A stretch of DNA of 64,000 nucleotides from positions 105 through 64,104 of the forward strand of contig JAEEUA010000001.1 of NCBI GenBank assembly GCA_016286775.1. The letters are read 5' to 3'. The DNA is from Bacteroidales bacterium (GTDB taxonomy: Bacteria; Bacteroidota; Bacteroidia; Bacteroidales; UBA3663). The notes under the pieces are model-generated. The model was not told the DNA's origin, ran no database searches, and was given only the letters and a program-made list of their open reading frames with translations. A program made the translations under genes and the position numbers. Below are positions 1 through 64,000 of the stretch, piece after piece; the stretch's first letter is position 1, and the number at the start of each line of letters is the position of its first letter.

Positions 1-2
1 AG

Positions 3-500
3 GTGGCTGCATGGAATATGCTTGCTTATACCGGCCAGCCGCTCAAGACTTTCGACAAGACCTTCCTGCGCGACATTCCACGTTCGACATTCGACAAGAC
101 CAAAATTGCGATGCCCGATCGTTTCGCCCGTCGTGCCGAACATTTCTACACAGAGTATCGTCGCGTCCGTCAGGGTGTTACGGCATGGGAGAGCGGCAAC
201 ATCAAGCTCTTCGGCAAACTCAGTTTCGATTCGTGCGAATCATCGATGAACAACTACGAATGTGGCAGTCCTGAACTGATTGCCATCTATCAGATCATGT
301 CCAAGCTGCCAGGTGTCTATGGCGGACGATTCTCGGGCGCTGGTTTCAAGGGTGCAGTCATTGCCTTGGTCGATCCTGCCTACAAGGAGAGCATCGAGAA
401 GTCGCTCACCGACCAGTATTTGGCCAAATTCCCCGAGTACCAAAGCCTCTTCTCTATCAACTGGGTCAAACCTGACGATGGCGCAAGGTTTGTAGAATAA
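3..500 (+). CDS. galK: Galactokinase, C-terminal part (5' end lies outside the window)
   Basis: The ORF is open at the window edge. The GHMP-kinase C-terminal motif GGRFSGAGFKGAVIALV and the RRAEHFYTEYRRV segment resemble galactokinase signature regions. Confidence 0.7.
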   Translation: MAAWNMLAYTGQPLKTFDKTFLRDIPRSTFDKTKIAMPDRFARRAEHFYTEYRRVRQGVTAWESGNIKLFGKLSFDSCESSMNNYECGSPELIAIYQIMSKLPGVYGGRFSGAGFKGAVIALVDPAYKESIEKSLTDQYLAKFPEYQSLFSINWVKPDDGARFVE

Positions 501-504
501 ACAT

Positions 505-1770
505 ATGGATTCAATATTGAAAAATATCAACAATTTACAAATATCACAACGAGGACTTGAGATGCCCTCTTCTCCGATACGTAAATTAGCCCCTTTGGCT
601 TATGCTGCTGAAGATCGTGGGATAAAGATTTATCGGCTAAACATCGGTCAACCAGATCTCCCATCTCCACCTACGGCAATTGAAGCACTGAAGCATATCG
701 ATAGGACTACACTTGAATACAGTCCTAGTCAGGGTTTCCTTTCTTTGCGCAAGAAACTTAGTGGTTATTACAAACGTTTCAATATAGACCTAACACCCGA
801 AGAAATCATAGTAACCAATGGTGGTTCAGAAGCCGTACTTTTTGCATTCCTCTCGTGTTTGAATCCTGGAGATGAAATCATTGTTCCAGAACCAGCATAT
901 GCAAATTATATGGCTTTTGCAGTTTCGGCAGGCGCTGTTATACGCACTGTTACAACTACAATTGATGAGGGTTTCTGTTTGCCTAAGGTTGAAAGGTTCG
1001 AGGAACTAATTAATGAGCGAACCAGGGCAATTCTTATTTGCAATCCAAATAACCCAACTGGTTATCTCTATAATCAGAAAGAGATGAATCAGATTCGTGA
1101 CCTTGTTTTGAAATATAATCTCTATTTGTTCTCAGATGAAGTTTATCGTGAATTCATTTATACAGGTAGTCCCTATATTTCAGCTATGCACTTAGAAGGG
1201 ATCGAGCAGAATGTAATACTTATTGATTCTGTTTCCAAGCGTTATTCTGAATGCGGAATTCGAATAGGAGCATTAGCGACCAAGAATGCTGAAGTCCGCA
1301 AGATTGTAATGAAGTTCTGCCAGGCTCGTCTATCACCCCCACTTATTGGCCAAATTATCGCAGAAGCTTCAATTGATGAAACAGAAGAATATGCACGTGA
1401 AGTATATGATGAATATATGGAACGCAGAAAATGTTTGATAGATGGAGTGAATAAGATTCCTGGTTGTTATACTCCTATCCCAATGGGTGCATTTTATACT
1501 GTTGCTAAGTTGCCAGTTGATGATTCTGAAAAGTTCTGTTCTTGGTGTCTAAGCGATTTCGTTTGGAGAGATGAATTAACACCCTATGGCTCTGAAGGAG
1601 AAACAATCATGATGGCACCAGCTGCTGGTTTTTATACAAATACTAATTTGGGGCGTAATGAAGTTCGTTTGGCCTACGTGTTGAACAAGAAGGACTTAAA
1701 GAGAGCTTTATATTTATTAGAGATTGCTCTTGAGAAATATAATCATATCGATAAATCTGGAAATTTATGA
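505..1770 (+). CDS. PLP-dependent aminotransferase, class I/II fold
   Basis: 421 aa starting at ATG 505. The [16 protein letters not shown] segment is a typical SK-x-G-x-R PLP-lysine region, and NPNNPTG is the conserved class-I motif. Confidence 0.75.
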
Positions 1771-2681
1771 AAGGTATAGTTTTAGCAGGAGGTAGTGGTA
1801 CGCGCCTCTATCCGATAACTAAAGGCATCAGCAAACAGCTGATACCGATTTATGATAAGCCAATGGTGTATTATCCTATTTCTGCATTGATGTTGGCAGG
1901 GATTCGTGAGATACTGGTCATCTCGACGCCATACGATTTGCCTGGCTTTAAGAGACTCTTGGGTGATGGATCAGACTATGGTGTACATTTTGAGTATGCT
2001 GAGCAGCCATCTCCCGATGGATTGGCTCAAGCATTCATCATCGGAGAGAAGTTCATCGGGGATGATTGTGCTTGCTTGGTGTTGGGTGACAACATCTTTT
2101 ATGGAAGTGGCTTCACAGGACTGCTGCGTCGTGCTGTGAAAGATGCTGAAGAGAATCAGAAGGCGACAGTCTTTGGATATTGGGTAAGCGATCCTGAGCG
2201 TTATGGAGTGGCTGAGTTTGACAAGCAGGGCAATTGTTTGAGCATTGAAGAGAAACCTAAAGAGCCCAAGAGCAATTATGCTGTGGTGGGTCTATATTTT
2301 TATCCCAATAAGGTAGTAGATGTCGCCAAGAACATCAAACCCTCTGCCCGAGGAGAACTTGAAATTACTACAGTGAACCAAAGGTTCCTCGAAGATGGAG
2401 AACTGAAAGTACAGGTCTTTGGACGAGGATTTGCTTGGCTTGATACTGGAACTCATGACAGTCTTGCAGAGGCTAGCACATTTGTTGAGGTCATTGAGAA
2501 ACGTCAAGGTCTTAAAGTTGCTTGTCTCGAAGGTATTGCTTATCGCAATGGATGGATCAGCGAAGAGAAGATGCGAGATCTTGCCAAGCTTATGCTAAAA
2601 AATCAATATGGTCAATATCTGCTCAAGGTTATTAACGAAATGAAAGAAGAAATCAATTCCCGAACATTAGATCAAGATTAA
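1767..2681 (+). CDS. rfbA: Glucose-1-phosphate thymidylyltransferase
   Basis: The N-terminus [37 protein letters not shown] is the canonical RmlA signature. ATGA overlap with the upstream gene. Confidence 0.9.
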
Positions 2682-2682
2682 A

Positions 2683-3273
2683 ATGGAAGTTATCAAAACA
2701 AATATAGAAGGAGTACTTATAATTGAACCAAAGGTCTTCAAAGATGCTCGTGGCTATTTCTTTGAAAGCTTCAATTCAAAGGAGTTTGCAGAGAAAACAG
2801 GGCTGAATATCAATTTTGTTCAGGATAATGAGAGTATGTCTTCGTATGGTGTAATGCGAGGACTGCATTTTCAGCAACCGCCTTTTACTCAAAGTAAATT
2901 AGTGAGAGTTGTTAAAGGCAAGGTTCTTGATGTTGCAGTTGACATTCGTAAAGGATCCCCTACCTATGGACAACACGTGGCCGTTGAACTCACAGAAGAT
3001 AATCATCGCCAGTTCTTTGTGCCAAGAGGGTTTGCTCATGGTTTTGCAGTCCTTTCAGAAACAGCTGTATTTCAGTATAAGTGCGACAATTTCTATGCTC
3101 CTCAAGCTGATGGAGGCATTAGTATCAAAGACGACTCTTTGGGTATCGATTGGCGGATTCCGTTAGATAAGGCCTTACTTTCTGAAAAAGACACCAGGCA
3201 TGAATGTCTTAAGGTTTTTGATTCTCCCTTTTCGTTTGATATGGATTTCTATCCTAAAACTAATGGTATGTAG
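2683..3273 (+). CDS. rfbC: dTDP-4-dehydrorhamnose 3,5-epimerase
   Basis: Motifs DARGYFFESF, RGLHFQ and PRGFAHGF are typical of the RmlC cupin. It starts 2 nt after rfbA. Confidence 0.9.
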   Translation: MEVIKTNIEGVLIIEPKVFKDARGYFFESFNSKEFAEKTGLNINFVQDNESMSSYGVMRGLHFQQPPFTQSKLVRVVKGKVLDVAVDIRKGSPTYGQHVAVELTEDNHRQFFVPRGFAHGFAVLSETAVFQYKCDNFYAPQADGGISIKDDSLGIDWRIPLDKALLSEKDTRHECLKVFDSPFSFDMDFYPKTNGM

Positions 3274-3328
3274 TGAAATGTTAATTCCATATTTGGATTA
3301 ATTAGTTTGTTTAATTGTATTATAATTT

Positions 3329-3871
3329 ATGATTAAATCTAAACAAGATTATCTAGAATATTTGAATACTGATATGATAGTAAATCATGTAGAAAAATTT
3401 TCTACAAGAATAACTTCTTATAGGTGGAAATATATTAAGTCTATGAGAAAAGTAGAATATCTAACAAATTGTAAATCTAATAATATTGTAGGAAAAATCA
3501 GATTAAAGATTGCAAGATATTTTTTGAAACGAATATCAGTGCTTACAGGTATTTCTATTCCTCCCAACACTTTTGGTAAAGGTTTGTTCATCCCTCATTA
3601 TGGCTCAATTGTTGTAAATGGCTCTGCAAGGTTTGGTGATTATTGTATTATCCAAAATGGAGTTAACGTATCTGAAGGTGTTATTGGTGGAGATTATTTG
3701 TTCTTAGGCGCAGGTTGCAAAATATTAATTGGAGTTAATATTCCAAATTATTGTATTGTTGGAGCTAATGCAGTTGTTACAAAAAGTGTGGAAGAAGAGA
3801 ATGTAGTCTTGGGCGGAATTCCTGCAAAGATCATTTCTAGAAAAGGCACAAAAAACAGAGATAGGATTTAG
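3329..3871 (+). CDS. Hexapeptide-repeat (left-handed beta-helix) O-acetyltransferase
   Basis: The C-terminal half has imperfect hexapeptide repeats (GAGCKILIGVNIPNYCIVGANAVVTKSV...GGIPAKII), like WcaB/serine-acetyltransferase-type CPS acetyltransferases. Confidence 0.65.
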   Translation: MIKSKQDYLEYLNTDMIVNHVEKFSTRITSYRWKYIKSMRKVEYLTNCKSNNIVGKIRLKIARYFLKRISVLTGISIPPNTFGKGLFIPHYGSIVVNGSARFGDYCIIQNGVNVSEGVIGGDYLFLGAGCKILIGVNIPNYCIVGANAVVTKSVEEENVVLGGIPAKIISRKGTKNRDRI

Positions 3872-3914
3872 ATTGTTTTAGATTATAAATAAAGACCATA
3901 TTATTCCAAATATT

Positions 3915-4439
3915 ATGAGAATTTATTTGAGACCCGTTAATGAAAATGATAGTGATAATATTGTGAAATGGCGCAATTCTGACAAAGTGAGAAATCATTG
4001 TATGACCAAAACCCTCATTACAAAGGAATCTCATTTATCATTTTATAGGACCAATGTCCTCACGGGTAAATATAAACAATTTATCGTAGAGCGTGTAGAT
4101 GAAGAATTTGGACTTGCTTCCTATCCAATTGCAACTGTTTATCTAAAAGATATTGACGACGAAAATAAGCGTTGTGAGTTATGCTTATTCACCAGCGATG
4201 ATATTGAATGGGGTGCTGATGGTCAAAAGATAGCTATTAAGATGATGCTTGATAAGGCTTTTATTGACTATGGTATGCACAAGGTATACTCTTATGTTTT
4301 TCCTAAATTTGCAGACGAAGTTAATCTATTATTAGGTGCAGGATTTGCCATCGAAGCTGTACTGAAAGAAGAGTCTTTTTCAGATAATGCATGGGAAGAT
4401 GTTGTTCGATTAGCAGCAATTAATAACAATGCAAACTAA
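3915..4439 (+). CDS. GNAT-family N-acetyltransferase (PseH/aminosugar N-acetyltransferase-like)
   Basis: The N-terminus LRPVNENDSDNIVKWRNSDKVRNH matches the RP-x-E-x-D-x3-W-R-N pattern of aminosugar GNATs. 174 aa. Confidence 0.6.
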   Translation: MRIYLRPVNENDSDNIVKWRNSDKVRNHCMTKTLITKESHLSFYRTNVLTGKYKQFIVERVDEEFGLASYPIATVYLKDIDDENKRCELCLFTSDDIEWGADGQKIAIKMMLDKAFIDYGMHKVYSYVFPKFADEVNLLLGAGFAIEAVLKEESFSDNAWEDVVRLAAINNNAN

Positions 4440-4441
4440 AC

Positions 4442-5512
4442 ATGGAAATTAGTAGAGATGAATCTGCCATCATGAAAGGACTTGCTATATTATTTATAGC
4501 ATTACATAATTTCTATCATCTCGAGCTATTTGGTTTTATACAAGAAAATGAAACATTGTTTGACATACGCAGGTCTCAAGAAATCTTTTCTTATCTTTTG
4601 AATCCTGATGGATATTTCCTTTGCCATTTTTTTTCCTTTATTGGGTGGTGCGGTGTGCCCATTTTCGTTTTTTTGTCCGGATATGGATTGGTAAAGAAAT
4701 ACGAAAAAGGTCCTGCTTTTATTGAAAGGAAGGTATTTCTTAAGTATAATTACTTAAAATTATTTTTTCTTGTGCTCCCTGGGGCTCTATTCTTTATTTT
4801 CATACAGTTATCTCAAGGGAATTGGTTGCGAGCTGGTTTTAGTTTATTTTCATTAACATTTACCAATCCATTATTTGGTTGCTTCAAGAGCCTACCTTCA
4901 GCTGCACCTCCGTATTGGTATTTTTCTTTGACGTTTCAATTATACCTTATTTATTTATTGTTAAATAGAGTCCGCTATAACAGGTTGCTTTATTATTTGT
5001 TCCTCTTTTTTCTGTTATTATATTTAGTATTGAATCCCAATCACGGGATTGATCCGCGATGGTTGCGATATATTCGTTTAAACTCATTTGGTTGGTTACC
5101 AGTATTCATAACTGGAATCCTGTTCGCTAGAAATGCAGGAAGAATGATATCATTATCGACAAATAATTTAATCTTGATAAGTGTAGCTATTTCTTCTTTC
5201 TTTATCTTGTTTCTGACGAATCTCAATTATTATTCTTGGGTGTTGATGCCTTTTGTTTCAGTCGTGTTTTTCCTGAGTATAGGTATTATCATTAATAAGA
5301 TTAAAGTCCTTAGAATAGCAGGCGTTTATTTGGGAAAGTTATCTCCCTATATATTTGTTGGCCATCCCATCTCGATTTATTTTATGCAACTTCTCCTTAA
5401 TTCTATTTGTTTTCAAAAGATGGACACACCCTTTCTTGCATTCACTTATGGATGTCTTTATATGACAATTTGTTTATTCATTTCTCATTTATTTAAGAAA
5501 ATTAGTTCCTAA
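4442..5512 (+). CDS. Integral-membrane acyltransferase (acyltransferase-3 family)
   Basis: 356 aa with about 10 hydrophobic segments. The N-terminal MKGLAILFIALHNFYH resembles the conserved His-containing start of acyltransferase_3 proteins. Confidence 0.65.
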   Translation: MEISRDESAIMKGLAILFIALHNFYHLELFGFIQENETLFDIRRSQEIFSYLLNPDGYFLCHFFSFIGWCGVPIFVFLSGYGLVKKYEKGPAFIERKVFLKYNYLKLFFLVLPGALFFIFIQLSQGNWLRAGFSLFSLTFTNPLFGCFKSLPSAAPPYWYFSLTFQLYLIYLLLNRVRYNRLLYYLFLFFLLLYLVLNPNHGIDPRWLRYIRLNSFGWLPVFITGILFARNAGRMISLSTNNLILISVAISSFFILFLTNLNYYSWVLMPFVSVVFFLSIGIIINKIKVLRIAGVYLGKLSPYIFVGHPISIYFMQLLLNSICFQKMDTPFLAFTYGCLYMTICLFISHLFKKISS

Positions 5513-5528
5513 TCATTTTTATTATATA

Positions 5529-6548
5529 ATGAAGAATCATTTTACCTATAATTACGTACTATTCAATAGTCAAGATGGTTCGACCTGGAAAGATTTCCCG
5601 GATGGTTATTATAATATCTGTGTTGAAGAATTAAAGAAACAAGAAGGTGTTAGTGTGGTAACTGCGCCTCTTTGTCATTGCCCTACATGGGTAAGGTATC
5701 TGTTTTCGGTCCATTCTTCACCGGCTCTTGCCAAAAAGATACATCTGCCTTTTAAGAACATTTGGTTTCCTTATTATTTTCATAATGATTTTAAAGAAAA
5801 GAAACCTCTTTGCTTCATTCTTCTCAATCACCATATTCCACTTCCCTATCTGGATTATCTTAAATTGAAATATCCGGATTGTAAGATTGTCTTGATGCAT
5901 AGGGATTTGCTTAAAGTTTGCCAGCGAAATGCCCCCGAATTACTTGACAATAATAATATTGACCTTGAAATGACTTTTGACAAAGGTGAATCTCAAAAAT
6001 ATGGTTTCCCTCACTTCAATGAATTCGAATCAAAGGTGGATATCAAGGTATTGGCAACCCCAGAGAGTGATGTATATTTTGCGGGAAGGGGAAAGGATCG
6101 TCTGCCTATTTTGCTAGATATCTATCATAAGATGTCTTCATTTGGTTTGCAATGTAAGTACTTTTTGACTGGGGTTCCCAAAGAACAACAAGTTGATCTG
6201 CCTGGGGTTGAATATGCCAATCGCTTTATGACTTATCGGGAAATGCTTTATCATACGGTAAATTCTCGTTATGTGTTGGAGATTAACCAGGGTGGCGCTG
6301 ATGGATATACTTCACGCTTTCTTGAAGCTGTAATGTATAACAAAAAGTTAATTACAAACAATTCATATATTAAAAATTCAAAATTCTATAATCCTCGATA
6401 TATACATATTATAAATTCAGCTGAGGATTTGCAGAAGGAGTTTTTTATTGATCAATCTCAAGCTGATTATCATTATAACGATGAATTTTCCCCTATGCGC
6501 ATGATTGAGCGTGTAAATGAGGAACTTGTCAAGAAATATGGAGGATAA
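5529..6548 (+). CDS. Uncharacterised CPS-locus protein (possible GT-B-like transferase)
   Basis: 339-aa ORF with no membrane segments. I recognise no family. The C-terminal half (DVYFAGRGKDRLPIL...GYTSRFLEAVMYNKKLITNN) only loosely resembles a GT-B C-terminal domain. Confidence 0.5.
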   Translation: MKNHFTYNYVLFNSQDGSTWKDFPDGYYNICVEELKKQEGVSVVTAPLCHCPTWVRYLFSVHSSPALAKKIHLPFKNIWFPYYFHNDFKEKKPLCFILLNHHIPLPYLDYLKLKYPDCKIVLMHRDLLKVCQRNAPELLDNNNIDLEMTFDKGESQKYGFPHFNEFESKVDIKVLATPESDVYFAGRGKDRLPILLDIYHKMSSFGLQCKYFLTGVPKEQQVDLPGVEYANRFMTYREMLYHTVNSRYVLEINQGGADGYTSRFLEAVMYNKKLITNNSYIKNSKFYNPRYIHIINSAEDLQKEFFIDQSQADYHYNDEFSPMRMIERVNEELVKKYGG

Positions 6549-7992
6549 AAATATCAGCAATAAGACAATAGTCAGTAGCCTTTGGTGGAAACTATTAGAG
6601 CGTTTGTTCTCGCAGGGTATTAACCTTGTGGTTCAAATCGTTTTGGCACGTATCCTTCTGCCAGAGGATTTCGGATGCTTGGCTATTATTGTAGCAATCA
6701 CAAACTACGCTGCGATTTTTGTGCAGTCTGGACTTGCGACGGCATTGATTCAAAAAAAGAATCTTGATGAAAAAGATGTTTCTACAATGCTTACAGCAAG
6801 CCTTACGGTAGCGTTGTTCTTATATGTTCTATTGTTTGTGTTGTCCCCCTGGATTGCTCAAGCCTATAATCTCACAGAAATACTCTGGCCATTACGCATA
6901 CAGGCTCTCGTGTTATTCTTGAATGCAATATTCTCTGTTCAGACTGCCATCTTATCTAGGAATATGGATTTCAAGTCCATTTTCATTCGAACAGCATTGG
7001 CTGTCCCCATTTCAGGAACTGTAGGTATTGTTATGGCATTTCTTGGATTCGGTGTATGGGCATTGGTTGCTCACAATCTTGTTCATACTACAGTGATGGT
7101 CTTGGTAATGTTTTTTGGAACGGATATGCATCTTCGTTTAGATTTTTCTTTGGATAGAGCGAAATCTATGTATTCTTTTAGTAGTAAAATTATGTTATCT
7201 GCTCTTATTTGCGGGTTCGGAGATACAGTTCGTACTATGACAATCGGAAAAACATATACTACCAGCAATTTGGCCTATTATGATAAGGCATATTCTTATT
7301 CTCAATATGTAGTAAGCATCATTCACTTGTCCATACAAAGTGTGATGCTATCTGTTCTTGCCCGGCAGCAAGATGATAAAAAACTATTATGCGCTACCAA
7401 TCGTAAAACCGTGCAAATGGTGTCGTTTGTAATGTTCCCCTTTCTTATTGGGGCGATCATGACTGCAAAACCTTTGATTCTGCTACTTCTTACTGAAAAA
7501 TGGTCACCTTGCATTGGTTTTTTTATGTTGTTTTGTTTTTTTCGTCTTATTGGTTGTGTCACATCTGTTGATAAGCAAGCCTATTATGCTTTAGGACGCA
7601 GCGACGTCACCCTTTATTATGAGATGGGGTTACTATTTGCAAATTTAATAATGCTATTTTCAACAGTTAAAATCAATATATGGGCAATTGCTATTGGCGC
7701 AACTATTATTGAATTTTTTGGTTGTCTAACTTTGTGTGTTATTAGTAGTCGAATATATGGCTATTCATTGTTGAATCGGTTGTCAGACTTCAGCAAACCT
7801 TTGTTGAATTCTATTGTTATGGCATTTGCCCTTTGGGGCTTGTCCTTTTTAAGTATGAGTAATTTGAATACTCTTATTTTTCAAATAGCAGTAGGTATAG
7901 CCATCTACTATATAATGGCACGTATTTCAGATAATAAAAATCTTAAATTGTTTGTTAAGATTATAAGTAAAAAACATACTAATAAATTTTAA
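6538..7992 (+). CDS. wzx: Wzx-type polysaccharide flippase (MOP/PST family)
   Basis: About 12-14 TM segments. The N-terminus SSLWWKLLERLFSQGINLVVQIVLARILLPEDFG is typical of polysaccharide biosynthesis flippases. ATG 6538 is preferred, but ATG 6517 is also possible. Confidence 0.75.
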   Translation: MEDKNISNKTIVSSLWWKLLERLFSQGINLVVQIVLARILLPEDFGCLAIIVAITNYAAIFVQSGLATALIQKKNLDEKDVSTMLTASLTVALFLYVLLFVLSPWIAQAYNLTEILWPLRIQALVLFLNAIFSVQTAILSRNMDFKSIFIRTALAVPISGTVGIVMAFLGFGVWALVAHNLVHTTVMVLVMFFGTDMHLRLDFSLDRAKSMYSFSSKIMLSALICGFGDTVRTMTIGKTYTTSNLAYYDKAYSYSQYVVSIIHLSIQSVMLSVLARQQDDKKLLCATNRKTVQMVSFVMFPFLIGAIMTAKPLILLLLTEKWSPCIGFFMLFCFFRLIGCVTSVDKQAYYALGRSDVTLYYEMGLLFANLIMLFSTVKINIWAIAIGATIIEFFGCLTLCVISSRIYGYSLLNRLSDFSKPLLNSIVMAFALWGLSFLSMSNLNTLIFQIAVGIAIYYIMARISDNKNLKLFVKIISKKHTNKF

Positions 7993-7997
7993 TTATT

Positions 7998-9128
7998 ATG
8001 ATTAATGTTTATCAACCCACATTGGGTAAAGAAGAGCTGATGGCTCTTGAAAAGGTTTTCGAGTCTAATTGGCTTGGTAAGGGCAAACGTGTTGCCGAGT
8101 TTGAAGAAAAGTATGCTGAACACATTAGGAGTTCGAAAGACTTGGTATTGACAACTAACTGTTGCAGTGAAGGTTTATTTTCATCGATGCATCTGTTAGA
8201 CATTCAACCTGGTGATGAAGTGATTCTTCCAACCATTAGTTTTATCGGTGCTGGTAATGCTGTGTGTGCATGTGGTGCCAAAATGGTACTTTGTGATGTC
8301 GATCCTCATACCTTGAATGCACGTGCCGAGGATATCGAGAAAGTAATAACCCCGAAGACTAAGGCTTTGCTTCTTCTTCACTATGGCGGTATTCCCTGTG
8401 AAATGGATGAAATTATGGCACTGTGTAAGAAGTACAATATCAAACTTATCGAGGATGCTGCTGCAGGCGTTTGCTCATTCTATAAAGGCAAGGCCGTTGG
8501 TACATTTGGAGAAATGGGTATGTGGTCGTTCGATGCTATGAAGATTTTGGTTTGTGGCGATGGTGCCATGCTTCATTTCAATACACCAGAATTGCGTCGT
8601 AAGGCTGATCGCTGGTTGTACTTCGGACTTGAAACCAAGAGCGGCTACGAGAACAGTGTAGCACAAAAGTGGTGGGAATTTGATATTTCCAGCTTTGGCC
8701 ATCGCGCTATCATGAACGATATTACTGCAGCTATGGCACTTGAGCAGTTGAAGAAGCTACCAATGTACATGGAAAAGCGTGCTTTTGTACATAATTTTTA
8801 CAATGAACACTTGAAACAATTCTCATGGATTGAATTGCCCCCTGTCCTTCCCGATTACGTAGAAACATCATATTATTTCTACCACATTCAGGTTAATAAT
8901 GGCAAGCGTGATCAATTCGCCAAGTATCTGCGTGAGCATGGTGTTTATACGACCTATCGTTATTATCCTCTTCATAGGGTACCTGGTTATGGAGTAACTG
9001 GAAATTTCCCCAATGCTGACTATGCAGCAGACAACACCCTAAATTTGCCCATGCATCAAAGTTTGTCACAAGAGGATCTGAACTTAATTATTTGTGTAAT
9101 TAAGGAATTTGATCAGAAGTTCTGTTAG
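7998..9128 (+). CDS. DegT/DnrJ/EryC1/StrS-family sugar aminotransferase
   Basis: 376 aa with the family-typical start QPTLGKEELMALEKVFESNWLGKGKRVAEFEEKYA, plus the SFIGAGNA and SFDAMKIL regions (PLP lysine). Confidence 0.85.
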   Translation: MINVYQPTLGKEELMALEKVFESNWLGKGKRVAEFEEKYAEHIRSSKDLVLTTNCCSEGLFSSMHLLDIQPGDEVILPTISFIGAGNAVCACGAKMVLCDVDPHTLNARAEDIEKVITPKTKALLLLHYGGIPCEMDEIMALCKKYNIKLIEDAAAGVCSFYKGKAVGTFGEMGMWSFDAMKILVCGDGAMLHFNTPELRRKADRWLYFGLETKSGYENSVAQKWWEFDISSFGHRAIMNDITAAMALEQLKKLPMYMEKRAFVHNFYNEHLKQFSWIELPPVLPDYVETSYYFYHIQVNNGKRDQFAKYLREHGVYTTYRYYPLHRVPGYGVTGNFPNADYAADNTLNLPMHQSLSQEDLNLIICVIKEFDQKFC

Positions 9129-9142
9129 TTATACACAAAAAT

Positions 9143-9210
9143 GGAACGCAGGAAAAAGAATTAGCATAAGTTATCTTATACTCTTTTTCCCGCGTGTTAT
9201 ATTTTTCTTT
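9143..9210 (+). terminator. Possible internal hairpin/attenuator between the aminotransferase and polymerase genes
   Basis: ACGCAGGAAAAAGA at 9146-9159 pairs with TCTTTTTCCCGCGT at 9182-9195 (one mismatch, 22-nt loop). A T-rich run follows. Confidence 0.3.
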
Positions 9211-9286
9211 GTATATCTTTTGATTATTTGAGATTTAATTATGGAATATTCAAAAGATTTAATTAGGTCATGTATTATATTATTTT

Positions 9287-10387
9287 ATGATTCTACTTGT
9301 TTTTTTATTATTATTCATAATATTTCTTGGATATTTTAATACAAAAAGTGTTATTGTCAATATTTTGTTATGCAGTATTGTTTGTATTCTTTTTGCTTAT
9401 AGTCAAGATGATCAGGATTGGCATGTATATCAAAAATATTATGAAGGAAATATTCAAGAATCGTATGAGTTAGGTTTTGCATGGCTTAATCAACTTTCCT
9501 ACAATTTCGGACTTACCTATTTAGAGTTTAGATTATTTATTGGTGTCCTCTTTTGTAGTGTATTATTTTTCATCATTAGAAAATTGACGAAGCATACAAA
9601 TGTGGTATGGAGTACTTATCTTATTTACTCTGCGATGTTCGATGCATGTATTCTTCGCAATTCCTTATCAATGTTATTTGCTATTCCTGGTATTTTATTT
9701 TTAATTCAATCCAAAAGGAGCCGCGATTTTTTTGCCCCTTTGATCTGTTTCGTTATCGCAGCTTTAATTCATAATTCATTTTGGTTTTTCTTAATCTTTA
9801 TTCCATTTTGGCTCATTATTCAGTCCAAGAACGGAATAGCAAAAGTATGTGTGTTTTCAATTGTACTTTATTTCATATGCGTAATTAATACTTCTTTCTT
9901 ATTTGACCTATTTGGGAAATTAATCGTTCGAGAAGGTGTCATAGATAAGTATGAAACGGGCCGATATGCAAATTTTAATGGTGCCGTCTATAATCTATTA
10001 AAATATTTATTTTATATATCTCCCATTCTTTACTATAAGTATTTTAATACTCATTCTCAAAATTATTTGCCTTCAAATCGTTTGGAAGCACTTCTCAATA
10101 AACATATTTTAGATATTAATATCCTTTTTATCGTTTTGTTGGTTCCTCAATTTTTCGCAATTACGTTCAGCCGTTTCTTCCGAATACTATGCTTATTTAA
10201 TTATTTATTTCTTGCAAATCAAGTTAATGTTTCAAGTCAAAAGAGATTGCCTAAAGTTATCAGTTTGATATATGCGACAGTATTATTATTTTTAATAATT
10301 TTTTGGGAGTCTCCGGGAACGTTTGAAGGCGTGTTCCTTATGCATTTTGAAACGAATTCTGTGTTTGAAATAATAAAGAATATTTGA
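9287..10387 (+). CDS. EpsG/Wzy-like O-antigen/CPS polymerase
   Basis: 366 aa, extremely AT-rich, with at least 10 TM segments. Position beside wzx is typical. The assignment rests on topology and context only. Confidence 0.55.
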   Translation: MILLVFLLLFIIFLGYFNTKSVIVNILLCSIVCILFAYSQDDQDWHVYQKYYEGNIQESYELGFAWLNQLSYNFGLTYLEFRLFIGVLFCSVLFFIIRKLTKHTNVVWSTYLIYSAMFDACILRNSLSMLFAIPGILFLIQSKRSRDFFAPLICFVIAALIHNSFWFFLIFIPFWLIIQSKNGIAKVCVFSIVLYFICVINTSFLFDLFGKLIVREGVIDKYETGRYANFNGAVYNLLKYLFYISPILYYKYFNTHSQNYLPSNRLEALLNKHILDINILFIVLLVPQFFAITFSRFFRILCLFNYLFLANQVNVSSQKRLPKVISLIYATVLLFLIIFWESPGTFEGVFLMHFETNSVFEIIKNI

Positions 10388-10390
10388 TTT

Positions 10391-11467
10391 ATGCATATAA
10401 TTGTTTCGGGTGATTATTGCGACAATTCTCGTGTCGATGAGTTTATATCAAGGAGTAATTATGATATTTTGTTTCAGCATGTTAAAGCTTTTCTTCACAA
10501 TGCAGATTTCAGGATTGTTAATTTTGAATTCCCTATAGTCTTAAATGGTAGTTCGCCAATAAAAAAAGCGGGACCTTCGCTTAAAGGGCAGCAGAAAGCG
10601 GTTGATGCCATAAAATCGGCTGGTTTTAATGTTTGTACATTGGCCAACAACCACATTCTTGACCAAGGCGAAAAATGCTGCATTGAGACAAAGCAACTTA
10701 TTGAGGCAGCTGGATTATCAACTGTTGGTGTCGGAAAGAATATTGAAGAGGCCTCGCATACATTATTATTAGAATGTTCAGGAGAAACTATCGCTGTCAT
10801 TAATTGTTGCGAGCATGAATTTTCAATTGCTACGGAGAAATCAGCCGGAGCAAATCCTCTCAATCCCATTCAACAGTATTATAAGATACAAGAGGCTCGA
10901 TCGAATGCTGATTATGTATTAGTAATTGTCCATGGTGGTCATGAAATGTGCCAGTATCCGTCTCCTCGTATGAAGGAGACTTATCGTTTTTTTGTTGATT
11001 CTGGTGCTGATGCTGTTGTGAACCATCATCAGCATTGTTATAGTGGTTATGAAGTTTATCATGGTAAACCTATTTTCTATGGGTTAGGGAATTTCTTATT
11101 TGACTGGGAGGGTAAAAGAAATGGACTATGGAATGAGGGTTATATGGTGAGCCTTGATTTTGTAAAAGGTCAAATGATTAATTTTCGATTGTTTCCTTAT
11201 ACACAGTGTAATGACGAGCCTGGAGTTAAGCTAATGCAAGGTAATGCTTTCGATGTTTTTGGAAAGCGTATTCAGGAGATTAATGAAATAATCGCTGATA
11301 ACCGACGTCTTAAAAATTCTTGGGAATCCTGGATAAAAAATAATAGTAAATATATTACTATGGATTATCAACCTTATCGGTCGAGACTCACCCAAGGATT
11401 GTTTGTGAGGGGGTTGCTTCCATCTTTTATTTCTAAAAAAAGAAATATAGTATTATTGATCATATAG
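10391..11467 (+). CDS. CapA-family (PGA_cap, metallophosphatase-fold) protein, paralog 1; the 3' end appears frameshifted
   Basis: Motifs NFEFPI, LANNHILD, VIVHGGHE and NHHQHCYSGYE. Strongly similar to the 12440..13570 product. The conserved tail continues in another frame after an A7 run (see findings). Confidence 0.7.
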   Translation: MHIIVSGDYCDNSRVDEFISRSNYDILFQHVKAFLHNADFRIVNFEFPIVLNGSSPIKKAGPSLKGQQKAVDAIKSAGFNVCTLANNHILDQGEKCCIETKQLIEAAGLSTVGVGKNIEEASHTLLLECSGETIAVINCCEHEFSIATEKSAGANPLNPIQQYYKIQEARSNADYVLVIVHGGHEMCQYPSPRMKETYRFFVDSGADAVVNHHQHCYSGYEVYHGKPIFYGLGNFLFDWEGKRNGLWNEGYMVSLDFVKGQMINFRLFPYTQCNDEPGVKLMQGNAFDVFGKRIQEINEIIADNRRLKNSWESWIKNNSKYITMDYQPYRSRLTQGLFVRGLLPSFISKKRNIVLLII

Positions 11468-11526
11468 AATGTGAGTCTCACCTTGACAGATTAAGATTCA
11501 TGATTCGTAATTTAAAAGATTAAAAT

Positions 11527-12447
11527 ATGAGAATTGATATTTTGAAAAGTAAAATTATTACAATTTACAAATCGCCTTTCATTGTTGTACAAAAAGTTTG
11601 GCGTTTTTTTGAACCTTTAGTTTCAGATGAGTTTTTTTTATTTGTCGCATTTCGACTGAGGGTGGGATATTGGCCAGATTTTAAACATCCAAGGTCTTAT
11701 AATGAAAAATTACAGTGGCTGAAACTTTACGACAAGCATCCTGAATACACTCAGATGGTTGACAAGGTAGCTGCTAAAGATTATGTGGCTGGTATTGTTG
11801 GTGAAAATTATATAATACCTACGATTGGAGTCTGGAACTCAGTCGAAGATATAGAATGGGAAAAGCTCCCTAATCAGTTTGTTTTGAAAGCATCGCATGA
11901 TAGTGGAGGTGTTGTGGTATGTAAAGATAAGACCAAACTCGATATTGATTTAGCAAAATATAAACTGCGAGGAGCAGGTAAAAAAGATTATACTAAATAT
12001 ACAAAAGAGTATCCATATTATGATGTTCCGCATCGTTTTATTGCTGAGCAATATATGGAGGATGAGAGTGGCTTCGAACTGAAGGATTATAAGTTTTTCT
12101 GCTTTGATGGAGAACCCAAATTCTTATTTGTTGCTACAGGCAGACAACAGCATGATACCCGCTTCGATTTTTATGATCTTGAATTCAACCACCTCCCAGT
12201 GTTAAATGGCCATCCAAATGCTGATATTTGGCCAACAAAGCCGCTAAAATTTAACGAAATGCTGGATGTCGCTGCCAAATTGTCGAAAGGAATTCCTCAT
12301 GTTAGAGTTGATTTATATAATATAAATGGAAAGATTTACTTCGGAGAATTGACATTCTTTCATTGGAGCGGAATGACTCCATTTGAACCAAGGGAATGGG
12401 ATTATAAGTTCGGTGATTATTTAAATCTGCCAAGAAACAATGATTAA
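11527..12447 (+). CDS. TupA-like ATP-grasp protein, paralog 1
   Basis: Motifs YNEKLQWLKLYD, FVLKASHDSGGVVVC, KDYKFFCFDGEPKFLFV and GKIYFGELTF match the ATPgrasp_TupA (teichuronopeptide-type) pattern. Confidence 0.65.
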   Translation: MRIDILKSKIITIYKSPFIVVQKVWRFFEPLVSDEFFLFVAFRLRVGYWPDFKHPRSYNEKLQWLKLYDKHPEYTQMVDKVAAKDYVAGIVGENYIIPTIGVWNSVEDIEWEKLPNQFVLKASHDSGGVVVCKDKTKLDIDLAKYKLRGAGKKDYTKYTKEYPYYDVPHRFIAEQYMEDESGFELKDYKFFCFDGEPKFLFVATGRQQHDTRFDFYDLEFNHLPVLNGHPNADIWPTKPLKFNEMLDVAAKLSKGIPHVRVDLYNINGKIYFGELTFFHWSGMTPFEPREWDYKFGDYLNLPRNND

Positions 12448-13570
12448 AATATTGATAGCTGGAGATTATGCTCCAAAGGATAGAATTCAGAGCCTTTTAG
12501 ATAAGGGTAATTATTCTTTTTTTGATAAAGTTCGCCAGATAACATCTGCTTATGATTTCTCAATTTTAAATTTGGAGGCTCCAATTGTAGAAAACACTCA
12601 GTCGAGTATCATAAAAAGTGGTCCTGCTTTAAAAACTACTCCTAATGTTGTTGATTCTATAAAATATTCAGGTTTCGATTGTGTCACATTAGCTAATAAT
12701 CATTTTAGAGATTATGGTGATGTCGGAGTAAATACTACATTAAGGATATTAAAAGAAACTGGTATTAAAAGCTTTGGGGGAGGATCGACTCTTGCTGAAT
12801 CTCAGAAAAACCTGATTATTGAGATAGGCGATAAAAAGGTTGGTTTTATCAATGTTTGTGAACATGAGTTTTCTATCGCAACTAAAAATCGAGGAGGCTC
12901 AGCTCCTTTGGACATTATAGATGTTTCGCTACGTATCAAACAGCTTAATAATCTTGTAGACTTTATAATTGTAATAGTCCATGGTGGGCATGAATATTAT
13001 CAGCTTCCTAGCTCAAGAATGAAAAAGACATACAGATTCTTTGTCGATGAGGGGGCTGATGTTGTAATTAATCATCATCAGCACTGTTATTCAGGTTATG
13101 AAGTGTATCGTGGTAAACCTATTTTCTATGGTTTAGGTAATTTCTGTTTTGATTGGAATAACAAGAGAAACTCAACATGGAATCAAGGTTTTATGGTTGG
13201 ACTTGTTTTAAGTGAAGAGATATCATTTGAACTGTATCCCTATGAGCAATGCGATAAAACACCAAGCATAAATTTGCTTACTGATCATAACAAACAAGAA
13301 TTTTTAAAGACTGTATTTAGTCTTAATTCTATAATAACAAACGATGAGATTTTAGAGAAGGAATTCGATAAGTTCTGTTCCTCTAAAAAACATTCAATTA
13401 AAAGTACGTTTTCTCCTCTCCAAGGAAGATTTATGCGAGGTTTAGCTAAATACAAGCTTATGCCATATTTTTTACCCACATCTAAGATTCTAAGTATTTT
13501 GAATCATGTCCAATGTGAGTCCCATCGAGATTTGGTTTGTAATGTACTAAAAAGAGGAATTGAAAAATGA
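12440..13570 (+). CDS. CapA-family (PGA_cap) protein, paralog 2 (full length)
   Basis: Same motif set as paralog 1 (NLEAPI, LANNHFRD, VIVHGGHE, NHHQHCYSGYE). It overlaps the upstream gene by 8 nt. Confidence 0.7.
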   Translation: MIKILIAGDYAPKDRIQSLLDKGNYSFFDKVRQITSAYDFSILNLEAPIVENTQSSIIKSGPALKTTPNVVDSIKYSGFDCVTLANNHFRDYGDVGVNTTLRILKETGIKSFGGGSTLAESQKNLIIEIGDKKVGFINVCEHEFSIATKNRGGSAPLDIIDVSLRIKQLNNLVDFIIVIVHGGHEYYQLPSSRMKKTYRFFVDEGADVVINHHQHCYSGYEVYRGKPIFYGLGNFCFDWNNKRNSTWNQGFMVGLVLSEEISFELYPYEQCDKTPSINLLTDHNKQEFLKTVFSLNSIITNDEILEKEFDKFCSSKKHSIKSTFSPLQGRFMRGLAKYKLMPYFLPTSKILSILNHVQCESHRDLVCNVLKRGIEK

Positions 13571-14649
13571 AAATAACAATTTTTACGGGTAGCTTATCTG
13601 GAGGCGGAGCCGAACGTGTCGCTTGTAATTTGGCTACATTCCTCTATAATCATGGTAATGAGGTTGAATTCCTAACTTTTGGCAATGATGAGAACTCATA
13701 TTATTATGATCCTCATATTAAAAGAATTAATCTATTAGAAGATTCAGAAAGAGGTAATGCTTTTAAGGAGTCGTTTATAAGAATTGTGAGATTTGTTAAA
13801 TATCTAGTTTTAAAAAAACAAGATGTCTATATTGTTACTTTGCCTGTAACTATAATCATGTTGTTATCATTTAGTTTTTTAACCAAATCTAAAATTATTG
13901 CTTCAGAAAGATGCGATCCACAGAAGCTACCCTCTAAGCAGCAAAAGGGTCTTAAATTTTTTTGTAAGAATGCTGATGGATGGATATTTCAGACTCCTGA
14001 GGTGATGAATTGGTATTTACCTAGCCTCGGTTCCACTAAACGAATTGTAATTCCTAATGCTATTAACCCCTCATTCCTTGAGAATCAACTGGATCAACAA
14101 AAGGAAAAAGTAATTATTACATCGGGACGTCTAAAAAAACAGAAGAATCATAAATTACTGATTGATTCCTTTGCATTGATAGCTTCGAAATTTATCGATT
14201 ATAAATTATTGATATTAGGAGAAGGTGGATTAAGGAATAGTTTGGAATCTCTAATAGAAGAATACCGGCTTAATGATCGTGTGACACTATTGGGGTATGT
14301 TGATAATGTCAAAGAACGATTAAGCCGTGCTTCTGTTTTCGTTTTGTCATCTTTATATGAAGGTATGCCCAATGCGTTAATTGAGGCCATGGCCCTTGGT
14401 TTACCTTGTATTTCTACTGATTGTGATGGTGGAGGAGCTCGTTATTTGATAAATGACGGAGAGAATGGCTTGCTTGTTCCCAATAATGATGTGAATGCAC
14501 TGGCTAATGCAATAGATAAGATTCTATCTAATGAAGAATTTGCTCAGAAACTCGGAAGAAATGCAGAAAAGGTGAAAGAAGACCTTCATCCTGATAAAAT
14601 CTACGGCTGTTGGCTTCAATTTATAGAAGATATAGTTCAAACAAAATGA
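13567..14649 (+). CDS. Glycosyltransferase family 4 (GT-B)
   Basis: N-terminal GGAERV, C-terminal EGMPNALIEAMALGLPCISTDCDGG (E-x7-E motif). Confidence 0.85.
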   Translation: MKITIFTGSLSGGGAERVACNLATFLYNHGNEVEFLTFGNDENSYYYDPHIKRINLLEDSERGNAFKESFIRIVRFVKYLVLKKQDVYIVTLPVTIIMLLSFSFLTKSKIIASERCDPQKLPSKQQKGLKFFCKNADGWIFQTPEVMNWYLPSLGSTKRIVIPNAINPSFLENQLDQQKEKVIITSGRLKKQKNHKLLIDSFALIASKFIDYKLLILGEGGLRNSLESLIEEYRLNDRVTLLGYVDNVKERLSRASVFVLSSLYEGMPNALIEAMALGLPCISTDCDGGGARYLINDGENGLLVPNNDVNALANAIDKILSNEEFAQKLGRNAEKVKEDLHPDKIYGCWLQFIEDIVQTK

Positions 14650-14698
14650 ATCCAATATTTCTTTATTGGAATAAATCGAAAAGATAATCACAATACTT

Positions 14699-15751
14699 AT
14701 GTCAAAAATCGCATTCGTAACAGATACGATGCATCCAGGTGGTTCTGAACGAGTCATTTCTGTATTGGCTAATGAGATGACTCGTCGAGGCCTATATATT
14801 GAGATCATTTGTCTTAGAGGGAAAGAGAGTTTTTATACTTTGGAAAGAAGAGTAAAAACAATCTTTATGGAGCAAGTCTTGAAACAACAATCGATGTATA
14901 ATAAGGTGAGATTCCTAAGGACTTATGTTAAGGAGGAGAATATTGATATTGTTATCCCATTTATGACACCAGTCTTCTGTTTTACTTTATTCTCTCTTTT
15001 AGGAGCTGGTAAAACGATTATTTGTTCGGAAAGAATTGATCCAACCAAAACATCGAAAGTTCGGAAATTGCTTCGAGCTATTCTTCTGCCAACAACTTCC
15101 TATCTTGTTGTTCAGACAGAGCAAATCAAGAAATATTATTCTAATAGTATCCAAAAGAGATGTTCTGTTATCTATAATCCTGTTTCTGATTCTTTTTTTG
15201 AGGAAAAACAAATTGTGCCCAAGAACAGATTCATGAGTGTTGGTCGATTGGCCCCCCAGAAGAATCAACGGATGCTCATAGATGCTTTCAGCCATGTTCA
15301 TCAGAAGTATCCTGACTATTCTCTCTCTATTTTCGGAGACGGTCCACTCAAAGAAGAACTGCAATCATATATTGATTCAAAGGGACTACAAGATGTTGTT
15401 AGACTAGAAGGAACATCTTCTGATATCAGCAAGGAATTGCACTCTTCGTTTGCTTTTTGTTTGACGAGTGATTTTGAGGGTATGAGTAATGCAATGATAG
15501 AAGCACTTTGTTCAGGTATTCCTTTGATTTCTACGAATGTTTCAGGTGCGGCTGAATTGCTTGGCAATAATGAGGGTGGTATGATAGTTCCCATTCGTGA
15601 TACGGATGCATTTGCATCTGCTATGCTGAAACTGATAGAGTCCCCTTCATTGGTTGAGAGAATGAGAAACTACAACTTGAAGAAACGTGAAGAGTTCCGT
15701 ACAAGCCAGATAGTAGATAAATGGATTGAAATTATAAATAGTTTTTCATAA
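14699..15751 (+). CDS. Glycosyltransferase family 4 (GT-B)
   Basis: N-terminal GGSERV, then EGMSNAMIEALCSGIPLISTNVSG (E-x7-E). Confidence 0.85.
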   Translation: MSKIAFVTDTMHPGGSERVISVLANEMTRRGLYIEIICLRGKESFYTLERRVKTIFMEQVLKQQSMYNKVRFLRTYVKEENIDIVIPFMTPVFCFTLFSLLGAGKTIICSERIDPTKTSKVRKLLRAILLPTTSYLVVQTEQIKKYYSNSIQKRCSVIYNPVSDSFFEEKQIVPKNRFMSVGRLAPQKNQRMLIDAFSHVHQKYPDYSLSIFGDGPLKEELQSYIDSKGLQDVVRLEGTSSDISKELHSSFAFCLTSDFEGMSNAMIEALCSGIPLISTNVSGAAELLGNNEGGMIVPIRDTDAFASAMLKLIESPSLVERMRNYNLKKREEFRTSQIVDKWIEIINSFS

Positions 15752-16636
15752 ATGAAAGAAAGCAATAAAAAGATAGTAAGTACTATACTAAAATGTCTGT
15801 CTTTTTTGCCAGACAGTATTGTACTGTCGTTAGAATACTTTTATAAGCTCCATCGTTTCCCGAATTTGAGGAATCCACAGCGCTTTTCTGAATGGATGCA
15901 GTGGTATAAGATGAATTACCGGAATGAGGTGATGTTCGAGTGCGTTGACAAATATGCTGTTCGAAACTATGTGAAAAGGATGGGATGTGAGAAGTACTTG
16001 AACACCTTGTATCAGGTATGTAATGATGCCAAAGAAATTGACTTCGATAAGCTTCCCAAGCAGTTCGTCATAAAAACTACGGATGGCGGCAACGGGGAAA
16101 ATGTATTTGTCTGTGCGGATAAAAACACTTTAGATATACCCTCCACAATTAGTAAAGTGAACAGCTGGCGCCATAAAAAGATGGAAGATGTTGGTCGCGA
16201 ATGGGCTTATTCTGGATGTGCTGATTCGCGTATCATTGTAGAAAAATACCTATCTGACCCTGAAAGCAAAGATGGGTCAATAGATGATTACAAATTGCTT
16301 TGTTTCAATGGTAAGTTCCGATATCTGTGGGTTGATAAAAACCGCTATTCCAATCATAGACGAGGTTTCTGGGACGAAAAACTAAAATTCAGACCAGAAG
16401 TAGTTAGTGACCATCCCACTTTTGAAGTTCCACCAGCCCTTCCAGCCAATACACAGGAGATGATAGAGGTTGCGGAAAAGCTTGCAGCAGATTTCCCTTT
16501 TGCTCGTATCGATTTTTATGATATTGAGGGGAAGATTTATTTCGGGGAGATTACATTTTACCCGTGGAGCGGCTATTGCCAATATACTCCTGACAGTTTC
16601 GATTTTGAAATGGGCAGTTATTTCAAGAATACATAA
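15752..16636 (+). CDS. TupA-like ATP-grasp protein, paralog 2
   Basis: Motifs FSEWMQWYKM, FVIKTTDGGNGENVFVC, DDYKLLCFNGKFRYLWV and GKIYFGEITFYPWSG. Diverged from paralog 1. Confidence 0.65.
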   Translation: MKESNKKIVSTILKCLSFLPDSIVLSLEYFYKLHRFPNLRNPQRFSEWMQWYKMNYRNEVMFECVDKYAVRNYVKRMGCEKYLNTLYQVCNDAKEIDFDKLPKQFVIKTTDGGNGENVFVCADKNTLDIPSTISKVNSWRHKKMEDVGREWAYSGCADSRIIVEKYLSDPESKDGSIDDYKLLCFNGKFRYLWVDKNRYSNHRRGFWDEKLKFRPEVVSDHPTFEVPPALPANTQEMIEVAEKLAADFPFARIDFYDIEGKIYFGEITFYPWSGYCQYTPDSFDFEMGSYFKNT

Positions 16637-16638
16637 TC

Positions 16639-17466
16639 ATGACAATCTCAGTTCTGATGTCTGTTTATAAGAACGAACAGGCTAAATTTTTGGATAGAGC
16701 CCTTCAAAGTGTATGGGATGATCAGACGTTGAAACCTGATCAGATCGTCTTGATTGAGGATGGACCCTTGGGTTCAGACTTGCGTTCAGTTATTGATTCC
16801 TGGCAAGCCAAATTAGGTAGTGTCCTTTGTTTGCTGAAGAATGAGGTCAATATAGGATTGACTAAATCCTTGAATAAGGGCATCAAATACATCAAATCGG
16901 AATTGATTGCTCGTATGGATAGCGATGATATCTCTGCTCCCGATAGATTCAAACTTCAACATGATTACTTCGTCGAGCATCCAGAGGTTCATATCATAGG
17001 AGGATCTCTTCAGGAATTCGATGAAAATAATGATTGTTTGAATATACGACATTATCCATTGTGTCCTAATGCTGCTAGAGCATACATACAGAAAGCTTCC
17101 CCCCTAGCTCATCCCACAGTGATGATGCGTAAAAAGATATTTGATGAAGGGTTGCTATACAATGAAAAGTATCGTACTAGCCAAGATATAGCTCTCTGGT
17201 TCGATGCCCTTCTTGCAGGGTTTAATATCAGTAATGTGCCACAGGTGACCATTTTTTTCAGGAGAGATGGGGATGTTTTCAAGAGGAGAGGAAGAGAAAA
17301 GGCGTGGAATGAGTTTAAGATCTATATGAATGGAGTATATAAGCTCTTTGGTCCAATTACTCCCAAATATATCTTCCCCATTAGTCGTTTCGTATTTCGA
17401 TTGATGCCTTCATCAGTTATTAAGTATATCTATGGCAGCAAAGCTCGTAAGAAACTATTGAAATAG
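16639..17466 (+). CDS. Glycosyltransferase family 2
   Basis: ISVLMSVYKNE start and ARMDSDDIS (DxD) motif. Confidence 0.85.
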   Translation: MTISVLMSVYKNEQAKFLDRALQSVWDDQTLKPDQIVLIEDGPLGSDLRSVIDSWQAKLGSVLCLLKNEVNIGLTKSLNKGIKYIKSELIARMDSDDISAPDRFKLQHDYFVEHPEVHIIGGSLQEFDENNDCLNIRHYPLCPNAARAYIQKASPLAHPTVMMRKKIFDEGLLYNEKYRTSQDIALWFDALLAGFNISNVPQVTIFFRRDGDVFKRRGREKAWNEFKIYMNGVYKLFGPITPKYIFPISRFVFRLMPSSVIKYIYGSKARKKLLK

Positions 17467-17467
17467 T

Positions 17468-18625
17468 ATGGAGATTGTTCAGGAACAACTTCTTGGATTG
17501 GCTTATCTCGCTATCCATCCTAAAAATCCGGTTCCCAAGGCATTAGAAAAGAGTATAGATTGGTGTGCTCTTTTGGAGGAGGCAAAGAAGCAATCCCTGA
17601 TTGGGGTTGCTTTTGTTGGTTTTAAGGTATGGAGTGCTTCGAATTCGGTTAATTCACCGGATGCGGCAATTGACAAACGCCTGCTGACGCAATGGTATGG
17701 GTATTGTGAGAAGATACGGGAAGATAATCTCCTGCTGAATAGACGGACTGCTCAAATTTGCAAGAACTTCGCGAAGGATGGTTTTCGGACTTCGGTAATG
17801 AAAGGGCCTGGGAATGCACGTCTTTATGGTCGGGAGCTATCCCTGCTTCGTGCTTCTGGAGATATCGACGTCTGGGTGGAAGGTGGCTTTGAGCGTGTGA
17901 ACAACTATGTGCAGCAGATGGCTCCTACGAAGCACGTCAGCGAAAAGGACATGGAATTCAGAGTTTTTTCTGATACTGAGGTTGAAGTGCATTATCGTCC
18001 CTATATCATGCGGAATCCTTTCCGCAACATGCGACTTCAACAGTTCTTTGAAACCCAGACTGAGGCTTGCTTTACGAACAAGGTGCAGCTATTGGCCTCC
18101 GACAAGAATGGTGGAGAACTGCAGATGGATGCCTATGTCTCAACAACGTCCTTCAACCTCGTTCATCAGCTGGCACACATCCAACGTCACTTGTTCGCAG
18201 TGGGTATGGGGCTGAGGCATGTGATGGATTATTATTTCCAGCTGGTTCATGCCGAGGCGACCTTGAGCCGGGAAGAGAAGGAAGAGGTCATTGGCGTCGT
18301 AAAATCCACCGGGCTCGAGAGATTGGCCTGTGCCCTTACATGGATTCTATCAGCATGCTTCGGCTTGCCGAAATCCTGTGAATTGTGGGAACCGAACAAG
18401 AATGATGGTGAGTTCCTGCTTGAAGACATTTTGAAGACTGGCAATTTTGGACAAGGAGATGAGCACCTGCGTGCGGGGATTCGTTCAGGAGGCATCAAGT
18501 CATTGTTTGATGTGCTGAGGCATAATTGGGCGATGACGAGATTCGACCGAACAGATTGGTTCTGGGGACCGATGTATCGGGTATATTATTTCTGCTGGCG
18601 CAAGCGAAAGGGATTTCAGGTATAA
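17468..18625 (+). CDS. Uncharacterised nucleotidyltransferase-family protein (NTP_transf_5-like)
   Basis: VMKGPGNARLYG...SGDIDVWVEG resembles the K-G-x-ALA...GDIDLLV core of that family. It is visibly more GC-rich than its neighbours. Confidence 0.5.
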   Translation: MEIVQEQLLGLAYLAIHPKNPVPKALEKSIDWCALLEEAKKQSLIGVAFVGFKVWSASNSVNSPDAAIDKRLLTQWYGYCEKIREDNLLLNRRTAQICKNFAKDGFRTSVMKGPGNARLYGRELSLLRASGDIDVWVEGGFERVNNYVQQMAPTKHVSEKDMEFRVFSDTEVEVHYRPYIMRNPFRNMRLQQFFETQTEACFTNKVQLLASDKNGGELQMDAYVSTTSFNLVHQLAHIQRHLFAVGMGLRHVMDYYFQLVHAEATLSREEKEEVIGVVKSTGLERLACALTWILSACFGLPKSCELWEPNKNDGEFLLEDILKTGNFGQGDEHLRAGIRSGGIKSLFDVLRHNWAMTRFDRTDWFWGPMYRVYYFCWRKRKGFQV

Positions 18626-18661
18626 CACGGCTCGATCGACGGATTGATTCGATTAATCAGG

Positions 18662-19651
18662 ATGAATATCAAGCGAATCAGGTTGCGATTTCAGCAGTTC
18701 GGTGGCTTCCGTTTAGTGAGGGAGTATGCCCGGTTAGGGGTACTGACTGCAATCGGGACAGAGTTTGTACGTATTTTGGTGGCGCGGAAACCTCCTAAGC
18801 TTATCAATTCCGTTATCTCTCAAAAACTGGAGCCTTTCCTGCAGGATAAGTATATGCCGGTTCTGCTTGAACGTAAAGCATACTACGAAGGCCTGACGTT
18901 TGAACATAAGCGCAGCCAATTTGTCTGGTTCTGCTGGTTGCAGGGAATTGAACAGGCTCCGCCAATTGTTAGGGCTTGTCTTGCTTCGTTGAAACAGAAT
19001 CTGAAAGATCGAGAAATCATCATTGTCACTGAGAAGAATTGGAGAGAATATATTGATCTGCCAGAGCATATTATCAACAGATGGGAGAAGAAGCAGATTC
19101 CACCAGCACTTTTCACGGATTTACTGCGTCTGCAACTGCTCATACGGCATGGCGGTACGTGGATAGATTCTACAGTCTTATGTACAGGCACGGCGCATGC
19201 GAAGGAATTGCTCGATGCGGATCTTTTCCTGTTCCAATACAGGTCGCCAGAGAGTTCACCAGCTTCCTTTGAAGGCATATCCAATTGGTTTATCACATCG
19301 TGCACCAACAATCCGGTTCTGCTTGTATTGAGGGATCTGCTCTATGCCTATTGGAGGGATTATGATTGTACCTTGTACTATTTCATCTTCCACCTTTTCT
19401 TTTCAATGCTGGCGAAAGAGTATCCCGAGACAATTGCCGAGATGCCGTATGGCTATAGTGTGTGGAGCCTGACGTTGGAGAATCATTGGTGGGAACCATT
19501 CAATAAAATAAAGTGGGACAAATTAACCGGTTTGGTTAATTTCCATAAGCTTTATTATCGGATCGGCACTACAATTGAGAAGAATAAAGGTAATTATTAT
19601 CATTGGATTTTGGAGGAGTATAAGAAAAAAGATGAAATTAACAGCCATTAA
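18662..19651 (+). CDS. Capsular polysaccharide synthesis protein (Caps_synth / GT32-like)
   Basis: VWFCWLQGIEQAPPIVRACLASLKQN...IIIVTEKNWREYIDLPEHI...FTDLLRLQLLIRHGGTWIDSTV matches the family pattern. ATG 18662 is chosen because the track start at 18644 is TTG. Confidence 0.6.
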   Translation: MNIKRIRLRFQQFGGFRLVREYARLGVLTAIGTEFVRILVARKPPKLINSVISQKLEPFLQDKYMPVLLERKAYYEGLTFEHKRSQFVWFCWLQGIEQAPPIVRACLASLKQNLKDREIIIVTEKNWREYIDLPEHIINRWEKKQIPPALFTDLLRLQLLIRHGGTWIDSTVLCTGTAHAKELLDADLFLFQYRSPESSPASFEGISNWFITSCTNNPVLLVLRDLLYAYWRDYDCTLYYFIFHLFFSMLAKEYPETIAEMPYGYSVWSLTLENHWWEPFNKIKWDKLTGLVNFHKLYYRIGTTIEKNKGNYYHWILEEYKKKDEINSH

Positions 19652-20576
19652 ATGGATATTTCTTTTTGCAGCAATATTTGTGTTAATGCACATTAATAAT
19701 CGTTTTGAGATTTTTGCTCTAAATTGCAATAGAGCAAACGATTTTTTTAATGGTTCCTTCCGAATAATGACATATAATGTCAATGCGCCTTTAGGTAATG
19801 AAGATATAGAAAAGGTCAGGGGGGCATTAATTGAAGAGATTGAAGAACAGAAACCAGATATCTTGTGTATTCAAGAATTGTCGTCTATGATTTTTAAAAA
19901 TATTCAATTACCGTTGGATAGTGCTTTTGGATATACTGACAGTTTGGCGATAAAGAATCAACCGTTACGTTATAGAATATATTCAAAATATCCGATACGA
20001 AATTTCCAACGCCATAAATGTGTGATTGAGATTGACACTGTTGGATTAGATTCTTTGAAGAAAGAAATCAAACAGCTACAAAAGGCTATGCAAGTCTATT
20101 CGGCGGAAATTGAAGTAATGCCTGACAAATGGATTACAGTTTTCGCTTGCCATCTTCGTTCCAGCGCTTATACTACAGCCCGCAGATCGATGGATGAAGA
20201 TACATCATGGTTGGATGGATTACCATTGTATTTCGAGAATTATAAGATAGGTGAGAAGATTCGAAATTGGGAGGCTGATAACATTCGTTTATTCCTAAAA
20301 GTTTTAGAAGCTAATGATACACCTGTCATTATTGCAGGAGACTTTAATGATTGGAGTGGTAGCTATTGTATGAATACCATTAGAGATGGGAAATACAAGG
20401 ATTCATGGTGGGAGGGTGGCTTAGGTTTTGGCATCACCTATGATGGATGGCATCTGAAGTTGAGACTGGACCATATCCTTTACAGTCATCATTTCAAGCT
20501 GGAGAATGTATATGTCGAGAAGTCGAAGTTCTCGGACCATCGGCCGTTGGTAGCTGATTTCACTCTTCTTCCTTGA
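19632..20576 (+). CDS. Endonuclease/exonuclease/phosphatase (EEP) family protein with an N-terminal membrane anchor
   Basis: Motifs MTYNV, ILCIQEL, IIAGDFNDW and SDHRPLVADF. The start at MKLTAIKWIFLFAAIFVL gives a signal/anchor. Confidence 0.7.
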   Translation: MKLTAIKWIFLFAAIFVLMHINNRFEIFALNCNRANDFFNGSFRIMTYNVNAPLGNEDIEKVRGALIEEIEEQKPDILCIQELSSMIFKNIQLPLDSAFGYTDSLAIKNQPLRYRIYSKYPIRNFQRHKCVIEIDTVGLDSLKKEIKQLQKAMQVYSAEIEVMPDKWITVFACHLRSSAYTTARRSMDEDTSWLDGLPLYFENYKIGEKIRNWEADNIRLFLKVLEANDTPVIIAGDFNDWSGSYCMNTIRDGKYKDSWWEGGLGFGITYDGWHLKLRLDHILYSHHFKLENVYVEKSKFSDHRPLVADFTLLP

Positions 20577-20844
20577 TGATTCTACAAAGGCGAAAAATGG
20601 ATTTATTGAAGACGAAACTGTCCGATGACAGTTTTGATGTTTCTTTTGAGTTCAGCATTTGAAAGCGAGCTTTCCTCTGCGGCCCTCAAATGAACCATCA
20701 CCCTAATGGGCTTCCATCTTCAATAAATCTAAAATAGCTATCGCAGAAAAATGAGTATTAAAATTCTGCTTGATGGAAATACATTGGATTAATAGTCATC
20801 CCCCTATGCAGGGGGAATGAGAGGGTCCTATTCGTGAGTAATTC

Positions 20845-22404
20845 ATGTTTAGAGTTAATTTATTTCTCTCATTCGTTTTATTCTTTGTACTTTGCTTAAT
20901 GCCTCTAAAGTCTGAGTCATTGAGTAATGGGGTAGTGCAGAGATATGAGGTGCAGGTGTCGGGGAGCGATGGATGCACTCCGCTTTGGCTGAATGCGAAT
21001 AAGTATGGACTGAGCTCGCTGAGTCCTTTCAATGGTTATGTGCGTGGTGGTTTTGAAAGGTCATTGGAGGTGGATGAGGATAAGAAATGGGGGATAGGCT
21101 ATGGATTGGATTTGGTGGCACCTCTGCATTATACCAGTGATTTTGTGATTCAACAGTGTTATGCTGAAATGAGGTATAAGCATGCTGTGCTGACAATTGG
21201 CCAGAAAGAGCAGCCGATGCTCTTGAAGAATATGGAATTGAGCAGCGGTTCGCAGACATTAGGCATCAATGCACGACCTATTCCTGGAATACGTTTGTCA
21301 TTTCCCGAGTATTGGAGTGTCCCTGGGCTACACAAATGGTTGGCCATCAAGGGGCATTTTTCGTATGGCTGGATGACGGATGGAAGTTTTCAGGAACGAT
21401 GGACGGATGGCAAGAAACAATATGCTAAAGATGTGCTCTATCACGATAAAGCCGGATATTTGCGTATAGGTCCGGGAAATATGTCTTTTCCATTTAGTTT
21501 AGAGCTCGGTCTTGAGATGGCATGCTTGTTTGGAGGTGATATTTATAATTATAAAAAAGATGCCCTGAAGGGCAGTAATAGCATAAAAGCATATATAGAT
21601 GCATTTATTGCAGGAGGTGACGAAGATAAAAGCCAGCATTACCAAACTATGGCTGGCGACCAGTTGGGCAGTTGGGTAGTACGTCTGAATTATGATCATG
21701 AAAAGATATCCGCTGCTATTTATGCTGACCATTTTTTTGAAGATCATTCATCGATGTTCTTTCTGGATTATGATGGCTATGGTTATGGAAGGGATTGGGA
21801 CACCTGGAAGAGGAATCGTTATCTGCTCTATCCATTGAAAGATATCATGGTGGGTGCTGAACTGCGAATGAAGGAATTCCGATGGATTGATGGAGCAGTA
21901 ATCGAGTTCATGAATTCACGCTATCAAAGCGGACCAATATACCATGACCATACCCGAAGTATCAGTGACCATATTGGTGGACGTGATGGTTATTATAATC
22001 ATTACCTTTATGCAGGTTGGTTACACTGGGGACAGGTGATGGGGAATCCGCTGTATCGCTCTCCAATCTATAATACGGATGGATCGTTGACCATCAAGGA
22101 TAATCGTTTCTATGCCTGGCATTTCGGAATTTCGGGAAATCTATTGATTAATCTGCGCTATCGCCTGCTCTACAGCTGGCAGAAAGGATGGGGAACCTAT
22201 AGTGATCCATTCTTATATCCTCAGGAGAATCTCAGCATGATGGGGGAGGTGACGTATCAATTCAAAGGTAATGGACTTCTGAAGCATTGTACGATTAAGT
22301 TAGCTGGTGGATTTGATAAGGGTGAACTCCTTGGTAATAATCTAGGTTGCCAGATGACGTTTCAATATCAAATCATTGGAAAAAGTTTATTTTTTTTAAC
22401 ATGA
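20845..22404 (+). CDS. Outer-membrane capsule-assembly Wzi-like protein
   Basis: Signal peptide. TPLWLNANKYGLSSL resembles the Wzi-family N-terminal motif. Aromatic/Gly-rich beta-barrel composition and CPS context. Confidence 0.5.
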   Translation: MFRVNLFLSFVLFFVLCLMPLKSESLSNGVVQRYEVQVSGSDGCTPLWLNANKYGLSSLSPFNGYVRGGFERSLEVDEDKKWGIGYGLDLVAPLHYTSDFVIQQCYAEMRYKHAVLTIGQKEQPMLLKNMELSSGSQTLGINARPIPGIRLSFPEYWSVPGLHKWLAIKGHFSYGWMTDGSFQERWTDGKKQYAKDVLYHDKAGYLRIGPGNMSFPFSLELGLEMACLFGGDIYNYKKDALKGSNSIKAYIDAFIAGGDEDKSQHYQTMAGDQLGSWVVRLNYDHEKISAAIYADHFFEDHSSMFFLDYDGYGYGRDWDTWKRNRYLLYPLKDIMVGAELRMKEFRWIDGAVIEFMNSRYQSGPIYHDHTRSISDHIGGRDGYYNHYLYAGWLHWGQVMGNPLYRSPIYNTDGSLTIKDNRFYAWHFGISGNLLINLRYRLLYSWQKGWGTYSDPFLYPQENLSMMGEVTYQFKGNGLLKHCTIKLAGGFDKGELLGNNLGCQMTFQYQIIGKSLFFLT

Positions 22405-22524
22405 ATGCTCATGAATGGATTACGATTTTATCATGAATTAAGGTTCGGTTTTAACGTTAATGCTCATTAATGGACCGTATAATGATTCGTTATTCGATTT
22501 TTGTTTGAAGCTGCTAAATGTTTA

Positions 22525-23232
22525 ATGGATACTGGTATTTCCGGAAGTTGGTTGAAGTTGATTGCATGTGTGTCGATGTTGATTGACCATATAGCATTGC
22601 ATGTGTTCAAGGGAATGGACTGGGTGCATTCCTGCTTGTTCCAGATAGGAAATCATGAAATCACGCCCTACTTCGTTATGCGGAATGTTATTGGGCGATG
22701 GGCATTCCCGCTGTTCGCCTTCCTGATTGTGGAGGGATTTCTGCATACGCATGACAGAAAATGGTACGGAATGAATCTTTTTTTGTTCGCCCTAATGTCG
22801 GAGATACCTTTTAATTTTGTGAATGTGAACAATTTCTTCTATTATAAGCAGAATGTATTCTTCACGCTCCTGTTGGGATATTTGGGACTGTGTGCGATTG
22901 AACGGTTCAAGGAGGATTTCAAGCAGCTTGCAAAATTCATGGTCTCGCTATTTCTGTTGTCATTCGTGCTGCGTGCTGATTATGGTTGTGGAGGATTCGG
23001 ATTTATCCTGCTGATCTATCTGCTGCGGGAGAACAAATTGCTGATGTCGATTGTAGGTACGGGTGCCTTGCCAACTACAATTTTTTCGGGCATAGCGTTT
23101 ATCCCCATCTGGTTCTATAATGGGGAAAGAGGGTTTGTGAGGGGGAAGGTGTGGAAGTACGCGTTCTATTGTTTCTATCCGGTGCATCTGCTTGTCCTCT
23201 ACTTTATCAAGTTACATATATATGGTCCTTGA
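22525..23232 (+). CDS. TraX-family membrane protein
   Basis: LKLIACVSMLIDHIA and WAFPLFAFLIVEGFLHT resemble TraX signatures. About 7 TM segments. The first in-frame ATG is 22525. Confidence 0.55.
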   Translation: MDTGISGSWLKLIACVSMLIDHIALHVFKGMDWVHSCLFQIGNHEITPYFVMRNVIGRWAFPLFAFLIVEGFLHTHDRKWYGMNLFLFALMSEIPFNFVNVNNFFYYKQNVFFTLLLGYLGLCAIERFKEDFKQLAKFMVSLFLLSFVLRADYGCGGFGFILLIYLLRENKLLMSIVGTGALPTTIFSGIAFIPIWFYNGERGFVRGKVWKYAFYCFYPVHLLVLYFIKLHIYGP

Positions 23233-23283
23233 TAATTCATTTATTCCCCCTAAGTAGGGACTGTGAGGGTTTTTGAAGAAAAG

Positions 23284-23329
23284 TTTAGAGTCATCATCGG
23301 TAGGCTTGTTTACGGATGATGACTCTAAA
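23284..23329. terminator. Bidirectional hairpin between convergent genes
   Basis: TTTAGAGTCATCATC at 23284-23298 pairs with GATGATGACTCTAAA at 23316-23330 (15 bp). It is flanked by A/T runs and lies between the TraX-like (+) and transferase (-) stop codons. Confidence 0.55.
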
Positions 23330-23330
23330 T

Positions 23331-24560
23331 TTATTTGTCGGGATCATAATCGGGATGGGCGGCGTCTCGTTTAGGACCGAAAGGAGTGTCGATGAATCGC
23401 TGTAGTTTGTTCCACCAATCCTTTTCACCTTGGCGCATCTTGGTTAGCGATCGACGGATTCGGTACGCTGATTGTGAATTGCGCTTGTCTTGATGGGAAA
23501 GATAAGCATAGCTGCCCCAGACGAGGGAAGCGGCAGTAATCAAGACAACATAGAACTGGGCATTGATGGAGCAATGGCTCTTGAAGGCGATGGCCCAAAC
23601 AATTACTATAATAATAGCAATTGAAATCTCAATCAGGGAAGTAAGCGAGTGGGATCCACTGTAGCTGAGTAGCATATGGTGAAGATGTGTCTTGTCTGCC
23701 TTGAAGGGGGATTGGCCTTTCATGATGCGGCGGAACATCACACGTAAGGTATCACCTACGGGTACAGCAAGGATGGCGAGTGTAAGGGCAACAAGGCTCA
23801 AATGCTGGCTTGATACATATTTTATCCATTGGCTGTTGTGGTCGTAACGAAGCATCTGGATGACATACCATGTCATCAGGATGCCCATGGTCATGGTGCC
23901 TGCATCGCCGATGAACATCTTGGAGGTCTTGCCGAGGACGTTGTGGATGAGGAAGGGAAGCAATGCTCCTGCATAGATAAAGGCAAGCATGGCATTGGGA
24001 TAGTCGTGCGCTTTAATCATAGCGATGCCGAACATACAGCTGAAGGTGATGCAGAGACCACTGGAGAGGCCGTTGACGCCATCGATCATGTTCATGGCGT
24101 TGATGATACCTACGCCCGCAAAGACGGTAAGGGGAACACCAATCCACCAGGAGAAGGTCTCGATGCCCCATAGCCCGTGCAAGCTGTCAATGCAGGCACC
24201 TTCACCGTAGATGATGCCGAGGATGGCGAGAACTTCGATGATGATGCGGTTGCGGGGAGTCAGGTCGATGATATCGTCGATGGCACCAATGTAGAGCATC
24301 ATGCTCATGGCGATGACAATGGGTAATATCGAATCGCACTCCCAGATACAGGTGGCTAACAATGTGCCGCACAGCACACCGAAGAAGACGGCGATGCCTC
24401 CCATGACGGGTACGGGGCGCTTCTGCAGCTTGCGTGCGTCGGGATTATCGACGAGATTCTTCGCTTTAGCAATGGCAAGTATCTTGAAATAGATCCAGAA
24501 CGTCATCAGCATAGAGACGAACGAGGTGGAGGTGAAAAAGATTAGGCGACTGACATGCAT
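23331..24560 (-). CDS. Undecaprenyl-phosphate HexNAc-1-phosphate transferase (MraY/WecA family, GT4 of polyprenyl-phosphate transferases)
   Basis: Motifs DNPDARKLQKRPVPVMGG, NMIDGVNGL and MFIGDAGTM, with about 10 TM segments. Confidence 0.85.
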   Translation of the reverse strand: MHVSRLIFFTSTSFVSMLMTFWIYFKILAIAKAKNLVDNPDARKLQKRPVPVMGGIAVFFGVLCGTLLATCIWECDSILPIVIAMSMMLYIGAIDDIIDLTPRNRIIIEVLAILGIIYGEGACIDSLHGLWGIETFSWWIGVPLTVFAGVGIINAMNMIDGVNGLSSGLCITFSCMFGIAMIKAHDYPNAMLAFIYAGALLPFLIHNVLGKTSKMFIGDAGTMTMGILMTWYVIQMLRYDHNSQWIKYVSSQHLSLVALTLAILAVPVGDTLRVMFRRIMKGQSPFKADKTHLHHMLLSYSGSHSLTSLIEISIAIIIVIVWAIAFKSHCSINAQFYVVLITAASLVWGSYAYLSHQDKRNSQSAYRIRRSLTKMRQGEKDWWNKLQRFIDTPFGPKRDAAHPDYDPDK

Positions 24561-24766
24561 ACGTTAGTATGATTAGTGGCGAGCAAGCTCGCTGTTGAAT
24601 TGTTAGGAACCTTTTCAGTACACTGGAAGGTTATTGTACACTCTTTCGGGGCAAAGATAATGAACATTTCTGAATTGACCAAACATTTTCCGTTTTATTT
24701 TATCAATCTTTCTTCTTTTACCTCCATTTGACAGCTGATACGTGCATTTCCGCTCTCTATTGAATG

Positions 24767-24816
24767 AAAAAACTTGGAGGGTGTGGGACTTTGGCCCTGC
24801 ACCCTCCAAGTTTTTT
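24767..24816. terminator. Rho-independent terminator, bidirectional
   Basis: A perfect 11-bp stem, CTTGGAGGGTG at 24773-24783 with CACCCTCCAAG at 24800-24810. It is preceded by A6 and followed by T6, downstream of the minus-strand gene ending at 25005. Confidence 0.6.
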
Positions 24817-25004
24817 CGGAAATGTGAGGTGGGAAGATTATTCTCTGTCCCACATGCTTTGACGCTTGCCTTGAGCTTCGACACCGCTTTGAAACAAGCC
24901 TTCCTCCTCGTCCTGATGCAAGGAATCACAAACAATATCGTTTGGTTCGAGGTTCACGAACTTGACCGATGGATTAGAAAAAACCTTTTTCATAATATAG
25001 TACT

Positions 25005-26363
25005 TTATTTTATCATAATAATCTTGCCATTCTCGATAAACAAGCCCTTTTGAGTATTGTTGAGCTTGCGACCCTGGAGGTCGAAGGTTGCTACGACGGT
25101 GCCATCTTCCTGCTCAACGAACTGAAGGGACTGCTCTTCCTCAATCTCGATGCGGAAAGGTGCTCCATTGGTCGGAGCGGGTGTCTCGAACCATCCGCGA
25201 TAGGGCTTGACGGTTATATTATTGCCACAATAGTATTTGTCATTGTAAACGTAGTAGATGCCGTCGAGCGTTTTGCGCTGGAACGTTCCTTTCATGGTCC
25301 AATTTGAGATGCCTGCGGTCGTAGGATCAGCCACAACTGTTACATTTGATTCAGCGATGTTCAATTCGCCAGGTTCATCAAGCTTGAAGGCGACAGGCGT
25401 TCCTGCGGCGATGTTGGTGCCTTCGATTGGGGTGAATTTCATTGACGTTTCAGTAACAGAATTTAACTGATAGAAGGTCACGCCGTTGTATGAGTTCGTA
25501 ATGTTGAAAGGAAGGCAGAGGGTGCCCCAGTGGTAGCCGGTAGAGGGGCGAGTGTAGGAGGCAGATGATACTATATAGCTATTAGAACTCGATAATTCAA
25601 TATTATCATTTAAATTCAGTTCCACACCCTCAATCTTCAAACTCCAACGTGTGTTATCTGAAAAGTTGGAAGATGGATTCCAAGTAGCGGTCAATTTATA
25701 TTTGGTGAATCCTGTGGTTGAGGTATTTAACACGAAATTATCATTGTTATTACCATTAATCCATCCTTGAGGAGCATTAAGGGAAACTGTGCCAATACCT
25801 AAATAAGTATTATTTGGAAGATTAAGTTTGAATGATACTTCACCGTTCGGAGCATCCAAATCATAAGTCCAATTGATCATACTATTTCTAGTAAAGGATG
25901 TACTTGTTGTACTCCAATCATTAAAAGAACCGGCAATAGTCAACGATACAGGACTAGTAGTATAAGATTTATCATCTCCAAAATAATAGAAATAATACTC
26001 AGAGCCACTATTTAATTCGATAGCAGGAGTTTCTTTAGCTTGCGATGGGTCATCTAATCTTGGATCAGATATAATTATTTTTATATTTGTTCCATCATTT
26101 TTTGGAGTTAATACTTTCTTGTAAAAAATATCTCCATCTTTTTCAATATTGCCATCTAATTCTGTAAATTTCGGAGGGTATATGCCTTGACTTGCGTTCC
26201 AATTAGGTTTCGGGTCATTGGTTTCATCAGCATCATACCAATAAAATCTTTGTGAATCAGGATAACTTCCATAAACATACACCGTCACATCTTCTGCCTG
26301 TGCATTATACACACTCAAGCAGGAAAGCAAGGCGAATAACGAAGTAAATGTCTTCATAGCCAT
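25005..26363 (-). CDS. T9SS-secreted non-catalytic surface protein, probable glycan/starch-binding
   Basis: Signal peptide MAMKTFTSLFALLSCLSVYNAQA. IAGSFNDW is a beta-sandwich motif (CBM20/48-like). The C-terminal roughly 200-aa module is shared with the adjacent amylase. The T9SS CTD-like end is DLQGRKLNNTQKGLFIENGKIIMIK. Confidence 0.6.
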   Translation of the reverse strand: MAMKTFTSLFALLSCLSVYNAQAEDVTVYVYGSYPDSQRFYWYDADETNDPKPNWNASQGIYPPKFTELDGNIEKDGDIFYKKVLTPKNDGTNIKIIISDPRLDDPSQAKETPAIELNSGSEYYFYYFGDDKSYTTSPVSLTIAGSFNDWSTTSTSFTRNSMINWTYDLDAPNGEVSFKLNLPNNTYLGIGTVSLNAPQGWINGNNNDNFVLNTSTTGFTKYKLTATWNPSSNFSDNTRWSLKIEGVELNLNDNIELSSSNSYIVSSASYTRPSTGYHWGTLCLPFNITNSYNGVTFYQLNSVTETSMKFTPIEGTNIAAGTPVAFKLDEPGELNIAESNVTVVADPTTAGISNWTMKGTFQRKTLDGIYYVYNDKYYCGNNITVKPYRGWFETPAPTNGAPFRIEIEEEQSLQFVEQEDGTVVATFDLQGRKLNNTQKGLFIENGKIIMIK

Positions 26364-26409
26364 GATATAAAATGATTGTTTTATAGGTGATCGTATTCAA
26401 AAACGGGGA

Positions 26410-26417
26410 CAAATTTA
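26410..26417 (-). promoter_or_regulatory. Candidate Bacteroidota -7 box (TAAATTTG on the minus strand)
   Basis: Matches the TAnnTTTG consensus about 47 nt upstream of ATG 26363. Confidence 0.3.
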
Positions 26418-26574
26418 TTGTATAAATTTATATCTTCCAAATTTTCGAAAGATTATTTGCAAAATGACGCGTTATTTTGCTCGCTAAATGGATTTTTTGA
26501 TTTTTTAGTGTGCCATTTTCTATTTGGAATTAAAAATAAATCGGAAAAAGTTTGGAGGATTTGGAATTGTTGTG

Positions 26575-26582
26575 TATCTTTG
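26575..26582 (+). promoter_or_regulatory. Candidate Bacteroidota -7 box (TATCTTTG)
   Basis: Matches TAnnTTTG. It lies about 270 nt upstream of the amylase start, which would imply a long leader. Confidence 0.3.
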
Positions 26583-26854
26583 CGGCGATATTTTCGTTAT
26601 AATCGAAACCATTAAAGAAAAATAACATCAGACATTGAAACAAGTAGGTGAAAATGGCAGACAACCTCGGCCCAATTGCCTGGTTGTTTCTGCCGGAAAA
26701 TGAGCAGGTCCAATACCTGAAAAAAATTGCACTTCGTGCAGAAAATCCGTCCGGATCCATGTGATCATCATGATATGGGCGAGCTTTATTTTTTGCGCAT
26801 GGTTTCTACTGAATGTCAGTTTATTCAATATACCTTTTTAAAAATATAATGCTT

Positions 26855-29800
26855 ATGAAAAAAATCTTACTTTCTGTTGCTATGCTCTGCATGGCATTGT
26901 GTGGGCGAGCTGAGACACAAGATGCCTATGTGGGCTGGCCTGCCAATTACGATGGCGTGATGCTCCAGGGCTTCTGGTGGGACAGCTACGATGCCACCAA
27001 ATGGTCGAATCTGACAGCACGCGCTAACGAGCTGTCGCAGTATTTTGATCTGATATGGATTCCGAACTCTGGCACATGCTCGGGTGACTACAATGGTTCT
27101 CAAGGTAAGTCGATGGGCTATGATCCCTGCTATTGGCTGCATCATAATTCGTGCTTCGGCACGGAGGCTGAACTACGCACGATGATCGACACTTATAAGG
27201 AGAAAGGTGTTGGATTCATCGCTGATGTGGTGGTTAACCATAAGAAGGGTAAGACAAATTGGTGCGACTTCCCTAATGAGTCTGTAGATGGAACTGGCCA
27301 AAATGCAGGAATTACGTATAATCTCGAATGGGATAATAGCTACTTCTCCGGCATCTGCAAGAATGATGAATGCAACTATTACAAGGATGAATTAGGGAAC
27401 TATCCCTATAAGACTTCCGGCGAGTATGACACAGGCGATAACTTTGATGGTTATCGTGACCTGGATCATACGAATCAACATGTTCGAGAGAACATTATGA
27501 TCTATCTCCACTTCCTGCTGAATGAGTTGGGCTTTGCGGGCTTCCGCTATGATATGGTGAAAGGCTATAGCGCAGGTTATATCCAGCAATATAACAATAA
27601 TGAGTATGCCCGTGGCCTTTATGGTACTTCTGCAGTCCCTACCTTTTCCGTAGGAGAATTTTGGGACAATCAAGAGAATACTCAAAACTGGATTAATGGT
27701 ACGGGAAGGACTTCGGCTGCTTTCGACTTTGCTCTGAAGTTTACGCTCAATGATGCCATCAGCAGAGGCAATTACGCAGCCCTACAGAACAAGAGCTTTA
27801 CCTATGACCCCAGTTACAGTCGTCTCTCAGTGACATTCGCCGACAACCACGATACGGGACGTGAATCGTCCAAACTCGAAAATAACTGGTCGGCTGCCAA
27901 TGCGTTCATTTTGGCTTCGCCAGGTACACCTTGTGTTTGGTTCCCCCATTATGAGGCTGACCCTGTGAACATTCGTGCGATGATCCTGGCTCGCAAGGCT
28001 TGCGGAATTACGAATACGGGCTATGAGATTTTGAAGCAGTATCCTGTTGAGAATAATGGCGGATATATCCTTGAAACCAAGGGCTCGAAGGGCAGTGTAT
28101 ATGTTCAGCTGGGCTCTGCTGCCGACGATGGCACGCCTGATGGCTATACGCTCGTGGCAGAGGGCGATGCCTACAAGTTTTACTCAACGAAGGCTGACTT
28201 TGCTTCGGTGAATGTGTCTCCCAATGGAGGGCCTTTTACCACCGAGACGAAGGATGTTACTTTGACAGCTGTCAATGCGAATGAGGCCTGGTACAAAATC
28301 GATAATGGAGATCCAGTTTCATTCAGCGGTGAAAAGACTGTTCAGATTGGCAATGGATGTAATGTGAACGAAGAAATCACCATCAGTTGGGGTGCAACGG
28401 GTGCTGATAATGTTGAATATACCGGCTCCACAACCTTCACGAAGCGAGATGCATACAACACACCTACGGTAGAAGAAAATGAAGTAAGCGTCTTCTTCGA
28501 GACGAATGCAAATGAGGTTACCATCTGGGCATGGGATGATGATGAAGTCAACTATACCGGAGGCGTTTGGGAGAATAAGCCTGCCATGAACCTGATGGGC
28601 GTGAACGAGGCTGGAAAACTTGTCCATAAGTGGACCTATTCCGGAACAGGCAAGCCCACTCATGTGCTCTTCGTGGCTGATGACAATCAGACATCTGACT
28701 TCGCATTTGTCAATCATGGCTACTACACCGAGTCGGGCATTTCGTATCATCTGGGCACGAATACTGTCTATTTCGATAATACAGTCAGCAATTGGGAACA
28801 TGTATATTATTATGCGTGGGACAGCAATGACCATGACAAGGCTGCCTGGCCGGGTGAAGAGATTACAGCTGTTAATGGTCAATATAAGGTGACATTGGAC
28901 GGTGTTTATACCAATATCATTTTCAACGATGGAAATGGCAGCATATTGGGCGTGACCAAGACAAAGGATCTTTCCGTGATTGACGGAGCCACCTATGCAA
29001 TGGGCACCAATACCGTATCGTTCGATAACAGCCAGCTGGGTTGGGACAATGTCTATTACTATGCATACACTGACAATGAAATTCCTAAAGTGGAATGGCC
29101 GGGTGAGTCGCTCAGTGAGAACACGAATGGTATCTATGGTGTAACCTTGCTTGAGGGGTACACAAAGGTGATCTTCCACAATAATACTACAGGTATCGTT
29201 GGGGAAACCAAGACGGCTAATCTGGATGTGGTGGATGGCACCGTTTATACGATAGGCGCCAATACCGTCTATTTCGACAACAGCATTTCCCAGTGGAACG
29301 TTGTCTATTACTATGCTTTCACCGAGGATGGTACTTCGAAGAAGGATTGGCCAGGCGAAAAGTTCGCTGCCAACCCTGAGGATAAGTACGAAGTAACTTT
29401 GTCGGATATTTACACCAAAATTATCTTCAACAATGGTACGGGAGGTAATGTGGGCGTCAGCCAGACGGAAGACCTTACGATTGAGAACGGCAAGGAATAT
29501 GCATTGGCTACCCATACAGTTTATTACGACAACAGCCAAACAAATTGGGAGAATGTGTATTATTACACCTTCACCGACAAGGGTGCTTCTAAAAAGGCTT
29601 GGCCTGGCGAAACCATTGCTGCAAATGCAAACGGCAAGTATGAAGTTACCTTGCTGGGTGGCTACTCTTCCATTATCTTCAGCGATGGAAATGGCGGCGT
29701 GAAACGGGTGAACCAGACGGAAGACCTCACGGTAGAAGATGGCAAGACTTATACGCTTACTGCCAATACGGTTTATTTCGACAATACCGGTGCCGATTGG

Positions 29801-30952
29801 GCTCAGGTTTATTACTATGCTTTCACTGACAATAAGACACCCAAGGCAGCATGGCCGGGAGAAAGGATAAATGAACTCAATTCGGCCGGATATTATGAAG
29901 TTACCTTGATGGAGGGCTATACTACCATCGTCTTCAACAAGGGTGTGGATGGTGAAGGAAATCAGACTGGAGACCTTCCTGTCGAAGATGGCAAGATCTA
30001 TTCGCTGAATGCAGGAGCCAATACCCAGGATGGCTATACGGTCTATTTCAATAATACATCCAATTGGCCTAAAGTTTGTGCTCATATTTGGAACGACCAA
30101 AATCAAAACCTTTATGGCGCATGGCCAGGTCAGGAATTGACGACCAAGACCGATGATGGCTATTACATGGTTCACGTCGATGATGCATCGTATTGCAACA
30201 TCATCTTCAACATTGGAAACAATGGCCAGCAGACTGCTGATCTTGCAGCCGTTGACGGACGTGTTTATACACCAGCTGGTATGACTGACGACCTTGTCTT
30301 GACAGAGGGATATGCATACTTCAATGCCAGTGAGTTTACAGCTACTACCGCCAAGTACACTCGTGTGGCTAATAACAATTGGGGTACCATCATCCTGCCA
30401 TTCGAACTTACGAGTGATGAAAATGTCCAGTATTATGAGCTCAAGTCGATTGGTGAAGAAACGATGACGTTTGAGGAAGTCGAAACTGTGCCTGCAGGAC
30501 AACCTGCGGTGTTCTATCTGACAGAAACTGGTTCCCTCACAATCAACGCAGCGAATGTAAAGGTTGTTCCAACGGCCGATGAAAACAAATATGGCTCCGA
30601 TGTTTCGTCATGGTACATGAACGGTACATACAAGACGGTGAATAAGGCATCGACAAGCAATAATTATATCTATTATATTGCAAATAATGCGTTCTGGTGC
30701 TCAAAGTATGATGAATCAACACAGTCTTATCCGTCAATCGAGGCCAAACCATTCCGTGCTTGGATAGAGCATGCTTCTTCCGAACCTATGTTTGCCCGCT
30801 TCCGTATCATGGATCAGGAGGACCCTGAAGGCATAGAATTGATTCAATCTGAGACCTCTGATAGCTCAATCTATGACCTCTATGGTCGTCAACTGTCTGC
30901 TCCCAAGAAAGGCTTCAATGTCATCAATGGCAAGTTGATTATCATCAAGTAA
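26855..30952 (+). CDS. GH13 alpha-amylase with tandem carbohydrate-binding repeats and a T9SS C-terminal domain
   Basis: GH13 regions I-IV are present: DVVVNH, GFRYDMVKG, GEFWD and FADNHDT. Signal peptide MKKILLSVAMLCMALCG. Six tandem repeats. The C-terminus is YDLYGRQLSAPKKGFNVINGKLIIIK. Confidence 0.85.
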   Translation: MKKILLSVAMLCMALCGRAETQDAYVGWPANYDGVMLQGFWWDSYDATKWSNLTARANELSQYFDLIWIPNSGTCSGDYNGSQGKSMGYDPCYWLHHNSCFGTEAELRTMIDTYKEKGVGFIADVVVNHKKGKTNWCDFPNESVDGTGQNAGITYNLEWDNSYFSGICKNDECNYYKDELGNYPYKTSGEYDTGDNFDGYRDLDHTNQHVRENIMIYLHFLLNELGFAGFRYDMVKGYSAGYIQQYNNNEYARGLYGTSAVPTFSVGEFWDNQENTQNWINGTGRTSAAFDFALKFTLNDAISRGNYAALQNKSFTYDPSYSRLSVTFADNHDTGRESSKLENNWSAANAFILASPGTPCVWFPHYEADPVNIRAMILARKACGITNTGYEILKQYPVENNGGYILETKGSKGSVYVQLGSAADDGTPDGYTLVAEGDAYKFYSTKADFASVNVSPNGGPFTTETKDVTLTAVNANEAWYKIDNGDPVSFSGEKTVQIGNGCNVNEEITISWGATGADNVEYTGSTTFTKRDAYNTPTVEENEVSVFFETNANEVTIWAWDDDEVNYTGGVWENKPAMNLMGVNEAGKLVHKWTYSGTGKPTHVLFVADDNQTSDFAFVNHGYYTESGISYHLGTNTVYFDNTVSNWEHVYYYAWDSNDHDKAAWPGEEITAVNGQYKVTLDGVYTNIIFNDGNGSILGVTKTKDLSVIDGATYAMGTNTVSFDNSQLGWDNVYYYAYTDNEIPKVEWPGESLSENTNGIYGVTLLEGYTKVIFHNNTTGIVGETKTANLDVVDGTVYTIGANTVYFDNSISQWNVVYYYAFTEDGTSKKDWPGEKFAANPEDKYEVTLSDIYTKIIFNNGTGGNVGVSQTEDLTIENGKEYALATHTVYYDNSQTNWENVYYYTFTDKGASKKAWPGETIAANANGKYEVTLLGGYSSIIFSDGNGGVKRVNQTEDLTVEDGKTYTLTANTVYFDNTGADWAQVYYYAFTDNKTPKAAWPGERINELNSAGYYEVTLMEGYTTIVFNKGVDGEGNQTGDLPVEDGKIYSLNAGANTQDGYTVYFNNTSNWPKVCAHIWNDQNQNLYGAWPGQELTTKTDDGYYMVHVDDASYCNIIFNIGNNGQQTADLAAVDGRVYTPAGMTDDLVLTEGYAYFNASEFTATTAKYTRVANNNWGTIILPFELTSDENVQYYELKSIGEETMTFEEVETVPAGQPAVFYLTETGSLTINAANVKVVPTADENKYGSDVSSWYMNGTYKTVNKASTSNNYIYYIANNAFWCSKYDESTQSYPSIEAKPFRAWIEHASSEPMFARFRIMDQEDPEGIELIQSETSDSSIYDLYGRQLSAPKKGFNVINGKLIIIK
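28754..30274 (+). repeat. Six in-frame tandem repeats of about 249-252 bp (83-84 aa) inside the amylase gene; a degenerate seventh copy lies at 28481-28753
   Basis: Each unit reads TVYFDN-x4-W-x2-VYYYA(W/F/Y)-x7-9-WPGE-x-(I/F/L)...Y-x-VTL...(I)IF(N/S)-x-G...T-x-DL-x-(V/I)-x-(D/N)G-x-(Y)... This is the CBM25/26-like starch-binding pattern. Confidence 0.85.
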
Positions 30953-30971
30953 TTCCTAATAATTGAAAGTT

Positions 30972-31124
30972 ATGAAAAAGATATATGCAAGACCGGCTTT
31001 TGAAGTCGTTTCGATGAGAGAGACTGATGTCATCGCTACCAGTAAAGTCCTTGGAGCAGGGGAAGGAACTCCTCCGCCGAGCATGGAAGCCAAGCGTCAT
31101 AACGCCATCTGGGACGAGGAATAA
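30972..31124 (+). CDS. Unannotated 50-aa ORF 19 nt downstream of the amylase
   Basis: ATG to TAA gives MKKIYARPAFEVVSMRETDVIATSKVLGAGEGTPPPSMEAKRHNAIWDEE. It is below the 60-aa cutoff of the ORF track and has no hydrophobic segment. Confidence 0.3.
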   Translation: MKKIYARPAFEVVSMRETDVIATSKVLGAGEGTPPPSMEAKRHNAIWDEE

Positions 31125-31162
31125 TTAACTCTTTTCCTCTTGAACACGAATTGTCACAAATA

Positions 31163-31217
31163 GACACGAATATTTTCGGTTATTGGTGGAAAGCACTTCG
31201 CTGAAAATATTCGTGTC
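31163..31217. repeat. Perfect 15-bp inverted repeat with a 25-nt spacer
   Basis: GACACGAATATTTTC at 31163-31177 and GAAAATATTCGTGTC at 31203-31217. No T-tract follows, so it could be a terminator-like element or an operator. Confidence 0.4.
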
Positions 31218-31396
31218 GAATACGAGTGAAAAGGTCGCTATTTGTATAGCTAAGTTTGCAAAATGATGGATTTGTCATTCATTTGGTTTATTTTTGACAA
31301 TGGGTTGACACATTTTAACGAAAAAATACGTATCTTCGCACTCGTATATGTGTAATTTTATAGACACAACATTTTAAATACATTATAAAAATTATT

Positions 31397-32557
31397 ATGA
31401 AAAAAATTTTTGCATTGCTCGCTGTAGCGTCTGCATTCACCCTGGCTAATGCCCAGGAAGAGATCGCTGGTGTTAAGTATGACGACGGTATCGCCAAGAA
31501 GTGGGAGTTCAAGTTCGACGGCGGATATAATAACGACTTCGTCTCTGAGGACTATGACAATGGCCTGCTCGAAGGTAGTGAAGGTTGGAATGCTAACGTC
31601 GGTGTTGGTTACAATTTTACCAGCAATTGGTTCGTTGGCTTGAATAGTGGTTACTGGTATCGTTGGGCTGGTGTTAGGTCACAGCGTCATGGTCATGTGA
31701 TTCCTGCTTTGCTCGACGTAGTTTATCGTTGGAATCTGGGTACTGCCGAGAAGTGGTCTGTTTTCCTGGAAGGCCGTGGTGGTTATCTTTTCAACCTGCA
31801 GGAAGACTTTACATTCAAGGGTAAAGAATATGAACCAGGTAACTATATCTATGCTGATGCTCAGGCTGGTGTTTACTACCGTATCCGTCGCAATATCGAC
31901 TTGAAGTTTGCTCTCGGTTGGGGCTATGGTTTTGACCAGACTGATGACTATACTCCTGCTGTCACCCACAATGAACACCCCTTCACAGCTAAGGTAGGTA
32001 TGAACTTCCGTGGCAAACCAACCACCGCTTCGCGTGCTGAGCTCCTCGAGGAGGCTGCTCGTCTGGCTGCTGAGGCTGAGGCTGCTCGCCTGAAGGCTGA
32101 GGAGGCTGCCCGTCTGCTTGCTGAGGCTGAGGCTAAGCGTGCCGCTGAGGCTGCTGCCGAGGCTGCCCGTCTGGCTGCCGAGAAGGCTGCTGCCGAGAAG
32201 GCTGCTGCTGAGCTCGCTGCTCGTTCCGCCGCTACCAACCTGGTATTCTTCTACAACATCCGCGTGACCACCATCGATGCTCAGGATGATGCCAAGCTCC
32301 AGGAGCTCGTGAACTACGTGAAGAACGGCAAGGTGAACATGATCTACATCAAGGGCTATGCTGATAAGGGTACCGGTAATCCTTACGTGAACCGCAAGTA
32401 TGCTAAGCAGCGTGCCGAGAACATCAAGAAGACCTTGATCAATAAGTATGGTATCGATGCTAAGATGATCGAGTGCCTCTCTTATGGCGACACCGTTCAG
32501 CCTTATCCAGAGAATGACAAGAACCGTTGCGCTACGATCTTCGTAGAGTTCGAATAA
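31397..32557 (+). CDS. OmpA-family outer-membrane protein (N-terminal beta-barrel, Ala/Glu-rich helical spacer, C-terminal OmpA domain)
   Basis: Signal peptide MKKIFALLAVASAFTLANAQ. The N-terminal half is Gly/aromatic-rich. The C-terminal part IKGYADKGTGNPYVNRKYAKQRAENIKKTLI resembles the OmpA_C peptidoglycan-binding pattern. Confidence 0.8.
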   Translation: MKKIFALLAVASAFTLANAQEEIAGVKYDDGIAKKWEFKFDGGYNNDFVSEDYDNGLLEGSEGWNANVGVGYNFTSNWFVGLNSGYWYRWAGVRSQRHGHVIPALLDVVYRWNLGTAEKWSVFLEGRGGYLFNLQEDFTFKGKEYEPGNYIYADAQAGVYYRIRRNIDLKFALGWGYGFDQTDDYTPAVTHNEHPFTAKVGMNFRGKPTTASRAELLEEAARLAAEAEAARLKAEEAARLLAEAEAKRAAEAAAEAARLAAEKAAAEKAAAELAARSAATNLVFFYNIRVTTIDAQDDAKLQELVNYVKNGKVNMIYIKGYADKGTGNPYVNRKYAKQRAENIKKTLINKYGIDAKMIECLSYGDTVQPYPENDKNRCATIFVEFE

Positions 32558-32594
32558 TCATCACACATAACGCGAATTTATTGTTAAAACTACT

Positions 32595-32625
32595 AACGCC
32601 GCAGTTCTCTGCGGCGTTATTTTTT
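32595..32625 (+). terminator. Rho-independent terminator of the OmpA-family gene
   Basis: A perfect 10-bp stem, AACGCCGCAG / CTGCGGCGTT, with a 4-nt loop, followed by ATTTTTT. Confidence 0.75.
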
Positions 32626-32662
32626 GATAACTCCAAAGTGAAGATTTTTTGTTTTTATATAA

Positions 32663-32896
32663 CATTAATTACCGTTAATTACTCGTTAATTATCCGTTAA
32701 TGATATGTAGGTATGTACAAGTAAGGTCCTACCAGGGTTAAGACGAGAAGTAGTAAACTCTTTGTAGGGTTAAAGTCTAATTCCAGTCAAGTTTTTTCAG
32801 GGAACTACATTAACGTTTTAAAATAGATTTAGACTTTAATTACCGTTATTACTTGTTATTTATCAGTTAATTATATGTGGGTTAATGATATGTGAA
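32663..32896 (+). repeat. Two direct copies of an AT-rich module of about 50 bp (TTAATTACCGTTAATTACTCGTTAAT...GTTAATGATATGT)
   Basis: Copy 1 is at 32663-32712 and copy 2 at 32834-32896. A third copy lies downstream of the GxxExxY gene. Confidence 0.55.
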
Positions 32897-32940
32897 CTGA
32901 TGTAATTCTAACAAATCTTAAACTGTTTAATATTAATATT

Positions 32941-33432
32941 ATGACAGATCTACTATCTTATTCGAATCTCGTTTATAGAATCATAGGTGCTGCTATGGAG
33001 GTCCATTCGAAGCTAAATTGGGGTCTATTGGAACCTGTTTATCAGGAGGCTATGCACCTTGAGTTACTTGATCGTGGTATTGACAACGAACGGGAGAAAG
33101 AGATTGAAATCTTCTACAAACACCATCACTTGGATAAAAAGTACAAGATGGATATTGTTGTTGGGGATATTGTCGTCGAATTAAAGTCAGTGACTAAGCT
33201 TTCTCCTTCTCATCGTGCTCAATTATGTAATTATCTTCGCCTAACACGTAAGCCCCTTGGATTGTTGATCAACTTTGGAGAGAAACATCTGGTCGGAGAG
33301 AGATGGGCTTACGATGAGAACACCAATGAATGTTTTATCGTTGACCGCAATATGGATCCTCTTTCAGATGCTGATTATAGTTTTCTTCTTGACAGTGAAG
33401 AGGAGGATAAAGATGACAGTACACTTCAATAA
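32941..33432 (+). CDS. GxxExxY-family protein (PD-(D/E)XK-like) with an acidic C-terminal extension
   Basis: IIGAAMEVHSKLNWGLLEPVYQEAMHLEL...DIVVGDIVVELKS...QLCNYLRLT...GLLINFG matches the GxxExxY pattern. The tail is SEEEDKDDSTLQ. Confidence 0.75.
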   Translation: MTDLLSYSNLVYRIIGAAMEVHSKLNWGLLEPVYQEAMHLELLDRGIDNEREKEIEIFYKHHHLDKKYKMDIVVGDIVVELKSVTKLSPSHRAQLCNYLRLTRKPLGLLINFGEKHLVGERWAYDENTNECFIVDRNMDPLSDADYSFLLDSEEEDKDDSTLQ

Positions 33433-33491
33433 CCACCCTTCATTAATGAAAATTAACGGCACATTATACGGTCATTAACGTTAGAATTTGA

Positions 33492-33538
33492 CATTAATTG
33501 ATATTAATTACTCGTTAGTTTGTAGTTAATGTAGGTGG
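33492..33538 (+). repeat. Third copy of the AT-rich module, abutting the GH2 stop codon
   Basis: CATTAATTGATATTAATTACTCGTTAGTTTGTAGTTAATGTAGGTGG aligns with copy 1 at 32663-32712. Confidence 0.5.
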
Positions 33539-36361
33539 TTATTGCTGAAGGAGGAGGGTCGGGTTGAGGGGGAAGCGACCGGCATTGTAGCCGTAGATAG
33601 CCAGGCCACCGGGAGCTTGATGGTCAGGGGTGGTTGCAGGCACCTCAAGGCGTATGGTGATGGGGGAACCGGACTTGAGGAACCGGATGGGGATGTTGAC
33701 GGACTGGAGGTATCCGTAGGAACCGGCCTCGTCGAGGCGAAATTTGGGTTGTGAGGGGTTGTAGGCATCGTCCTTGGGGGCAGTGATGTTCTGGGACTGC
33801 CAGGAGAGGGCGCCCCGATGGTCGGCGGGATCGTCGGGGAGGGTGAGTGTTTCGACGTACTTTCCGTTGATCCTGACGATGACTTGGGAGGGATAGGTGT
33901 CCTGGTCGGTCTGCGGATAGCTGTTTGGAAGTCCGCTGGGGTCGGCGATGCCTTGACCACGCATGAAGTCACCTTGGCTGGACGTGCCTTCGCGATCCTT
34001 GCCGTTGAGGCGCTTGGCAGAGGCTTCGAATAGGAGCGTGGCACGCCTGAGGTGCTTGACCTTGACGTAATCGGGTATCATGACCTGATACTCGAAGTAT
34101 CCGCTGCCGAAGCCGTTGACCTTTTCGCCGCCCATGGCGTAGGAGGTCTTTTCAGACCATTCTGCCTTGGTGAAGCTATGGGGTGCGAAGGTCCTGACGG
34201 TGAGGCCGGGAGTTTCGGATGCTTGGGTGCCGTCCTTGACACGAAGGAGGACGAAGTTGCGATGGAGGGGATTGCCAAGCTCGTCGCGCAAGATGAAGCG
34301 CACGACATAGAGGCCGTTTCGACGAGGAGCGGTCAGGATGGTGGAGTTGATGGGCTCGTTGGCGTAGGGCTTGAAAGGAATGGGGTCGAAGAAGAGGACT
34401 TCCTCTTCGATGGGTTCGCCAAGGTCGTTCCATCCGGCAAGGGAGGTTTCGAGCATCAGGTTGCCAGGGTTGACATCGGTCATGATGGAGAGATAACGAC
34501 CGATGATGACCTGACTTTGCGCTTTCACGTCCTGGATGAGAGGACAACGCGGGGAGACGTAGTAGGGCGAATGGAAGTCGCGCATCGACATACCGGGGAC
34601 GAAGGAGTCGAGACCATCGACCTTCGGGCTGCGATCGTAGCGCACGTATCCGTTCCATTCGTTGACAACGTCGTGGTGTTCGGTGTAGAGCCAGCCGGCG
34701 CATTGGGGATGGGCACGGAAGGCATTGATCATCAGATGATAGTCCCACGTGATATCGACGTCGCCTGTGGCACCATCGTAGCCCCAGACATTGCCACATT
34801 CGCTGTTGAGCATGGGAATACGCGTCTGATGACGGTCGCCGGTGTAGTTCCAGATGGAGCCTTCGTAGGTTCGACTGCAGTATTCGTCGAGCTTTGATTC
34901 CCAAGCTGTGCCGGGGAAGTAGCCATGCCAGGAGTTGAGGTCGGTGATGAAGTGGTCGAAGTTGCAGGGAGAGTTATCCTCGACAAGACGGGTAGGGTCG
35001 AGCTGTTTGGTGAGCTGATACATCTGTTCAACCCAGTTTTGCGTGGTCCAGTGGTAGCGACGCAGTCCGTCGGCCTTGCGCGTGGAGAAGAGTCCCCACG
35101 TCTCGTTGAAGTTGACCCAGGCGAAGATGGACGGGTGGTTGAAGTCGCGACGAAGCTGTCCGCGCATGCAACGTTCCCAGTCCTCGCGTCCAAGCGGGTT
35201 GTCGTCGGCCCACCAGTTGGGAGTGTCCTGCATGATGAGGAGGCCAAGGCGGTCGGCCCAGTAGAGCTTGCGGGGGACTTCGGCCTTGATGTGGATGCGG
35301 TTGCCGGTAAGGCCGAGCTCCTTGGAAATCTCTATGTCGCGACGCATGTCGTCGTCGGAGGGATAGGTGTAGAAGCCCTGCGGGTTGTAGCTCTGGTCGA
35401 GGGTGAGCTGGAGGTAGATGGGATGACCGTTGAGGGTGACGTAGGGGAATTGGGTGCCGGGGAGCGTGTCCACGCGGATGGAGCGCTGACCGAAGTAGGT
35501 CTTGACAATGTCGAAGGACGAACGTTCGCGCGTGATGGACACTTCGACCTCGTAGAGATAGGGGTCATCGAGGTTCCAAAGGTGCTGCTTGTGGAGCGGA
35601 AGATGGAAGCTATAGACCTTATCGTTGCGATTGTAGCGAGCGGGAGAGAACCTGTAGTCGGCCTCTTCCCCATTGGGGAAGTGGAGACGGATGGATTCAC
35701 CCGAGGAGAGGGGCTGATCGACAGCGACTTCCACACGGACGATGGAGTTTTCGACATAAGGCTGGAAGTGGACATAGTCGATGTACTTCTGGCCACGAGC
35801 TTCGAGATAGACGGTCTGCCAGATGCCCCGTACGTCACCATAGCCCTGCTTGCCCGAGAGACGCTGGTCGTTGGGTGTGTCGTCTGCGACAATGAGAAGG
35901 TGCTGAGCAACATCGTCGAAGCCGGTGAGGTTCCAGGTAATCTCGACTTCGAAGGGCGTATAGCCACCCTGGTGGGAGGCGATGAGACGACCATTGAAGT
36001 AGATTTGGGTGTCCCAGTCACAGGCGCCGATAACGAGGAAGATGCGCTGGTTGCGCCAAGACTTTGGAACAAAGATGTCGCGGGCATAGTAACCGCGGTC
36101 GCCTAAATTGTCCACACCGGAGAGAGGGCTGCCCCATCCGAAGGGAACGGTGATCTGCCGGTCGAAAGTGACGGAAGTTTTGGATTCGGTGGCCAGTTGT
36201 CCAAGTTCGGTGTTGAAGGTGAACTGCCACGGCCCGTTGAGGTTGATCCAGTCGAGACGCTCGAAGTCGGGACGGGGATGTTCGGGGAGTGGGATGGTTT
36301 GGGCAGCAGTTGTCGCGATGGTGAAAGTCAGCAGGGCCAGAAGGGAGAGGAGGGGTTTCAT
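33539..36361 (-). CDS. Glycoside hydrolase family 2 (beta-galactosidase/beta-mannosidase-like), secreted
   Basis: 940 aa with signal peptide MKPLLSLLALLTFTIATTAAQ. NHPSIFAWVNFNETWG is the acid/base region and MLNSECG the nucleophile region. GC-rich. Confidence 0.85.
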   Translation of the reverse strand: MKPLLSLLALLTFTIATTAAQTIPLPEHPRPDFERLDWINLNGPWQFTFNTELGQLATESKTSVTFDRQITVPFGWGSPLSGVDNLGDRGYYARDIFVPKSWRNQRIFLVIGACDWDTQIYFNGRLIASHQGGYTPFEVEITWNLTGFDDVAQHLLIVADDTPNDQRLSGKQGYGDVRGIWQTVYLEARGQKYIDYVHFQPYVENSIVRVEVAVDQPLSSGESIRLHFPNGEEADYRFSPARYNRNDKVYSFHLPLHKQHLWNLDDPYLYEVEVSITRERSSFDIVKTYFGQRSIRVDTLPGTQFPYVTLNGHPIYLQLTLDQSYNPQGFYTYPSDDDMRRDIEISKELGLTGNRIHIKAEVPRKLYWADRLGLLIMQDTPNWWADDNPLGREDWERCMRGQLRRDFNHPSIFAWVNFNETWGLFSTRKADGLRRYHWTTQNWVEQMYQLTKQLDPTRLVEDNSPCNFDHFITDLNSWHGYFPGTAWESKLDEYCSRTYEGSIWNYTGDRHQTRIPMLNSECGNVWGYDGATGDVDITWDYHLMINAFRAHPQCAGWLYTEHHDVVNEWNGYVRYDRSPKVDGLDSFVPGMSMRDFHSPYYVSPRCPLIQDVKAQSQVIIGRYLSIMTDVNPGNLMLETSLAGWNDLGEPIEEEVLFFDPIPFKPYANEPINSTILTAPRRNGLYVVRFILRDELGNPLHRNFVLLRVKDGTQASETPGLTVRTFAPHSFTKAEWSEKTSYAMGGEKVNGFGSGYFEYQVMIPDYVKVKHLRRATLLFEASAKRLNGKDREGTSSQGDFMRGQGIADPSGLPNSYPQTDQDTYPSQVIVRINGKYVETLTLPDDPADHRGALSWQSQNITAPKDDAYNPSQPKFRLDEAGSYGYLQSVNIPIRFLKSGSPITIRLEVPATTPDHQAPGGLAIYGYNAGRFPLNPTLLLQQ

Positions 36362-36376
36362 TATTGTCGGGGTTAT

Positions 36377-36451
36377 GCAGCCAAGGATGGCTGCGACGGG
36401 GACGCTGGGGGTCCTTTTATCAGAAGCTGAGCAGCCAAGGATGGCTGCGAC
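36377..36451 (+). repeat. Two copies of the GCAGCCA-loop-TGGCTGC hairpin element
   Basis: GCAGCCAAGGATGGCTGCGAC occurs at 36377-36397 and 36431-36451. Each copy is followed by (G/T)(G/T)GGACGCT. Confidence 0.75.
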
Positions 36452-36728
36452 TTGGACGCTTGGCGGTTTTTTTTGCTATTTGGGGTGCAAAGATAGTGGA
36501 TTTTTGGATATTTTCCAAAAAAAATAAAGAAATTCTGCTTTTTGTGGTCCTCTTTTTGAGGCGATTAGGTGCGAATCTCTGTAAGCGCGTGCTAAACATG
36601 GCGCTACAGGTGCAAGGATGGGGCTATTTTGCTATGTGGCGAAGTGGAAATATGGGTTAATTTGGCAAAAAGAAGGACAATTTGGAAGATTTAACGGGAA
36701 GAAAGGGGGACGGAATGGGATTTTTGCG

Positions 36729-36736
36729 TATATTTG
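36729..36736 (+). promoter_or_regulatory. Candidate -7 box (TATATTTG) for the 36.8-47.8 kb cluster
   Basis: Matches TAnnTTTG, 47 nt upstream of ATG 36783. Confidence 0.35.
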
Positions 36737-36782
36737 CCGACGAATTTGTGTTTGGTTTGACTTTTAGGTCGCGATTTTGCAC

Positions 36783-37496
36783 ATGAGATTGATAAAATGC
36801 TTTCTACTGGCGATGCTGCTGACTGTGCCCGTGCTTACATGGGCGCAGAATGATGCGTTGTCGGGGAAGGACACCATAGTCTCGATGCGGGAACTGCATC
36901 GACTGCATCGGGAGGAGAAGATTGCCCGTGGACCCTTGGGACGACGGGATATGGGGAATGGAAAGACCACTGTACTTTCACTTCGAAGCAACCTGCTCCG
37001 ATGGTTGACATTTACGCCAGATTTAGGTCTGGTGCTGCATTGCTCGCCGAGGGTGGATGTTCAGCTGAATGCGGCATGGACTTCGATGACGATATCAGAC
37101 AGATATCAGAAGAGATATGCCCTGTGGATTGTTTCGCCTGAGGTGAGGTATTATCTGGGTCAGAACCAACGGTATTATCTTGGGATTCAAGGTGAGGTGA
37201 GCCAACGCAATTATCGTCTGCGTGGTCGTGACGAAGGCAAGCAAGGAACCGTCTATGGCGGTGGTGTCGTTGGCGGATACCAGTGGCGCATCGGTCGCCA
37301 TACGAGCCTCGACCTCCATATCGGTGCAGGATTTAATGCAGGCAGGATGAGTCATTATGACAATAATTCGCTTTTTGATGGCCAGAAGCCATCGCGTACC
37401 TTTCTGCGCAAAGAGGATGAACATTGGTTCGGCATCAATCATCTGGGCGTGAGCCTGGTCTGGGACCTTTATGGTCGGAAAGGAGATGGGCGATGA
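36783..37496 (+). CDS. DUF3575-like outer-membrane beta-barrel protein (cluster gene 1)
   Basis: Signal peptide MRLIKCFLLAMLLTVPVLTWAQ. LRSNLLRWLTFTPDLGL...ALWIVSPEVRYYLG...YYLGIQG...GGYQWRIGRHTSLDLHIGAGF follows the DUF3575 strand pattern as I recall it. Confidence 0.6.
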   Translation: MRLIKCFLLAMLLTVPVLTWAQNDALSGKDTIVSMRELHRLHREEKIARGPLGRRDMGNGKTTVLSLRSNLLRWLTFTPDLGLVLHCSPRVDVQLNAAWTSMTISDRYQKRYALWIVSPEVRYYLGQNQRYYLGIQGEVSQRNYRLRGRDEGKQGTVYGGGVVGGYQWRIGRHTSLDLHIGAGFNAGRMSHYDNNSLFDGQKPSRTFLRKEDEHWFGINHLGVSLVWDLYGRKGDGR

Positions 37497-38419
37497 AACG
37501 TACTTGGATGGTTCTGATGCTGGCGACAATGGCTCTGTGGCTGACAGGTTGCCGCATCTTCGATGTTGAGGACGACCTGTATGATATCGACAAGGAGCAG
37601 GCTACGGTGTCACTACAACTGTTCTATGTGGAGCATTCGACTGACCGAGCAGATGTGCTGCCTTCGTCGTATGGCATCCGGATTTATAGCGATAGCGAAC
37701 TCCCGAATCCATCGATCCAGTTCGTGAGCGCAAGGGATGGAAAGTCTTTTACGAATACGTTGAACAGGTCGGTTGACACGCTTTCATACAACGGGTATCT
37801 GCAGCCTGGAAGTTATAAGCTGCTGACGTATAACAATGCCCGAGGCTTCAAGGTGGATGCCACTTCGGCTGAGGTCGAACGGCATGGAACGTCTATCTTG
37901 GCGATGCCAGAGTCATTGTATCTGGGCTCATGGTTGGAACAGTTGACGGGTGGAGAACAGTACAGTACGGATGTGCAAGTGCGGCAACGTACGCGACGGC
38001 TGACCTTCCACGTGGAGCTGGAGATGAGCGATATGCTGACGTACGTGTCGGGCACGGGCAGTTTGAGCAATGTCTGCTACCGGCTTGATATTGCGAAGGA
38101 CTCCATCGATCCAACTTGTCTTGCCACTATGCCACTTGCCTGGCAGGTGGGGACGGTAGCGGCAGGCGACGGAACAAAGACTGTCGAACTGGTCTGCGAG
38201 GCCAATGTGCTGAGCCCCTCGGCGGCTGAATTTGCAACTATGGGGGTGGGGCAAACTTTGACGATGGAGATTCGTCTTGCCGGGCCTTCTGGCGAGAAGA
38301 TGGTTGAGTTTAGCTTTGAGCATGCTTTGGACGAGGCTTATCGACTGGGATATGTGGAGGCTACCGGGGATCTTTGGTGCATTGAGCACTATGAATGGAG
38401 GCGTCGGGTCGGTGTTTAG
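37493..38419 (+). CDS. Lipoprotein, FimB/Mfa2-like (type V pilus anchor-like) (cluster gene 2)
   Basis: ATGA overlap with gene 1. The lipobox is MALWLTGC. PESLYLGSW...VQVRQRTRRLTFHVEL resembles the LYYG...V-x-L-x-R-x-T-x-L-x-V pattern of Mfa2-family proteins. The assignment is weak and motif-level only. Confidence 0.45.
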   Translation: MKRTWMVLMLATMALWLTGCRIFDVEDDLYDIDKEQATVSLQLFYVEHSTDRADVLPSSYGIRIYSDSELPNPSIQFVSARDGKSFTNTLNRSVDTLSYNGYLQPGSYKLLTYNNARGFKVDATSAEVERHGTSILAMPESLYLGSWLEQLTGGEQYSTDVQVRQRTRRLTFHVELEMSDMLTYVSGTGSLSNVCYRLDIAKDSIDPTCLATMPLAWQVGTVAAGDGTKTVELVCEANVLSPSAAEFATMGVGQTLTMEIRLAGPSGEKMVEFSFEHALDEAYRLGYVEATGDLWCIEHYEWRRRVGV

Positions 38420-38420
38420 G

Positions 38421-38612
38421 GCGGCCAAGAACGGCCGCTGCGGGGACGATGAGCAGCCAAAGATGGCTGCTGCTGGGACACTGATAGCCATGGATGGCTG
38501 CGTTTGGACGATGAGCAGCCAAACTTGGCTGCCGCTTGGACACTGATAGCCATGGACGGCTGTGGTTAGGACGATGAGCAGCCAAACTTGGCTGCGGCAG
38601 GGACGGGGCGGT
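38421..38612 (+). repeat. Composite hairpin-repeat array with a period of about 62-63 bp
   Basis: Hairpins start at 38421 (GCGGCC variant), 38453, 38515 and 38578. Secondary AGCCATGGA(T/C)GGCT hairpins lie between them. Whole units are repeated, including the inter-hairpin sequence. Confidence 0.75.
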
Positions 38613-38646
38613 TGTTTTCGGGACGCTATATTATATATTATGTGTG

Positions 38647-39858
38647 ATGTTTGATAGATTTTTGAAGATAATTGCTGTTGTGATGGGCCTGCTGATGGTG
38701 GGCTGGGCTGCTGACGTGCGTGCGCAGTTCCACGAGATGGAATCGCTGCCGTGGGTGCCCGCACGACCAGAGGGGAAGGCAATCAGCAATGGAGGCGGCG
38801 GTGCCGTGTTGGATGAACTGGCGGCTGCCTTGCAACAAAAAGAATATAAACAGGTGGTTGATAAGTACTATCCGCTGGCAATCAGCGGAGGCTTTCAGCG
38901 AAATACGAACCTCTATAACCAGACGCGTCGCGCATTGAGACAGATTCTGCAGACGGATGAGGGTGCGGCCTATTGGAACAAGATGGAAAAACTGTATCAC
39001 GAGCGCTACGCGAATATCGGGAAGGATGAGTATCGATACCGTAATACGCTGGAGACGGCAGCCTGGTGTGATGAACAGCTCGACAATGAGCAGTTGCTAA
39101 TGCTGTCGAAACGGGAAGGAGGCATGGAGGCCTGCTTTGATCGTGCCCATCAGATCTTGAGCCGTCGGCAGGGCAAGGCCGATCCTGTGATTGTGCTGCA
39201 GGGCATGTTTGTTCCGTTGAACCGCGAGCATGCGGCGCATCCTGAGCGTGGAAAGAGCTACGTGAACCGCTATAGTGACATCGTACGTTGGCTGGATGTG
39301 ACGGAAACGTTCATGAAACAAGAGCACGATGCAGACTATCAGACCTATTATAATAAGCAGACCTTGGCGATGGTTCGCGATGAGAGCGAGCGTCAAGTGA
39401 ATGCCGATGCTTCGATAGCTGCGTTTGAGGCACATCGTATTGAACTGCAGGACCAAATGCGCCAACAGGCTGATCTGCTCGATGCCGAGACACGTTCACA
39501 GCGCTTGTATGCCGAGGCGGTGGGGTGCTATCAGAAGAATGACTATGGAGAAGCCTATCAGCGAGTCAACGAAGTGCTGGCTGCCAATGACAAGATGAAG
39601 GAAGCTCATATCCTGAAGTCGAATATCCTGCAACGTGCGGCCAATGCGAGCAACAAGATGGCTGATAAGGTGGCTTTCTGGTGTGCGGCATATGAGGCTG
39701 GACAGGGATATGTGGACCGCAAGACGCAGCGTCATATCATCTCGGCTTTGAAGAGCCATCTGTTTATGACGGGTCTGGCCGGGCAGGTGCATTCGACGCG
39801 CAATCCCTTCAGCATCCGACAGCGGATATGGACTGTTGAGGAGCTGAGGGAGAAGTAG
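38647..39858 (+). CDS. Secreted all-alpha protein with a TPR-like segment, unknown function (cluster gene 3)
   Basis: Signal peptide MFDRFLKIIAVVMGLLMVGWAADVRAQ. Helical composition. AEAVGCYQKNDYGEAYQRVNEVLAANDKMKEAHILKSNIL is TPR-like. Confidence 0.5.
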   Translation: MFDRFLKIIAVVMGLLMVGWAADVRAQFHEMESLPWVPARPEGKAISNGGGGAVLDELAAALQQKEYKQVVDKYYPLAISGGFQRNTNLYNQTRRALRQILQTDEGAAYWNKMEKLYHERYANIGKDEYRYRNTLETAAWCDEQLDNEQLLMLSKREGGMEACFDRAHQILSRRQGKADPVIVLQGMFVPLNREHAAHPERGKSYVNRYSDIVRWLDVTETFMKQEHDADYQTYYNKQTLAMVRDESERQVNADASIAAFEAHRIELQDQMRQQADLLDAETRSQRLYAEAVGCYQKNDYGEAYQRVNEVLAANDKMKEAHILKSNILQRAANASNKMADKVAFWCAAYEAGQGYVDRKTQRHIISALKSHLFMTGLAGQVHSTRNPFSIRQRIWTVEELREK

Positions 39859-39859
39859 G

Positions 39860-40090
39860 GCAGCCAAGCTTGGCTGCGACTTGGACGGAAGGCAGCCATA
39901 CACGGCTGCCGACGGAAACGCGGACATGGACAAAGACGGTCGCTGGCGGAGACACGGAGGGCAGCCAAGCACGGCTGCCGACGGAGACGCGGACTTGGAC
40001 AAGGACGGCTGCTGGCCGAGACGAGGAGGGCAGCCAAACATGGCTGCCGGCGGTGACACTGGAGGCGGACAAGGACGGCTGCTGACGGGG
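39860..40090 (+). repeat. Composite hairpin-repeat array with a 69-bp period
   Basis: One hairpin is at 39860-39877. Then three units begin at 39891, 39960 and 40029 (GGCAGCCA-N6-GGCTGCC followed by GACGGA(A/G)ACGCGGAC(A/T)TGGACAA(A/G)GACGG...). Confidence 0.75.
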
Positions 40091-40104
40091 ATATATAGAC
40101 AGAA

Positions 40105-42129
40105 ATGAGAAGAACAATTGAGATAATAATCATACTGGGGACGCTGCTGTGGGCAGGTCTGGGGGCGCGTGCCCTGGGACAGACGCCCTATCGCAGCGTT
40201 AGCTTGGATCGTGATGGTGTGAGCTGGACGTCTTACCTTACCTGGTGGATGGATCTGGCGGATCTGGCATTGGGAGCACCCAATGTCGGGGTGGATGTGG
40301 ACCTGCGAAATCCTCAGCGAATGTGGACCCAGTCGGTGGCTTTACAGTTCAGGACAGGAGCCGATAGCCAATATAAGCTGTGGAGAGGAGATTACAAGGG
40401 AAGTGTCTTGGACAATTTTGGCGTGCAGGCGCAGTATCGTGTTCACTTCAGTCCCTATAAGCATCCTGAATATCATAAGGGACGCTATTACGTGGGTCCC
40501 TATCTCGAATACCAGACGCTCAAGAAGCATTCGAATGCCGGTGTCGTATTGGGGTATGATTTTCCCGGAGTCAGCTGGGGCAATCGATATTTCCTGGAGT
40601 TTTCGGGTGGAGGAAACATTGGCTATAACCTCGACAAGAAGGGTTTGGTCGATCTGCATTTTGCAGTGGGTTTCCGCACATTGAGTATAGCAGGCAAGTA
40701 TTGGCGGCCCGACGAAATGCAATTTGTGCGCAACAACCTTTCGAACGAGATCGCCCAGAACCGGATTGATTCTCTGTTGGGTGAGATGACTGCTGCTCCG
40801 GTGACGCTGAACGTCAAGAGCGCAGCAGGAGACTCGTTGCTTGCCGAGCCTGTCACGATTGAAGATGTGCGCAGAGCATTCTCGCTGCAGTATAATGACC
40901 CGTATCTGGTGGTGGGTAAACTGGAAGAGATGAAGGAGAACAGTCCTCTGCCCATGACGATGCCCAGCGAATATAACAATGTGCTCTACCGTTTGAGCCT
41001 GCTGCCCAAGGATTACGACAGTGAGGCAGGCGAAGCCACCTATATCATGCCTTTCCGAGTTCGGATTGAAGGCTATGACGAAGCCCTGGCACGCAGGAGC
41101 AGCTTCAATTCGGCTTTACGAGGAGCCTATCAGGAAGCGGGCAAACGACTGCCAGCGCTGCTCCTGAAGCCTGCCAGCATGGATTCGCTGGCCGAGACAG
41201 CCAGCGTCGAGCAGGTGATGAAGCTCTTCGATGGACATTGGAAGAAAGAAACACTGAAGGAGCAGGAGGTTGTTGGCCTCTTTTATCGGCAGGATGGAGA
41301 GTTTCAGCCCATCCTGGCTGAAGATATGAACAAAAAAGGAACCTACGCCATTGCGTTGAAGTTCCATCCGCAGGTGTTCGAGTCGTATGATTCTCTGGTT
41401 ACGCGGTTCACCATCCTTCCTGACATCAGCAACCGAGATCAGGAGATGTACGACCGTTTCCTGGAAGTCTATAACAAACAGACGTTCTATGTGGAGCGTC
41501 CCTGGCGCAACGGCAAGGAGAAGACAGTCACCGAGGATGACGTGATTGCTGCTCTCGATCGGGGAGGCATGACTGGATATACCGAGGATCAGATAGAACT
41601 CCCCGATAGCATCCACTACGGACGCAATGTGGGCACGACAACCTATGGACCGGCCTTGCAGCCGCTGCAGTTCATCTTTGTAGTGGAAGATTCGGTTGGA
41701 ATGCGTCAAGGAACCCGGATGCTGGAAGCCCTGACAGCAGGCGTCGATGCACGACGTGCTACCTGGAACACAACCTATGGGCTTGATGCACATGGACCGC
41801 TTCTGGCTGGCAAATACAAGACCGAGGCAAAGGACGAATTTGATGAGCCGGAGCTGGAGGTGGCCGACCGTGAGGAACTGCTGAGGCAGGTAAGCGAGTA
41901 CCTGGTCAAGATCGATCCTTCGCTTGAAGGATTGAAAATCGAGGACGACTGGGTAGTGAATTATGAATATACGGGGTTGCACGGACTGAAGGCAAATGAT
42001 ACCCATCCTGACGGTACGGTCTGGACGGTACTTCAGTTCAGGTATCGCCTGTTGTATTTGGACGGACGTCCGAGGGTGGCCACGGCTAATGTGGCGTATC
42101 GGATTGCACCGCCGGAGGCGGCTCATTGA
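40105..42129 (+). CDS. Secreted protein with an N-terminal DUF3575-like module and a roughly 470-aa unknown extension (cluster gene 4)
   Basis: The signal peptide IIIILGTLLWAGLGARALGQ is nearly identical to that of gene 5. APNVGVDVDL...QAQYRVHFSPY...YYVGPYLEY...GVVLGYDF...FLEFSGGGNIGY follows the DUF3575-like strand pattern. Confidence 0.5.
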   Translation: MRRTIEIIIILGTLLWAGLGARALGQTPYRSVSLDRDGVSWTSYLTWWMDLADLALGAPNVGVDVDLRNPQRMWTQSVALQFRTGADSQYKLWRGDYKGSVLDNFGVQAQYRVHFSPYKHPEYHKGRYYVGPYLEYQTLKKHSNAGVVLGYDFPGVSWGNRYFLEFSGGGNIGYNLDKKGLVDLHFAVGFRTLSIAGKYWRPDEMQFVRNNLSNEIAQNRIDSLLGEMTAAPVTLNVKSAAGDSLLAEPVTIEDVRRAFSLQYNDPYLVVGKLEEMKENSPLPMTMPSEYNNVLYRLSLLPKDYDSEAGEATYIMPFRVRIEGYDEALARRSSFNSALRGAYQEAGKRLPALLLKPASMDSLAETASVEQVMKLFDGHWKKETLKEQEVVGLFYRQDGEFQPILAEDMNKKGTYAIALKFHPQVFESYDSLVTRFTILPDISNRDQEMYDRFLEVYNKQTFYVERPWRNGKEKTVTEDDVIAALDRGGMTGYTEDQIELPDSIHYGRNVGTTTYGPALQPLQFIFVVEDSVGMRQGTRMLEALTAGVDARRATWNTTYGLDAHGPLLAGKYKTEAKDEFDEPELEVADREELLRQVSEYLVKIDPSLEGLKIEDDWVVNYEYTGLHGLKANDTHPDGTVWTVLQFRYRLLYLDGRPRVATANVAYRIAPPEAAH

Positions 42130-42140
42130 TTGGAGATCGA

Positions 42141-42158
42141 GCAGCCAAACTTGGCTGC
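42141..42158 (+). repeat. Single hairpin element
   Basis: GCAGCCAAACTTGGCTGC, followed by GGACAGGGAC. Confidence 0.65.
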
Positions 42159-42185
42159 GGACAGGGACTTAATTAAAAGACAAGA

Positions 42186-42698
42186 ATGACAAGAACAAAA
42201 TGGATAGGGATACTGATCGGGACTTTGCTGTGGGCAGGTCTGGGGCGTTGTGCACAGGCACAGACTGTGGTGGTGCATAGCAACGCTCTGCTGTGGGCAG
42301 CAAAGTGCGCCAATGTGGGTGTTGATCTGACTGTGAATGACTACCAGAGCATCGGCGTAACTGGCCTTGTGACGATGGGGGACAGCTGGATCAAGAAGAT
42401 GAATGGTTCGGGTTTGCAGCTTGATTACCGGTTCTGGTTCAAGCGCAAGCTGTTTCAGGATTTCTTCTTCGGACCACAGCTGGGACTGTATCACTATCGG
42501 AAGGATGGGGAAGACAGCAGCGTTCAGCGGCATACGGCCTTGACTGCAGGCTTCGTGAGCGGCTATGGCTGGATGATCAACCGACACTGGAACGTGGACG
42601 TAACCATGGGTGCCGGCTATCTCCTCTATGCTGACCCTAACCAACATCATAAATTCGTACCGACTAATCTGGGCGCCAATATATCGTATGTTTTCTAA
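42186..42698 (+). CDS. DUF3575-like outer-membrane beta-barrel protein (cluster gene 5)
   Basis: 170 aa with signal peptide IGILIGTLLWAGLGRCAQAQ. SNALLWAAKCANVGVDL...LQLDYRFWF...FFFGPQLGLYHY...GFVSGYGWMINRHWNVDVTMGAGY...NISYVF (C-terminal Phe). Confidence 0.6.
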   Translation: MTRTKWIGILIGTLLWAGLGRCAQAQTVVVHSNALLWAAKCANVGVDLTVNDYQSIGVTGLVTMGDSWIKKMNGSGLQLDYRFWFKRKLFQDFFFGPQLGLYHYRKDGEDSSVQRHTALTAGFVSGYGWMINRHWNVDVTMGAGYLLYADPNQHHKFVPTNLGANISYVF

Positions 42699-42729
42699 TC
42701 TATCGCATCTACAAGCATGGCGCACAAAG

Positions 42730-45700
42730 ATGGCGCTTGTCGGACTTCTGCTATTAGCAGGAGCAAGATGCTATGCGCAATATGATGCCTTGCCGATGGT
42801 GATCCTGAATGCCGATGGCAAGGACCTCACCGATGAAACAGGTCGCGCGTGGGACCCTGAGGATGGTGTGTGGATGCCTTCATCACATGATCTGAGCGAC
42901 CGAACTGACCTCGAGGTATTTGTCACCAACGAAGTGTGTGCCGACTCGATCGTGGTCTGGAGTCATGAACACAATGCCCGCAACACGAGGCTTTTGCAAG
43001 GCTTCGTAAACGAGTATCGCCAACGCGGCTGGAGACTGCAGCGACAGGGTGAGACCTATAATCTGGCCGACGTGAATGCCATTGCAGAAGACATCTACTA
43101 TCGCTATGGCTATCTGGTCGATTACTGGTGCCGCGAAACGGGCGATACGCGAGGCATCTATTCGGTTGCTCTCGTCCTTCATCCTATGGAGAGCAGCCGC
43201 TTCGAAATGATTGTGCTGAACGAGAAGGTCACGAAGTATGATGGCGATGAACCCTATTGCCCGCTCTACTACAAGAACCGCACCGTGCTCGAGAATGTGA
43301 ACAAGGTGCAGCGCGTGACGACGTTCCATAAGAAGCGCAGACAGGCACAGAGCAGCGGGTCTTGGCTGACTTTCGACGAACATTTCAACTTCCGTGGCCC
43401 TACAGACAGAAGGCTTGTTGTGGAGCGTATCATCGAAGCCTGTATCTTCGGAGAGGACTTTGACCGTCTGGATGCGCGTTTGAAGGGTAATGCTGCAGCC
43501 CAACGATTGAACCAGCAGCTCATGGATCATCATGGCAAAGCACTCGATACCAGCTATGTGCTGGAACCGATGGTTTTCTCGGGCTATCGATTCCAGGCTA
43601 CCAAGCAACGCCAGATGCGCGATGACCTGATGCGCGATACGATGGAGTATTATCGAAAGAAGACTCAGGATATCTTCGAGCAGATGGGGAACTGGGTGGA
43701 GTATCGCGAGGTGGAATCGGACACGACAACGTATCTGGTACCGCGTCCCTTGTGGCGACTGCTGCTTCGCTATCCCAGCTTCGATCAGCTTCGTGGGGAA
43801 CTGCGCAAAGCTGCTCCTCAATTGCCCTTGTCTGTCTCCGATCAGGACACGACAGAAGCGTACACCATCAGTACGCCCACTGAACTCTATCATCGGTTTG
43901 AGGAATATATTGCACGAGGCCACAAGATGGCTGACAAACGTGCCATATCGAGCGAATCAGAACTGGTGGATGGCTATATCCGCCACATCAACCAGATGGA
44001 CATCTACCCCTTGAAGCAGGAAAGTCGTCAGGTACGAATTGAACATCGGCAGGAGGGCGATTCTTCGCGCTATAGGATGCCGATGCAGCTGGTTCCCTAT
44101 GGCAAGGACACTGTGCTGCACTATCGCTGGCAGATGCCTGACCGGCATCGCTTCTACCAGATGCGACACGTGAACTATCTGCATGACTTTGTGCATGCTG
44201 ATACGACACACACAGATGAATGCTCGTGTGAGCGACAGATGCCCCTGCAGTTCCTTTCGGTGTCGGCACGACCTGCCGACTTCGATTGCCCACCTCGTCG
44301 GCATTCGGGCACCGATGAAGTCGTCACCTTCAGACCCCGAGAGCGCGGTGAGGTACAGGATGTGACCTACCAGCTGTCGCTCAGCTTCGACCAGAACAGC
44401 ACCAAGATTGACTTGAAACGCGGCAATAACCAGCAGCAGCTGGATAGCCTGATTGCGAAGGCATACGAGATTACCCATGGCGAGATCGAGAACACCATTC
44501 AGAGCGTGGGCATCGTCGGTGTGTCGTCGCCCGAAGGTCTGCGTTATCATAACCGTCTTATCTCGCATGGACGCAGCCAAGCAATTATCGAAAAACTGCG
44601 TCAGATGGGTGGTGAAGACCTTCGTTTTGCGCGTTTCAACATTGAGAAGGATTCGGTTGCACCATGGAGTGCCGTGGCAGACCTGATCGATGAAATGCAT
44701 CCCGAGTTCCATAGCACTGCAGAACATGTGCGTGAAGTCATCAAGGGCGATGACCCCGAGAATACAACCCAACAACAGAAACGTCTGGGCTATTCGAATG
44801 GTGCCGATCCAATCATCGCCGAAGCGTTGGAGAAGCTGCGTCTGGCACAGGTTACGTATTCGTACAAGGCTCTACGTGAGACTCCGAGCGAGAAGATTCT
44901 GAATTTCTATCGAGACAGGTATGATGCTTCGCGCTGGCCATCGTATTATTTCTATGTGCTGCTTCGTTCAGATCAGTTGACACAAGAAGAAAAACTTGAA
45001 CTGGCCCAGCGGCTGCTCACAATCAAGGCATCAGATGTACGCCGATATGGCCGCGATATGCATCCGCATGACAGCTATGGACTGGTTCTGCCATACGCCG
45101 CCAACCTGTTGGCAGCTGAGGCAATTTCGGAAGGAAATTATGACCGTTCGATTTTGGCTCCGTTCATCAATACCCAGTATTTCCAGGGCAATCTGCCCTG
45201 CTATATCGAGAATGACCCGGACACACCCGTCAAGTTCATCAACCTGGATGTGATACTTTACAACCAGGTGCTGATGCTGAGTGGCATTGGGACGCCCGAG
45301 GCCATCCAAGAGGCTCATGAACTAGCAGATATACTGGAGAATACGCCTACGATGTCGGGTCTTTTCCACGACACTTATCGCCCAGAACTATTGGAGATGC
45401 TGCTCAACAGCCAGAGCGGCCGGTTCGTGCTGGATGACGAGAATGCAGAAATTATTCGCAATACGAACATCTGCAATTTCTTTGTTGTTAACATGGCGCT
45501 TATTCACCAGGCCGTGGATGGAGAACTGCTTGACATTGCAGCCAATGGAGAAGCGCTTGAACTAATGCAGCAGTGCTGTGACAGCCTGATGTCCCTTCAG
45601 CGACAGATGAATGACCAGCCGGCAGCACTCTACTTTACAGCTGTCACCGAGGCATGGGCATCTGAGGCCGGCATCTATACGAACAGGGACGAGCATTATG

Positions 45701-45888
45701 ACCGTGCCGTGGCGGCCTTATCGCAACTCTTCGGCAAGCAGGGCGATCCGGCTTATCTGGAACGTGTACAGGGTGATAGTTACGTGCGAGGCATCTATCG
45801 TGATGCCAAGGCGATACGAGAAGGAATGGACCTCTATCTGGAGGCTGTGGAACAATATATAAAACTACGGACACATGAGGAGGAATAG
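42730..45888 (+). CDS. Large secreted protein (1052 aa) with an embedded OmpA-like 'SPEG' segment (cluster gene 6)
   Basis: ATG 42730 gives the signal peptide MALVGLLLLAGARCYAQ. In the mid-region, LSLSFDQNSTKIDL...QLDSLI...IQSVGIVGVSSPEGLRYHNRLISHGRSQAIIEKL resembles the F-x-x-NS...I-x-I-x-G-x-ASPEG-x4-N-x2-LS-x2-R module seen with DUF3575 proteins. Confidence 0.55.
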   Translation: MALVGLLLLAGARCYAQYDALPMVILNADGKDLTDETGRAWDPEDGVWMPSSHDLSDRTDLEVFVTNEVCADSIVVWSHEHNARNTRLLQGFVNEYRQRGWRLQRQGETYNLADVNAIAEDIYYRYGYLVDYWCRETGDTRGIYSVALVLHPMESSRFEMIVLNEKVTKYDGDEPYCPLYYKNRTVLENVNKVQRVTTFHKKRRQAQSSGSWLTFDEHFNFRGPTDRRLVVERIIEACIFGEDFDRLDARLKGNAAAQRLNQQLMDHHGKALDTSYVLEPMVFSGYRFQATKQRQMRDDLMRDTMEYYRKKTQDIFEQMGNWVEYREVESDTTTYLVPRPLWRLLLRYPSFDQLRGELRKAAPQLPLSVSDQDTTEAYTISTPTELYHRFEEYIARGHKMADKRAISSESELVDGYIRHINQMDIYPLKQESRQVRIEHRQEGDSSRYRMPMQLVPYGKDTVLHYRWQMPDRHRFYQMRHVNYLHDFVHADTTHTDECSCERQMPLQFLSVSARPADFDCPPRRHSGTDEVVTFRPRERGEVQDVTYQLSLSFDQNSTKIDLKRGNNQQQLDSLIAKAYEITHGEIENTIQSVGIVGVSSPEGLRYHNRLISHGRSQAIIEKLRQMGGEDLRFARFNIEKDSVAPWSAVADLIDEMHPEFHSTAEHVREVIKGDDPENTTQQQKRLGYSNGADPIIAEALEKLRLAQVTYSYKALRETPSEKILNFYRDRYDASRWPSYYFYVLLRSDQLTQEEKLELAQRLLTIKASDVRRYGRDMHPHDSYGLVLPYAANLLAAEAISEGNYDRSILAPFINTQYFQGNLPCYIENDPDTPVKFINLDVILYNQVLMLSGIGTPEAIQEAHELADILENTPTMSGLFHDTYRPELLEMLLNSQSGRFVLDDENAEIIRNTNICNFFVVNMALIHQAVDGELLDIAANGEALELMQQCCDSLMSLQRQMNDQPAALYFTAVTEAWASEAGIYTNRDEHYDRAVAALSQLFGKQGDPAYLERVQGDSYVRGIYRDAKAIREGMDLYLEAVEQYIKLRTHEEE

Positions 45889-47776
45889 CTTTGTTGGGAA
45901 CCATCGGCTTGGCCTGATGGGGCTATTGCTGCTCTGGTTTGGTGCAGCAGAGGTTGCTGTTGCCAGCCAAACACGGCTGGATGCAGATAACAATACGGCC
46001 GGCCAAACGCGGCTGGCTGACGAGAGTTCGACTGGAGAAGACGTACGACAAGTGACGGAGATCCCCTTTAGGGTGACTGATTATATGATGTCGGGTAATT
46101 ATCGTTATCCGGATAAGGTGCCGTTCGTGCTGGATCGTTGGTGGAAAGGATTAAGTGTTTCGACCTATTGGTATCCGAAGCTCATAAACTTCCAGTATGA
46201 TTATAATGGATTCGAGACCAGTGGAATAGGGCTTGCCTTGACCAAGGATTTCAACAAGAGTAATGCTGTACGTCTGGGCCTTGCCTATAACCATGATCGA
46301 CTGGAGGGTATGGTCGATTATCAGTGGAACCTCTCGAACTACTGGGGTGGCTACAATCCTGGACGAAGGTTCGAGTGGCTGGCGACTGTAGGTCTGATGG
46401 GCGGAGTTGTCGATTATGAAGGCAGTTACCGTAACTTCTATGGGGGACAGATTGGCCTGCAGTTGCGACACACATTATCGCCATGGGTAAGCTTGTATGT
46501 TGAACCCCAGTACAAGGCAGCTTCGCCTCGTTACGACGGATATTGGGAACTTGGCAATATCGTGGATGATGGGCTGATGGTTCAGGTGGGCCTGATCACG
46601 AGGCTGACGAGTCCATTGCGCGAAGGCGGATATGGCACTGCGGTGGCCAATGGTGCGAAAACCTTTGGGCGAGGAATGGTTAAGACTGGCAACTGGATAG
46701 CAGATTTAGCCGGGAAGGTCTTCATGGGCCATGGCATGAAGGTGGACCGCAGAAATAGCCTGCACCGCTGGTATGTGGAACTGCTGGGCGGCACCCAGTT
46801 GCGCGATGGAGAGCATGAGGTCGGGAGTCTGAAGCCCTATCAGTTTGACTTCGAGATGAACCTGGGTATGCGTCTCAACAGCCTTATGGCAGTGCAGCTT
46901 GGAGCCTTTGGCGAGCGATTGGACTTGACGCAGCAATCGGACAATCCAGAGCAAGTCTATGGTTATCGTGCTGAGCTGACGTTTGACCCGCTTCGCTTCG
47001 TTTGGCATCGGTCGGAGGAGAAAGGTTGGGCCTGGACTATTGGTGGAGGTGTCGAAGGTGGACGTGTAGAGCTTTGGAACCATGTGGATGGTCTGAATCT
47101 CGAACGTTTCCTGGAACCCACCCTGCATACGCAGTTGCGCAGACGCCTGTTCGGGCAGACTTGGCTTGTGCTGCAGGGACGCTGGCAGCAGATTGATGTG
47201 GATGATGATCACCTGCAGTTGCTAGCCTTTGCGGGTTTGCATCATAACCTTGTTTCGAGGAAGTACCCCCATCGTCGTATGCCACAGTGGTGGAAGGGCT
47301 GGTGGCTGGCTGGAAGCTGGGGCGCCTGGGATATGCGAAATAGTCTGATGAATGTGTCACTAGGGTATGACTTCAATGATGTGCATGGTGTGCGTTTGAA
47401 CTATTCGTATTCGCACATCGATTCGCACAATGTGCTGTATTTCAAGCAGACCTATCTGAACCTGTTCGGATTGGACTATATGATGAATATCAGAAATGCG
47501 TTTGTCGGATATGATCCGCAAAGGAAGCTCAATGTATATCTGTTTGCAGGATATAATATGGCTGTTCATCAGGAACTTGGCGATGAGTCAATCTGGCATG
47601 CCCATACTTATATGGGTATGGAAGGAGGAGCCCAACTTGAGTTGAAACTCACGCAGTGGCTTTCGGCTTTTGCTGAGGAGAAGACAACATTCCTGTCGGG
47701 TGACCCCTTTGTGACCAATGACTTTACCCAGGGATTCGGTATGACGGGACTGGTAGGCTTGAAAGTGAGATTCTGA
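45875..47776 (+). CDS. Predicted large outer-membrane beta-barrel protein (cluster gene 7)
   Basis: It overlaps gene 6 by 14 nt. Signal peptide LGLMGLLLLWFGAAEVAVASQ. Alternating Gly/aromatic strands run throughout. The C-terminus GLVGLKVRF is a terminal-Phe OMP signature. Confidence 0.5.
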   Translation: MRRNSFVGNHRLGLMGLLLLWFGAAEVAVASQTRLDADNNTAGQTRLADESSTGEDVRQVTEIPFRVTDYMMSGNYRYPDKVPFVLDRWWKGLSVSTYWYPKLINFQYDYNGFETSGIGLALTKDFNKSNAVRLGLAYNHDRLEGMVDYQWNLSNYWGGYNPGRRFEWLATVGLMGGVVDYEGSYRNFYGGQIGLQLRHTLSPWVSLYVEPQYKAASPRYDGYWELGNIVDDGLMVQVGLITRLTSPLREGGYGTAVANGAKTFGRGMVKTGNWIADLAGKVFMGHGMKVDRRNSLHRWYVELLGGTQLRDGEHEVGSLKPYQFDFEMNLGMRLNSLMAVQLGAFGERLDLTQQSDNPEQVYGYRAELTFDPLRFVWHRSEEKGWAWTIGGGVEGGRVELWNHVDGLNLERFLEPTLHTQLRRRLFGQTWLVLQGRWQQIDVDDDHLQLLAFAGLHHNLVSRKYPHRRMPQWWKGWWLAGSWGAWDMRNSLMNVSLGYDFNDVHGVRLNYSYSHIDSHNVLYFKQTYLNLFGLDYMMNIRNAFVGYDPQRKLNVYLFAGYNMAVHQELGDESIWHAHTYMGMEGGAQLELKLTQWLSAFAEEKTTFLSGDPFVTNDFTQGFGMTGLVGLKVRF

Positions 47777-47778
47777 GG

Positions 47779-47829
47779 GTGACCAAACTTGGCTGCGGGA
47801 GGAAAGTCTTTGCGGCCAATTACGGCCGC
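47779..47829 (+). repeat. Two hairpin elements (one degenerate, one GCGGCC variant)
   Basis: GTGACCAAACTTGGCTGC at 47779-47796 and GCGGCCAATTACGGCCGC at 47812-47829, followed by GGCGAAGACGCT. Confidence 0.55.
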
Positions 47830-47876
47830 GGCGAAGACGCTTGCAGTCGGGAACCGGAGTGATGGGGGAGAGAAAG

Positions 47877-48992
47877 CTACCTCAGTTGGTAGAGGCCACC
47901 TGGGGTATTACGAATTTTATCGGACATTTCGAGATCGAGCAGCTCTTCGAGGAGGGCTGTTCGTTCTGTATCGGGGAGGATGTCGGCGAGCTGGGAGAGG
48001 CGCATGTCTCCACGGTCGCGAAGTATGTCGAGTATCTGGCGACCGAGGGGAGAGACATGGTCTTCTTCGAAATTGAGGGTTTGCTGGATGGCAGCCGGTT
48101 GGCTGGTAGATTGCCAATTCATGGCATAGAGGAAGTCTTGTGCGCAGGTAATCAGACCTGCCCGGTTGAGGCGGATGAGCCGATTGCAACCGTTGCTGCG
48201 GTCATCCGTTATTCGTCCTGGGAAGGCGAATACATCCCGACCATAGTCAAGGGCTATGGATGCTGTGACAAGCGAACCACCTTTCTCCTTGCTTTCGGCC
48301 ACGAGGACTGCATCAGCAAGACCCGCTATAATGCGATTGCGAGCCAGGAAGTTGCCACGTTCGAAGGGGGCACTGGTGACGTACTCGGTGAGGAGGCCGC
48401 CGCCCTGCTGAATCATTTGTTTGGCAATGGTACGGTGGTTGTAGGGATAGATGCGATCCAGGCCGTGAGCCACTACTCCGAGAGTTGGAATACCGTTTTC
48501 AAGAGCGGCTTTGTGGGACTCCACGTCGATGCCAAGCGCCAAACCACTGACGATGATTAGGTCGGGAAGAACTTCGTGCAGTTCTCGAATGAGGCGATGT
48601 ACCATATCGCGTCCATATTGAGTGCACTGGCGTGTGCCGACGATGCTGAGGATGTGCTGGGTTTCGAGGTTGATGTCACCAAGCTTGAAAAGTATGGTGG
48701 GAGCATCTGGACAACTCAAGAGACGCTTTGGATAACCATCCTGACCATAGACGAGGGGTTGAATATGATGTGCTTCGATAAAAGCGAGTTCGCGTTCGGC
48801 ATTGATCTGGTGTTGCGGGTTGTTACGGCCATCGATGACCATTTGTCCGACAGCGCCCGCCTGGAGAAGAAGGCTGGTGTCGGCATTGAGGACAGCTTCG
48901 GCGCTGCCGAATGCATCGATGAGATGACGGGCTCGGATGGAACCTACGCCACGGATGGCGTTCAGAATGAGGATGGGAAGAAGTGGGGACAT
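47877..48992 (-). CDS. dprA: DNA-processing protein DprA
   Basis: SKEKGGSLVTASIALDYGRDVFAFPGRITDDRSNGCNRLIR is the DprA Rossmann core. ATG 48992 (MSPLLPILILNAIRGVG) is chosen because the longer ORF runs into repeats. Confidence 0.85.
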   Translation of the reverse strand: MSPLLPILILNAIRGVGSIRARHLIDAFGSAEAVLNADTSLLLQAGAVGQMVIDGRNNPQHQINAERELAFIEAHHIQPLVYGQDGYPKRLLSCPDAPTILFKLGDINLETQHILSIVGTRQCTQYGRDMVHRLIRELHEVLPDLIIVSGLALGIDVESHKAALENGIPTLGVVAHGLDRIYPYNHRTIAKQMIQQGGGLLTEYVTSAPFERGNFLARNRIIAGLADAVLVAESKEKGGSLVTASIALDYGRDVFAFPGRITDDRSNGCNRLIRLNRAGLITCAQDFLYAMNWQSTSQPAAIQQTLNFEEDHVSPLGRQILDILRDRGDMRLSQLADILPDTERTALLEELLDLEMSDKIRNTPGGLYQLR

Positions 48993-49012
48993 GGGAGAGG
49001 GTGGGGAAGAAG

Positions 49013-49153
49013 GCGGCCAAAGATGGCCGCTGCTGAACGTTGCCGAATGAGGAAGAGCGGCCAAAGATGGCCGCTACAAAGACGCTGGAGAAGCCAAAGT
49101 TGGCAGGCGCGGGGCGTCACTGAATGGGGAAGAAGGCGACCAAAGATGGCCGC
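49013..49153 (+). repeat. Array of GCGGCCAAAGATGGCCGC-variant hairpins
   Basis: Copies at 49013-49030, 49057-49074, 49091-49107 (degenerate) and 49136-49153. Confidence 0.7.
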
Positions 49154-49253
49154 TACAATGAACGAGGAGCGGCGGAGAACGGCTATTGCCCAATTGCTAA
49201 GAGGGGTCAATCGAAGCCGATGGCATGAATTGGAGGAGGTGTGAGGACAGAGG

Positions 49254-49664
49254 TTAGGGGGTGGTGAGATAGGGGGCAAAGGTGGAGTAGATTTCGTCTC
49301 CACGGGTGAGTGTGCCGTTGACGACGCAGACGCAATCGACCTGTGCTTTGATACACTGGACACCATCGGATTTGCGGTAGATATCCTGTTCAAAAACATA
49401 ACGGACCCCTTTGCGATAGATGTTGAGGCAGGAAAGAAACTCCTGGCCGCCGCGAAGGGGTGCACGGTAGTTAATAGTGACACGGCTTACCATGACATCA
49501 ATGCCTTGGTTGTGAAGCTCCTCGAAGCTGATGCCAACGCTTTGGATGAACTCATGACGGGTAACCTCGAGGTAATGCTGGTAGTTGGCATTGTTGACAA
49601 CTCCCTGGATGTCGCATTCGTAGTCACGCGTCTTCAATTCGAGCTTGTAGGTATAATCTTTCAT
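49254..49664 (-). CDS. Acyl-CoA thioesterase, 4HBT/YbgC family
   Basis: YECDIQGVVNNANYQHYLEVTRHEFI is the hotdog-fold catalytic region. 136 aa from MKDYTYK. ATGA overlap with nhaC. Confidence 0.75.
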   Translation of the reverse strand: MKDYTYKLELKTRDYECDIQGVVNNANYQHYLEVTRHEFIQSVGISFEELHNQGIDVMVSRVTINYRAPLRGGQEFLSCLNIYRKGVRYVFEQDIYRKSDGVQCIKAQVDCVCVVNGTLTRGDEIYSTFAPYLTTP

Positions 49665-50941
49665 TTCTTGATTAAATAGCGGGGTTGAAAAATAATGGAG
49701 ATGAATATCATAACGCCCAGACCCATAGGATAGAATAGGTAGGGGACGACGAGTATCGGGTTGAGCGGGAGTCCACAAGTGGCTTCGACAAGACCAGCAG
49801 CAGCAAGCAACTGGGCTGAGTAGGGAATGAGACCTTGTGTGAAGCAACTTGCTGTGTCGAGCAAGGATGCAGAACGACGCAGGTCGAGGCGATACTGCGT
49901 GGCAATCCGACGGGCTATCGGACCTGTAGTAATGATGGACACCGTGTTGTTGGCTGTGCAGATGTCAACGAGACAGACGAGGCTGGTGATGGTCATTTCG
50001 GCACCTCGTCGGCCATGGATGCCTCGGGTGAGCTTGTCAATCAGGTAATCGATGCCACCCATGGTGCGTATCATTTCGAGCATACCGGCAGCCAGCATGG
50101 CCATGATGATGAGTTCGCCCATGCTGTTGATGCCCGTTCCGAGAGACCCCATCCATCCGAAAAAGTCGTAACTTCCGTCGATGATTCCTATCATGGCGGT
50201 GAGCAGGAGGCCTAAAAGAAGGACGAGCATCACATTGAGGCCCGCAACAGCGGTGAGAATGACAGCGAGATAGGGCAGGACTTTCCACCAGCTTACGTCG
50301 GGAATCTCCTGAGGCACAGAAATGTTCCGGCCTATGAAGAAATATACACCCACCATGATCAGGGCAAGAGGAAGAACGAGACGCAGGTTGACGCGGAACT
50401 TGTCGCCCATGCGGCATCCCTGCGTTTGTGTGGCAGCTATCGTGGTGTCGGATATGAACGAGAGATTGTCTCCAAAATAAGCACCGCCAACCACGATGGC
50501 GACCATCATTGGAAGTGCAATACCGCTCTCTTGTGCAATGCCGACAGCTACAGGGGTGAGGGCTACGATTGTGCCTACGCTGGTCCCAATAGCCAATGAA
50601 ATGAAGCAAGAGGCAAGGAAAATGCCAGGGAGGAGCAGGCTGGGGGGAAGGAGCTGAAGGGTTAGGTTGACCGTAGCATCAACGGCACCCATCGCCTTGG
50701 CTGATGCTGCAAAGGCGCCGGCCAGGATGTAGATCCACACCATGAGTAAAACGGTGGGACTGCCGGCACCTTGGGAATAACAGTTCACTCGCTCGTTGAT
50801 ACTGCCACGGCTGATAGCGATTGCATAGACCGAGCTGACAAGAAACGCTACGGTGACGGGAACTTTGTAGAAGTCGCCGGCTACAATGCTAACGCCTAAG
50901 TAGAGCACAAGAAAGAGGAACAGAGGGGATAGAGCTTTCAT
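49661..50941 (-). CDS. nhaC: Na+/H+ antiporter, NhaC family
   Basis: About 12 TM segments with family-like composition. ATG 50941 (MKALSPLFLFLVLYLGV) is chosen because the longer ORF extends into the repeat array. Confidence 0.75.
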   Translation of the reverse strand: MKALSPLFLFLVLYLGVSIVAGDFYKVPVTVAFLVSSVYAIAISRGSINERVNCYSQGAGSPTVLLMVWIYILAGAFAASAKAMGAVDATVNLTLQLLPPSLLLPGIFLASCFISLAIGTSVGTIVALTPVAVGIAQESGIALPMMVAIVVGGAYFGDNLSFISDTTIAATQTQGCRMGDKFRVNLRLVLPLALIMVGVYFFIGRNISVPQEIPDVSWWKVLPYLAVILTAVAGLNVMLVLLLGLLLTAMIGIIDGSYDFFGWMGSLGTGINSMGELIIMAMLAAGMLEMIRTMGGIDYLIDKLTRGIHGRRGAEMTITSLVCLVDICTANNTVSIITTGPIARRIATQYRLDLRRSASLLDTASCFTQGLIPYSAQLLAAAGLVEATCGLPLNPILVVPYLFYPMGLGVMIFISIIFQPRYLIKK

Positions 50942-50965
50942 AGAGATGGACGATGGGTTCGGGAT

Positions 50966-51181
50966 GCAGCCATGAACGGCTGCTGCGGGGACACGTGAGG
51001 GTGGCCAAGGATTGCGCTGGGCAGCCAAGCATGGCTGCGACAGATACGCTTGCGGGGTGGCCTAGGGGTACGCTGGGCAGCCAAGCATGGCTGAGACGGG
51101 GGCGCTTGCGGGGTGAGCCAGGGGTGCGCTGGGCAGTCAAATATGGCTGAGACGGGGACGCTTGCGGGGTGGAACTTGGGT
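50966..51181 (+). repeat. Hairpin-repeat array with a 56-bp period
   Basis: Hairpins start at 50966, 51021, 51077 (degenerate) and 51133 (degenerate). The units read GCTGGGCAGCCAAGCATGGCTG(C/A)GAC...ACGCTTGCGGGGTG... Confidence 0.75.
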
Positions 51182-51411
51182 GCAAATATATGTATTTTAT
51201 TTTAAAAGTGATAGGATATGGATTGATTTTTGAAAAATAACACAAAAAATCGTTTTATTTCTGGGCAATTGTCACATTTGAGATACTTTCGCGTGCCTAT
51301 AAGTATGGATAAATGACATTTTCATTTGACTAAAAAAGAAATAGAGAAATAAAATCAGTAATTTTTTAGTAAAAAAGTGTTGATTGATTTGGTAAATTCA
51401 TAATTTATAGA

Positions 51412-51419
51412 TAAATTTG
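51412..51419 (+). promoter_or_regulatory. Candidate -7 box (TAAATTTG) upstream of wza
   Basis: Matches TAnnTTTG, 31 nt upstream of ATG 51450, after an AT-rich region of about 200 bp. Confidence 0.35.
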
Positions 51420-51449
51420 CGGCGATTTTGGCAATTAGCAAATAATTAT

Positions 51450-52268
51450 ATGATTAAAAAGAACTTCTTTATTTTAGCCATTCTTGCAATAATCCTTGGC
51501 GTGACTTCGTGCAAGGCGCCAGAGGATATTGTTTATCTGCAAGATGTCGGCAACGATCAGCGACTTGAAGTTGCAGATCTTTCGATGATTCGCATCCGTC
51601 CAGGCGATCAGCTCTCAATTGTTGTTTCAAGCCGCAATCCGGAGCTTAGCGCTATTTTCAACCTCGCTGTACCTTATCGTTATGTCGGCGGAACAAGTTT
51701 TACTCCTAGTGGTACAAATAGTCAGACTGCCTATTTTACGGTTGCGAGTGATGGAACGATAGATTATCCCGTGTTTGGTGCGATCCAAGTGAGTGGTATG
51801 ACCCGTCAGGAATTGTCAAAGACTATCAAAGATAGGATTATTTACGAAGATTATATCAAGGATCCTATTGTAACGGTCGATTATGCGAACCTGACCATCA
51901 GCGTGCTTGGCGAAGTGACGAATCCTGGCAAGTACAGCATCAGCAAGGATCGTATTACGATTCTCGAAGCCATCAGTATGTCAAGGGACCTGACCATCAA
52001 CGGTAATCGTCAGGATGTTCTGGTACTGCGTGAGTACCCAGATGGTTCGACCCAGAGCTATCGAGTCGATTTGACTCAATCGGGTATCATGCAGAGTCCT
52101 GTCTATTATTTGCAGCAGAACGATGTGGTCTATGTTTCGCCAAACGATCAACGTCGTCGTCAGTCTCGAGCTACGGGTAACACCATCATGACACCAACAT
52201 TCTGGCTTTCAATCACCAGTACGTTGTGTACAGTTACAACCCTTATTTACACTTTAAGCAAGAAATAA
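51450..52268 (+). CDS. wza: Polysaccharide export outer-membrane lipoprotein (Wza/Poly_export + SLBB)
   Basis: Lipobox ILGVTSC. IRPGDQLSIVV and ISVLGEVTNPGKY are Poly_export/SLBB-type motifs. Confidence 0.8.
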   Translation: MIKKNFFILAILAIILGVTSCKAPEDIVYLQDVGNDQRLEVADLSMIRIRPGDQLSIVVSSRNPELSAIFNLAVPYRYVGGTSFTPSGTNSQTAYFTVASDGTIDYPVFGAIQVSGMTRQELSKTIKDRIIYEDYIKDPIVTVDYANLTISVLGEVTNPGKYSISKDRITILEAISMSRDLTINGNRQDVLVLREYPDGSTQSYRVDLTQSGIMQSPVYYLQQNDVVYVSPNDQRRRQSRATGNTIMTPTFWLSITSTLCTVTTLIYTLSKK

Positions 52269-54727
52269 TGGCTAATCAAATTCCTACCGTTCCTCAGCAG
52301 CCAGTTACACAACCTGCAGTTGCTCCCGTAGAGAACGAAGATTCGGAACTTTCTCTTACCGAACTTTGGTATCTTTGCATTGGACGTTGGCCATGGTTTG
52401 TCCTTAGTGTATTGTTGTGTATGGGAATTGCAACCTTGAAATTGTTGCGTACCCAAAAGACCTATACACAGCATACCGACGTCATGATCAAGTCGGATTC
52501 GCGTGACTATAGTGGCGGCACCATGGGCGACTTTGCTGATCTTGGACTTTTCCAGAGCAATAGTAATGTGAACAACGAGCTCATTGCCATGATGTCGCCT
52601 GCCTTGTCGTTGGAGGTGGTGAATGAGATGGAGCTCAACATCATGTACAGCGAACCTGGATTCTTCAAGGACAGAACCCTTTATGGCCAGACACTCCCAG
52701 TGAAGGTGATTTTCTGTGACGTTGAAAACGAAGGCTATGCACAATTCCGTATTGACCTTAAGGAAGATGGCAACTATGTGCTCAGTAAATTCGACGATGG
52801 TTTTCTCGATGATGAAGTGAAGAAGACAACCATTGAAGGTACGCTTTCCCAGGATACTATTCAGAGCCCAGTAGGACGACTGGTGGTGATGAATGGTATC
52901 GGTTATGGATCTTCGGTGGGCGACAGGATTATCGATGTCGTTCATATTCCCGCTTCGAATGCAGCTGGAGTAGTGCAAGGCAATCTCAGTGCACAAGTGA
53001 CTAACAAGCAGGCCACAGTCATCACCTTGTCCTATGTCGATGTGAACCGTTTCCGTGCAGCAGATGTCTTGAGTACCCTCATATCCTGCTATAACAGAAA
53101 TTGGGTGAATGACAAGAACCAGATAGCTACAAGTACATCGCAGTTCATCAATGAACGTCTGAAGGTCATTGAGGAAGAATTGGGTCATGTGGATACGGAC
53201 ATCTCTAAGTACCAGTCACAGAACCTTATCACTGATGTTAAGGCTGCCAACCAGATGTATATGGCCCAAGCTAATCAGGCTTCCCAGCATGCTGTACAAC
53301 TGAATAACCAGTTGTATATGGCCAGGTATCTGCGCGATTATATAAGCAGTGATGCCAACAAGTACCAGTTGCTTCCTGCTAACAGTGGCGTGGAGGATCG
53401 CACCATTGAAAGTCTGATTAGTTCCTATAATGCCAAACAGTTGCAGCGCAATAGTCTTGTAGCTAACTCGAGCGTCAAAAATCCAGTTGTGCTCGATCTT
53501 GACAAGGAACTGACTGAGATGCGCAACAACCTTCTTCGAAGCATCGACAATCAGATTACAGCGCTCAACACACAGATCAGATCTTCTCGTCAAACTGAGG
53601 CTCAGAGTAATGCCCAAATGGCATCGAATCCTACACGTCAGAAGTATCTGCTTTCTGTTGAACGTCAGCAGAAGGTGAAGGAGCAGCTTTACCTCTACCT
53701 GCTTGAGAAACGTGAGGAGAACGAGCTTTCACAGGCATTTACTGCTTATAATACGCGCGTGATTACTCCTCCTATGGGTAGCAAGAATCCAACTGGTCCA
53801 CGCAGCAAGATGATCTTGCTCATGGCTTTCCTGATTGGTCTTGCCTTGCCGCTTGCCTATATCTATCTGCGCGAAACCATGACTACTGTTGTTCGTGGAC
53901 GCAAGGATATCGATAACATGAAAACTCCGTTTATTGGAGAGTTGCCACAAGGAATTGCAGCAACGGGCAATAAGCGTGAGCGTATGGCGGCACGTCACCA
54001 GTTTGTTGTGAAGCCTGATTCGCGCAACCTTGAGAACGAAGCATTCCGCATCTTGCGTACGAATCTGGAGTTTGTTGCAGGTAAGGAGTCTGCAAACCCA
54101 GCAAAGACGATTCTTGTTACGTCGATGAATCCTGGTTCGGGTAAGACGTATGTCAGCACGAATCTGGGTGCCACCTATGCAATTGCTGGCCAGAAGACAT
54201 TGGTTATGGACCTTGATATTCGCAAGAGTTCTGCCAGCCGTTATATTGGTCGTCCTAAAGAAGGTATTACCAGCATCTTGAATGGTAGTGTCCAGGATTG
54301 GCATTCTTTGGTTGTTCGCGTTCAAGATCGTCCTAATCTTGACTTCTTGCCAACAGGACGTATCGCACCCAATCCAGCAGAATTGCTGCAGGGTGATGCC
54401 TTGAAGAATTTGATTGAGGAAGCTCGTAAGGAATATGATATCATCATCTTTGACTGTCCTCCTTTCAATCTTGTGGCCGATACTACTCTTATTGGCAAAT
54501 ATGCTGACCTTTCGCTCTTTGTGATTCGCTGTGGTGTATTCCAGCGTGCACTAAAGAAGAATGTGGATCAGCTTTATGCTGAGAACAAGTTCAATCGTTT
54601 GAACATCTTGCTTAATGGTTCCGAGGCTGCTACCAGCAAGTATGGTTATAACCGCTATGGCTATGGTTATGGCTATGGTTACGGCTATGGCTATGGTAGC
54701 TATTACGCTACGGATAAAAAGAGATAA
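52268..54727 (+). CDS. wzc: Polysaccharide co-polymerase / BY-kinase (Wzc/GumC-type) with a Tyr-Gly repeat tail
   Basis: The ATG overlaps the wza stop by 1 nt. Walker A is SMNPGSGKTYVSTNLG, A' is LVMDLDIRK and B is IIIFDCPP. The tail is KYGYNRYGYGYGYGYGYGYGSYYATDKKR. Confidence 0.85.
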   Translation: MANQIPTVPQQPVTQPAVAPVENEDSELSLTELWYLCIGRWPWFVLSVLLCMGIATLKLLRTQKTYTQHTDVMIKSDSRDYSGGTMGDFADLGLFQSNSNVNNELIAMMSPALSLEVVNEMELNIMYSEPGFFKDRTLYGQTLPVKVIFCDVENEGYAQFRIDLKEDGNYVLSKFDDGFLDDEVKKTTIEGTLSQDTIQSPVGRLVVMNGIGYGSSVGDRIIDVVHIPASNAAGVVQGNLSAQVTNKQATVITLSYVDVNRFRAADVLSTLISCYNRNWVNDKNQIATSTSQFINERLKVIEEELGHVDTDISKYQSQNLITDVKAANQMYMAQANQASQHAVQLNNQLYMARYLRDYISSDANKYQLLPANSGVEDRTIESLISSYNAKQLQRNSLVANSSVKNPVVLDLDKELTEMRNNLLRSIDNQITALNTQIRSSRQTEAQSNAQMASNPTRQKYLLSVERQQKVKEQLYLYLLEKREENELSQAFTAYNTRVITPPMGSKNPTGPRSKMILLMAFLIGLALPLAYIYLRETMTTVVRGRKDIDNMKTPFIGELPQGIAATGNKRERMAARHQFVVKPDSRNLENEAFRILRTNLEFVAGKESANPAKTILVTSMNPGSGKTYVSTNLGATYAIAGQKTLVMDLDIRKSSASRYIGRPKEGITSILNGSVQDWHSLVVRVQDRPNLDFLPTGRIAPNPAELLQGDALKNLIEEARKEYDIIIFDCPPFNLVADTTLIGKYADLSLFVIRCGVFQRALKKNVDQLYAENKFNRLNILLNGSEAATSKYGYNRYGYGYGYGYGYGYGSYYATDKKR

Positions 54728-54749
54728 GCAGATTTGATTCTATAAAAAA

Positions 54750-54780
54750 TCCCGTCGCTTTGTTGCGGCGGGATTTTTTT
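54750..54780 (+). terminator. Rho-independent terminator after wzc
   Basis: A 9-bp stem, TCCCGTCGC / GCGGCGGGA (one G-U pair), with a 6-nt loop, followed by T7. Confidence 0.7.
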
Positions 54781-54798
54781 GCAGCCAAACTTGGCTGC
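54781..54798 (+). repeat. Single hairpin element directly after the terminator T-tract
   Basis: GCAGCCAAACTTGGCTGC. Confidence 0.65.
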
Positions 54799-54809
54799 GG
54801 CATTAACCA

Positions 54810-54904
54810 GAGGGCAATCGTGGATGAAGAGGGCAATCATGGATGAAGAGGGCAATTCTGAAAGAAGAGAACAATCATGAAAGATGACGGCGACCATGAA
54901 TGGG
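54810..54904 (+). repeat. Five decaying tandem copies of a 19-bp unit
   Basis: GAGGGCAATCGTGGATGAA / GAGGGCAATCATGGATGAA / GAGGGCAATTCTGAAAGAA / GAGAACAATCATGAAAGAT / GACGGCGACCATGAATGGG. Confidence 0.6.
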
Positions 54905-54921
54905 ATAGGGTCGCTGGTTGG

Positions 54922-55527
54922 CTAAATGCCGATCAGCCCGTAGGCTATGATGCCGATAATGCCGCAAATCAGCGTAGTATAGATGATGTTCCACTTGCGC
55001 CAGAAAATGCCACAGAAGACAACAAGGCAGATGATGAGGCTTAGGATGAACTGGTTCGTTCGGGTGGTTGGATGACCGAAGTTCTCGACGTTCATGAGGC
55101 TGATTGCTGCTGCAGCCAGCAGGCCGATGATTGCAGGACGCAGGGTAGCAAAGATGCTTCGTGTGACCTTGTGGTCCTTGTGCTTGATGATGATGTGCGA
55201 GATCCATATCATGACTACAAAAGGCAGCCATACCACAGAGATGGTAGCAAGGATGCTTCCGAGGATTCCGAAGAGATGGGGCGCTCCAATAGCTTGGATT
55301 AGGGGATCGTGAACGACGGCAGAATAGCCTACGTAGGTGGCACAGTTGATGCCAATTGGTCCTGGTGTCATCTGGCTGATAGCCACGATGTCGGTAAACT
55401 CAGCTTCGGTGATCCATGCCTGTTTGACTACAACCTCCTGCTCGATAAACGAGAGCATGGCATAGCCACCTCCAAAGTTGAACAATCCGATATAGGAAAA
55501 GACTAAAAACAGTTTGAGAAATATCAT
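54922..55527 (-). CDS. Chromate transporter family protein (short-chain CHR, second half-gene)
   Basis: FNFGGGYAMLSFIEQEVV...WITEAEFTDIVAISQMTPGPIGIN is the CHR signature. 201 aa from MIFLKL. Confidence 0.75.
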   Translation of the reverse strand: MIFLKLFLVFSYIGLFNFGGGYAMLSFIEQEVVVKQAWITEAEFTDIVAISQMTPGPIGINCATYVGYSAVVHDPLIQAIGAPHLFGILGSILATISVVWLPFVVMIWISHIIIKHKDHKVTRSIFATLRPAIIGLLAAAAISLMNVENFGHPTTRTNQFILSLIICLVVFCGIFWRKWNIIYTTLICGIIGIIAYGLIGI

Positions 55528-55549
55528 AGGGAATGGAGTATGGGGAGTA

Positions 55550-56104
55550 TTATTTCGTTTCTTGTTCCTTGTCTTTCTTGATGATGCCATAGAAGAATCC
55601 TGCGATTCCTGCTACGAGGATGATGAGAGCGGGAGTCACACCATAAACGATGAGTGCTGTTGATACGATGGGAATCCAAACATTGCTCCATGTGACTCTT
55701 GCTGTCTTAGCCATCTTGAACACGGGCACAGCGAGGAGAGCCACTACAGCTGGACGAATGCCCATAAAGGCAGCTTCGACCCATCGGTTGTCGCGAAACC
55801 TTGAGAAGATGATGGCGATGAGCAGGATGATGATGAGCGAAGGGAAAACTACGCCGAGCGATGCAATGATTCCCGAGCGTATGCCTCCAACCTTATAGCC
55901 AATGTGCGAGGCCATATTGACCGCGAAAACACCCGGAGTGGCTTGAGAGACAGCCATGATGTCCATGAATTCACTGTGCGACAGCCACTGGTGACGGGTA
56001 ACGACCTGTTGTTCCATGAGTGGAATCATAGCGGCTCCACCACCCAGGGTGAAGCCGCCGATTTTCATGAAGGTTACAAAGAGATCCTTGTTTAGTGATT
56101 GCAT
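55550..56104 (-). CDS. Chromate transporter family protein (short-chain CHR, first half-gene)
   Basis: GGFTLGGGAAMIPLMEQQVV...WLSHSEFMDIMAVSQATPGVFAVN. It pairs with the downstream half-gene. Confidence 0.75.
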   Translation of the reverse strand: MQSLNKDLFVTFMKIGGFTLGGGAAMIPLMEQQVVTRHQWLSHSEFMDIMAVSQATPGVFAVNMASHIGYKVGGIRSGIIASLGVVFPSLIIILLIAIIFSRFRDNRWVEAAFMGIRPAVVALLAVPVFKMAKTARVTWSNVWIPIVSTALIVYGVTPALIILVAGIAGFFYGIIKKDKEQETK

Positions 56105-56123
56105 TCGTCTCTTTTTTTATTAT

Positions 56124-56143
56124 GGCAGCCATTGATGGCTGCC
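56124..56143 (+). repeat. Single hairpin element
   Basis: GGCAGCCATTGATGGCTGCC, followed by GACTTCAACG. Confidence 0.6.
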
Positions 56144-56180
56144 GACTTCAACGTTTTGTGAAGGGTTGGGAGGCGCTGTG

Positions 56181-58268
56181 TCAGCAGACCTTTGAACCGT
56201 TCTTGACCTTATCTTCGTTGGTCACTACGTGGAGTGATCCGTCGAAGTTGACCGCCGACAGTATCATGCCGTTGGAAGCAATATGCTTCATGACCTTGGG
56301 TGCGAAGTTTGCCACGAAAAGCACCTGCTTGCCGACCAGAACCTGTGGATCAGGATAATGCTGAGCAATGCCGGAGAGGATTGTTCGTGGCTGGCCGGTT
56401 CCATCGTCGAGGGTGAATTGAAGCAGTTTGTCACTCTTCTTGACAGGCTTCACTTCGAGGACTGTTGCGACTCGGATATCAAGACGCTCAAAGTCCTCGA
56501 ATGGAATGTTCTCCTTGATTGGTTCGGGACGCCAATTCCATTCGGCTTCAGCCAAAGCAATCTCGTCGTTCTCCTTCTTGATTCGAGCCAGTCGGTCGAG
56601 TTGGGGCTGGATGTCCTTGTCCTCCAGTTTCTCAAAGAGGAGAACGCTTTCGCCAAGCTGATGTCCTTCGGCAAGGAGGTCGGTACGACCAAGCTGTTCC
56701 CACTTGAAGGTCTCCATACCCAGCATCTTGCGAAGCTTCTCGGCAGAGAAGGGCAGAAAGGGTTCGAAGACGATGGCAAGGTTGGCCGAAATCTGAAGGC
56801 TCAGATTGAGAATGGTCTTTACGCGCTCCATATCGGTCTTGGCAATCTTCCAAGGTTCGGTGTCGGCCAGGTACTTGTTGCCGATGCGTGCTAATTCCAT
56901 GGCCTCCTTCTGTGCATCTCGGAACTTGAAATCGTCGAGTAGAGCTTCGACACGTGCCTTCACGTCCTTGAAGTCTGCGAGCGTCTGACGGTCATAATCG
57001 GTGAGTTCGCCGCAGGCAGGCACCTTTCCGTCGAAATATTTCTCGGTGAGCTTCATAGCCCGGTTAATGAAGTTGCCGAAGATGGCCACAAGTTCGTTGT
57101 TGTTGCGAGCCTGGTAGTCACGCCATGTAAAGTCGTTGTCCTTGGTCTCTGGTGCATTGGCTGTCAGGACATAGCGGAGCACATCCTGCTTGCCAGGCAT
57201 ATCGACGAGGTATTCGTTGAGCCAGATTGCCCAGTTGCGGGAAGTGGAGATCTTATCGCCTTCGAGATTGAGAAACTCGTTAGATGGCACATTGTCGGGG
57301 AGGATATAGTCGCCATGCGCCTTGAGCATAGCGGGGAAAACGATGCAGTGGAAAACAATGTTGTCCTTGCCAATGAAGTGAATGAGGCGAGTGTCTTCGT
57401 CCTGCCACCATTTTTGCCATGGTCCATATTTCTCGGGATCGCTATCGCAAAGTTCTTTGGTGTTGGAGATATAGCCGATTGGTGCATCGAACCATACATA
57501 GAGTACCTTGCCTTCTGCACCTTCCACGGGAACAGGTATGCCCCAGTCGAGATCGCGTGTGACAGCACGTGGCTTCAATCCGCCATCGAGCCATGACTTG
57601 CATTGGCCATAGACGTTGGGACGCCATTCCTGATGCTCGTCGAGGATCCACTGGCGGAGCCATTCCTCATGTTCGTTGAGGGGCAGGTACCAGTGCTTGG
57701 TCTGCTTCTTGATGAGGGGATTGCCATTGACGGCATTGTAGGGGTTGATGAGTTCTTCGGGAGAAAGGGTAGCACCGCACTTCTCGCACTGGTCGCCATA
57801 GGCGCCCAAACTGTGGCAACGCGGACATTCGCCACGGATATTGCGGTCGGTAAGGAACTCATGGGTTTCCTCGTCGTAGAATTGTTCGGAAGTCTGCTCG
57901 ATGAATTTTCCTTCGTCGTAAAGCTTACGGAAGAAATCGGCAGCAAACTTGTGATGAATCTTCGAAGTGGTGCGGGAATAAACGTCGAATGATATGCCGA
58001 AGTCGGCAAACGACTGCTTGATCAGGTTGTGGTAGCGATCGACAACCTGCTGTACGGTGATGCCTTCCTTGCGTGCACGGATGGTAACAGGTACGCCGTG
58101 TTCGTCGGAACCACCGATAAACAGAACATCCTCACCTTTGAGGCGAAGGTAGCGGACGTAGATGTCAGCAGGTACATATACACCTGCGAGGTGACCGATA
58201 TGGACGGGGCCGTTGGCGTATGGCAGGGCCGAGGTCACTAAAGTGCGCTTGAAATTCTTTTGTTTCAT
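56181..58268 (-). CDS. metG: Methionine--tRNA ligase
   Basis: [18 protein letters not shown] (HIGH motif), KISTSRN (KMSKS-type), a CPRC...C-x-x-C zinc knuckle, and a C-terminal EMAP-like tRNA-binding domain ([26 protein letters not shown]). ATG 58268. Confidence 0.95.
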
Positions 58269-58302
58269 AGGGTTATGTTGTTTTGAGTTTGGTCGGATAT
58301 GG

Positions 58303-58332
58303 GCAGCCATAGATGGCTGTGACTTGGACGCT
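58303..58332 (+). repeat. Single hairpin element with the conserved tail
   Basis: GCAGCCATAGATGGCTGT followed by GACTTGGACGCT. Confidence 0.6.
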
Positions 58333-58348
58333 GCGTTGGTGTCCGAGG

Positions 58349-60325
58349 TTAGAACTGGAAGTATATGAATGGCTGCATTTCGGCGGTGATGAACTGGTAG
58401 ATGACGAAGACGGCCAAAGCGCAGACCACTATCATGATTGGCAGGGGAAGTTTGGCAAACGAGTAACGATAGCGGCGCTTAAAGTTCTCGGGGAGCCAGT
58501 GTATTGCCATTCCAATGCAAAAAAGAAGGAATACCTTCCAATAGGCAGGAATTACTTCGAGTGGGTTGACGGTCCATTCGGTTCCGATGCGAGTCATCAT
58601 CGAAGTGGCGATGTTCCAGGCTGTCTCGTTGGCAACGGCAGGATCAAGATTCGAACCGGATCGGAAGAACAGGCGAGTGAAGGTGATGAAAGTGAAGGTG
58701 ACGATTACCGACCATCCTATGTTGGTTGCCTTGGCGATACGAGGCCAGCGGACATAGTCGCGTTGCGAATTGTAGTATTGCCAGATGCATTTGATAATCA
58801 TGCTGCAGAGAATGAAGATGCAGAAACAGAGCAATACATTCCAAAGCGCCAGTGCTGGTGCTGCCCACAGACGCAGCAAAAAGAGGATGCAGACAACATA
58901 AGATGTTACGATGATACGTTTGACGGTGTGCCAATCGCTCCAGAACTTGAAGATGATCATGCCAACGCCGTTCAAACCGCCCCAGATCATAAAGTTGCAA
59001 GAAGCTCCATGCCAAAGGCCTCCGAGCAGCATGGTGATCATGGAGTTCATGTTGGCGTAGATGTGTCGACGCTTCTGAGGAGAGCGCAGGGCAGTAATGA
59101 CGGTAGCTAACGCAATCGACAGCACGATGACGGCGACGATCCACGAACCGCTGAGGATAAGTGCAGCAATGGTGATGACACATATCCAGAACCATGTGCC
59201 GAAAGAGATGTTCCGATTGCCGCCGAGCGGGATATACAGATAGGTCTGCAACCAACGGGAAAGAGAGATGTGCCAGCGTTTCCAGAAGTTGCGCGCATTC
59301 TGGGCCTTATAGGGGGAGTTGAAGTTCTGTGGCAGATAGAATCCCATCATCAGCGAGAGTCCGATGGCGATGTCGGTGTAGCCCGAGAAGTCGGCATAGA
59401 CCTGGAACGAGTATGCGAAGAGCGCTGCCAAGTTCTCGAATCCCGAAAACAGTTGGGGATTGGCGAATACGCGATCGATGAAATTAACAGCCAGATAGTC
59501 CGACATCACGATTTTCTTTGTCAGGCCATTGAGGATCCAGAACACAGCGATGCCGAACTGGGTACGCGAAAGGGCATAACGCCGATAGAGCTGCGGGATG
59601 AAGTCGGACGCCTTGATGATAGGTCCGGCGACGAGCTGCGGGAAAAAACTCACGTAGAATCCGAAATCGAGAATATTGCGCACAGGACGTACTAACCCCT
59701 TGTAAACGTCGGCGGTATAGGATATCACCTGAAAGGTGTAGAACGAGATACCGACTGGCAGAACGATTCGGTCAACACTCCAGAACGGACGACCAATGAC
59801 GTGGTTGCCCAGTTTTGCTGCAATGTTGGTAATCTGGAAATTGGTTCCAAATATCTGATTGACCACATCGGCAAAGAAATAGCTGTACTTGAAGTAACAG
59901 AGTATGCCGAGGTCGATGGCCACCGACAGGCAAAGCAGCGAAAGGGCCAGGTAACTTTTCTTGATTCCCTTGTTATTAGCTCTCTGCCGGAAATGATAGA
60001 TGCCCTGCGCAAGGAAATAGTCGGTAAGTGTGACGAGAATCAGAAGGCCGACGAAAAGTCCGGATGTCTTGTAATAGAAGAGCAGGGAAATCAGGAAGAG
60101 ATATCCATTGCGCATCACGCGTCGCCATCCAGGCAGATGCATGCGTGAACCCGAGCGGTTCTTGCGCAAAGAACCCGTAACAATGGCAAAACCTGTGAAT
60201 ACCACCGCAAAGAATGCCCAAAACCGGAAGTGCGTGAACAGCAGCGGTGAATTGGGATCAAAGGCGAAGATATTCAGGAGATATTCCTTGATCAGTATGA
60301 GTATATCTTGTATTTCAGTCGACAT
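58349..60325 (-). CDS. MBOAT-family membrane O-acyltransferase (AlgI/DltB-like)
   Basis: About 11 TM segments. [25 protein letters not shown] and [17 protein letters not shown] carry the MBOAT His regions. The start is ambiguous (60325, 60337 or 60355). Confidence 0.8.
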
Positions 60326-61646
60326 AATACTTTGCATAATCTTCGGCGATGGCATTGTAGATGATATTTCCGATGAGCTGGTAGCCCTCTTTGGTAAAGT
60401 GGATATGATCGGCCTTCATCAAGTCCTGTTTAATCCACTTCTCGGCAGAGCCTAAACCGCCCATCAGGGCAAAAACGTCAACCACGCCACCATTGTATTC
60501 CTCAGCGAGCTGCTTCATAGCTGCCTGGGCACGAACCCCATTCTTATTGGGCGTGTAGTATCTTTTTCGACCACGTCCATGACGGATGGCGCTGTCGTTG
60601 TTGGTGAGCCAGATGAAGGAGCAGTTGGGGTTGACTGCCTGAATGCGTTTGATCAGTTGCCGATACCTCTCCTTGAAAACCTCTGGCTTGAATTCCTCGT
60701 ATGGGACGTAGGCATCGTTGATGCCAATGCCGAAGATGACTAGATCGGGTGGCAGCAGGGAGAGCTCCTGTTCGAAGTGATAGTTGCAGCGAGCCCAGCT
60801 TTCAAGCGATGCTCCGTTGATGCCGGCTTCGGTGTAGGTGATGCCGTGACGAAGGCTCTCGGGTATCATGCCGCGGAGGATGAAGTAGTGACGGTCCTCG
60901 AGGGGCAGATATTCTTTTCGATTGATCGTGGGATTGACCGTTCGAGTCAGGCCCCGAACTCCCAAAGTGGCAACACTATCGGGGCTAAAGAACTGGAAGA
61001 CCCAAACACCCTCGACGTCGGCTATTCGGCTGAGGATAGGATCGGCCCAAAGCGTATCCCCTCGTTGAGTTATGAGGAAGGGGATAACTGAAGGGTCGCT
61101 TGTCTCACCAAGCACTGTAAGCTGAGTGAAGTCCCATTTGCCATTATCGCGAAGCCGCAGGGTCAGAGTAGCCTCCTTGTCGCTTGTGATGGCAGCTGCC
61201 CCTGCCAACCCAAGTTCGGCATCGGGTTGTTTGGACACGTTGCGCGAACCTTTCCAGATACCTGTATAGTCAAATCGGTAGTAGCTGGGGCCGTTGGTCC
61301 GGATGGCACGGAAGGGAAAGCAGAGTCCCCTGTCGCCAGAGGGTTCGAACTGCATGCGGATGATGTTGCTCAGTTCGCCACCTTGAACGTGACTTCCGCC
61401 GATGTGGAGGATGTTGACCTTCTCGGAAGGGGTGGGCAAAGAGTCGCTGCGCAGAGCATGCAGCTTGTCGTAGAATGTACGCAGTCCGTTCTCGCTGCCT
61501 GGAACCAGCAGGTGGATGTGCCGTTTCAGAACCACCGAGGGATAGTCCTCGGCAGGGTGAAGGGCATAGGTCCTGACTGGAACTGACAGGTCAATGCAGA
61601 ACAACAGGAATATCGTCAAAAGTATCGTTAGCAAGCGAATCTTCAT
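60315..61646 (-). CDS. SGNH/GDSL-fold hydrolase or acyltransferase, membrane-anchored
   Basis: Anchor MKIRLLTILLTIFLLFCI. Block I-like ILHIGGSHVQGG, block III FGIGINDA and block V DHIHFTKEGYQ. The start at 61646 overlaps the upstream gene. Confidence 0.6.
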   Translation of the reverse strand: MKIRLLTILLTIFLLFCIDLSVPVRTYALHPAEDYPSVVLKRHIHLLVPGSENGLRTFYDKLHALRSDSLPTPSEKVNILHIGGSHVQGGELSNIIRMQFEPSGDRGLCFPFRAIRTNGPSYYRFDYTGIWKGSRNVSKQPDAELGLAGAAAITSDKEATLTLRLRDNGKWDFTQLTVLGETSDPSVIPFLITQRGDTLWADPILSRIADVEGVWVFQFFSPDSVATLGVRGLTRTVNPTINRKEYLPLEDRHYFILRGMIPESLRHGITYTEAGINGASLESWARCNYHFEQELSLLPPDLVIFGIGINDAYVPYEEFKPEVFKERYRQLIKRIQAVNPNCSFIWLTNNDSAIRHGRGRKRYYTPNKNGVRAQAAMKQLAEEYNGGVVDVFALMGGLGSAEKWIKQDLMKADHIHFTKEGYQLIGNIIYNAIAEDYAKYYVD

Positions 61647-63177
61647 TGGCTGTAGGAAGATCTGGCGTGAGTTCGCCACGACGGAACTTATAGTTTTTAT
61701 AATAGGTATCGATAGTCTCGTAGAGGAGGTCACTGACATGTTCGGCACCCTTGTGGGTGAAGTGCACATAGTCCTCACCAGCAAGCTGTGGACGAGCGGC
61801 TACCCAACGAACCATCGAGCCATATCCGCCCATCGCCTCATAGAGGTTCCAGAATGATGCACCGCATTCGGTGAGATACTGATCCAGCAGCTTGACAAAC
61901 TGGGGAAGCAGCGTGTAGGTCCTCTTTTCACCGGCAATGTTGGTGCTCATGTCGGAAGGTCCAATATAGAGGATCTTGGCTTTCGGAGCTATCTTCTGGA
62001 AGAAACGAACCTGACGCTGAATCTCTTTGCAGAAGTCGTGGAGAGCCTTCTCGGAACGCAGGCCTGGCACAGAGTTGCCACCATATTGGAGGATGATGAG
62101 ACGTACATTTTCCTTCTGGAAGAAAGGCTCGATTGTATTCCGGGTGATTCGCGTGAAGATGTTGCCAGAGGAACCGCGCATCGGGATATTATCCATCGAA
62201 ACACCCACTTTCTGATCGAGCATAACACCATAGATATAGGCTGGTCCTTGAATCGAGACCGTCACCTTGGAGCGTAGCGAATCGAACTCCTGAACACGAT
62301 ATTGCAGGCCTGAACCATCAGGATTGTTGCGAAGCACAGTCACACGGTCGAATTCGCGGACGTGACGGAACTTGTCATTCTGGGTCGCCGAGAAGGAGAT
62401 GTGTACGTTTCCGGAAGCATGAGCCACGGTAGCCATCGGGCCATACCCATTGTGGCGGGCGCGCATGGTGGAGGTTCCATAGGCGACGTAGTAGGGGAGT
62501 TCGGGCGAAGTGCTTTGGAAACAGGTCAGCTTGGTTATCCATTTTTGAGCAGGCATCAGGCCGGGACCGCCGCCACCAAACTGTTCCTGAAAATGTTCGC
62601 GCAGACCAGAAGTGATGCGATCTTCTTCCAACTGGGAGTCGCCATAATGAAGGATGCGCATATGGCGATAACGAGCGCTGTCGAGTGCTTCGAAGAAATC
62701 GTCGAGATACGTCAAATCGCGTTCTTCGGTGACGCTGTCGCGATAGGTCACCCAAAGGGTGTCAACGGGAGTGGATGCTGACCGAAGGGCGGTGCTGTCG
62801 ATGAACATCTTGATACTGTCGCACAATGATTTTGCACTATCGGACATCAAAACATAACTATCGATGGAGATGGTATCGACCAGATAGATGTGCTTGCGAG
62901 GCATCGAGATGCGGATAGGACTATTCATGCAGAAATCCATAAAGGTGGAATCCTGGGCCTGTTTGAGTGCCTCCATTTCCTTCCTTTGGATTTCTTCGGG
63001 AGTAAGTTCTATCTCTTTTGAATTGTCTTCGATCTGAAAGCTCAGCACCTCATGAAGATTGGGGAAGGTCAGATGAACCGGACCGACCTTTAAACCTTCC
63101 TTCGGAAATAATACCGAAATGGCTGCCAGCAGGGCTAATAGAACGAAAATAAAGATTAGAGTCTTGAATAGTTTCAT
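61591..63177 (-). CDS. SGNH/GDSL-fold hydrolase or acyltransferase, membrane-anchored
   Basis: Anchor MKLFKTLIFIFVLLALLAAISVLF. ILHYGDSQLEEDRIT is block I (GDS), LQYGGNS follows, and EDYVHFTHKGAE is block V (DxxH). Confidence 0.6.
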   Translation of the reverse strand: MKLFKTLIFIFVLLALLAAISVLFPKEGLKVGPVHLTFPNLHEVLSFQIEDNSKEIELTPEEIQRKEMEALKQAQDSTFMDFCMNSPIRISMPRKHIYLVDTISIDSYVLMSDSAKSLCDSIKMFIDSTALRSASTPVDTLWVTYRDSVTEERDLTYLDDFFEALDSARYRHMRILHYGDSQLEEDRITSGLREHFQEQFGGGGPGLMPAQKWITKLTCFQSTSPELPYYVAYGTSTMRARHNGYGPMATVAHASGNVHISFSATQNDKFRHVREFDRVTVLRNNPDGSGLQYRVQEFDSLRSKVTVSIQGPAYIYGVMLDQKVGVSMDNIPMRGSSGNIFTRITRNTIEPFFQKENVRLIILQYGGNSVPGLRSEKALHDFCKEIQRQVRFFQKIAPKAKILYIGPSDMSTNIAGEKRTYTLLPQFVKLLDQYLTECGASFWNLYEAMGGYGSMVRWVAARPQLAGEDYVHFTHKGAEHVSDLLYETIDTYYKNYKFRRGELTPDLPTANEDSLANDTFDDIPVVLH

Positions 63178-63531
63178 ATCTTGATATGTCGTGCTATTAA
63201 TAAATAGCGCGCAAAGGTAGTATATTTTCTTTAAAGGTCCAAAAAAAATGCCAGTTAAATTGAAAATACTATCTATAAAGTGTTTCGTTTAACAATCGTT
63301 AACATGGATTGGAACCCCAATCCACATATTTTTTGTGCATTTCTTTCCGCAGATTATCTGTTCTTCTCACCTAAAATAGGAAACCGGACCCTCAGCCAAA
63401 CTCGAAAGATGTATTTGCAAAGAGAACTTCTTCTACCGGTATGGGGATAACAAAAAAGTCTGAAATGAACATCAACAGGTGGTTTTCGTAAAATTTTGAC
63501 ACTAAAATTTGGAACTTTCTAAAAATAGATG

Positions 63532-63539
63532 TATCTTTG
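63532..63539 (+). promoter_or_regulatory. Candidate -7 box (TATCTTTG)
   Basis: Matches TAnnTTTG, 28 nt upstream of ATG 63567. TTTG-containing sequence lies about 25-35 nt further upstream. Confidence 0.4.
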
Positions 63540-63566
63540 CGCCCGTAACAAATAGTAATCAGCACG

Positions 63567-64000
63567 ATGTTCTCAACTCATAATCTGACCTCTTTCGTTC
63601 TTTCGTTGTTCTTCTTGGCAGCCTGTTCTACTCGCCAGGACAATTCAGGTGTGGACCACCCCCAGGGAGGGACAGATGTGACCGATGATGGCGTGACTGC
63701 TGTGGATGAATCGACTGTTCAGGATAGCGGTATTGTCATTCAGAGTGAGCCTTATAGTACAAACATTTTGAATGATGCAAACGGCAATATCAGTCATGCT
63801 GCACGCTCCCTGCTTCAGAAAAACAAACTTGTCAAGACCTATTACCAACGTGTCGGCTGTAAGGATGCTGATTGCAAGGAAGAGTGGGTAACCTTCACTG
63901 CTGTTCAATATCCGAAAGACTCTGTACTTCAGAAATGGGCGGCCGAGGTGATCGGAAATTTCTATTTCGACGCGACACGCGATCTTGACATCAAGGTGAA
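63567..64000 (+). CDS. Putative lipoprotein, N-terminal part (3' end outside the window); not in the supplied ORF track
   Basis: Hand translation from ATG 63567 stays open to the window end: MFSTHNLTSFVLSLFFLAACSTRQDNSG... with lipobox LAAC. The listed antisense ORF 63645..63908 is therefore probably spurious. Confidence 0.5.
   Translation, partial: MFSTHNLTSFVLSLFFLAACSTRQDNSGVDHPQGGTDVTDDGVTAVDESTVQDSGIVIQSEPYSTNILNDANGNISHAARSLLQKNKLVKTYYQRVGCKDADCKEEWVTFTAVQYPKDSVLQKWAAEVIGNFYFDATRDLDIKV

Follow-up and report, generated by a model that had tools for sequence, protein, structure and literature searches.

Results

Gene content of the capsule locus

Within the window, the whole 64,000-nucleotide stretch of DNA analyzed, the genes considered here are part of a Wzx/Wzy-type capsule locus at 505-20576 (Table 1). 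The first-pass annotation had placed six genes at 10391-16636, and we recovered ORFs in exactly that order and at exactly those coordinates, all on the plus strand. Its family calls also held well above the Pfam cut-offs: PF09587 (PGA_cap, cut-off 27 bits) was matched by CapA1 at 197.6 bits (3e-58) and CapA2 at 185 bits (2e-54), and PF14305 (ATPgrasp_TupA, cut-off 25 bits) by TupA1 at 234.9 bits (1e-69) and TupA2 at 154.9 bits (3e-45). The two genes between CapA2 and TupA2 belong to Glycos_transf_1/Glyco_transf_4. As the annotation had described, CapA1 and CapA2 are highly similar (42% identity over 356 residues, E 4e-108), with the core motif quoted for the pair recovered letter for letter, and the two ATP-grasp proteins are more diverged (32% identity, E 6e-50). 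Neither the family calls nor these within-pair similarities are due to chance. CapA2 shares its first 8 nt with the end of TupA1 and its last 4 nt with the beginning of GT4a. Gene order in the right-hand block is kept in the related loci L082, L085, and L097. The uronic-acid synthesis gene ugd was not found in the window, which counts against the reading favored below.

Table 1. Features of the capsule locus, in window coordinates
Feature	Position	Strand	Basis
Aspartate-aminotransferase-type PLP aminotransferase, capsule locus gene 1	505..1770	+	Pfam Aminotran_1_2 2e-49
CapA1, PGA_cap family, MslH-like, predicted cytoplasmic, C-terminus lost by frameshift	10391..11467	+	Pfam PF09587
A7 run in A-rich tract, where loss of 1 nt shifts the CapA1 frame	11435..11441	+	Window vs L082 sequence
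Out-of-frame CapA1 C-terminal remnant (KKKYSIIDHIECESHLDRLRFMIRNLKD*) with C-E-x-H	11437..11523	+	Three-frame translation and alignment
TupA1, TupA-like ATP-grasp amide ligase, flanked by both CapA genes	11527..12447	+	Pfam PF14305
CapA2, intact PGA_cap/MslH-like protein	12440..13570	+	Pfam PF09587
GT4a glycosyltransferase	13567..14649	+	Pfam Glycos_transf_1 7e-47
GT4b glycosyltransferase	14699..15751	+	Pfam Glycos_transf_1 2e-33
TupA2, second TupA-like ATP-grasp ligase, distinct lineage	15752..16636	+	Pfam PF14305
Right-hand block: GT2, NTP_transf_5, Caps_synth, endonuclease/exonuclease/phosphatase-family protein	16639..20576	+	Pfam

CapA1 has lost its C-terminus by frameshift

The CapA1 ORF encodes 358 residues, and its relatives encode 373-381 and go on with ...KKKKYSIIDHIECESHLDRLR.... 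The ORF is shortened by a single-nucleotide deletion in the A-rich run, where the window reads TCTAAAAAAAGAAATATAG and the relative L082 reads ACTAAAAAGAAAAAATATAGC, coding for TKKKKYS. Three-frame translation and alignment to P0002-P0012 located the missing tail, which persists in another frame and stops 3 nt short of the TupA1 ATG. Each of the C, E, and H columns of its C-E-x-H motif is at least 90% conserved (alignment A1). The identical 358-residue protein occurs in eight contigs, and the frameshifted sequence was the same in the four of these that were checked (L073-L076, four assemblies or runs). CapA1 is frameshifted in the A-run with loss of the conserved C-terminal CESH motif, and the CESH tail is kept in CapA2.

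CapA and TupA-like genes form an optional cassette

Among 72 loci with a CapA relative, 67 carry a TupA-like gene on the same strand; the two are adjacent in 46, and in 14 loci they are spaced by about one gene's length (583-1429 bp). No other window gene co-occurred with the CapA relatives beyond generic Wzx, GT4, and DegT-class matches. Pairwise identities of CapA and adjacent TupA proteins were correlated (r = 0.58, 0/2000 permutations), although adjacency alone could yield part of this correlation; for CapA and Wzx, r was 0.06. The co-occurrence raised in the first-pass annotation is one-sided, since close TupA1 relatives often lack CapA: all six relatives at 68-78% identity were without any PGA_cap gene within 5-10 kb.

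An arrangement of two symmetrical CapA/TupA pairs was ruled out, since the two CapA genes directly flank TupA1 and no locus variant has a CapA next to TupA2. We found the TupA1-GT4-GT4-TupA2 block with no CapA gene, with one upstream, with one downstream, or with two, and in near-identical loci the CapA genes always flank TupA1 and never adjoin TupA2. The locus therefore holds one ligase with two alternative partners and one unpartnered ligase.

Copies of CapA2 that are 99% identical lie directly 3' of TupA1 in L097-L099. In loci with CapA2 (L097/98), GT4a is 99% identical, and in the CapA2-less loci L082 and L085 it is only 62-65% identical; the genes neighboring it stay 83-98% identical across these locus variants, with GT4b likewise at 83-98%. 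GT4a and CapA2 are inherited as a single block. The window locus is a mosaic in which a CapA1-TupA1 cassette was joined to a CapA2-GT4a-GT4b-TupA2 block, so that TupA1 has one CapA on each side, and since this joining the upstream copy has lost its conserved C-terminus. Taken together, a CapA-like and a TupA-like gene make up a conserved, widespread, and optional two-gene module.

The TupA ligases and a linked aminotransferase

The AlphaFold2 (AF2) model of TupA1 (pLDDT 88) matched Ddl, LysX/ArgX, and PsnB ligases in Foldseek, and its predicted fold is that of amide-forming ATP-grasp ligases. Residues K121, E174, D262, and E274 of TupA1 are invariant. TupA2 keeps 87-98% identity in L082, L085, and L097 whether or not the locus has CapA genes. 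Only one TupA-like domain has been characterized biochemically, Campylobacter jejuni Cj1438C, and it forms an amide at the C6 carboxylate of capsule glucuronate (PMC11800379). Such ligases are not a universal route to amides of this kind, as a TupA-like gene was not found in the E. coli O91 cluster, whose product carries GlcA amidated with glycine.

The first gene of the capsule locus matched NCBIfam PRK07568 at 581 bits. All of its PDB matches at E<=1e-20 are alpha-amino-acid aminotransferases, the best of them including 2gb3 (6e-93). Its GC content of 0.385 (GC3 0.30) is like that of the capsule genes and unlike that of the GHMP kinase flank at 0.52. Homologues 94-97% identical are the first gene of the locus in L085 and L097, and in L096 a 77% identical homologue sits between two TupA-like genes. 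The aspartate-aminotransferase-type gene travels with the TupA ligases and is probably the source of their amino acid.

The CapA-like proteins resemble the epimerase MslH

For both CapA1 and CapA2, sequence searches of PDB and NCBIfam returned a single relative (E 1e-20 to 1e-24): MslH, the C-terminal tryptophan epimerase of a Streptomyces lasso peptide (PDB 8gq9; NCBIfam NF038314). MslH was also the top Foldseek match (E 4e-20, TMq 0.74) of the CapA1 AF2 model (pLDDT 93.5), ahead of phosphoesterases by 11 orders of magnitude. The fold is a metallophosphoesterase fold, and the secondary structural matches were nucleotidases and YmdB. When we mapped MslH residues with published roles (PMC10406935) onto a 41-sequence alignment, seven of eight fell at invariant CapA columns. 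MslH E44, N87, H88, D91, H259, and H295 correspond to CapA1 E46, N87, H88, D91, H181, and H215, all invariant; D8 is also invariant and is matched to MslH D11 by offset only, outside the printed alignment. The eighth, H184, equivalent to the metal ligand H261 of MslH, is conserved in 35 of the 41 sequences. A sequence check of the CapA-like proteins found no hydrophobic segment or membrane anchor.

The MslH authors proposed CapA/PgsA itself as an epimerase (PMC8179263), and B. subtilis polyglutamate is 95% L without pgsA versus 75% D with it (PMC6029982). D residues that look like products of in-place epimerization occur in glycans; in E. coli O110, for instance, GalA is amidated with D-allo-threonine, the C-alpha epimer of L-threonine (PMC7685785). 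The evidence points to the CapA-like proteins, most similar to the epimerase MslH, as a dedicated, optional partner of the ligase.

Discussion

We tentatively favor a reading, held at slightly less than even confidence, in which an amino acid is joined through an amide to a sugar carboxylate by the TupA ligases and is then, optionally, epimerized to the D form by CapA. Each ligase would turn a carboxylate, either on the repeat unit under construction or on a nucleotide sugar, into an acyl phosphate that then captures the amine of an amino acid; hexuronic acid C6 is the likeliest such carboxylate, and the amino acid is probably provided by the locus's own aspartate-aminotransferase-type enzyme. 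The CapA-like proteins are plug-in partners of TupA1 in this reading, and they are not components of poly-glutamate synthesis. Their chemistry would most likely be that of MslH, which has a single metal ion and two pairs of His and Asp. Once a residue had been attached, the CapA-like enzyme would hold it by its free alpha-carboxylate and switch the alpha-carbon from L to D. The next glycosyltransferase (GT4a, inherited with CapA2) would then extend the modified unit. This epimerase step, drawn by analogy with MslH, is possible rather than probable. The ATP-dependent, amide-linked capsule substituents proposed in the first-pass annotation are reasonable given the Cj1438C precedent, the predicted TupA1 fold, and the linked aminotransferase; its count of one or two decorations does not follow from the presence of two CapA genes, because both flank the same ligase and one is frameshifted. 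CapA was assigned no role there.

The function of the PGA_cap family is largely uncharacterized, and the CapA-like proteins might instead have another catalytic role, such as that of an amidase editing or trimming the decoration, or none, serving as a scaffold between the ligase and the assembly machinery. PgsA was once proposed to act in polymer elongation or export. Haloarchaeal relatives lie in catabolic contexts with amidase, deacetylase, and gamma-glutamyltransferase, and the CapA-like proteins carry extra conserved Cys/His/Glu motifs (NCCEHEF, HC, CESH) absent from the printed MslH alignment segments. The invariance of the mapped MslH active-site residues nevertheless argues for catalysis there, and the proteins appear soluble and cytoplasmic, so an export role is unlikely; we regard this alternative as unlikely overall. 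Somewhat less likely still is a phosphatase, by which TupA, like Cj1438C, would attach a phosphorylated amine (ethanolamine-P, serinol-P, or aminopropanol-P) and the CapA-like protein would strip the phosphate in the role of the HAD phosphatase Cj1435. The calcineurin-like fold, the nucleotidase and YmdB matches, and the C. jejuni sequence of ligase then phosphatase (PMC11800379) agree with this, and an optional phosphatase would also fit the pattern of zero, one, or two CapA genes. The Metallophos match of CapA2, however, is weak, at 18.4 bits against a Pfam cut-off of 21.5, and CapA1 gave none; motif I reads D-Y-C or D-Y-A, without its histidine, and motif II has the N-x-E of MslH in place of G-D. 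Where that histidine would stand, CapA2 has Ala and a Cys is nearly invariant in CapA1-type sequences; this Cys might restore a second metal site and counts against the epimerase reading. A HisC/CobD-type PLP enzyme does not accompany the cassette, and the aminotransferase linked to it is of the aspartate-aminotransferase type. In the literature examined we found no phosphatase activity for PGA_cap proteins, and the sole characterized member is an epimerase (PMC10406935).

It is improbable that the ligases use an amino acid to N-acylate an amino sugar, such as an RmlA/DegT dTDP-amino-dideoxyhexose, or that TupA2 lengthens the residue added by TupA1 to a short peptide. The locus does contain rmlA and rmlC, along with a DegT aminotransferase gene and two genes resembling N-acetyltransferases; O antigens with N-aminoacyl amino sugars are known (PMC7685785), and teichuronopeptide, the source of TupA's name, contains peptide. 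Yet the TupA1-GT4-GT4-TupA2 block also occurs in loci without rml/DegT (L085-L087, L082), the characterized homologue activates a sugar carboxylate (PMC11800379), and an MslH-like partner requires a free alpha-carboxylate, which an N-aminoacyl group lacks. A poly-gamma-glutamate-type capsule component, the machinery to which the first-pass annotation had linked CapA, is very improbable. The connection is purely nominal, coming from what the Pfam family is called and from a source annotation of "poly-gamma-glutamate synthesis protein"; homologues of PgsB (Mur-ligase-type) and PgsC were not found among the scanned ORFs of 505-24560, the CapA-like proteins are missing the N-terminal anchor, and the locus is of the standard Wzx/Wzy polysaccharide type.

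Comparison with known systems

The favored reading, amidation followed by optional epimerization, has partial parallels in several systems. Bacillus halodurans TupA (teichuronopeptide) and Proteus mirabilis WemR share PF14305 and a predicted role in adding amino acids to surface polysaccharides (PMC13419641, citing Iyer et al. 2009). Their amidoligase role is a prediction, and a CapA-like partner was not found described for them in the literature examined. In C. jejuni HS:2, the C-terminal domain of Cj1438, acting with Cj1435/Cj1436/Cj1437, belongs to the same ligase family, also lies in a capsule locus, and amidates before the next glycosyl transfer; in Bacteroidales a GT2 gene is often immediately 5' of the TupA-like gene, mirroring the GT2-ATP-grasp fusion of Cj1438. 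That system differs in ligating amino-alcohol phosphates from PLP-dependent Cj1436/Cj1437, which are then dephosphorylated by a HAD enzyme, whereas here there is an aspartate-aminotransferase-type PLP enzyme, no HAD phosphatase, and a PGA_cap partner; the capsule is ABC-transporter-dependent there and Wzx/Wzy-dependent here.

Bacillus PgsA/CapA of PgsBCA shares the Pfam family, at 27-33% identity across residues 2-249, and partners an ATP-dependent amide ligase, PgsB; the D content of its product is genetically tied to PgsA (PMC6029982), and an epimerase role has been proposed for PgsA (PMC8179263). PgsA, however, is membrane-anchored in a complex with PgsB and PgsC, and the window locus has neither these nor the anchor; here the partner is an ATP-grasp enzyme and the product would be a decorated polysaccharide rather than a homopolyamide. 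MslH differs from the CapA-like proteins in sequence (about 19-25% identity; 91 bits against an equivalog cut-off of 700) and in length (440 residues compared with ~375 for the capsule proteins, which have the additional Cys/His motifs and CESH tail). It acts on a precursor peptide, with the reaction enhanced by leader-binding MslB1, whereas the capsule CapA-like genes adjoin TupA-like ligases in polysaccharide loci. It is nonetheless their only solved relative by sequence and by fold, within the same Pfam family, and its Ca site and both His/Asp pairs have equivalents in them. The residue that MslH epimerizes has a free alpha-carboxylate and an acylated amine, as would an amino acid amidated to a uronic acid, and MslH likewise works beside an ATP-dependent amide-forming enzyme.

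Organization of the capsule locus

The region from 505 to 20576 is a polysaccharide locus of the Wzx/Wzy type in which every gene lies on the forward strand and gaps or overlaps between neighbors are tiny. Its TupA-like genes thus stand in a cell-surface polysaccharide setting, flanked by Wzx, an EpsG-type polymerase, and glycosyltransferases. Beyond the closing block, a Wzi-like gene is followed by a WecA/MraY-type initiating transferase in the opposite orientation. All six open reading frames of the core proposed in the first-pass annotation were recovered at the same coordinates and in the same order, and the family calls also held. PF09587 (PGA_cap) matched CapA1 and CapA2 at 197.6 and 185 bits against a cut-off of 27, spanning the entire 255-position model in both cases, and PF14305 (ATPgrasp_TupA) matched the two ligases at 234.9 and 154.9 bits (cut-off 25), in both over model positions 1-241. 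The CapA pair had been described as alike and the ligase pair as more diverged. We found 42% identity between CapA1 and CapA2, with the core motif quoted for them recovered exactly, and 32% between TupA1 and TupA2. No hydrophobic segment was found in any of these four proteins, which are predicted from sequence to be cytoplasmic.

Features of the capsule locus and its surroundings, in order (window coordinates)
Feature	Position	Strand	Pfam E-value
GHMP (galactokinase-like) kinase fragment	3-500		
Aminotransferase	505-1770	+	
rmlA		+	
rmlC		+	
Hexapeptide and GNAT acetyltransferases		+	
Acyltransferase-3		+	
WaaS/CpsH-type glycosyltransferase		+	
Wzx flippase		+	
DegT aminotransferase		+	
EpsG-type polymerase		+	
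CapA1 (PGA_cap)	10391-11467	+	3e-58
TupA1 (ATPgrasp_TupA)	11527-12447	+	1e-69
CapA2 (PGA_cap)	12440-13570	+	2e-54
GT4a (GT4)	13567-14649	+	7e-47
GT4b (GT4)	14699-15751	+	2e-33
TupA2 (ATPgrasp_TupA)	15752-16636	+	3e-45
GT2		+	
NTP_transf_5 (PF14907)	17468-18625	+	
Caps_synth	18644-19651	+	
Endonuclease/exonuclease/phosphatase-family (EEP) protein	19575-20576	+	
Alpha-amylase	26813-30952		
GC-rich region	34000-51000		
Wzc-like tyrosine-kinase/chain-length protein (GNVR + AAA_31)	51417-54727		

Several features outside the six-gene core were also recorded. The NTP_transf_5 gene, labeled an uncharacterized nucleotidyltransferase, is conserved in the right-hand block together with Caps_synth and EEP, and its GC content of 0.48 is higher than that of its neighbors. 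The Caps_synth and EEP reading frames overlap by 77 nt and both begin with TTG; given this overlap and the length of EEP relatives (~312-317 aa), the true EEP start is probably further downstream. The Wzc-like gene lies ~30 kb from the capsule locus, so export genes are separate from the synthesis locus. The alpha-amylase (1379 aa) carries six CBM26 starch-binding modules. The GC-rich region (0.52-0.58 vs 0.42-0.48 around it) contains a GH2 glycosidase on the reverse strand, next a DUF3575 protein, and after it several large reading frames, of which those of 331, 404, 674, and 1092 aa matched nothing in Pfam at E ≤ 0.01. The region may represent a foreign operon for a surface structure.

CapA and TupA-like genes travel as a cassette

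The survey of co-occurrence suggested in the first-pass annotation was carried out with one genome per species and gave 72 loci with CapA1 relatives at 38-58% identity, nearly all from Bacteroidales with a few from Lachnospiraceae, Clostridia, and Bacteriovoracaceae bins. By tblastn, 67 of these 72 loci had a TupA-like gene on the same strand. It was immediately downstream of CapA (≤151 bp) in 42 loci, immediately upstream in 4, and about one gene's length away (583-1429 bp) in 14; three of the five loci where no such gene was found run out within 450 nt past CapA. Beyond generic classes, nothing else from the window travelled with CapA across the 72 loci: the aminotransferase was present in 1/72 and rmlA in 4/72, and Wzx, GT4, and DegT gave only weak, class-level matches. 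For the 46 adjacent pairs, pairwise identities of CapA and TupA were correlated (r = 0.58, reached by 0 of 2000 permutations), as compared with r = 0.06 for CapA and Wzx from the same loci. Since physical linkage feeds the former value, it shows co-inheritance as a unit and does not prove shared function. A full-text literature search on the Pfam names, with Iyer et al. 2009 lying outside it, found no report of this pairing in polysaccharide loci; what is known are TupA-like amidoligases and a PGA_cap family with one known epimerase.

The link is one-sided, with CapA being optional: no PGA_cap gene was present within 5-10 kb of any of six TupA1 relatives (68-78% identity) on long contigs. This is also evident from the block TupA1-GT4a-GT4b-TupA2-GT2-NTP_transf_5-Caps_synth-EEP, which occurs in four versions among the compared loci from other contigs. 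It is found with no CapA (L085-L087, where TupA1 and TupA2 are 88% and 98% identical to ours), with a CapA1-type gene only, upstream of TupA1 (L082/L083), with a CapA2-type gene only, downstream of TupA1 (L097-L099), and, in the window, with both genes flanking TupA1. Each CapA type thus sits beside TupA1 and neither ever beside TupA2, and these variants rule out two symmetrical CapA/TupA pairs. Because the CapA2-GT4a-GT4b segment shows 98-99% identity between the window and L097, against only 88% for TupA1, we regard the window locus as a recombinant in which a CapA1-TupA1 cassette was joined to a CapA2-headed block. Of the block genes, GT4a varies most, with 99% identity where CapA2 is present and 62-65% where it is not. 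This pattern would fit a transferase that recognizes the modified residue, and plain linkage explains it equally well.

CapA1 itself is damaged. Its relatives are 373-381 aa long and end with a near-invariant C-E-S-H motif, whereas loss of one A from the A-rich run at 11435-11441 ends CapA1 at 358 aa. The lost tail, including CESH, can be read in another frame to 11523, ending 3 nt before TupA1. The identical 358-aa protein occurs on 8 contigs, and the same deletion was present in all 4 that were read (2 NCBI assemblies and 2 SRA runs), which makes it a property of the strain rather than an error of a single assembly. A reasonable reading, with an intact CapA2 across the ligase, is that a redundant copy was lost; the A-run could also be a site of phase variation by slippage-based switching.

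Active-site residues of MslH are largely conserved in CapA-like proteins

The sole NCBIfam match of CapA1 and CapA2 was MslH (NF038314), the Streptomyces epimerase that acts on the C-terminal Trp of a lasso peptide. Since the scores of 91 and 72 bits fall far below the equivalog cut-off of 700 and the gene context is capsule rather than lasso peptide, the two proteins are not MslH orthologues and can only be possible mechanistic relatives. MslH entries were likewise the only PDB sequence relatives of CapA, at 1.6e-20 with a single sequence and 1.1e-24 with a 41-sequence profile. An AlphaFold (AF2) model of CapA1 built from the 41-sequence alignment (pLDDT 93.5) is predicted to have a calcineurin-like fold nearest to MslH: the top four Foldseek matches were MslH entries (E 4e-20, TMq 0.71-0.74), followed by 5'-nucleotidases and YmdB at E ~4e-9 and TM <0.5.

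In MslH, one Ca ion is held by E44, N87, H259, and H261, and two pairs, H88/D91 and H295/D11, remove the alpha-proton from the C-terminal residue and then restore it (PMC10406935). Residues of this site align directly to CapA1 E46, N87, H88, D91, H181, H184, and H215, all of which are invariant in 41/41 subfamily sequences except H184, the equivalent of MslH H261, which is kept in 35/41. CapA1 D8, in the N-terminal GD motif, is also invariant in the 41 sequences and was matched to MslH D11 by offset only. Motif I reads D-Y-C in CapA1 and D-Y-A in CapA2, thus lacking the motif-I His of true phosphoesterases as MslH does, and motif II is N-x-E, again as in MslH. The canonical D-x-H (motif I) and G-D (motif II) of a two-metal site are absent from both proteins. 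The canonical Metallophos model (PF00149) did not match CapA1 and gave CapA2 18.4 bits, below its cut-off of 21.5.

TupA-like ligases and their probable amino acid supply

The TupA-like group was reportedly defined by Iyer et al. in 2009. A PDB sequence search with TupA1 and its profile returned chance matches only, hence no solved TupA-like structure. Our TupA1 model (pLDDT 88) matched D-Ala-D-Ala ligases (Ddl), LysX/ArgX, and PsnB in Foldseek (E 2e-6, probability 1.0), all of which are amide- or ester-forming ATP-grasp ligases. K121, E174, D262, and E274 are invariant in a 35-sequence alignment that includes TupA2, and by analogy would be the nucleotide/Mg residues; the conserved Glu is essential in CfmP (PMC13419641). 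The one characterized TupA-like domain is Cj1438C of C. jejuni, which forms an amide at the C6 carboxylate of capsular glucuronate prior to transfer of the next sugar, and it is the only TupA-like ATP-grasp enzyme for which amide formation on a sugar carboxylate has been shown (PMC11800379). In Vibrio alginolyticus, a TupA-family gene is required for the capsule phage receptor (PMC11382117).

The aminotransferase gene opens the capsule locus; its GC content (0.385) and GC3 (0.30) are like those of the capsule genes, and its stop codon overlaps the rmlA start by 4 nt. Aminotransferases 94-97% identical to it head the loci L085 (138-1391) and L097, and one that is 77% identical lies between two TupA-like genes in L096 (5921-7177). 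The PDB entries related to it at E ≤ 1e-20 are aminotransferases for aspartate, aromatic, and other alpha-amino acids (best 2gb3, 6e-93), and it probably supplies the amino acid to the ligases. The type of enzyme favors an amino acid over an amino-alcohol phosphate as ligase substrate, in which case a phosphatase is not needed. The GHMP kinase fragment to its left has a core-genome GC content of 0.52 and relatives in several otherwise different capsule loci. In L085/L086, a copy of the 3' end of this kinase lies to either side of the aminotransferase (2-130 and 1999-2367), a pattern resembling a recombination scar at the boundary of the locus. We considered a PduX/CobD-like route to an amino-alcohol phosphate from the kinase and aminotransferase and rejected it on the basis of the core GC and conserved flank of the kinase, the scar-like duplication, and the aspartate-aminotransferase type of the second enzyme.

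Proposed pathway and alternatives

We propose that glycosyltransferases would assemble the repeat unit at the cytoplasmic face, linked to undecaprenyl diphosphate, and that TupA1 and TupA2 would each use ATP to convert a carboxylate to an acyl phosphate, with which an amino acid would then react through its amine. The carboxylate in question is most probably that at C6 of a hexuronic acid, which would come from a ugd gene outside the window. CapA2, as well as CapA1 where intact, would then use its metal to hold the TupA1-attached residue by its free alpha-carboxylate and invert the alpha-carbon using its H88/D91 and H215/D8 pairs. GT4a would extend the chain, with Wzx and the EpsG-type polymerase completing the process. 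That the ligases amidate the polysaccharide is, in our judgment, highly probable, and CapA is likely to act on the TupA1 product. By analogy with MslH, this action may be epimerization, a proposal that we make tentatively. In its general form, equally provisional, PGA_cap proteins of capsule loci could be glycan-level epimerases converting L to D in place after TupA-like ligation to a sugar carboxylate.

The first-pass annotation had linked CapA to the poly-gamma-glutamate machinery, which did not stand up here. PgsA/CapA of Bacillus is membrane-anchored, whereas CapA1 and CapA2 lack an N-terminal anchor: they begin at the first beta-strand and GD motif, with maximum 19-residue hydropathy of 0.88 and 1.36. 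A Pfam scan of reading frames ≥160 aa from 505 to 24560 found neither PgsB (Mur-ligase type) nor PgsC, so the locus is unrelated to polyglutamate synthesis save for the Pfam name, and the usual partner is instead a TupA-like gene. Polyglutamate synthesis is excluded for practical purposes. CapA could instead be a phosphatase like C. jejuni Cj1435, as its fold and that precedent would allow, but the active-site motifs do not fit, the Metallophos score is sub-threshold, and the linked PLP enzyme is of the wrong type, leaving this reading improbable. Another hydrolase activity or a scaffold role, to which the extra conserved Cys/His/Glu motifs of the subfamily would point, is also rather unlikely. 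It draws further on distant relatives from haloarchaea: in a plasmid collection, tblastn with CapA2 recovered capA of the Bacillus pXO2 type as well as homologues on haloarchaeal megaplasmids, the latter with no TupA beside them and uninformative for the cassette. Two of these, on plasmids of Natrononativus (L088) and Haladaptatus (L089), are full-length CapA-family proteins ~30% identical to CapA2, with an ABC transporter, amidase, PIG-L deacetylase, Gfo/Idh/MocA oxidoreductase, and gamma-glutamyltransferase as neighbors, a context that looks catabolic. Finally, N-acylation of an amino sugar by the ligases is disfavored, as the ligase block occurs in loci lacking rml or DegT genes.

PGA_cap/CapA is a large family, with >6000 clusters at E ≤ 1e-10 in this subfamily alone, and it has lacked a clear function ever since cloning of the polyglutamate capsule genes; for the genes described here, the annotation "Poly-gamma-glutamate synthesis protein" is misleading. 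The cassette is widespread, and with a soluble CapA, a soluble ATP-grasp ligase, and natural variants carrying zero, one, or two CapA genes, the epimerase hypothesis becomes directly and easily testable in a second, independent, and genetically simple context. It would offer polysaccharides a way to acquire D-amino-acid decorations, for which we did not find a genetic basis described in the cited literature. If true, the cassette would be a plug-in module creating new serotypes from a change in the handedness of a decoration alone, diversifying capsule antigens and phage receptors compactly in gut Bacteroidales. It would also explain D-residues such as D-allo-threonine in bacterial polysaccharides and support an epimerase role for PgsA/CapA in general.

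Comparison with known systems

The MslH authors noted that CapA is homologous and proposed that it epimerizes residues to place D-Glu in polyglutamate (PMC8179263). In B. subtilis, pgsBC without pgsA gave a 95% L polymer and with pgsA a 75% D polymer (PMC6029982). In E. coli O110, GalA is amidated with D-allo-threonine, the exact C-alpha epimer of L-threonine (PMC7685785), which makes such epimerization chemistry plausible in glycans. With window segment 10391-13570 as query, blastn ("distant") gave no match in 5,426 complete E. coli genomes. We located the cluster for the E. coli O91 O-antigen, in which GlcA is amidated with glycine, at NZ_CP031906.1 1844608-1854663. From galF to gnd it has no annotated ATP-grasp or CapA gene; its three wzx-wzy "glycosyltransferase" genes and the upstream GT2 encode proteins that are two-thirds GT2, and for one "glycosyltransferase" of 389 aa the sole match, to Glyco_trans_1_2, is weak. 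Hence not all such amides use TupA-like enzymes, and in O91 the amidating enzyme is of another kind or encoded elsewhere.

In the C. jejuni Cj1435-Cj1438 system, a HAD phosphatase accompanies PLP enzymes that make amino-alcohol phosphates. In contrast, no HAD-family protein was found in our locus and its PLP enzyme matches aspartate and aromatic aminotransferases. In L082, a CapA gene is inserted between the GT2 and TupA-like genes. Many other Bacteroidales loci (L080, L085, L093, L094, L096, and L097) have a GT2 gene directly 5' of the TupA-like gene, an order that mirrors the GT2-ATP-grasp fusion of C. jejuni Cj1438.

Follow-up and report, generated by a model that had tools for sequence, protein, structure and literature searches.

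A family of short hairpin repeats fills the intergenic gaps in the GC-rich part of the window, a stretch of 64,000 nt from a Bacteroidales bacterium (UBA3663; GCA_016286775.1, contig JAEEUA010000001.1, positions 105 to 64,104, forward strand). The family is previously undescribed and is closest to the CGTC-tagged REP superfamily. Its forward form lies on the G-rich strand, independent of the direction of the neighbouring genes. We consider the chances about evenly balanced that it represents a REP-type variant which spread via single-stranded DNA at replication forks and was amplified locally, in rumen Bacteroidales and in phages.

Hairpin units and arrays in the window

A search for the pattern GCRGCCA-N4-TGGCYGC with at most one mismatch gave 21 matches between 36377 and 58320, all on the + strand, while 0.05 ± 0.22 are expected by chance (dinucleotide-preserving shuffles). 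Thirteen copies of the hairpin are exact; degenerate ones were recovered with two to three mismatches (38484, 38546, 47779, 49090, 51077 and 51133). The covariance model R1, trained exclusively on copies from other species, independently identified 22 copies at E ≤ 0.005, again on the + strand only (36371-58336). The repeat family proposed in a sequence-only reading of this DNA is thus real. That reading had listed about two dozen copies in 11 gaps with loops of 4–6 nt. The abundance holds, but the number of occupied gaps is 10 and the loop is 4 nt in every copy; among the listed starts, 56124 is to be replaced by 56125 and 40029 by 40030.

Copies were found in all 10 intergenic gaps at 36.3–58.4 kb (36362-36782, 38420-38646, 39859-40104, 42130-42185, 47777-47876, 48993-49253, 50942-51449, 54728-54921, 56105-56180 and 58269-58348). 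As had also been read from the sequence, the remaining gaps are free of copies: none of 15 at 1–33.5 kb and not the single one after 58.4 kb is occupied, and R1 had no matches at 1–36 kb or beyond 58.4 kb. The occupied sites are as follows.

36371..36464, + strand: two-unit array (hairpins 36377 and 36431; R1 42.8 and 36.7 bits)
38421..38611, + strand: six-unit array (38421, 38453, 38484, 38515, 38546, 38578; R1; TRF 31/62, 88% matches)
39860..40082, + strand: four good units (39860, 39892, 39961, 40030; R1; TRF 69-nt unit × 2.9)
42141..42168, + strand: single unit in a 56-nt gap between two + genes (R1 27.3 bits)
47779..47845, + strand: two units (47779, degenerate; 47812, GCGGCCA variant; R1, loose search and alignment)
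49007..49169, + strand: four-unit array (49013, 49057, 49090 degenerate, 49136; R1 26.3, 40.6 and 34.1 bits)
50960..51166, + strand: four-unit array (50966, 51021, 51077, 51133; R1; TRF 56 nt × 3.1)
54775..54814, + strand: single unit (54781) in the convergent wzc/chrA gap (R1 31.8 bits)
56119..56158, + strand: single unit (56125; R1 24.6 bits on the + strand versus 18.3 on the − strand)
58297..58336, + strand: single unit in the gap between metG start and MBOAT stop (R1 29.7 bits)

The arrays are strictly head-to-tail, with periods of 31–69 bp. The first is located in a divergent gap between a GH2-like gene (−) and a DUF3575 gene (+), and a distance of 15 nt separates its first hairpin from the start codon of GH2. 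Two hairpin subtypes alternate in the six-unit array (period 31 nt, dimer unit 62 nt), which begins 1 nt past the stop codon of the upstream + gene. The array at 39860..40082 (period 35/69 nt) also contains degenerate half-units (e.g. 40065); it starts 1 nt past a stop codon and ends 22 nt ahead of the next ATG. The units at 47779..47845 occupy the convergent gap between an upstream gene (+) and dprA (−), 2 nt past the stop codon, and on the other side of dprA the first hairpin of the array at 49007..49169 is 20 nt upstream of its start codon. The stem variant GCGGCCA/TGGCCGC clusters around dprA (47812, 49013, 49057, 49136), in agreement with the sequence-only reading; a further copy is at 38421. 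The 56-nt period array at 50960..51166 lies in the divergent NhaC (−)/wza (+) gap, and unit 56125 is 20 nt from the chrA start and 38 nt from the metG stop. An ATG within the hairpin at 58297..58336 leads to a spurious extension of the metG ORF (56181-58310) by 14 codons, an example of the artefactual ORFs and N-terminal extensions through the arrays that had been pointed out before and are confirmed here.

Each unit is about 32–40 nt long and consists of a 7-bp stem (GCAGCCA/TGGCTGC), the loop (WRSA) and a tag on one side. The consensus on the + strand of the window, RGG-GCAGCCA-WRSA-TGGCTGC-(N)GAC-N3-RAC, is directional; the complementary strand reads GTYYC-CGTC-hairpin-CCY. On this C-rich strand, 160 of 215 copies have NGTC at a distance of 0–1 nt from the stem; CGTC is exact in 98, and 102 have a CCN tail (CCT 51, CCC 36, CCA 15). 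The first stem pair is G-C, and only 20 of the 215 copies have an extra outer A-T pair. At stem pair 3, 110 copies have A-U and 23 have G-C; intermediates are few. Six window copies have C for T in the closing pair, so that the + strand has A.C here and the − strand G.T; the loop-closing pair on the C-rich strand is G.T in 49 copies versus A.C in only 6. Folding energies of the hairpin as DNA are −8 to −10 kcal/mol on either strand, and the palindromic stem is predicted to form a stable stem-loop in transcripts of either sense. In-frame intragenic copies exist, although the family is mostly extragenic.

That the hairpins are intrinsic transcription terminators, as GC-rich 7-bp stems downstream of many genes might suggest, is highly improbable. 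The stem is not followed by a T-run, and a terminator scan reports none of the elements but does detect a true terminator (54755-54780; stem 54755-54771, then a T-run) which unit 54781 directly follows. Moreover, arrays immediately precede start codons and lie between genes that leave no space for a new promoter, and the identical stem sequence recurs at hundreds of sites, unlike in terminators. Terminator identity was rejected on the missing T tract and the negative scan. An Rfam search of the window revealed no gathering-level matches to any curated covariance model. Three weak matches were of chance quality and none is the element; one of them (54670-54791) overlaps the first bases of unit 54781.

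Element orientation and GC skew

GC skew was used as a proxy for replication direction, the loci being contigs rather than closed genomes. Throughout the window the skew is positive, for + genes and − genes alike, and the + strand carries all 22 copies. Of 43 loci, 41 have an element orientation that matches the sign of the coding-region skew; in the other two the skew is near 0. The strand is uniform within every locus searched with R1 except L026 and L028, where element orientation flips exactly at the skew flip. Apart from this switch, no inverted pairs were found in 58 loci and the window (about 0.5 Mb). Along the element-forward strand, the skew is positive in 93% of 153 long ORFs, which are split 69:84 between the two strands; positive values were obtained for 87% of the genes on the element-forward strand and for 98% of those on the opposite strand. 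Phage copies follow the same G-rich-strand rule. The polarity is most simply replication-linked. For single-stranded DNA transposons of the IS200/IS605 family, a link between orientation and the replication fork is documented. RAYTs, of which Bacteroidetes-specific subclasses exist, process REPs as single-stranded DNA.

The polarity bears on the classic proposal for REPs, that they act on mRNA protection, processing or translation. E. coli REPs reportedly stabilise upstream mRNA, and those near stop codons are said to lower translation (both attributed to Higgins, Newbury, Deutscher and colleagues). As a primarily RNA element, the hairpin would be an intercistronic stem-loop which shields the upstream mRNA against 3' exonucleases, marks processing sites or tunes translation. 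The positions of the copies are consistent with this. Arrays are found within apparent operons and start 1–2 nt past the stop codon for three of the four + genes that end in this way in the window; the hairpin ends within a narrow distance of 14–21 nt ahead of the start codon in 16 of 37 cases; gap types (41 tandem, 17 convergent, 5 divergent) resemble those of other REPs; and the palindromic stem folds whichever strand is transcribed. However, orientation tracks the DNA strand rather than the transcript, so that both senses of the tag are transcribed, which excludes it as an RNA signal. There is no matching Rfam family, and an RNA role accounts for tolerance and side effects but not for dispersal or polarity. 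We therefore regard it as unlikely to be the primary one.

Relatives, phages and array dynamics

The same hairpin family is carried by many MAGs of ruminant-gut Bacteroidales and by three or more phage contigs. All relatives (77–88% identity) have copies in the orthologous gaps, with 1–6 units per gap. Among these gaps no insertion into an empty site was detected; the sole events are changes in tandem units, and transposition is therefore something we infer. The strain differences in presence and absence that the sequence-only reading had envisaged were thus found as gain and loss of tandem units, but not as empty orthologous sites.

At the 42141 gap, one 66-bp unit differs between two contigs (L117 and L120) which are 99.83% identical, and relatives have 2–6 units at this position compared with one in the window. 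At the position of 56125 they have 2–3 units versus one. Eight relatives contain a single degenerate AT-rich copy in the NhaC/wza gap, where the expansion to four units is unique to the window. Stems are conserved at orthologous copies while loops and spacers drift, and for the array upstream of dprA, alignment with relatives revealed an orthologous copy in which a stem pair has changed from A-T to G-C, a compensatory substitution. A 44-bp array at one contig end has at least 10 units. One recombination junction coincides with an array.

This long array, the regular spacing of 31–69 bp and the gain and loss of units between close strains would also be expected of pure minisatellites or CRISPR-like arrays of local origin, without a dispersal mechanism. 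We give this reading hardly any credence: the same 18-nt core and tag recur at a great number of unlinked loci across several species and phages, single units are common, and the arrays have just 1–6 units, with short and mutually related ‘spacers’. A CRISPR array was rejected on this unit number, on inter-hairpin segments which measure 13–50 nt and are themselves repeated, and on the absence of cas genes among the called genes and scanned proteins.

In phage contigs whose GC resembles that of the host, the density is one copy per 0.5–0.6 kb, and two phages which are just 68% identical both have copies in nearly all gaps. Given such dense carriage, the earlier suggestion that accessory DNA is excluded does not hold as a general rule. 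On sequence comparison it is plausible that the element-free AT-rich DNA was acquired later, because the left part of the window is far more diverged from relatives (58% amino acid identity for the amylase versus about 88% for DprA). The amylase gap of one relative holds six copies.

RAYT is usually a single-copy gene in a genome. Searches of the window, the phage loci and about 0.49 Mb of Bacteroidales loci, for ORFs with a HuH-Y motif and by phmmer with E. coli RayT, yielded no Y1/HuH gene; a RAYT/IS200-IS605-type transposase, which the sequence-only reading had named as a target, was not found in the window or the fetched loci. The sole match was in an unrelated Acidobacteria locus (L018).

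Relation to known repeats and possible mode of spread

The CGTC-tagged REP superfamily includes the Neisseria dRS3/NIME clusters and Rickettsia RPE-4 and RPE-6, and has been reported in Bacteroidetes without a dedicated transposase (Di Nocera, De Gregorio & Rocco, 2013; PMC3733652). As in that superfamily, the units are short extragenic palindromes with an unpaired 5' CGTC (or TGTC), a loop of 4–5 nt and a CCN 3' tail; many copies are near gene ends, in-frame intragenic copies are occasional, and no dedicated transposase is next to the copies. Neisseria and Wolbachia members cluster too. The unpaired motif at the hairpin foot (CGTC, or TGTC/CCTC) is found here, as are the loop length and the CCA-type tail, the latter with a partial match. 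The differences are also clear. Published stems have 8–9 bp with A-T as the first two pairs, while ours have 7 bp with G-C first, and published copies are mostly head-to-head dimers with head-to-tail arrangement ‘negligible’, while ours are head-to-tail. The present family has a second tag motif (GTYYC/RAC) 3–4 nt further out and is densely carried by phages. Its orientation follows GC skew, whereas PMC3733652 is silent on leading and lagging strand.

The sequence-only reading had called the family REP/BIME-like. The first half of the term is borne out by the conserved dense hairpin, the one-sided tag and the order CGTC-hairpin-CCN, the second is not. BIMEs and REPINs are REPs in alternating or inverted orientation; the present family has no inverted pairs and is therefore neither. 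Both identities were rejected, with one strand per locus and inversions only at skew flips. As in REP, BIME and REPIN elements of E. coli and Pseudomonas, the hairpin recurs between genes, has four conserved unpaired nucleotides at its foot and prefers unidirectional and convergent gaps; in known cases, such hairpins are recognised as single-stranded DNA. Their tag is GTAG (GT[AG]G), in contrast to the flanks RGG/CGTC here, and no RAYT (TnpA-REP) was found in the DNA searched. Strand polarity is strong in our case, while canonical REP pairs show none on balance.

With IS200/IS605 elements (IS608, ISDra2) the family shares a recognition unit of hairpin plus short flanking motif and a strong orientation bias relative to replication, seen here with GC skew as a proxy for the fork. 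In IS200/IS605 the bias results from the use of the lagging-strand template for both excision and insertion. Unlike these elements, the family consists of 32–40-nt tandem units with no ORF or cargo and no two distinct ends, and no tnpA (Y1) was found near the units in the loci scanned. If CGTC is functional as a GTAG-like tag, the C-rich strand bears it. This would be the template of the leading strand, whereas IS608-type elements favour that of the lagging strand.

For a REP-type variant, which is the reading we prefer, dispersal would have occurred by a strand-specific process on single-stranded DNA at replication forks. Known agents of this kind are HuH/Y1 enzymes of the RAYT/IS200 type, which would act in trans and read hairpin and tag. 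After seeding, arrays would grow and shrink by slippage or unequal exchange, and copies would survive where they are clear of coding sequence, promoter and start region (stopping about 14–21 nt short). Stem-loops in transcripts, in either orientation, may secondarily influence mRNA decay or translation.

Stem conservation and the carriage by 68%-identical phages fit a selected function at least as well as selfish spread. Hairpin and tag could be a polar DNA signal selected in the host, a binding or loading site for a replication-oriented host protein with possible roles on single strands that are exposed at the fork, in recombination or repair, or in chromosome organisation. Phages would exploit this protein, and copies would be kept by selection rather than transposition. 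A strand polarity which follows the skew almost completely and does not depend on transcription is consistent with such a signal, as is the occupation of all orthologous gaps across species at about 78% nucleotide identity, with stems kept while the remainder drifts; the diverged phages have retained copies in almost all gaps, even though packaging limits what they can carry. The excess of G.T (49) over A.C (6) at the closing pair on the C-rich strand hints that one strand folds, but only a single stem position shows this asymmetry, which may be the mark of a subfamily. Known polar signals, Chi and KOPS among them, are spread through genes. Our copies, unlike these, are intergenic only, and they are missing from 33 kb of the same chromosome. 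A gap may contain any number of them between 1 and 6, in eight relatives one of the gaps holds only a decayed copy, and there is no candidate protein. A host-selected signal thus has a small but real share of our expectation.

Slightly more doubtful is its specific form, a selected replication-oriented signal common to a clade of rumen Bacteroidales and phages, with a host protein which reads one specific strand of the fork. If true, it would explain the saturation of gaps, the conserved orthologous stems and the dense carriage by phages.

A hairpin repeat family in the G+C-rich part of the window

The intergenic hairpin reported by the sequence-only reading is a real REP-type repeat. A search for GCRGCCA-N4-TGGCYGC allowing at most one mismatch gave 21 matches in the window, all on the + strand and spanning 36377–58320, versus 0.05 in dinucleotide-preserving shuffles; 13 copies fit the pattern exactly. 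A covariance model (R1), trained on 137 copies from other species only, recovered 22 window copies at E ≤ 0.005, on the + strand only (36371–58336) and none elsewhere in the window. Its − strand matches are the palindromic cores of the same copies, with far lower scores. Copies described as degenerate in that reading were retrieved by looser pattern searches. Three arrays were delimited by Tandem Repeats Finder (TRF):

38433–38604: TRF array, period 31/62
39885–40084: TRF array, period 35/69
50999–51172: TRF array, period 56

Genes were taken from public calls on contigs with identical sequence, with an ORF-based caller used for the other stretches. By these calls, copies sit in all 10 gaps from 36.3 to 58.4 kb (11 had been claimed), compared with none of the 15 gaps at 1–33.5 kb and not the single gap past 58.4 kb. 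The G+C content is 33–47% over 1–34 kb and 46–58% over 34–64 kb, and GC skew is positive along the entire window. Arrays take up about 4–6% of the DNA within array-carrying regions.

Alignment of 211–215 copies from the window and related loci defines the unit on the window + strand as RGG, stem GCAGCCA, loop W-R-S-A, stem TGGCTGC, an optional base, GAC, 3–4 nt and (G/A)AC, within purine-rich flanks. The opposite strand reads GTYYC..CGTC(A)-GCAGCCA-TCTA/TCCT-TGGCTGC-CCY. The stem is conserved at 96–100% per position, with two exceptions: pair 3 (A-U in 110 copies, G-C in 23, intermediates in four) and the loop-closing pair, which on the C-rich strand is A-T in 165 copies and G.T in 49, the mirror A.C occurring in only six. 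The latter asymmetry is suggestive and concerns one position only. Near the dprA start, the window copy has GCGGCC..GGCCGC and its relatives GCAGCC..GGCTGC; by sequence comparison, this orthologous site has undergone either a compensatory change or a conversion. Folding of the unit as single-stranded DNA gives −8 to −10 kcal/mol for either strand. An Rfam scan of the window (gathering and E-value thresholds) yielded no relevant match, a tRNA/tmRNA scan of the window yielded none, and the literature searched, a 2025 REP survey among it, does not describe this family in Bacteroidales.

Arrays in gene gaps, relatives and phages

Among 63 arrays with both neighbouring genes called, 41 lie in tandem, 17 in convergent and only five in divergent gaps. 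The window arrays start 1–2 nt past the stop codon at three of four + gene ends, and hairpins end 15–34 nt before the start codons of − genes; over all loci the hairpin-to-start distance is 14–21 nt in 16 of 37 cases. The arrays look as if they fill all space that is free of coding or translation-initiation needs. Units also occur within a gene: in two species, orthologous ORFs for a HemN/HemW-like radical-SAM protein run in frame through three units (L028, 382–483) and five units (L026, 3922–4107). The units add about 45–75 residues (PSPSQPSMAAS..., VAAKFGCQAS...) inside the radical-SAM domain, which is matched by Pfam in two pieces.

In tandem gaps the genes run antisense to the forward (G-rich) form of the element in 32 cases versus sense in nine, while long ORFs divide 84:69; the 32:9 excess is partly pseudo-replication of orthologous loci. 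In the window, 36783–47776 is an apparent operon of seven co-directional genes separated by hairpin arrays only. They encode two DUF3575 proteins, one putative beta-barrel (weak OMP_b-brl match) and four large proteins (308–1052 aa) without Pfam match. An unrelated 19-bp tandem repeat, AGAGGGCAATCATGAAAGA, occupies 54809–54900 with 4.8 copies, in the interval from the 54781 hairpin to the stop codon of chrA; the relatives' gaps at this site are much shorter.

Several other identities were rejected. Against intrinsic terminators, every element lacks a T-run, a terminator scan picked up no element, and arrays occur between co-directional genes that leave no space for a promoter. The scan found a genuine terminator at 54755–54780 adjoining the unit at 54781, a layout kept in relatives. 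A CRISPR-like array is discounted by the short and repeated inter-hairpin segments and by the lack of cas genes. A DNA-uptake sequence, considered because of the adjacent dprA gene, is ruled out by copies that are almost only intergenic and form hairpins with a one-sided tag.

The window sequence is itself a metagenome contig (JGI 3300041004; GCA_016295205.1). A species scan (one genome per species, two hairpins 8–38 nt apart required) retrieved 105 stretches. About half are from metagenome-assembled genomes (MAGs) titled Bacteroidales, Prevotellaceae or Paludibacteraceae, whose isolate names or contig labels indicate ruminant sources (sheep, goat, water buffalo, reindeer, red deer, RUG/RGIG series). 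The richest single genome has up to 14–16 stretches; the remainder are single matches in other taxa, Acidobacteria and Streptomyces among them. Several of the loci are orthologues of the window with 74–85% nucleotide identity, and further relatives were gained by a metagenome scan with DprA. Six retrieved loci (L012, L014, L042, L044, L065 and L096) have the same 18-nt hairpin core, but its flanks differ and lack the GAC motif; compared with the tag, the core may be of greater age or be recognised more widely. A locus from the Paludibacteraceae MAG RGIG6639 (L070, 5346–5777) ends at the contig edge in a series of 10 or more almost identical 44-bp units, made up of GCAGCCAAGATTGGCTGC and a further 26 nt.

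The arrays persist at orthologous sites and change there in unit number. The orthologous gap was recovered for eight of the 10 window gaps and is occupied in all recovered relatives, by one to six units; insertion into a truly empty site was not seen among the orthologous gaps compared. The relatives L117 and L120, 99.83% identical, differ by exactly one tandem 66-bp dimer unit in the array orthologous to window 42130–42185. At the same array, the identity of L120 to another relative, L118, is 99.57% on one side and 86–87% on the other; the break falls inside the array and probably marks a recombination junction within the repeats. The NhaC/wza gap holds four units in the window versus one decayed AT-rich copy in eight relatives. 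Two near-identical contigs, L001 and L002, show no indels.

The same two-hairpin pattern gave six stretches in IMG/VR. Contig L112 (IMGVR_UViG_3300037400_001155, with L114) has about 24 copies in 13.4 kb, L113 (IMGVR_UViG_3300031867_001982) about 14 in 8 kb and L109 nine in 5.7 kb, phage genes being established for the first two only. These two carry tailed-phage genes for portal, large terminase (TerL), prohead protease and major head or tail proteins, and have copies in nearly every intergenic gap, about one per 0.5–0.6 kb; their terminase genes are only about 68% identical. In each of the three contigs all copies are on one strand, the G-rich one. Given such dense carriage by phages, accessory DNA as such is not excluded, contrary to one of two options offered by the sequence-only reading.

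As the other option, the same reading suggested that element-free AT-rich DNA was acquired later, which is plausible here. The low-G+C region 1–33500 (33–47%) has no hairpin copy and comprises a low-G+C polysaccharide-type cluster together with alpha-amylase/CBM26, OmpA-family and PD-(D/E)XK (PDDEXK_3) genes. At the protein level the amylase shares 58% identity with a relative's, compared with about 88% for DprA, and the relative's amylase region has higher G+C and six units downstream. A different origin is probable for this part of the window; since the amylase has diverged so far and the relative's gap carries six copies, the block may be a later acquisition or replacement.

Strand polarity and GC skew

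The element is strongly strand-polar. Orientation was called by a tag-only rule and then by the covariance model; purine content was not used for the final orientation because it is circular with skew. Within 56 of 58 loci (1.3–21 kb) all R1 matches are on one strand. The two exceptions, the mutually orthologous L028 and L026, flip orientation where GC skew turns from negative to positive. In 41 of the 43 loci compared, orientation follows the sign of GC skew in the coding regions; skew is close to zero in the remaining two. Among the 153 ORFs that reach 900 nt, 93% have positive skew when it is measured along the strand carrying the forward element: 87% of the 69 genes on that strand and 98% of the 84 on the other. 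At third codon positions the skew has two components, about +0.18 for the strand as a whole and about −0.17 for the coding strand. In the window, + genes flank 12 copies and − genes about 10, and all copies are forward with skew positive throughout. The direction of transcription thus has no bearing on the forward form, which sits on the G-rich strand.

Skew of this strand-wide kind is conventionally taken to mark replication direction: the leading strand is the G-rich one and is identical in sequence to the lagging-strand template. With GC skew as proxy, we infer that element polarity follows replication direction.

The joint − to + switch of skew and orientation lies at about 1300–2500 in L028 and about 1400–3000 in L026; both also switch from − to + on contig JAFWRO010000021.1, between the loci L020 and L004. 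Checked as a possible RAYT locus or replication origin, the L028 switch showed no DnaA-box cluster and no transposase. Its genes are housekeeping ones (dCMP deaminase, S41 peptidase, RecR). The switch points may represent origins or inversion breakpoints.

Relation to known REPs and possible dispersal

Di Nocera et al. (2013; PMC3733652) distinguish two REP superfamilies by their GTAG or CGTC tag. CGTC members have a 5′ CGTC/TGTC tag, an 8–9-bp stem opening with A-T pairs, a 4–5-nt loop and a CCA tail; they form mostly head-to-head dimers with some intragenic copies, occur in Bacteroidetes and have no dedicated transposase, and strand polarity is not discussed (PMC3733652). Our element shares the tag, loop, tail, intragenic copies and lack of an adjacent transposase, the in-frame HemN/HemW-like copies resembling the intragenic CGTC REPs/RPEs of the literature. 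It differs in its 7-bp stem with G-C first, head-to-tail arrays, a second outer tag motif and its strand polarity. Of the proposed REP/BIME-like identity the REP part holds; the element is not a BIME or REPIN, because inverted pairs and GTAG are absent.

The single-strand transposons IS200/IS605 are a documented case of orientation linked to the replication fork. REPs are processed by RAYTs in single-stranded form, and some RAYT subclasses are characteristic of Bacteroidetes. A HuH...Y motif expression and phmmer with E. coli RayT were run over the six-frame ORFs of every locus. Neither the window nor the phage loci nor about 0.49 Mb of Bacteroidales loci yielded a Y1 gene, and one present in single copy could easily lie elsewhere; the only RAYT match is an unrelated Acidobacteria RAYT in locus L018.

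The best-supported reading is dispersal by a strand-specific process acting on single-stranded DNA at replication forks. Local tandem amplification and contraction of units would follow, and the hairpins would be retained by selection or conversion. The data show the strand polarity, the changes in arrays and the conserved stems; both transposition itself and the enzyme behind it are what we infer. A live alternative is a selected, replication-oriented function; in its favour, gaps are saturated, orthologous sites are conserved and phages carry the element.

To our knowledge, no mobilising enzyme or mechanism has become known for CGTC-type REPs since they were defined in 2013. The near-perfect match of orientation and GC skew points to a single-strand, fork-coupled process, and the hairpin with its GAC..RAC tag offers a concrete substrate for biochemical tests. 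The arrays create false ORFs and false N-terminal extensions, as the sequence-only reading had recognised, and they break assemblies. They coincide with a recombination junction, and their variation between near-identical strains makes them a possible typing marker. They may help to link phages to uncultured rumen hosts, and their absence may flag recently acquired DNA.
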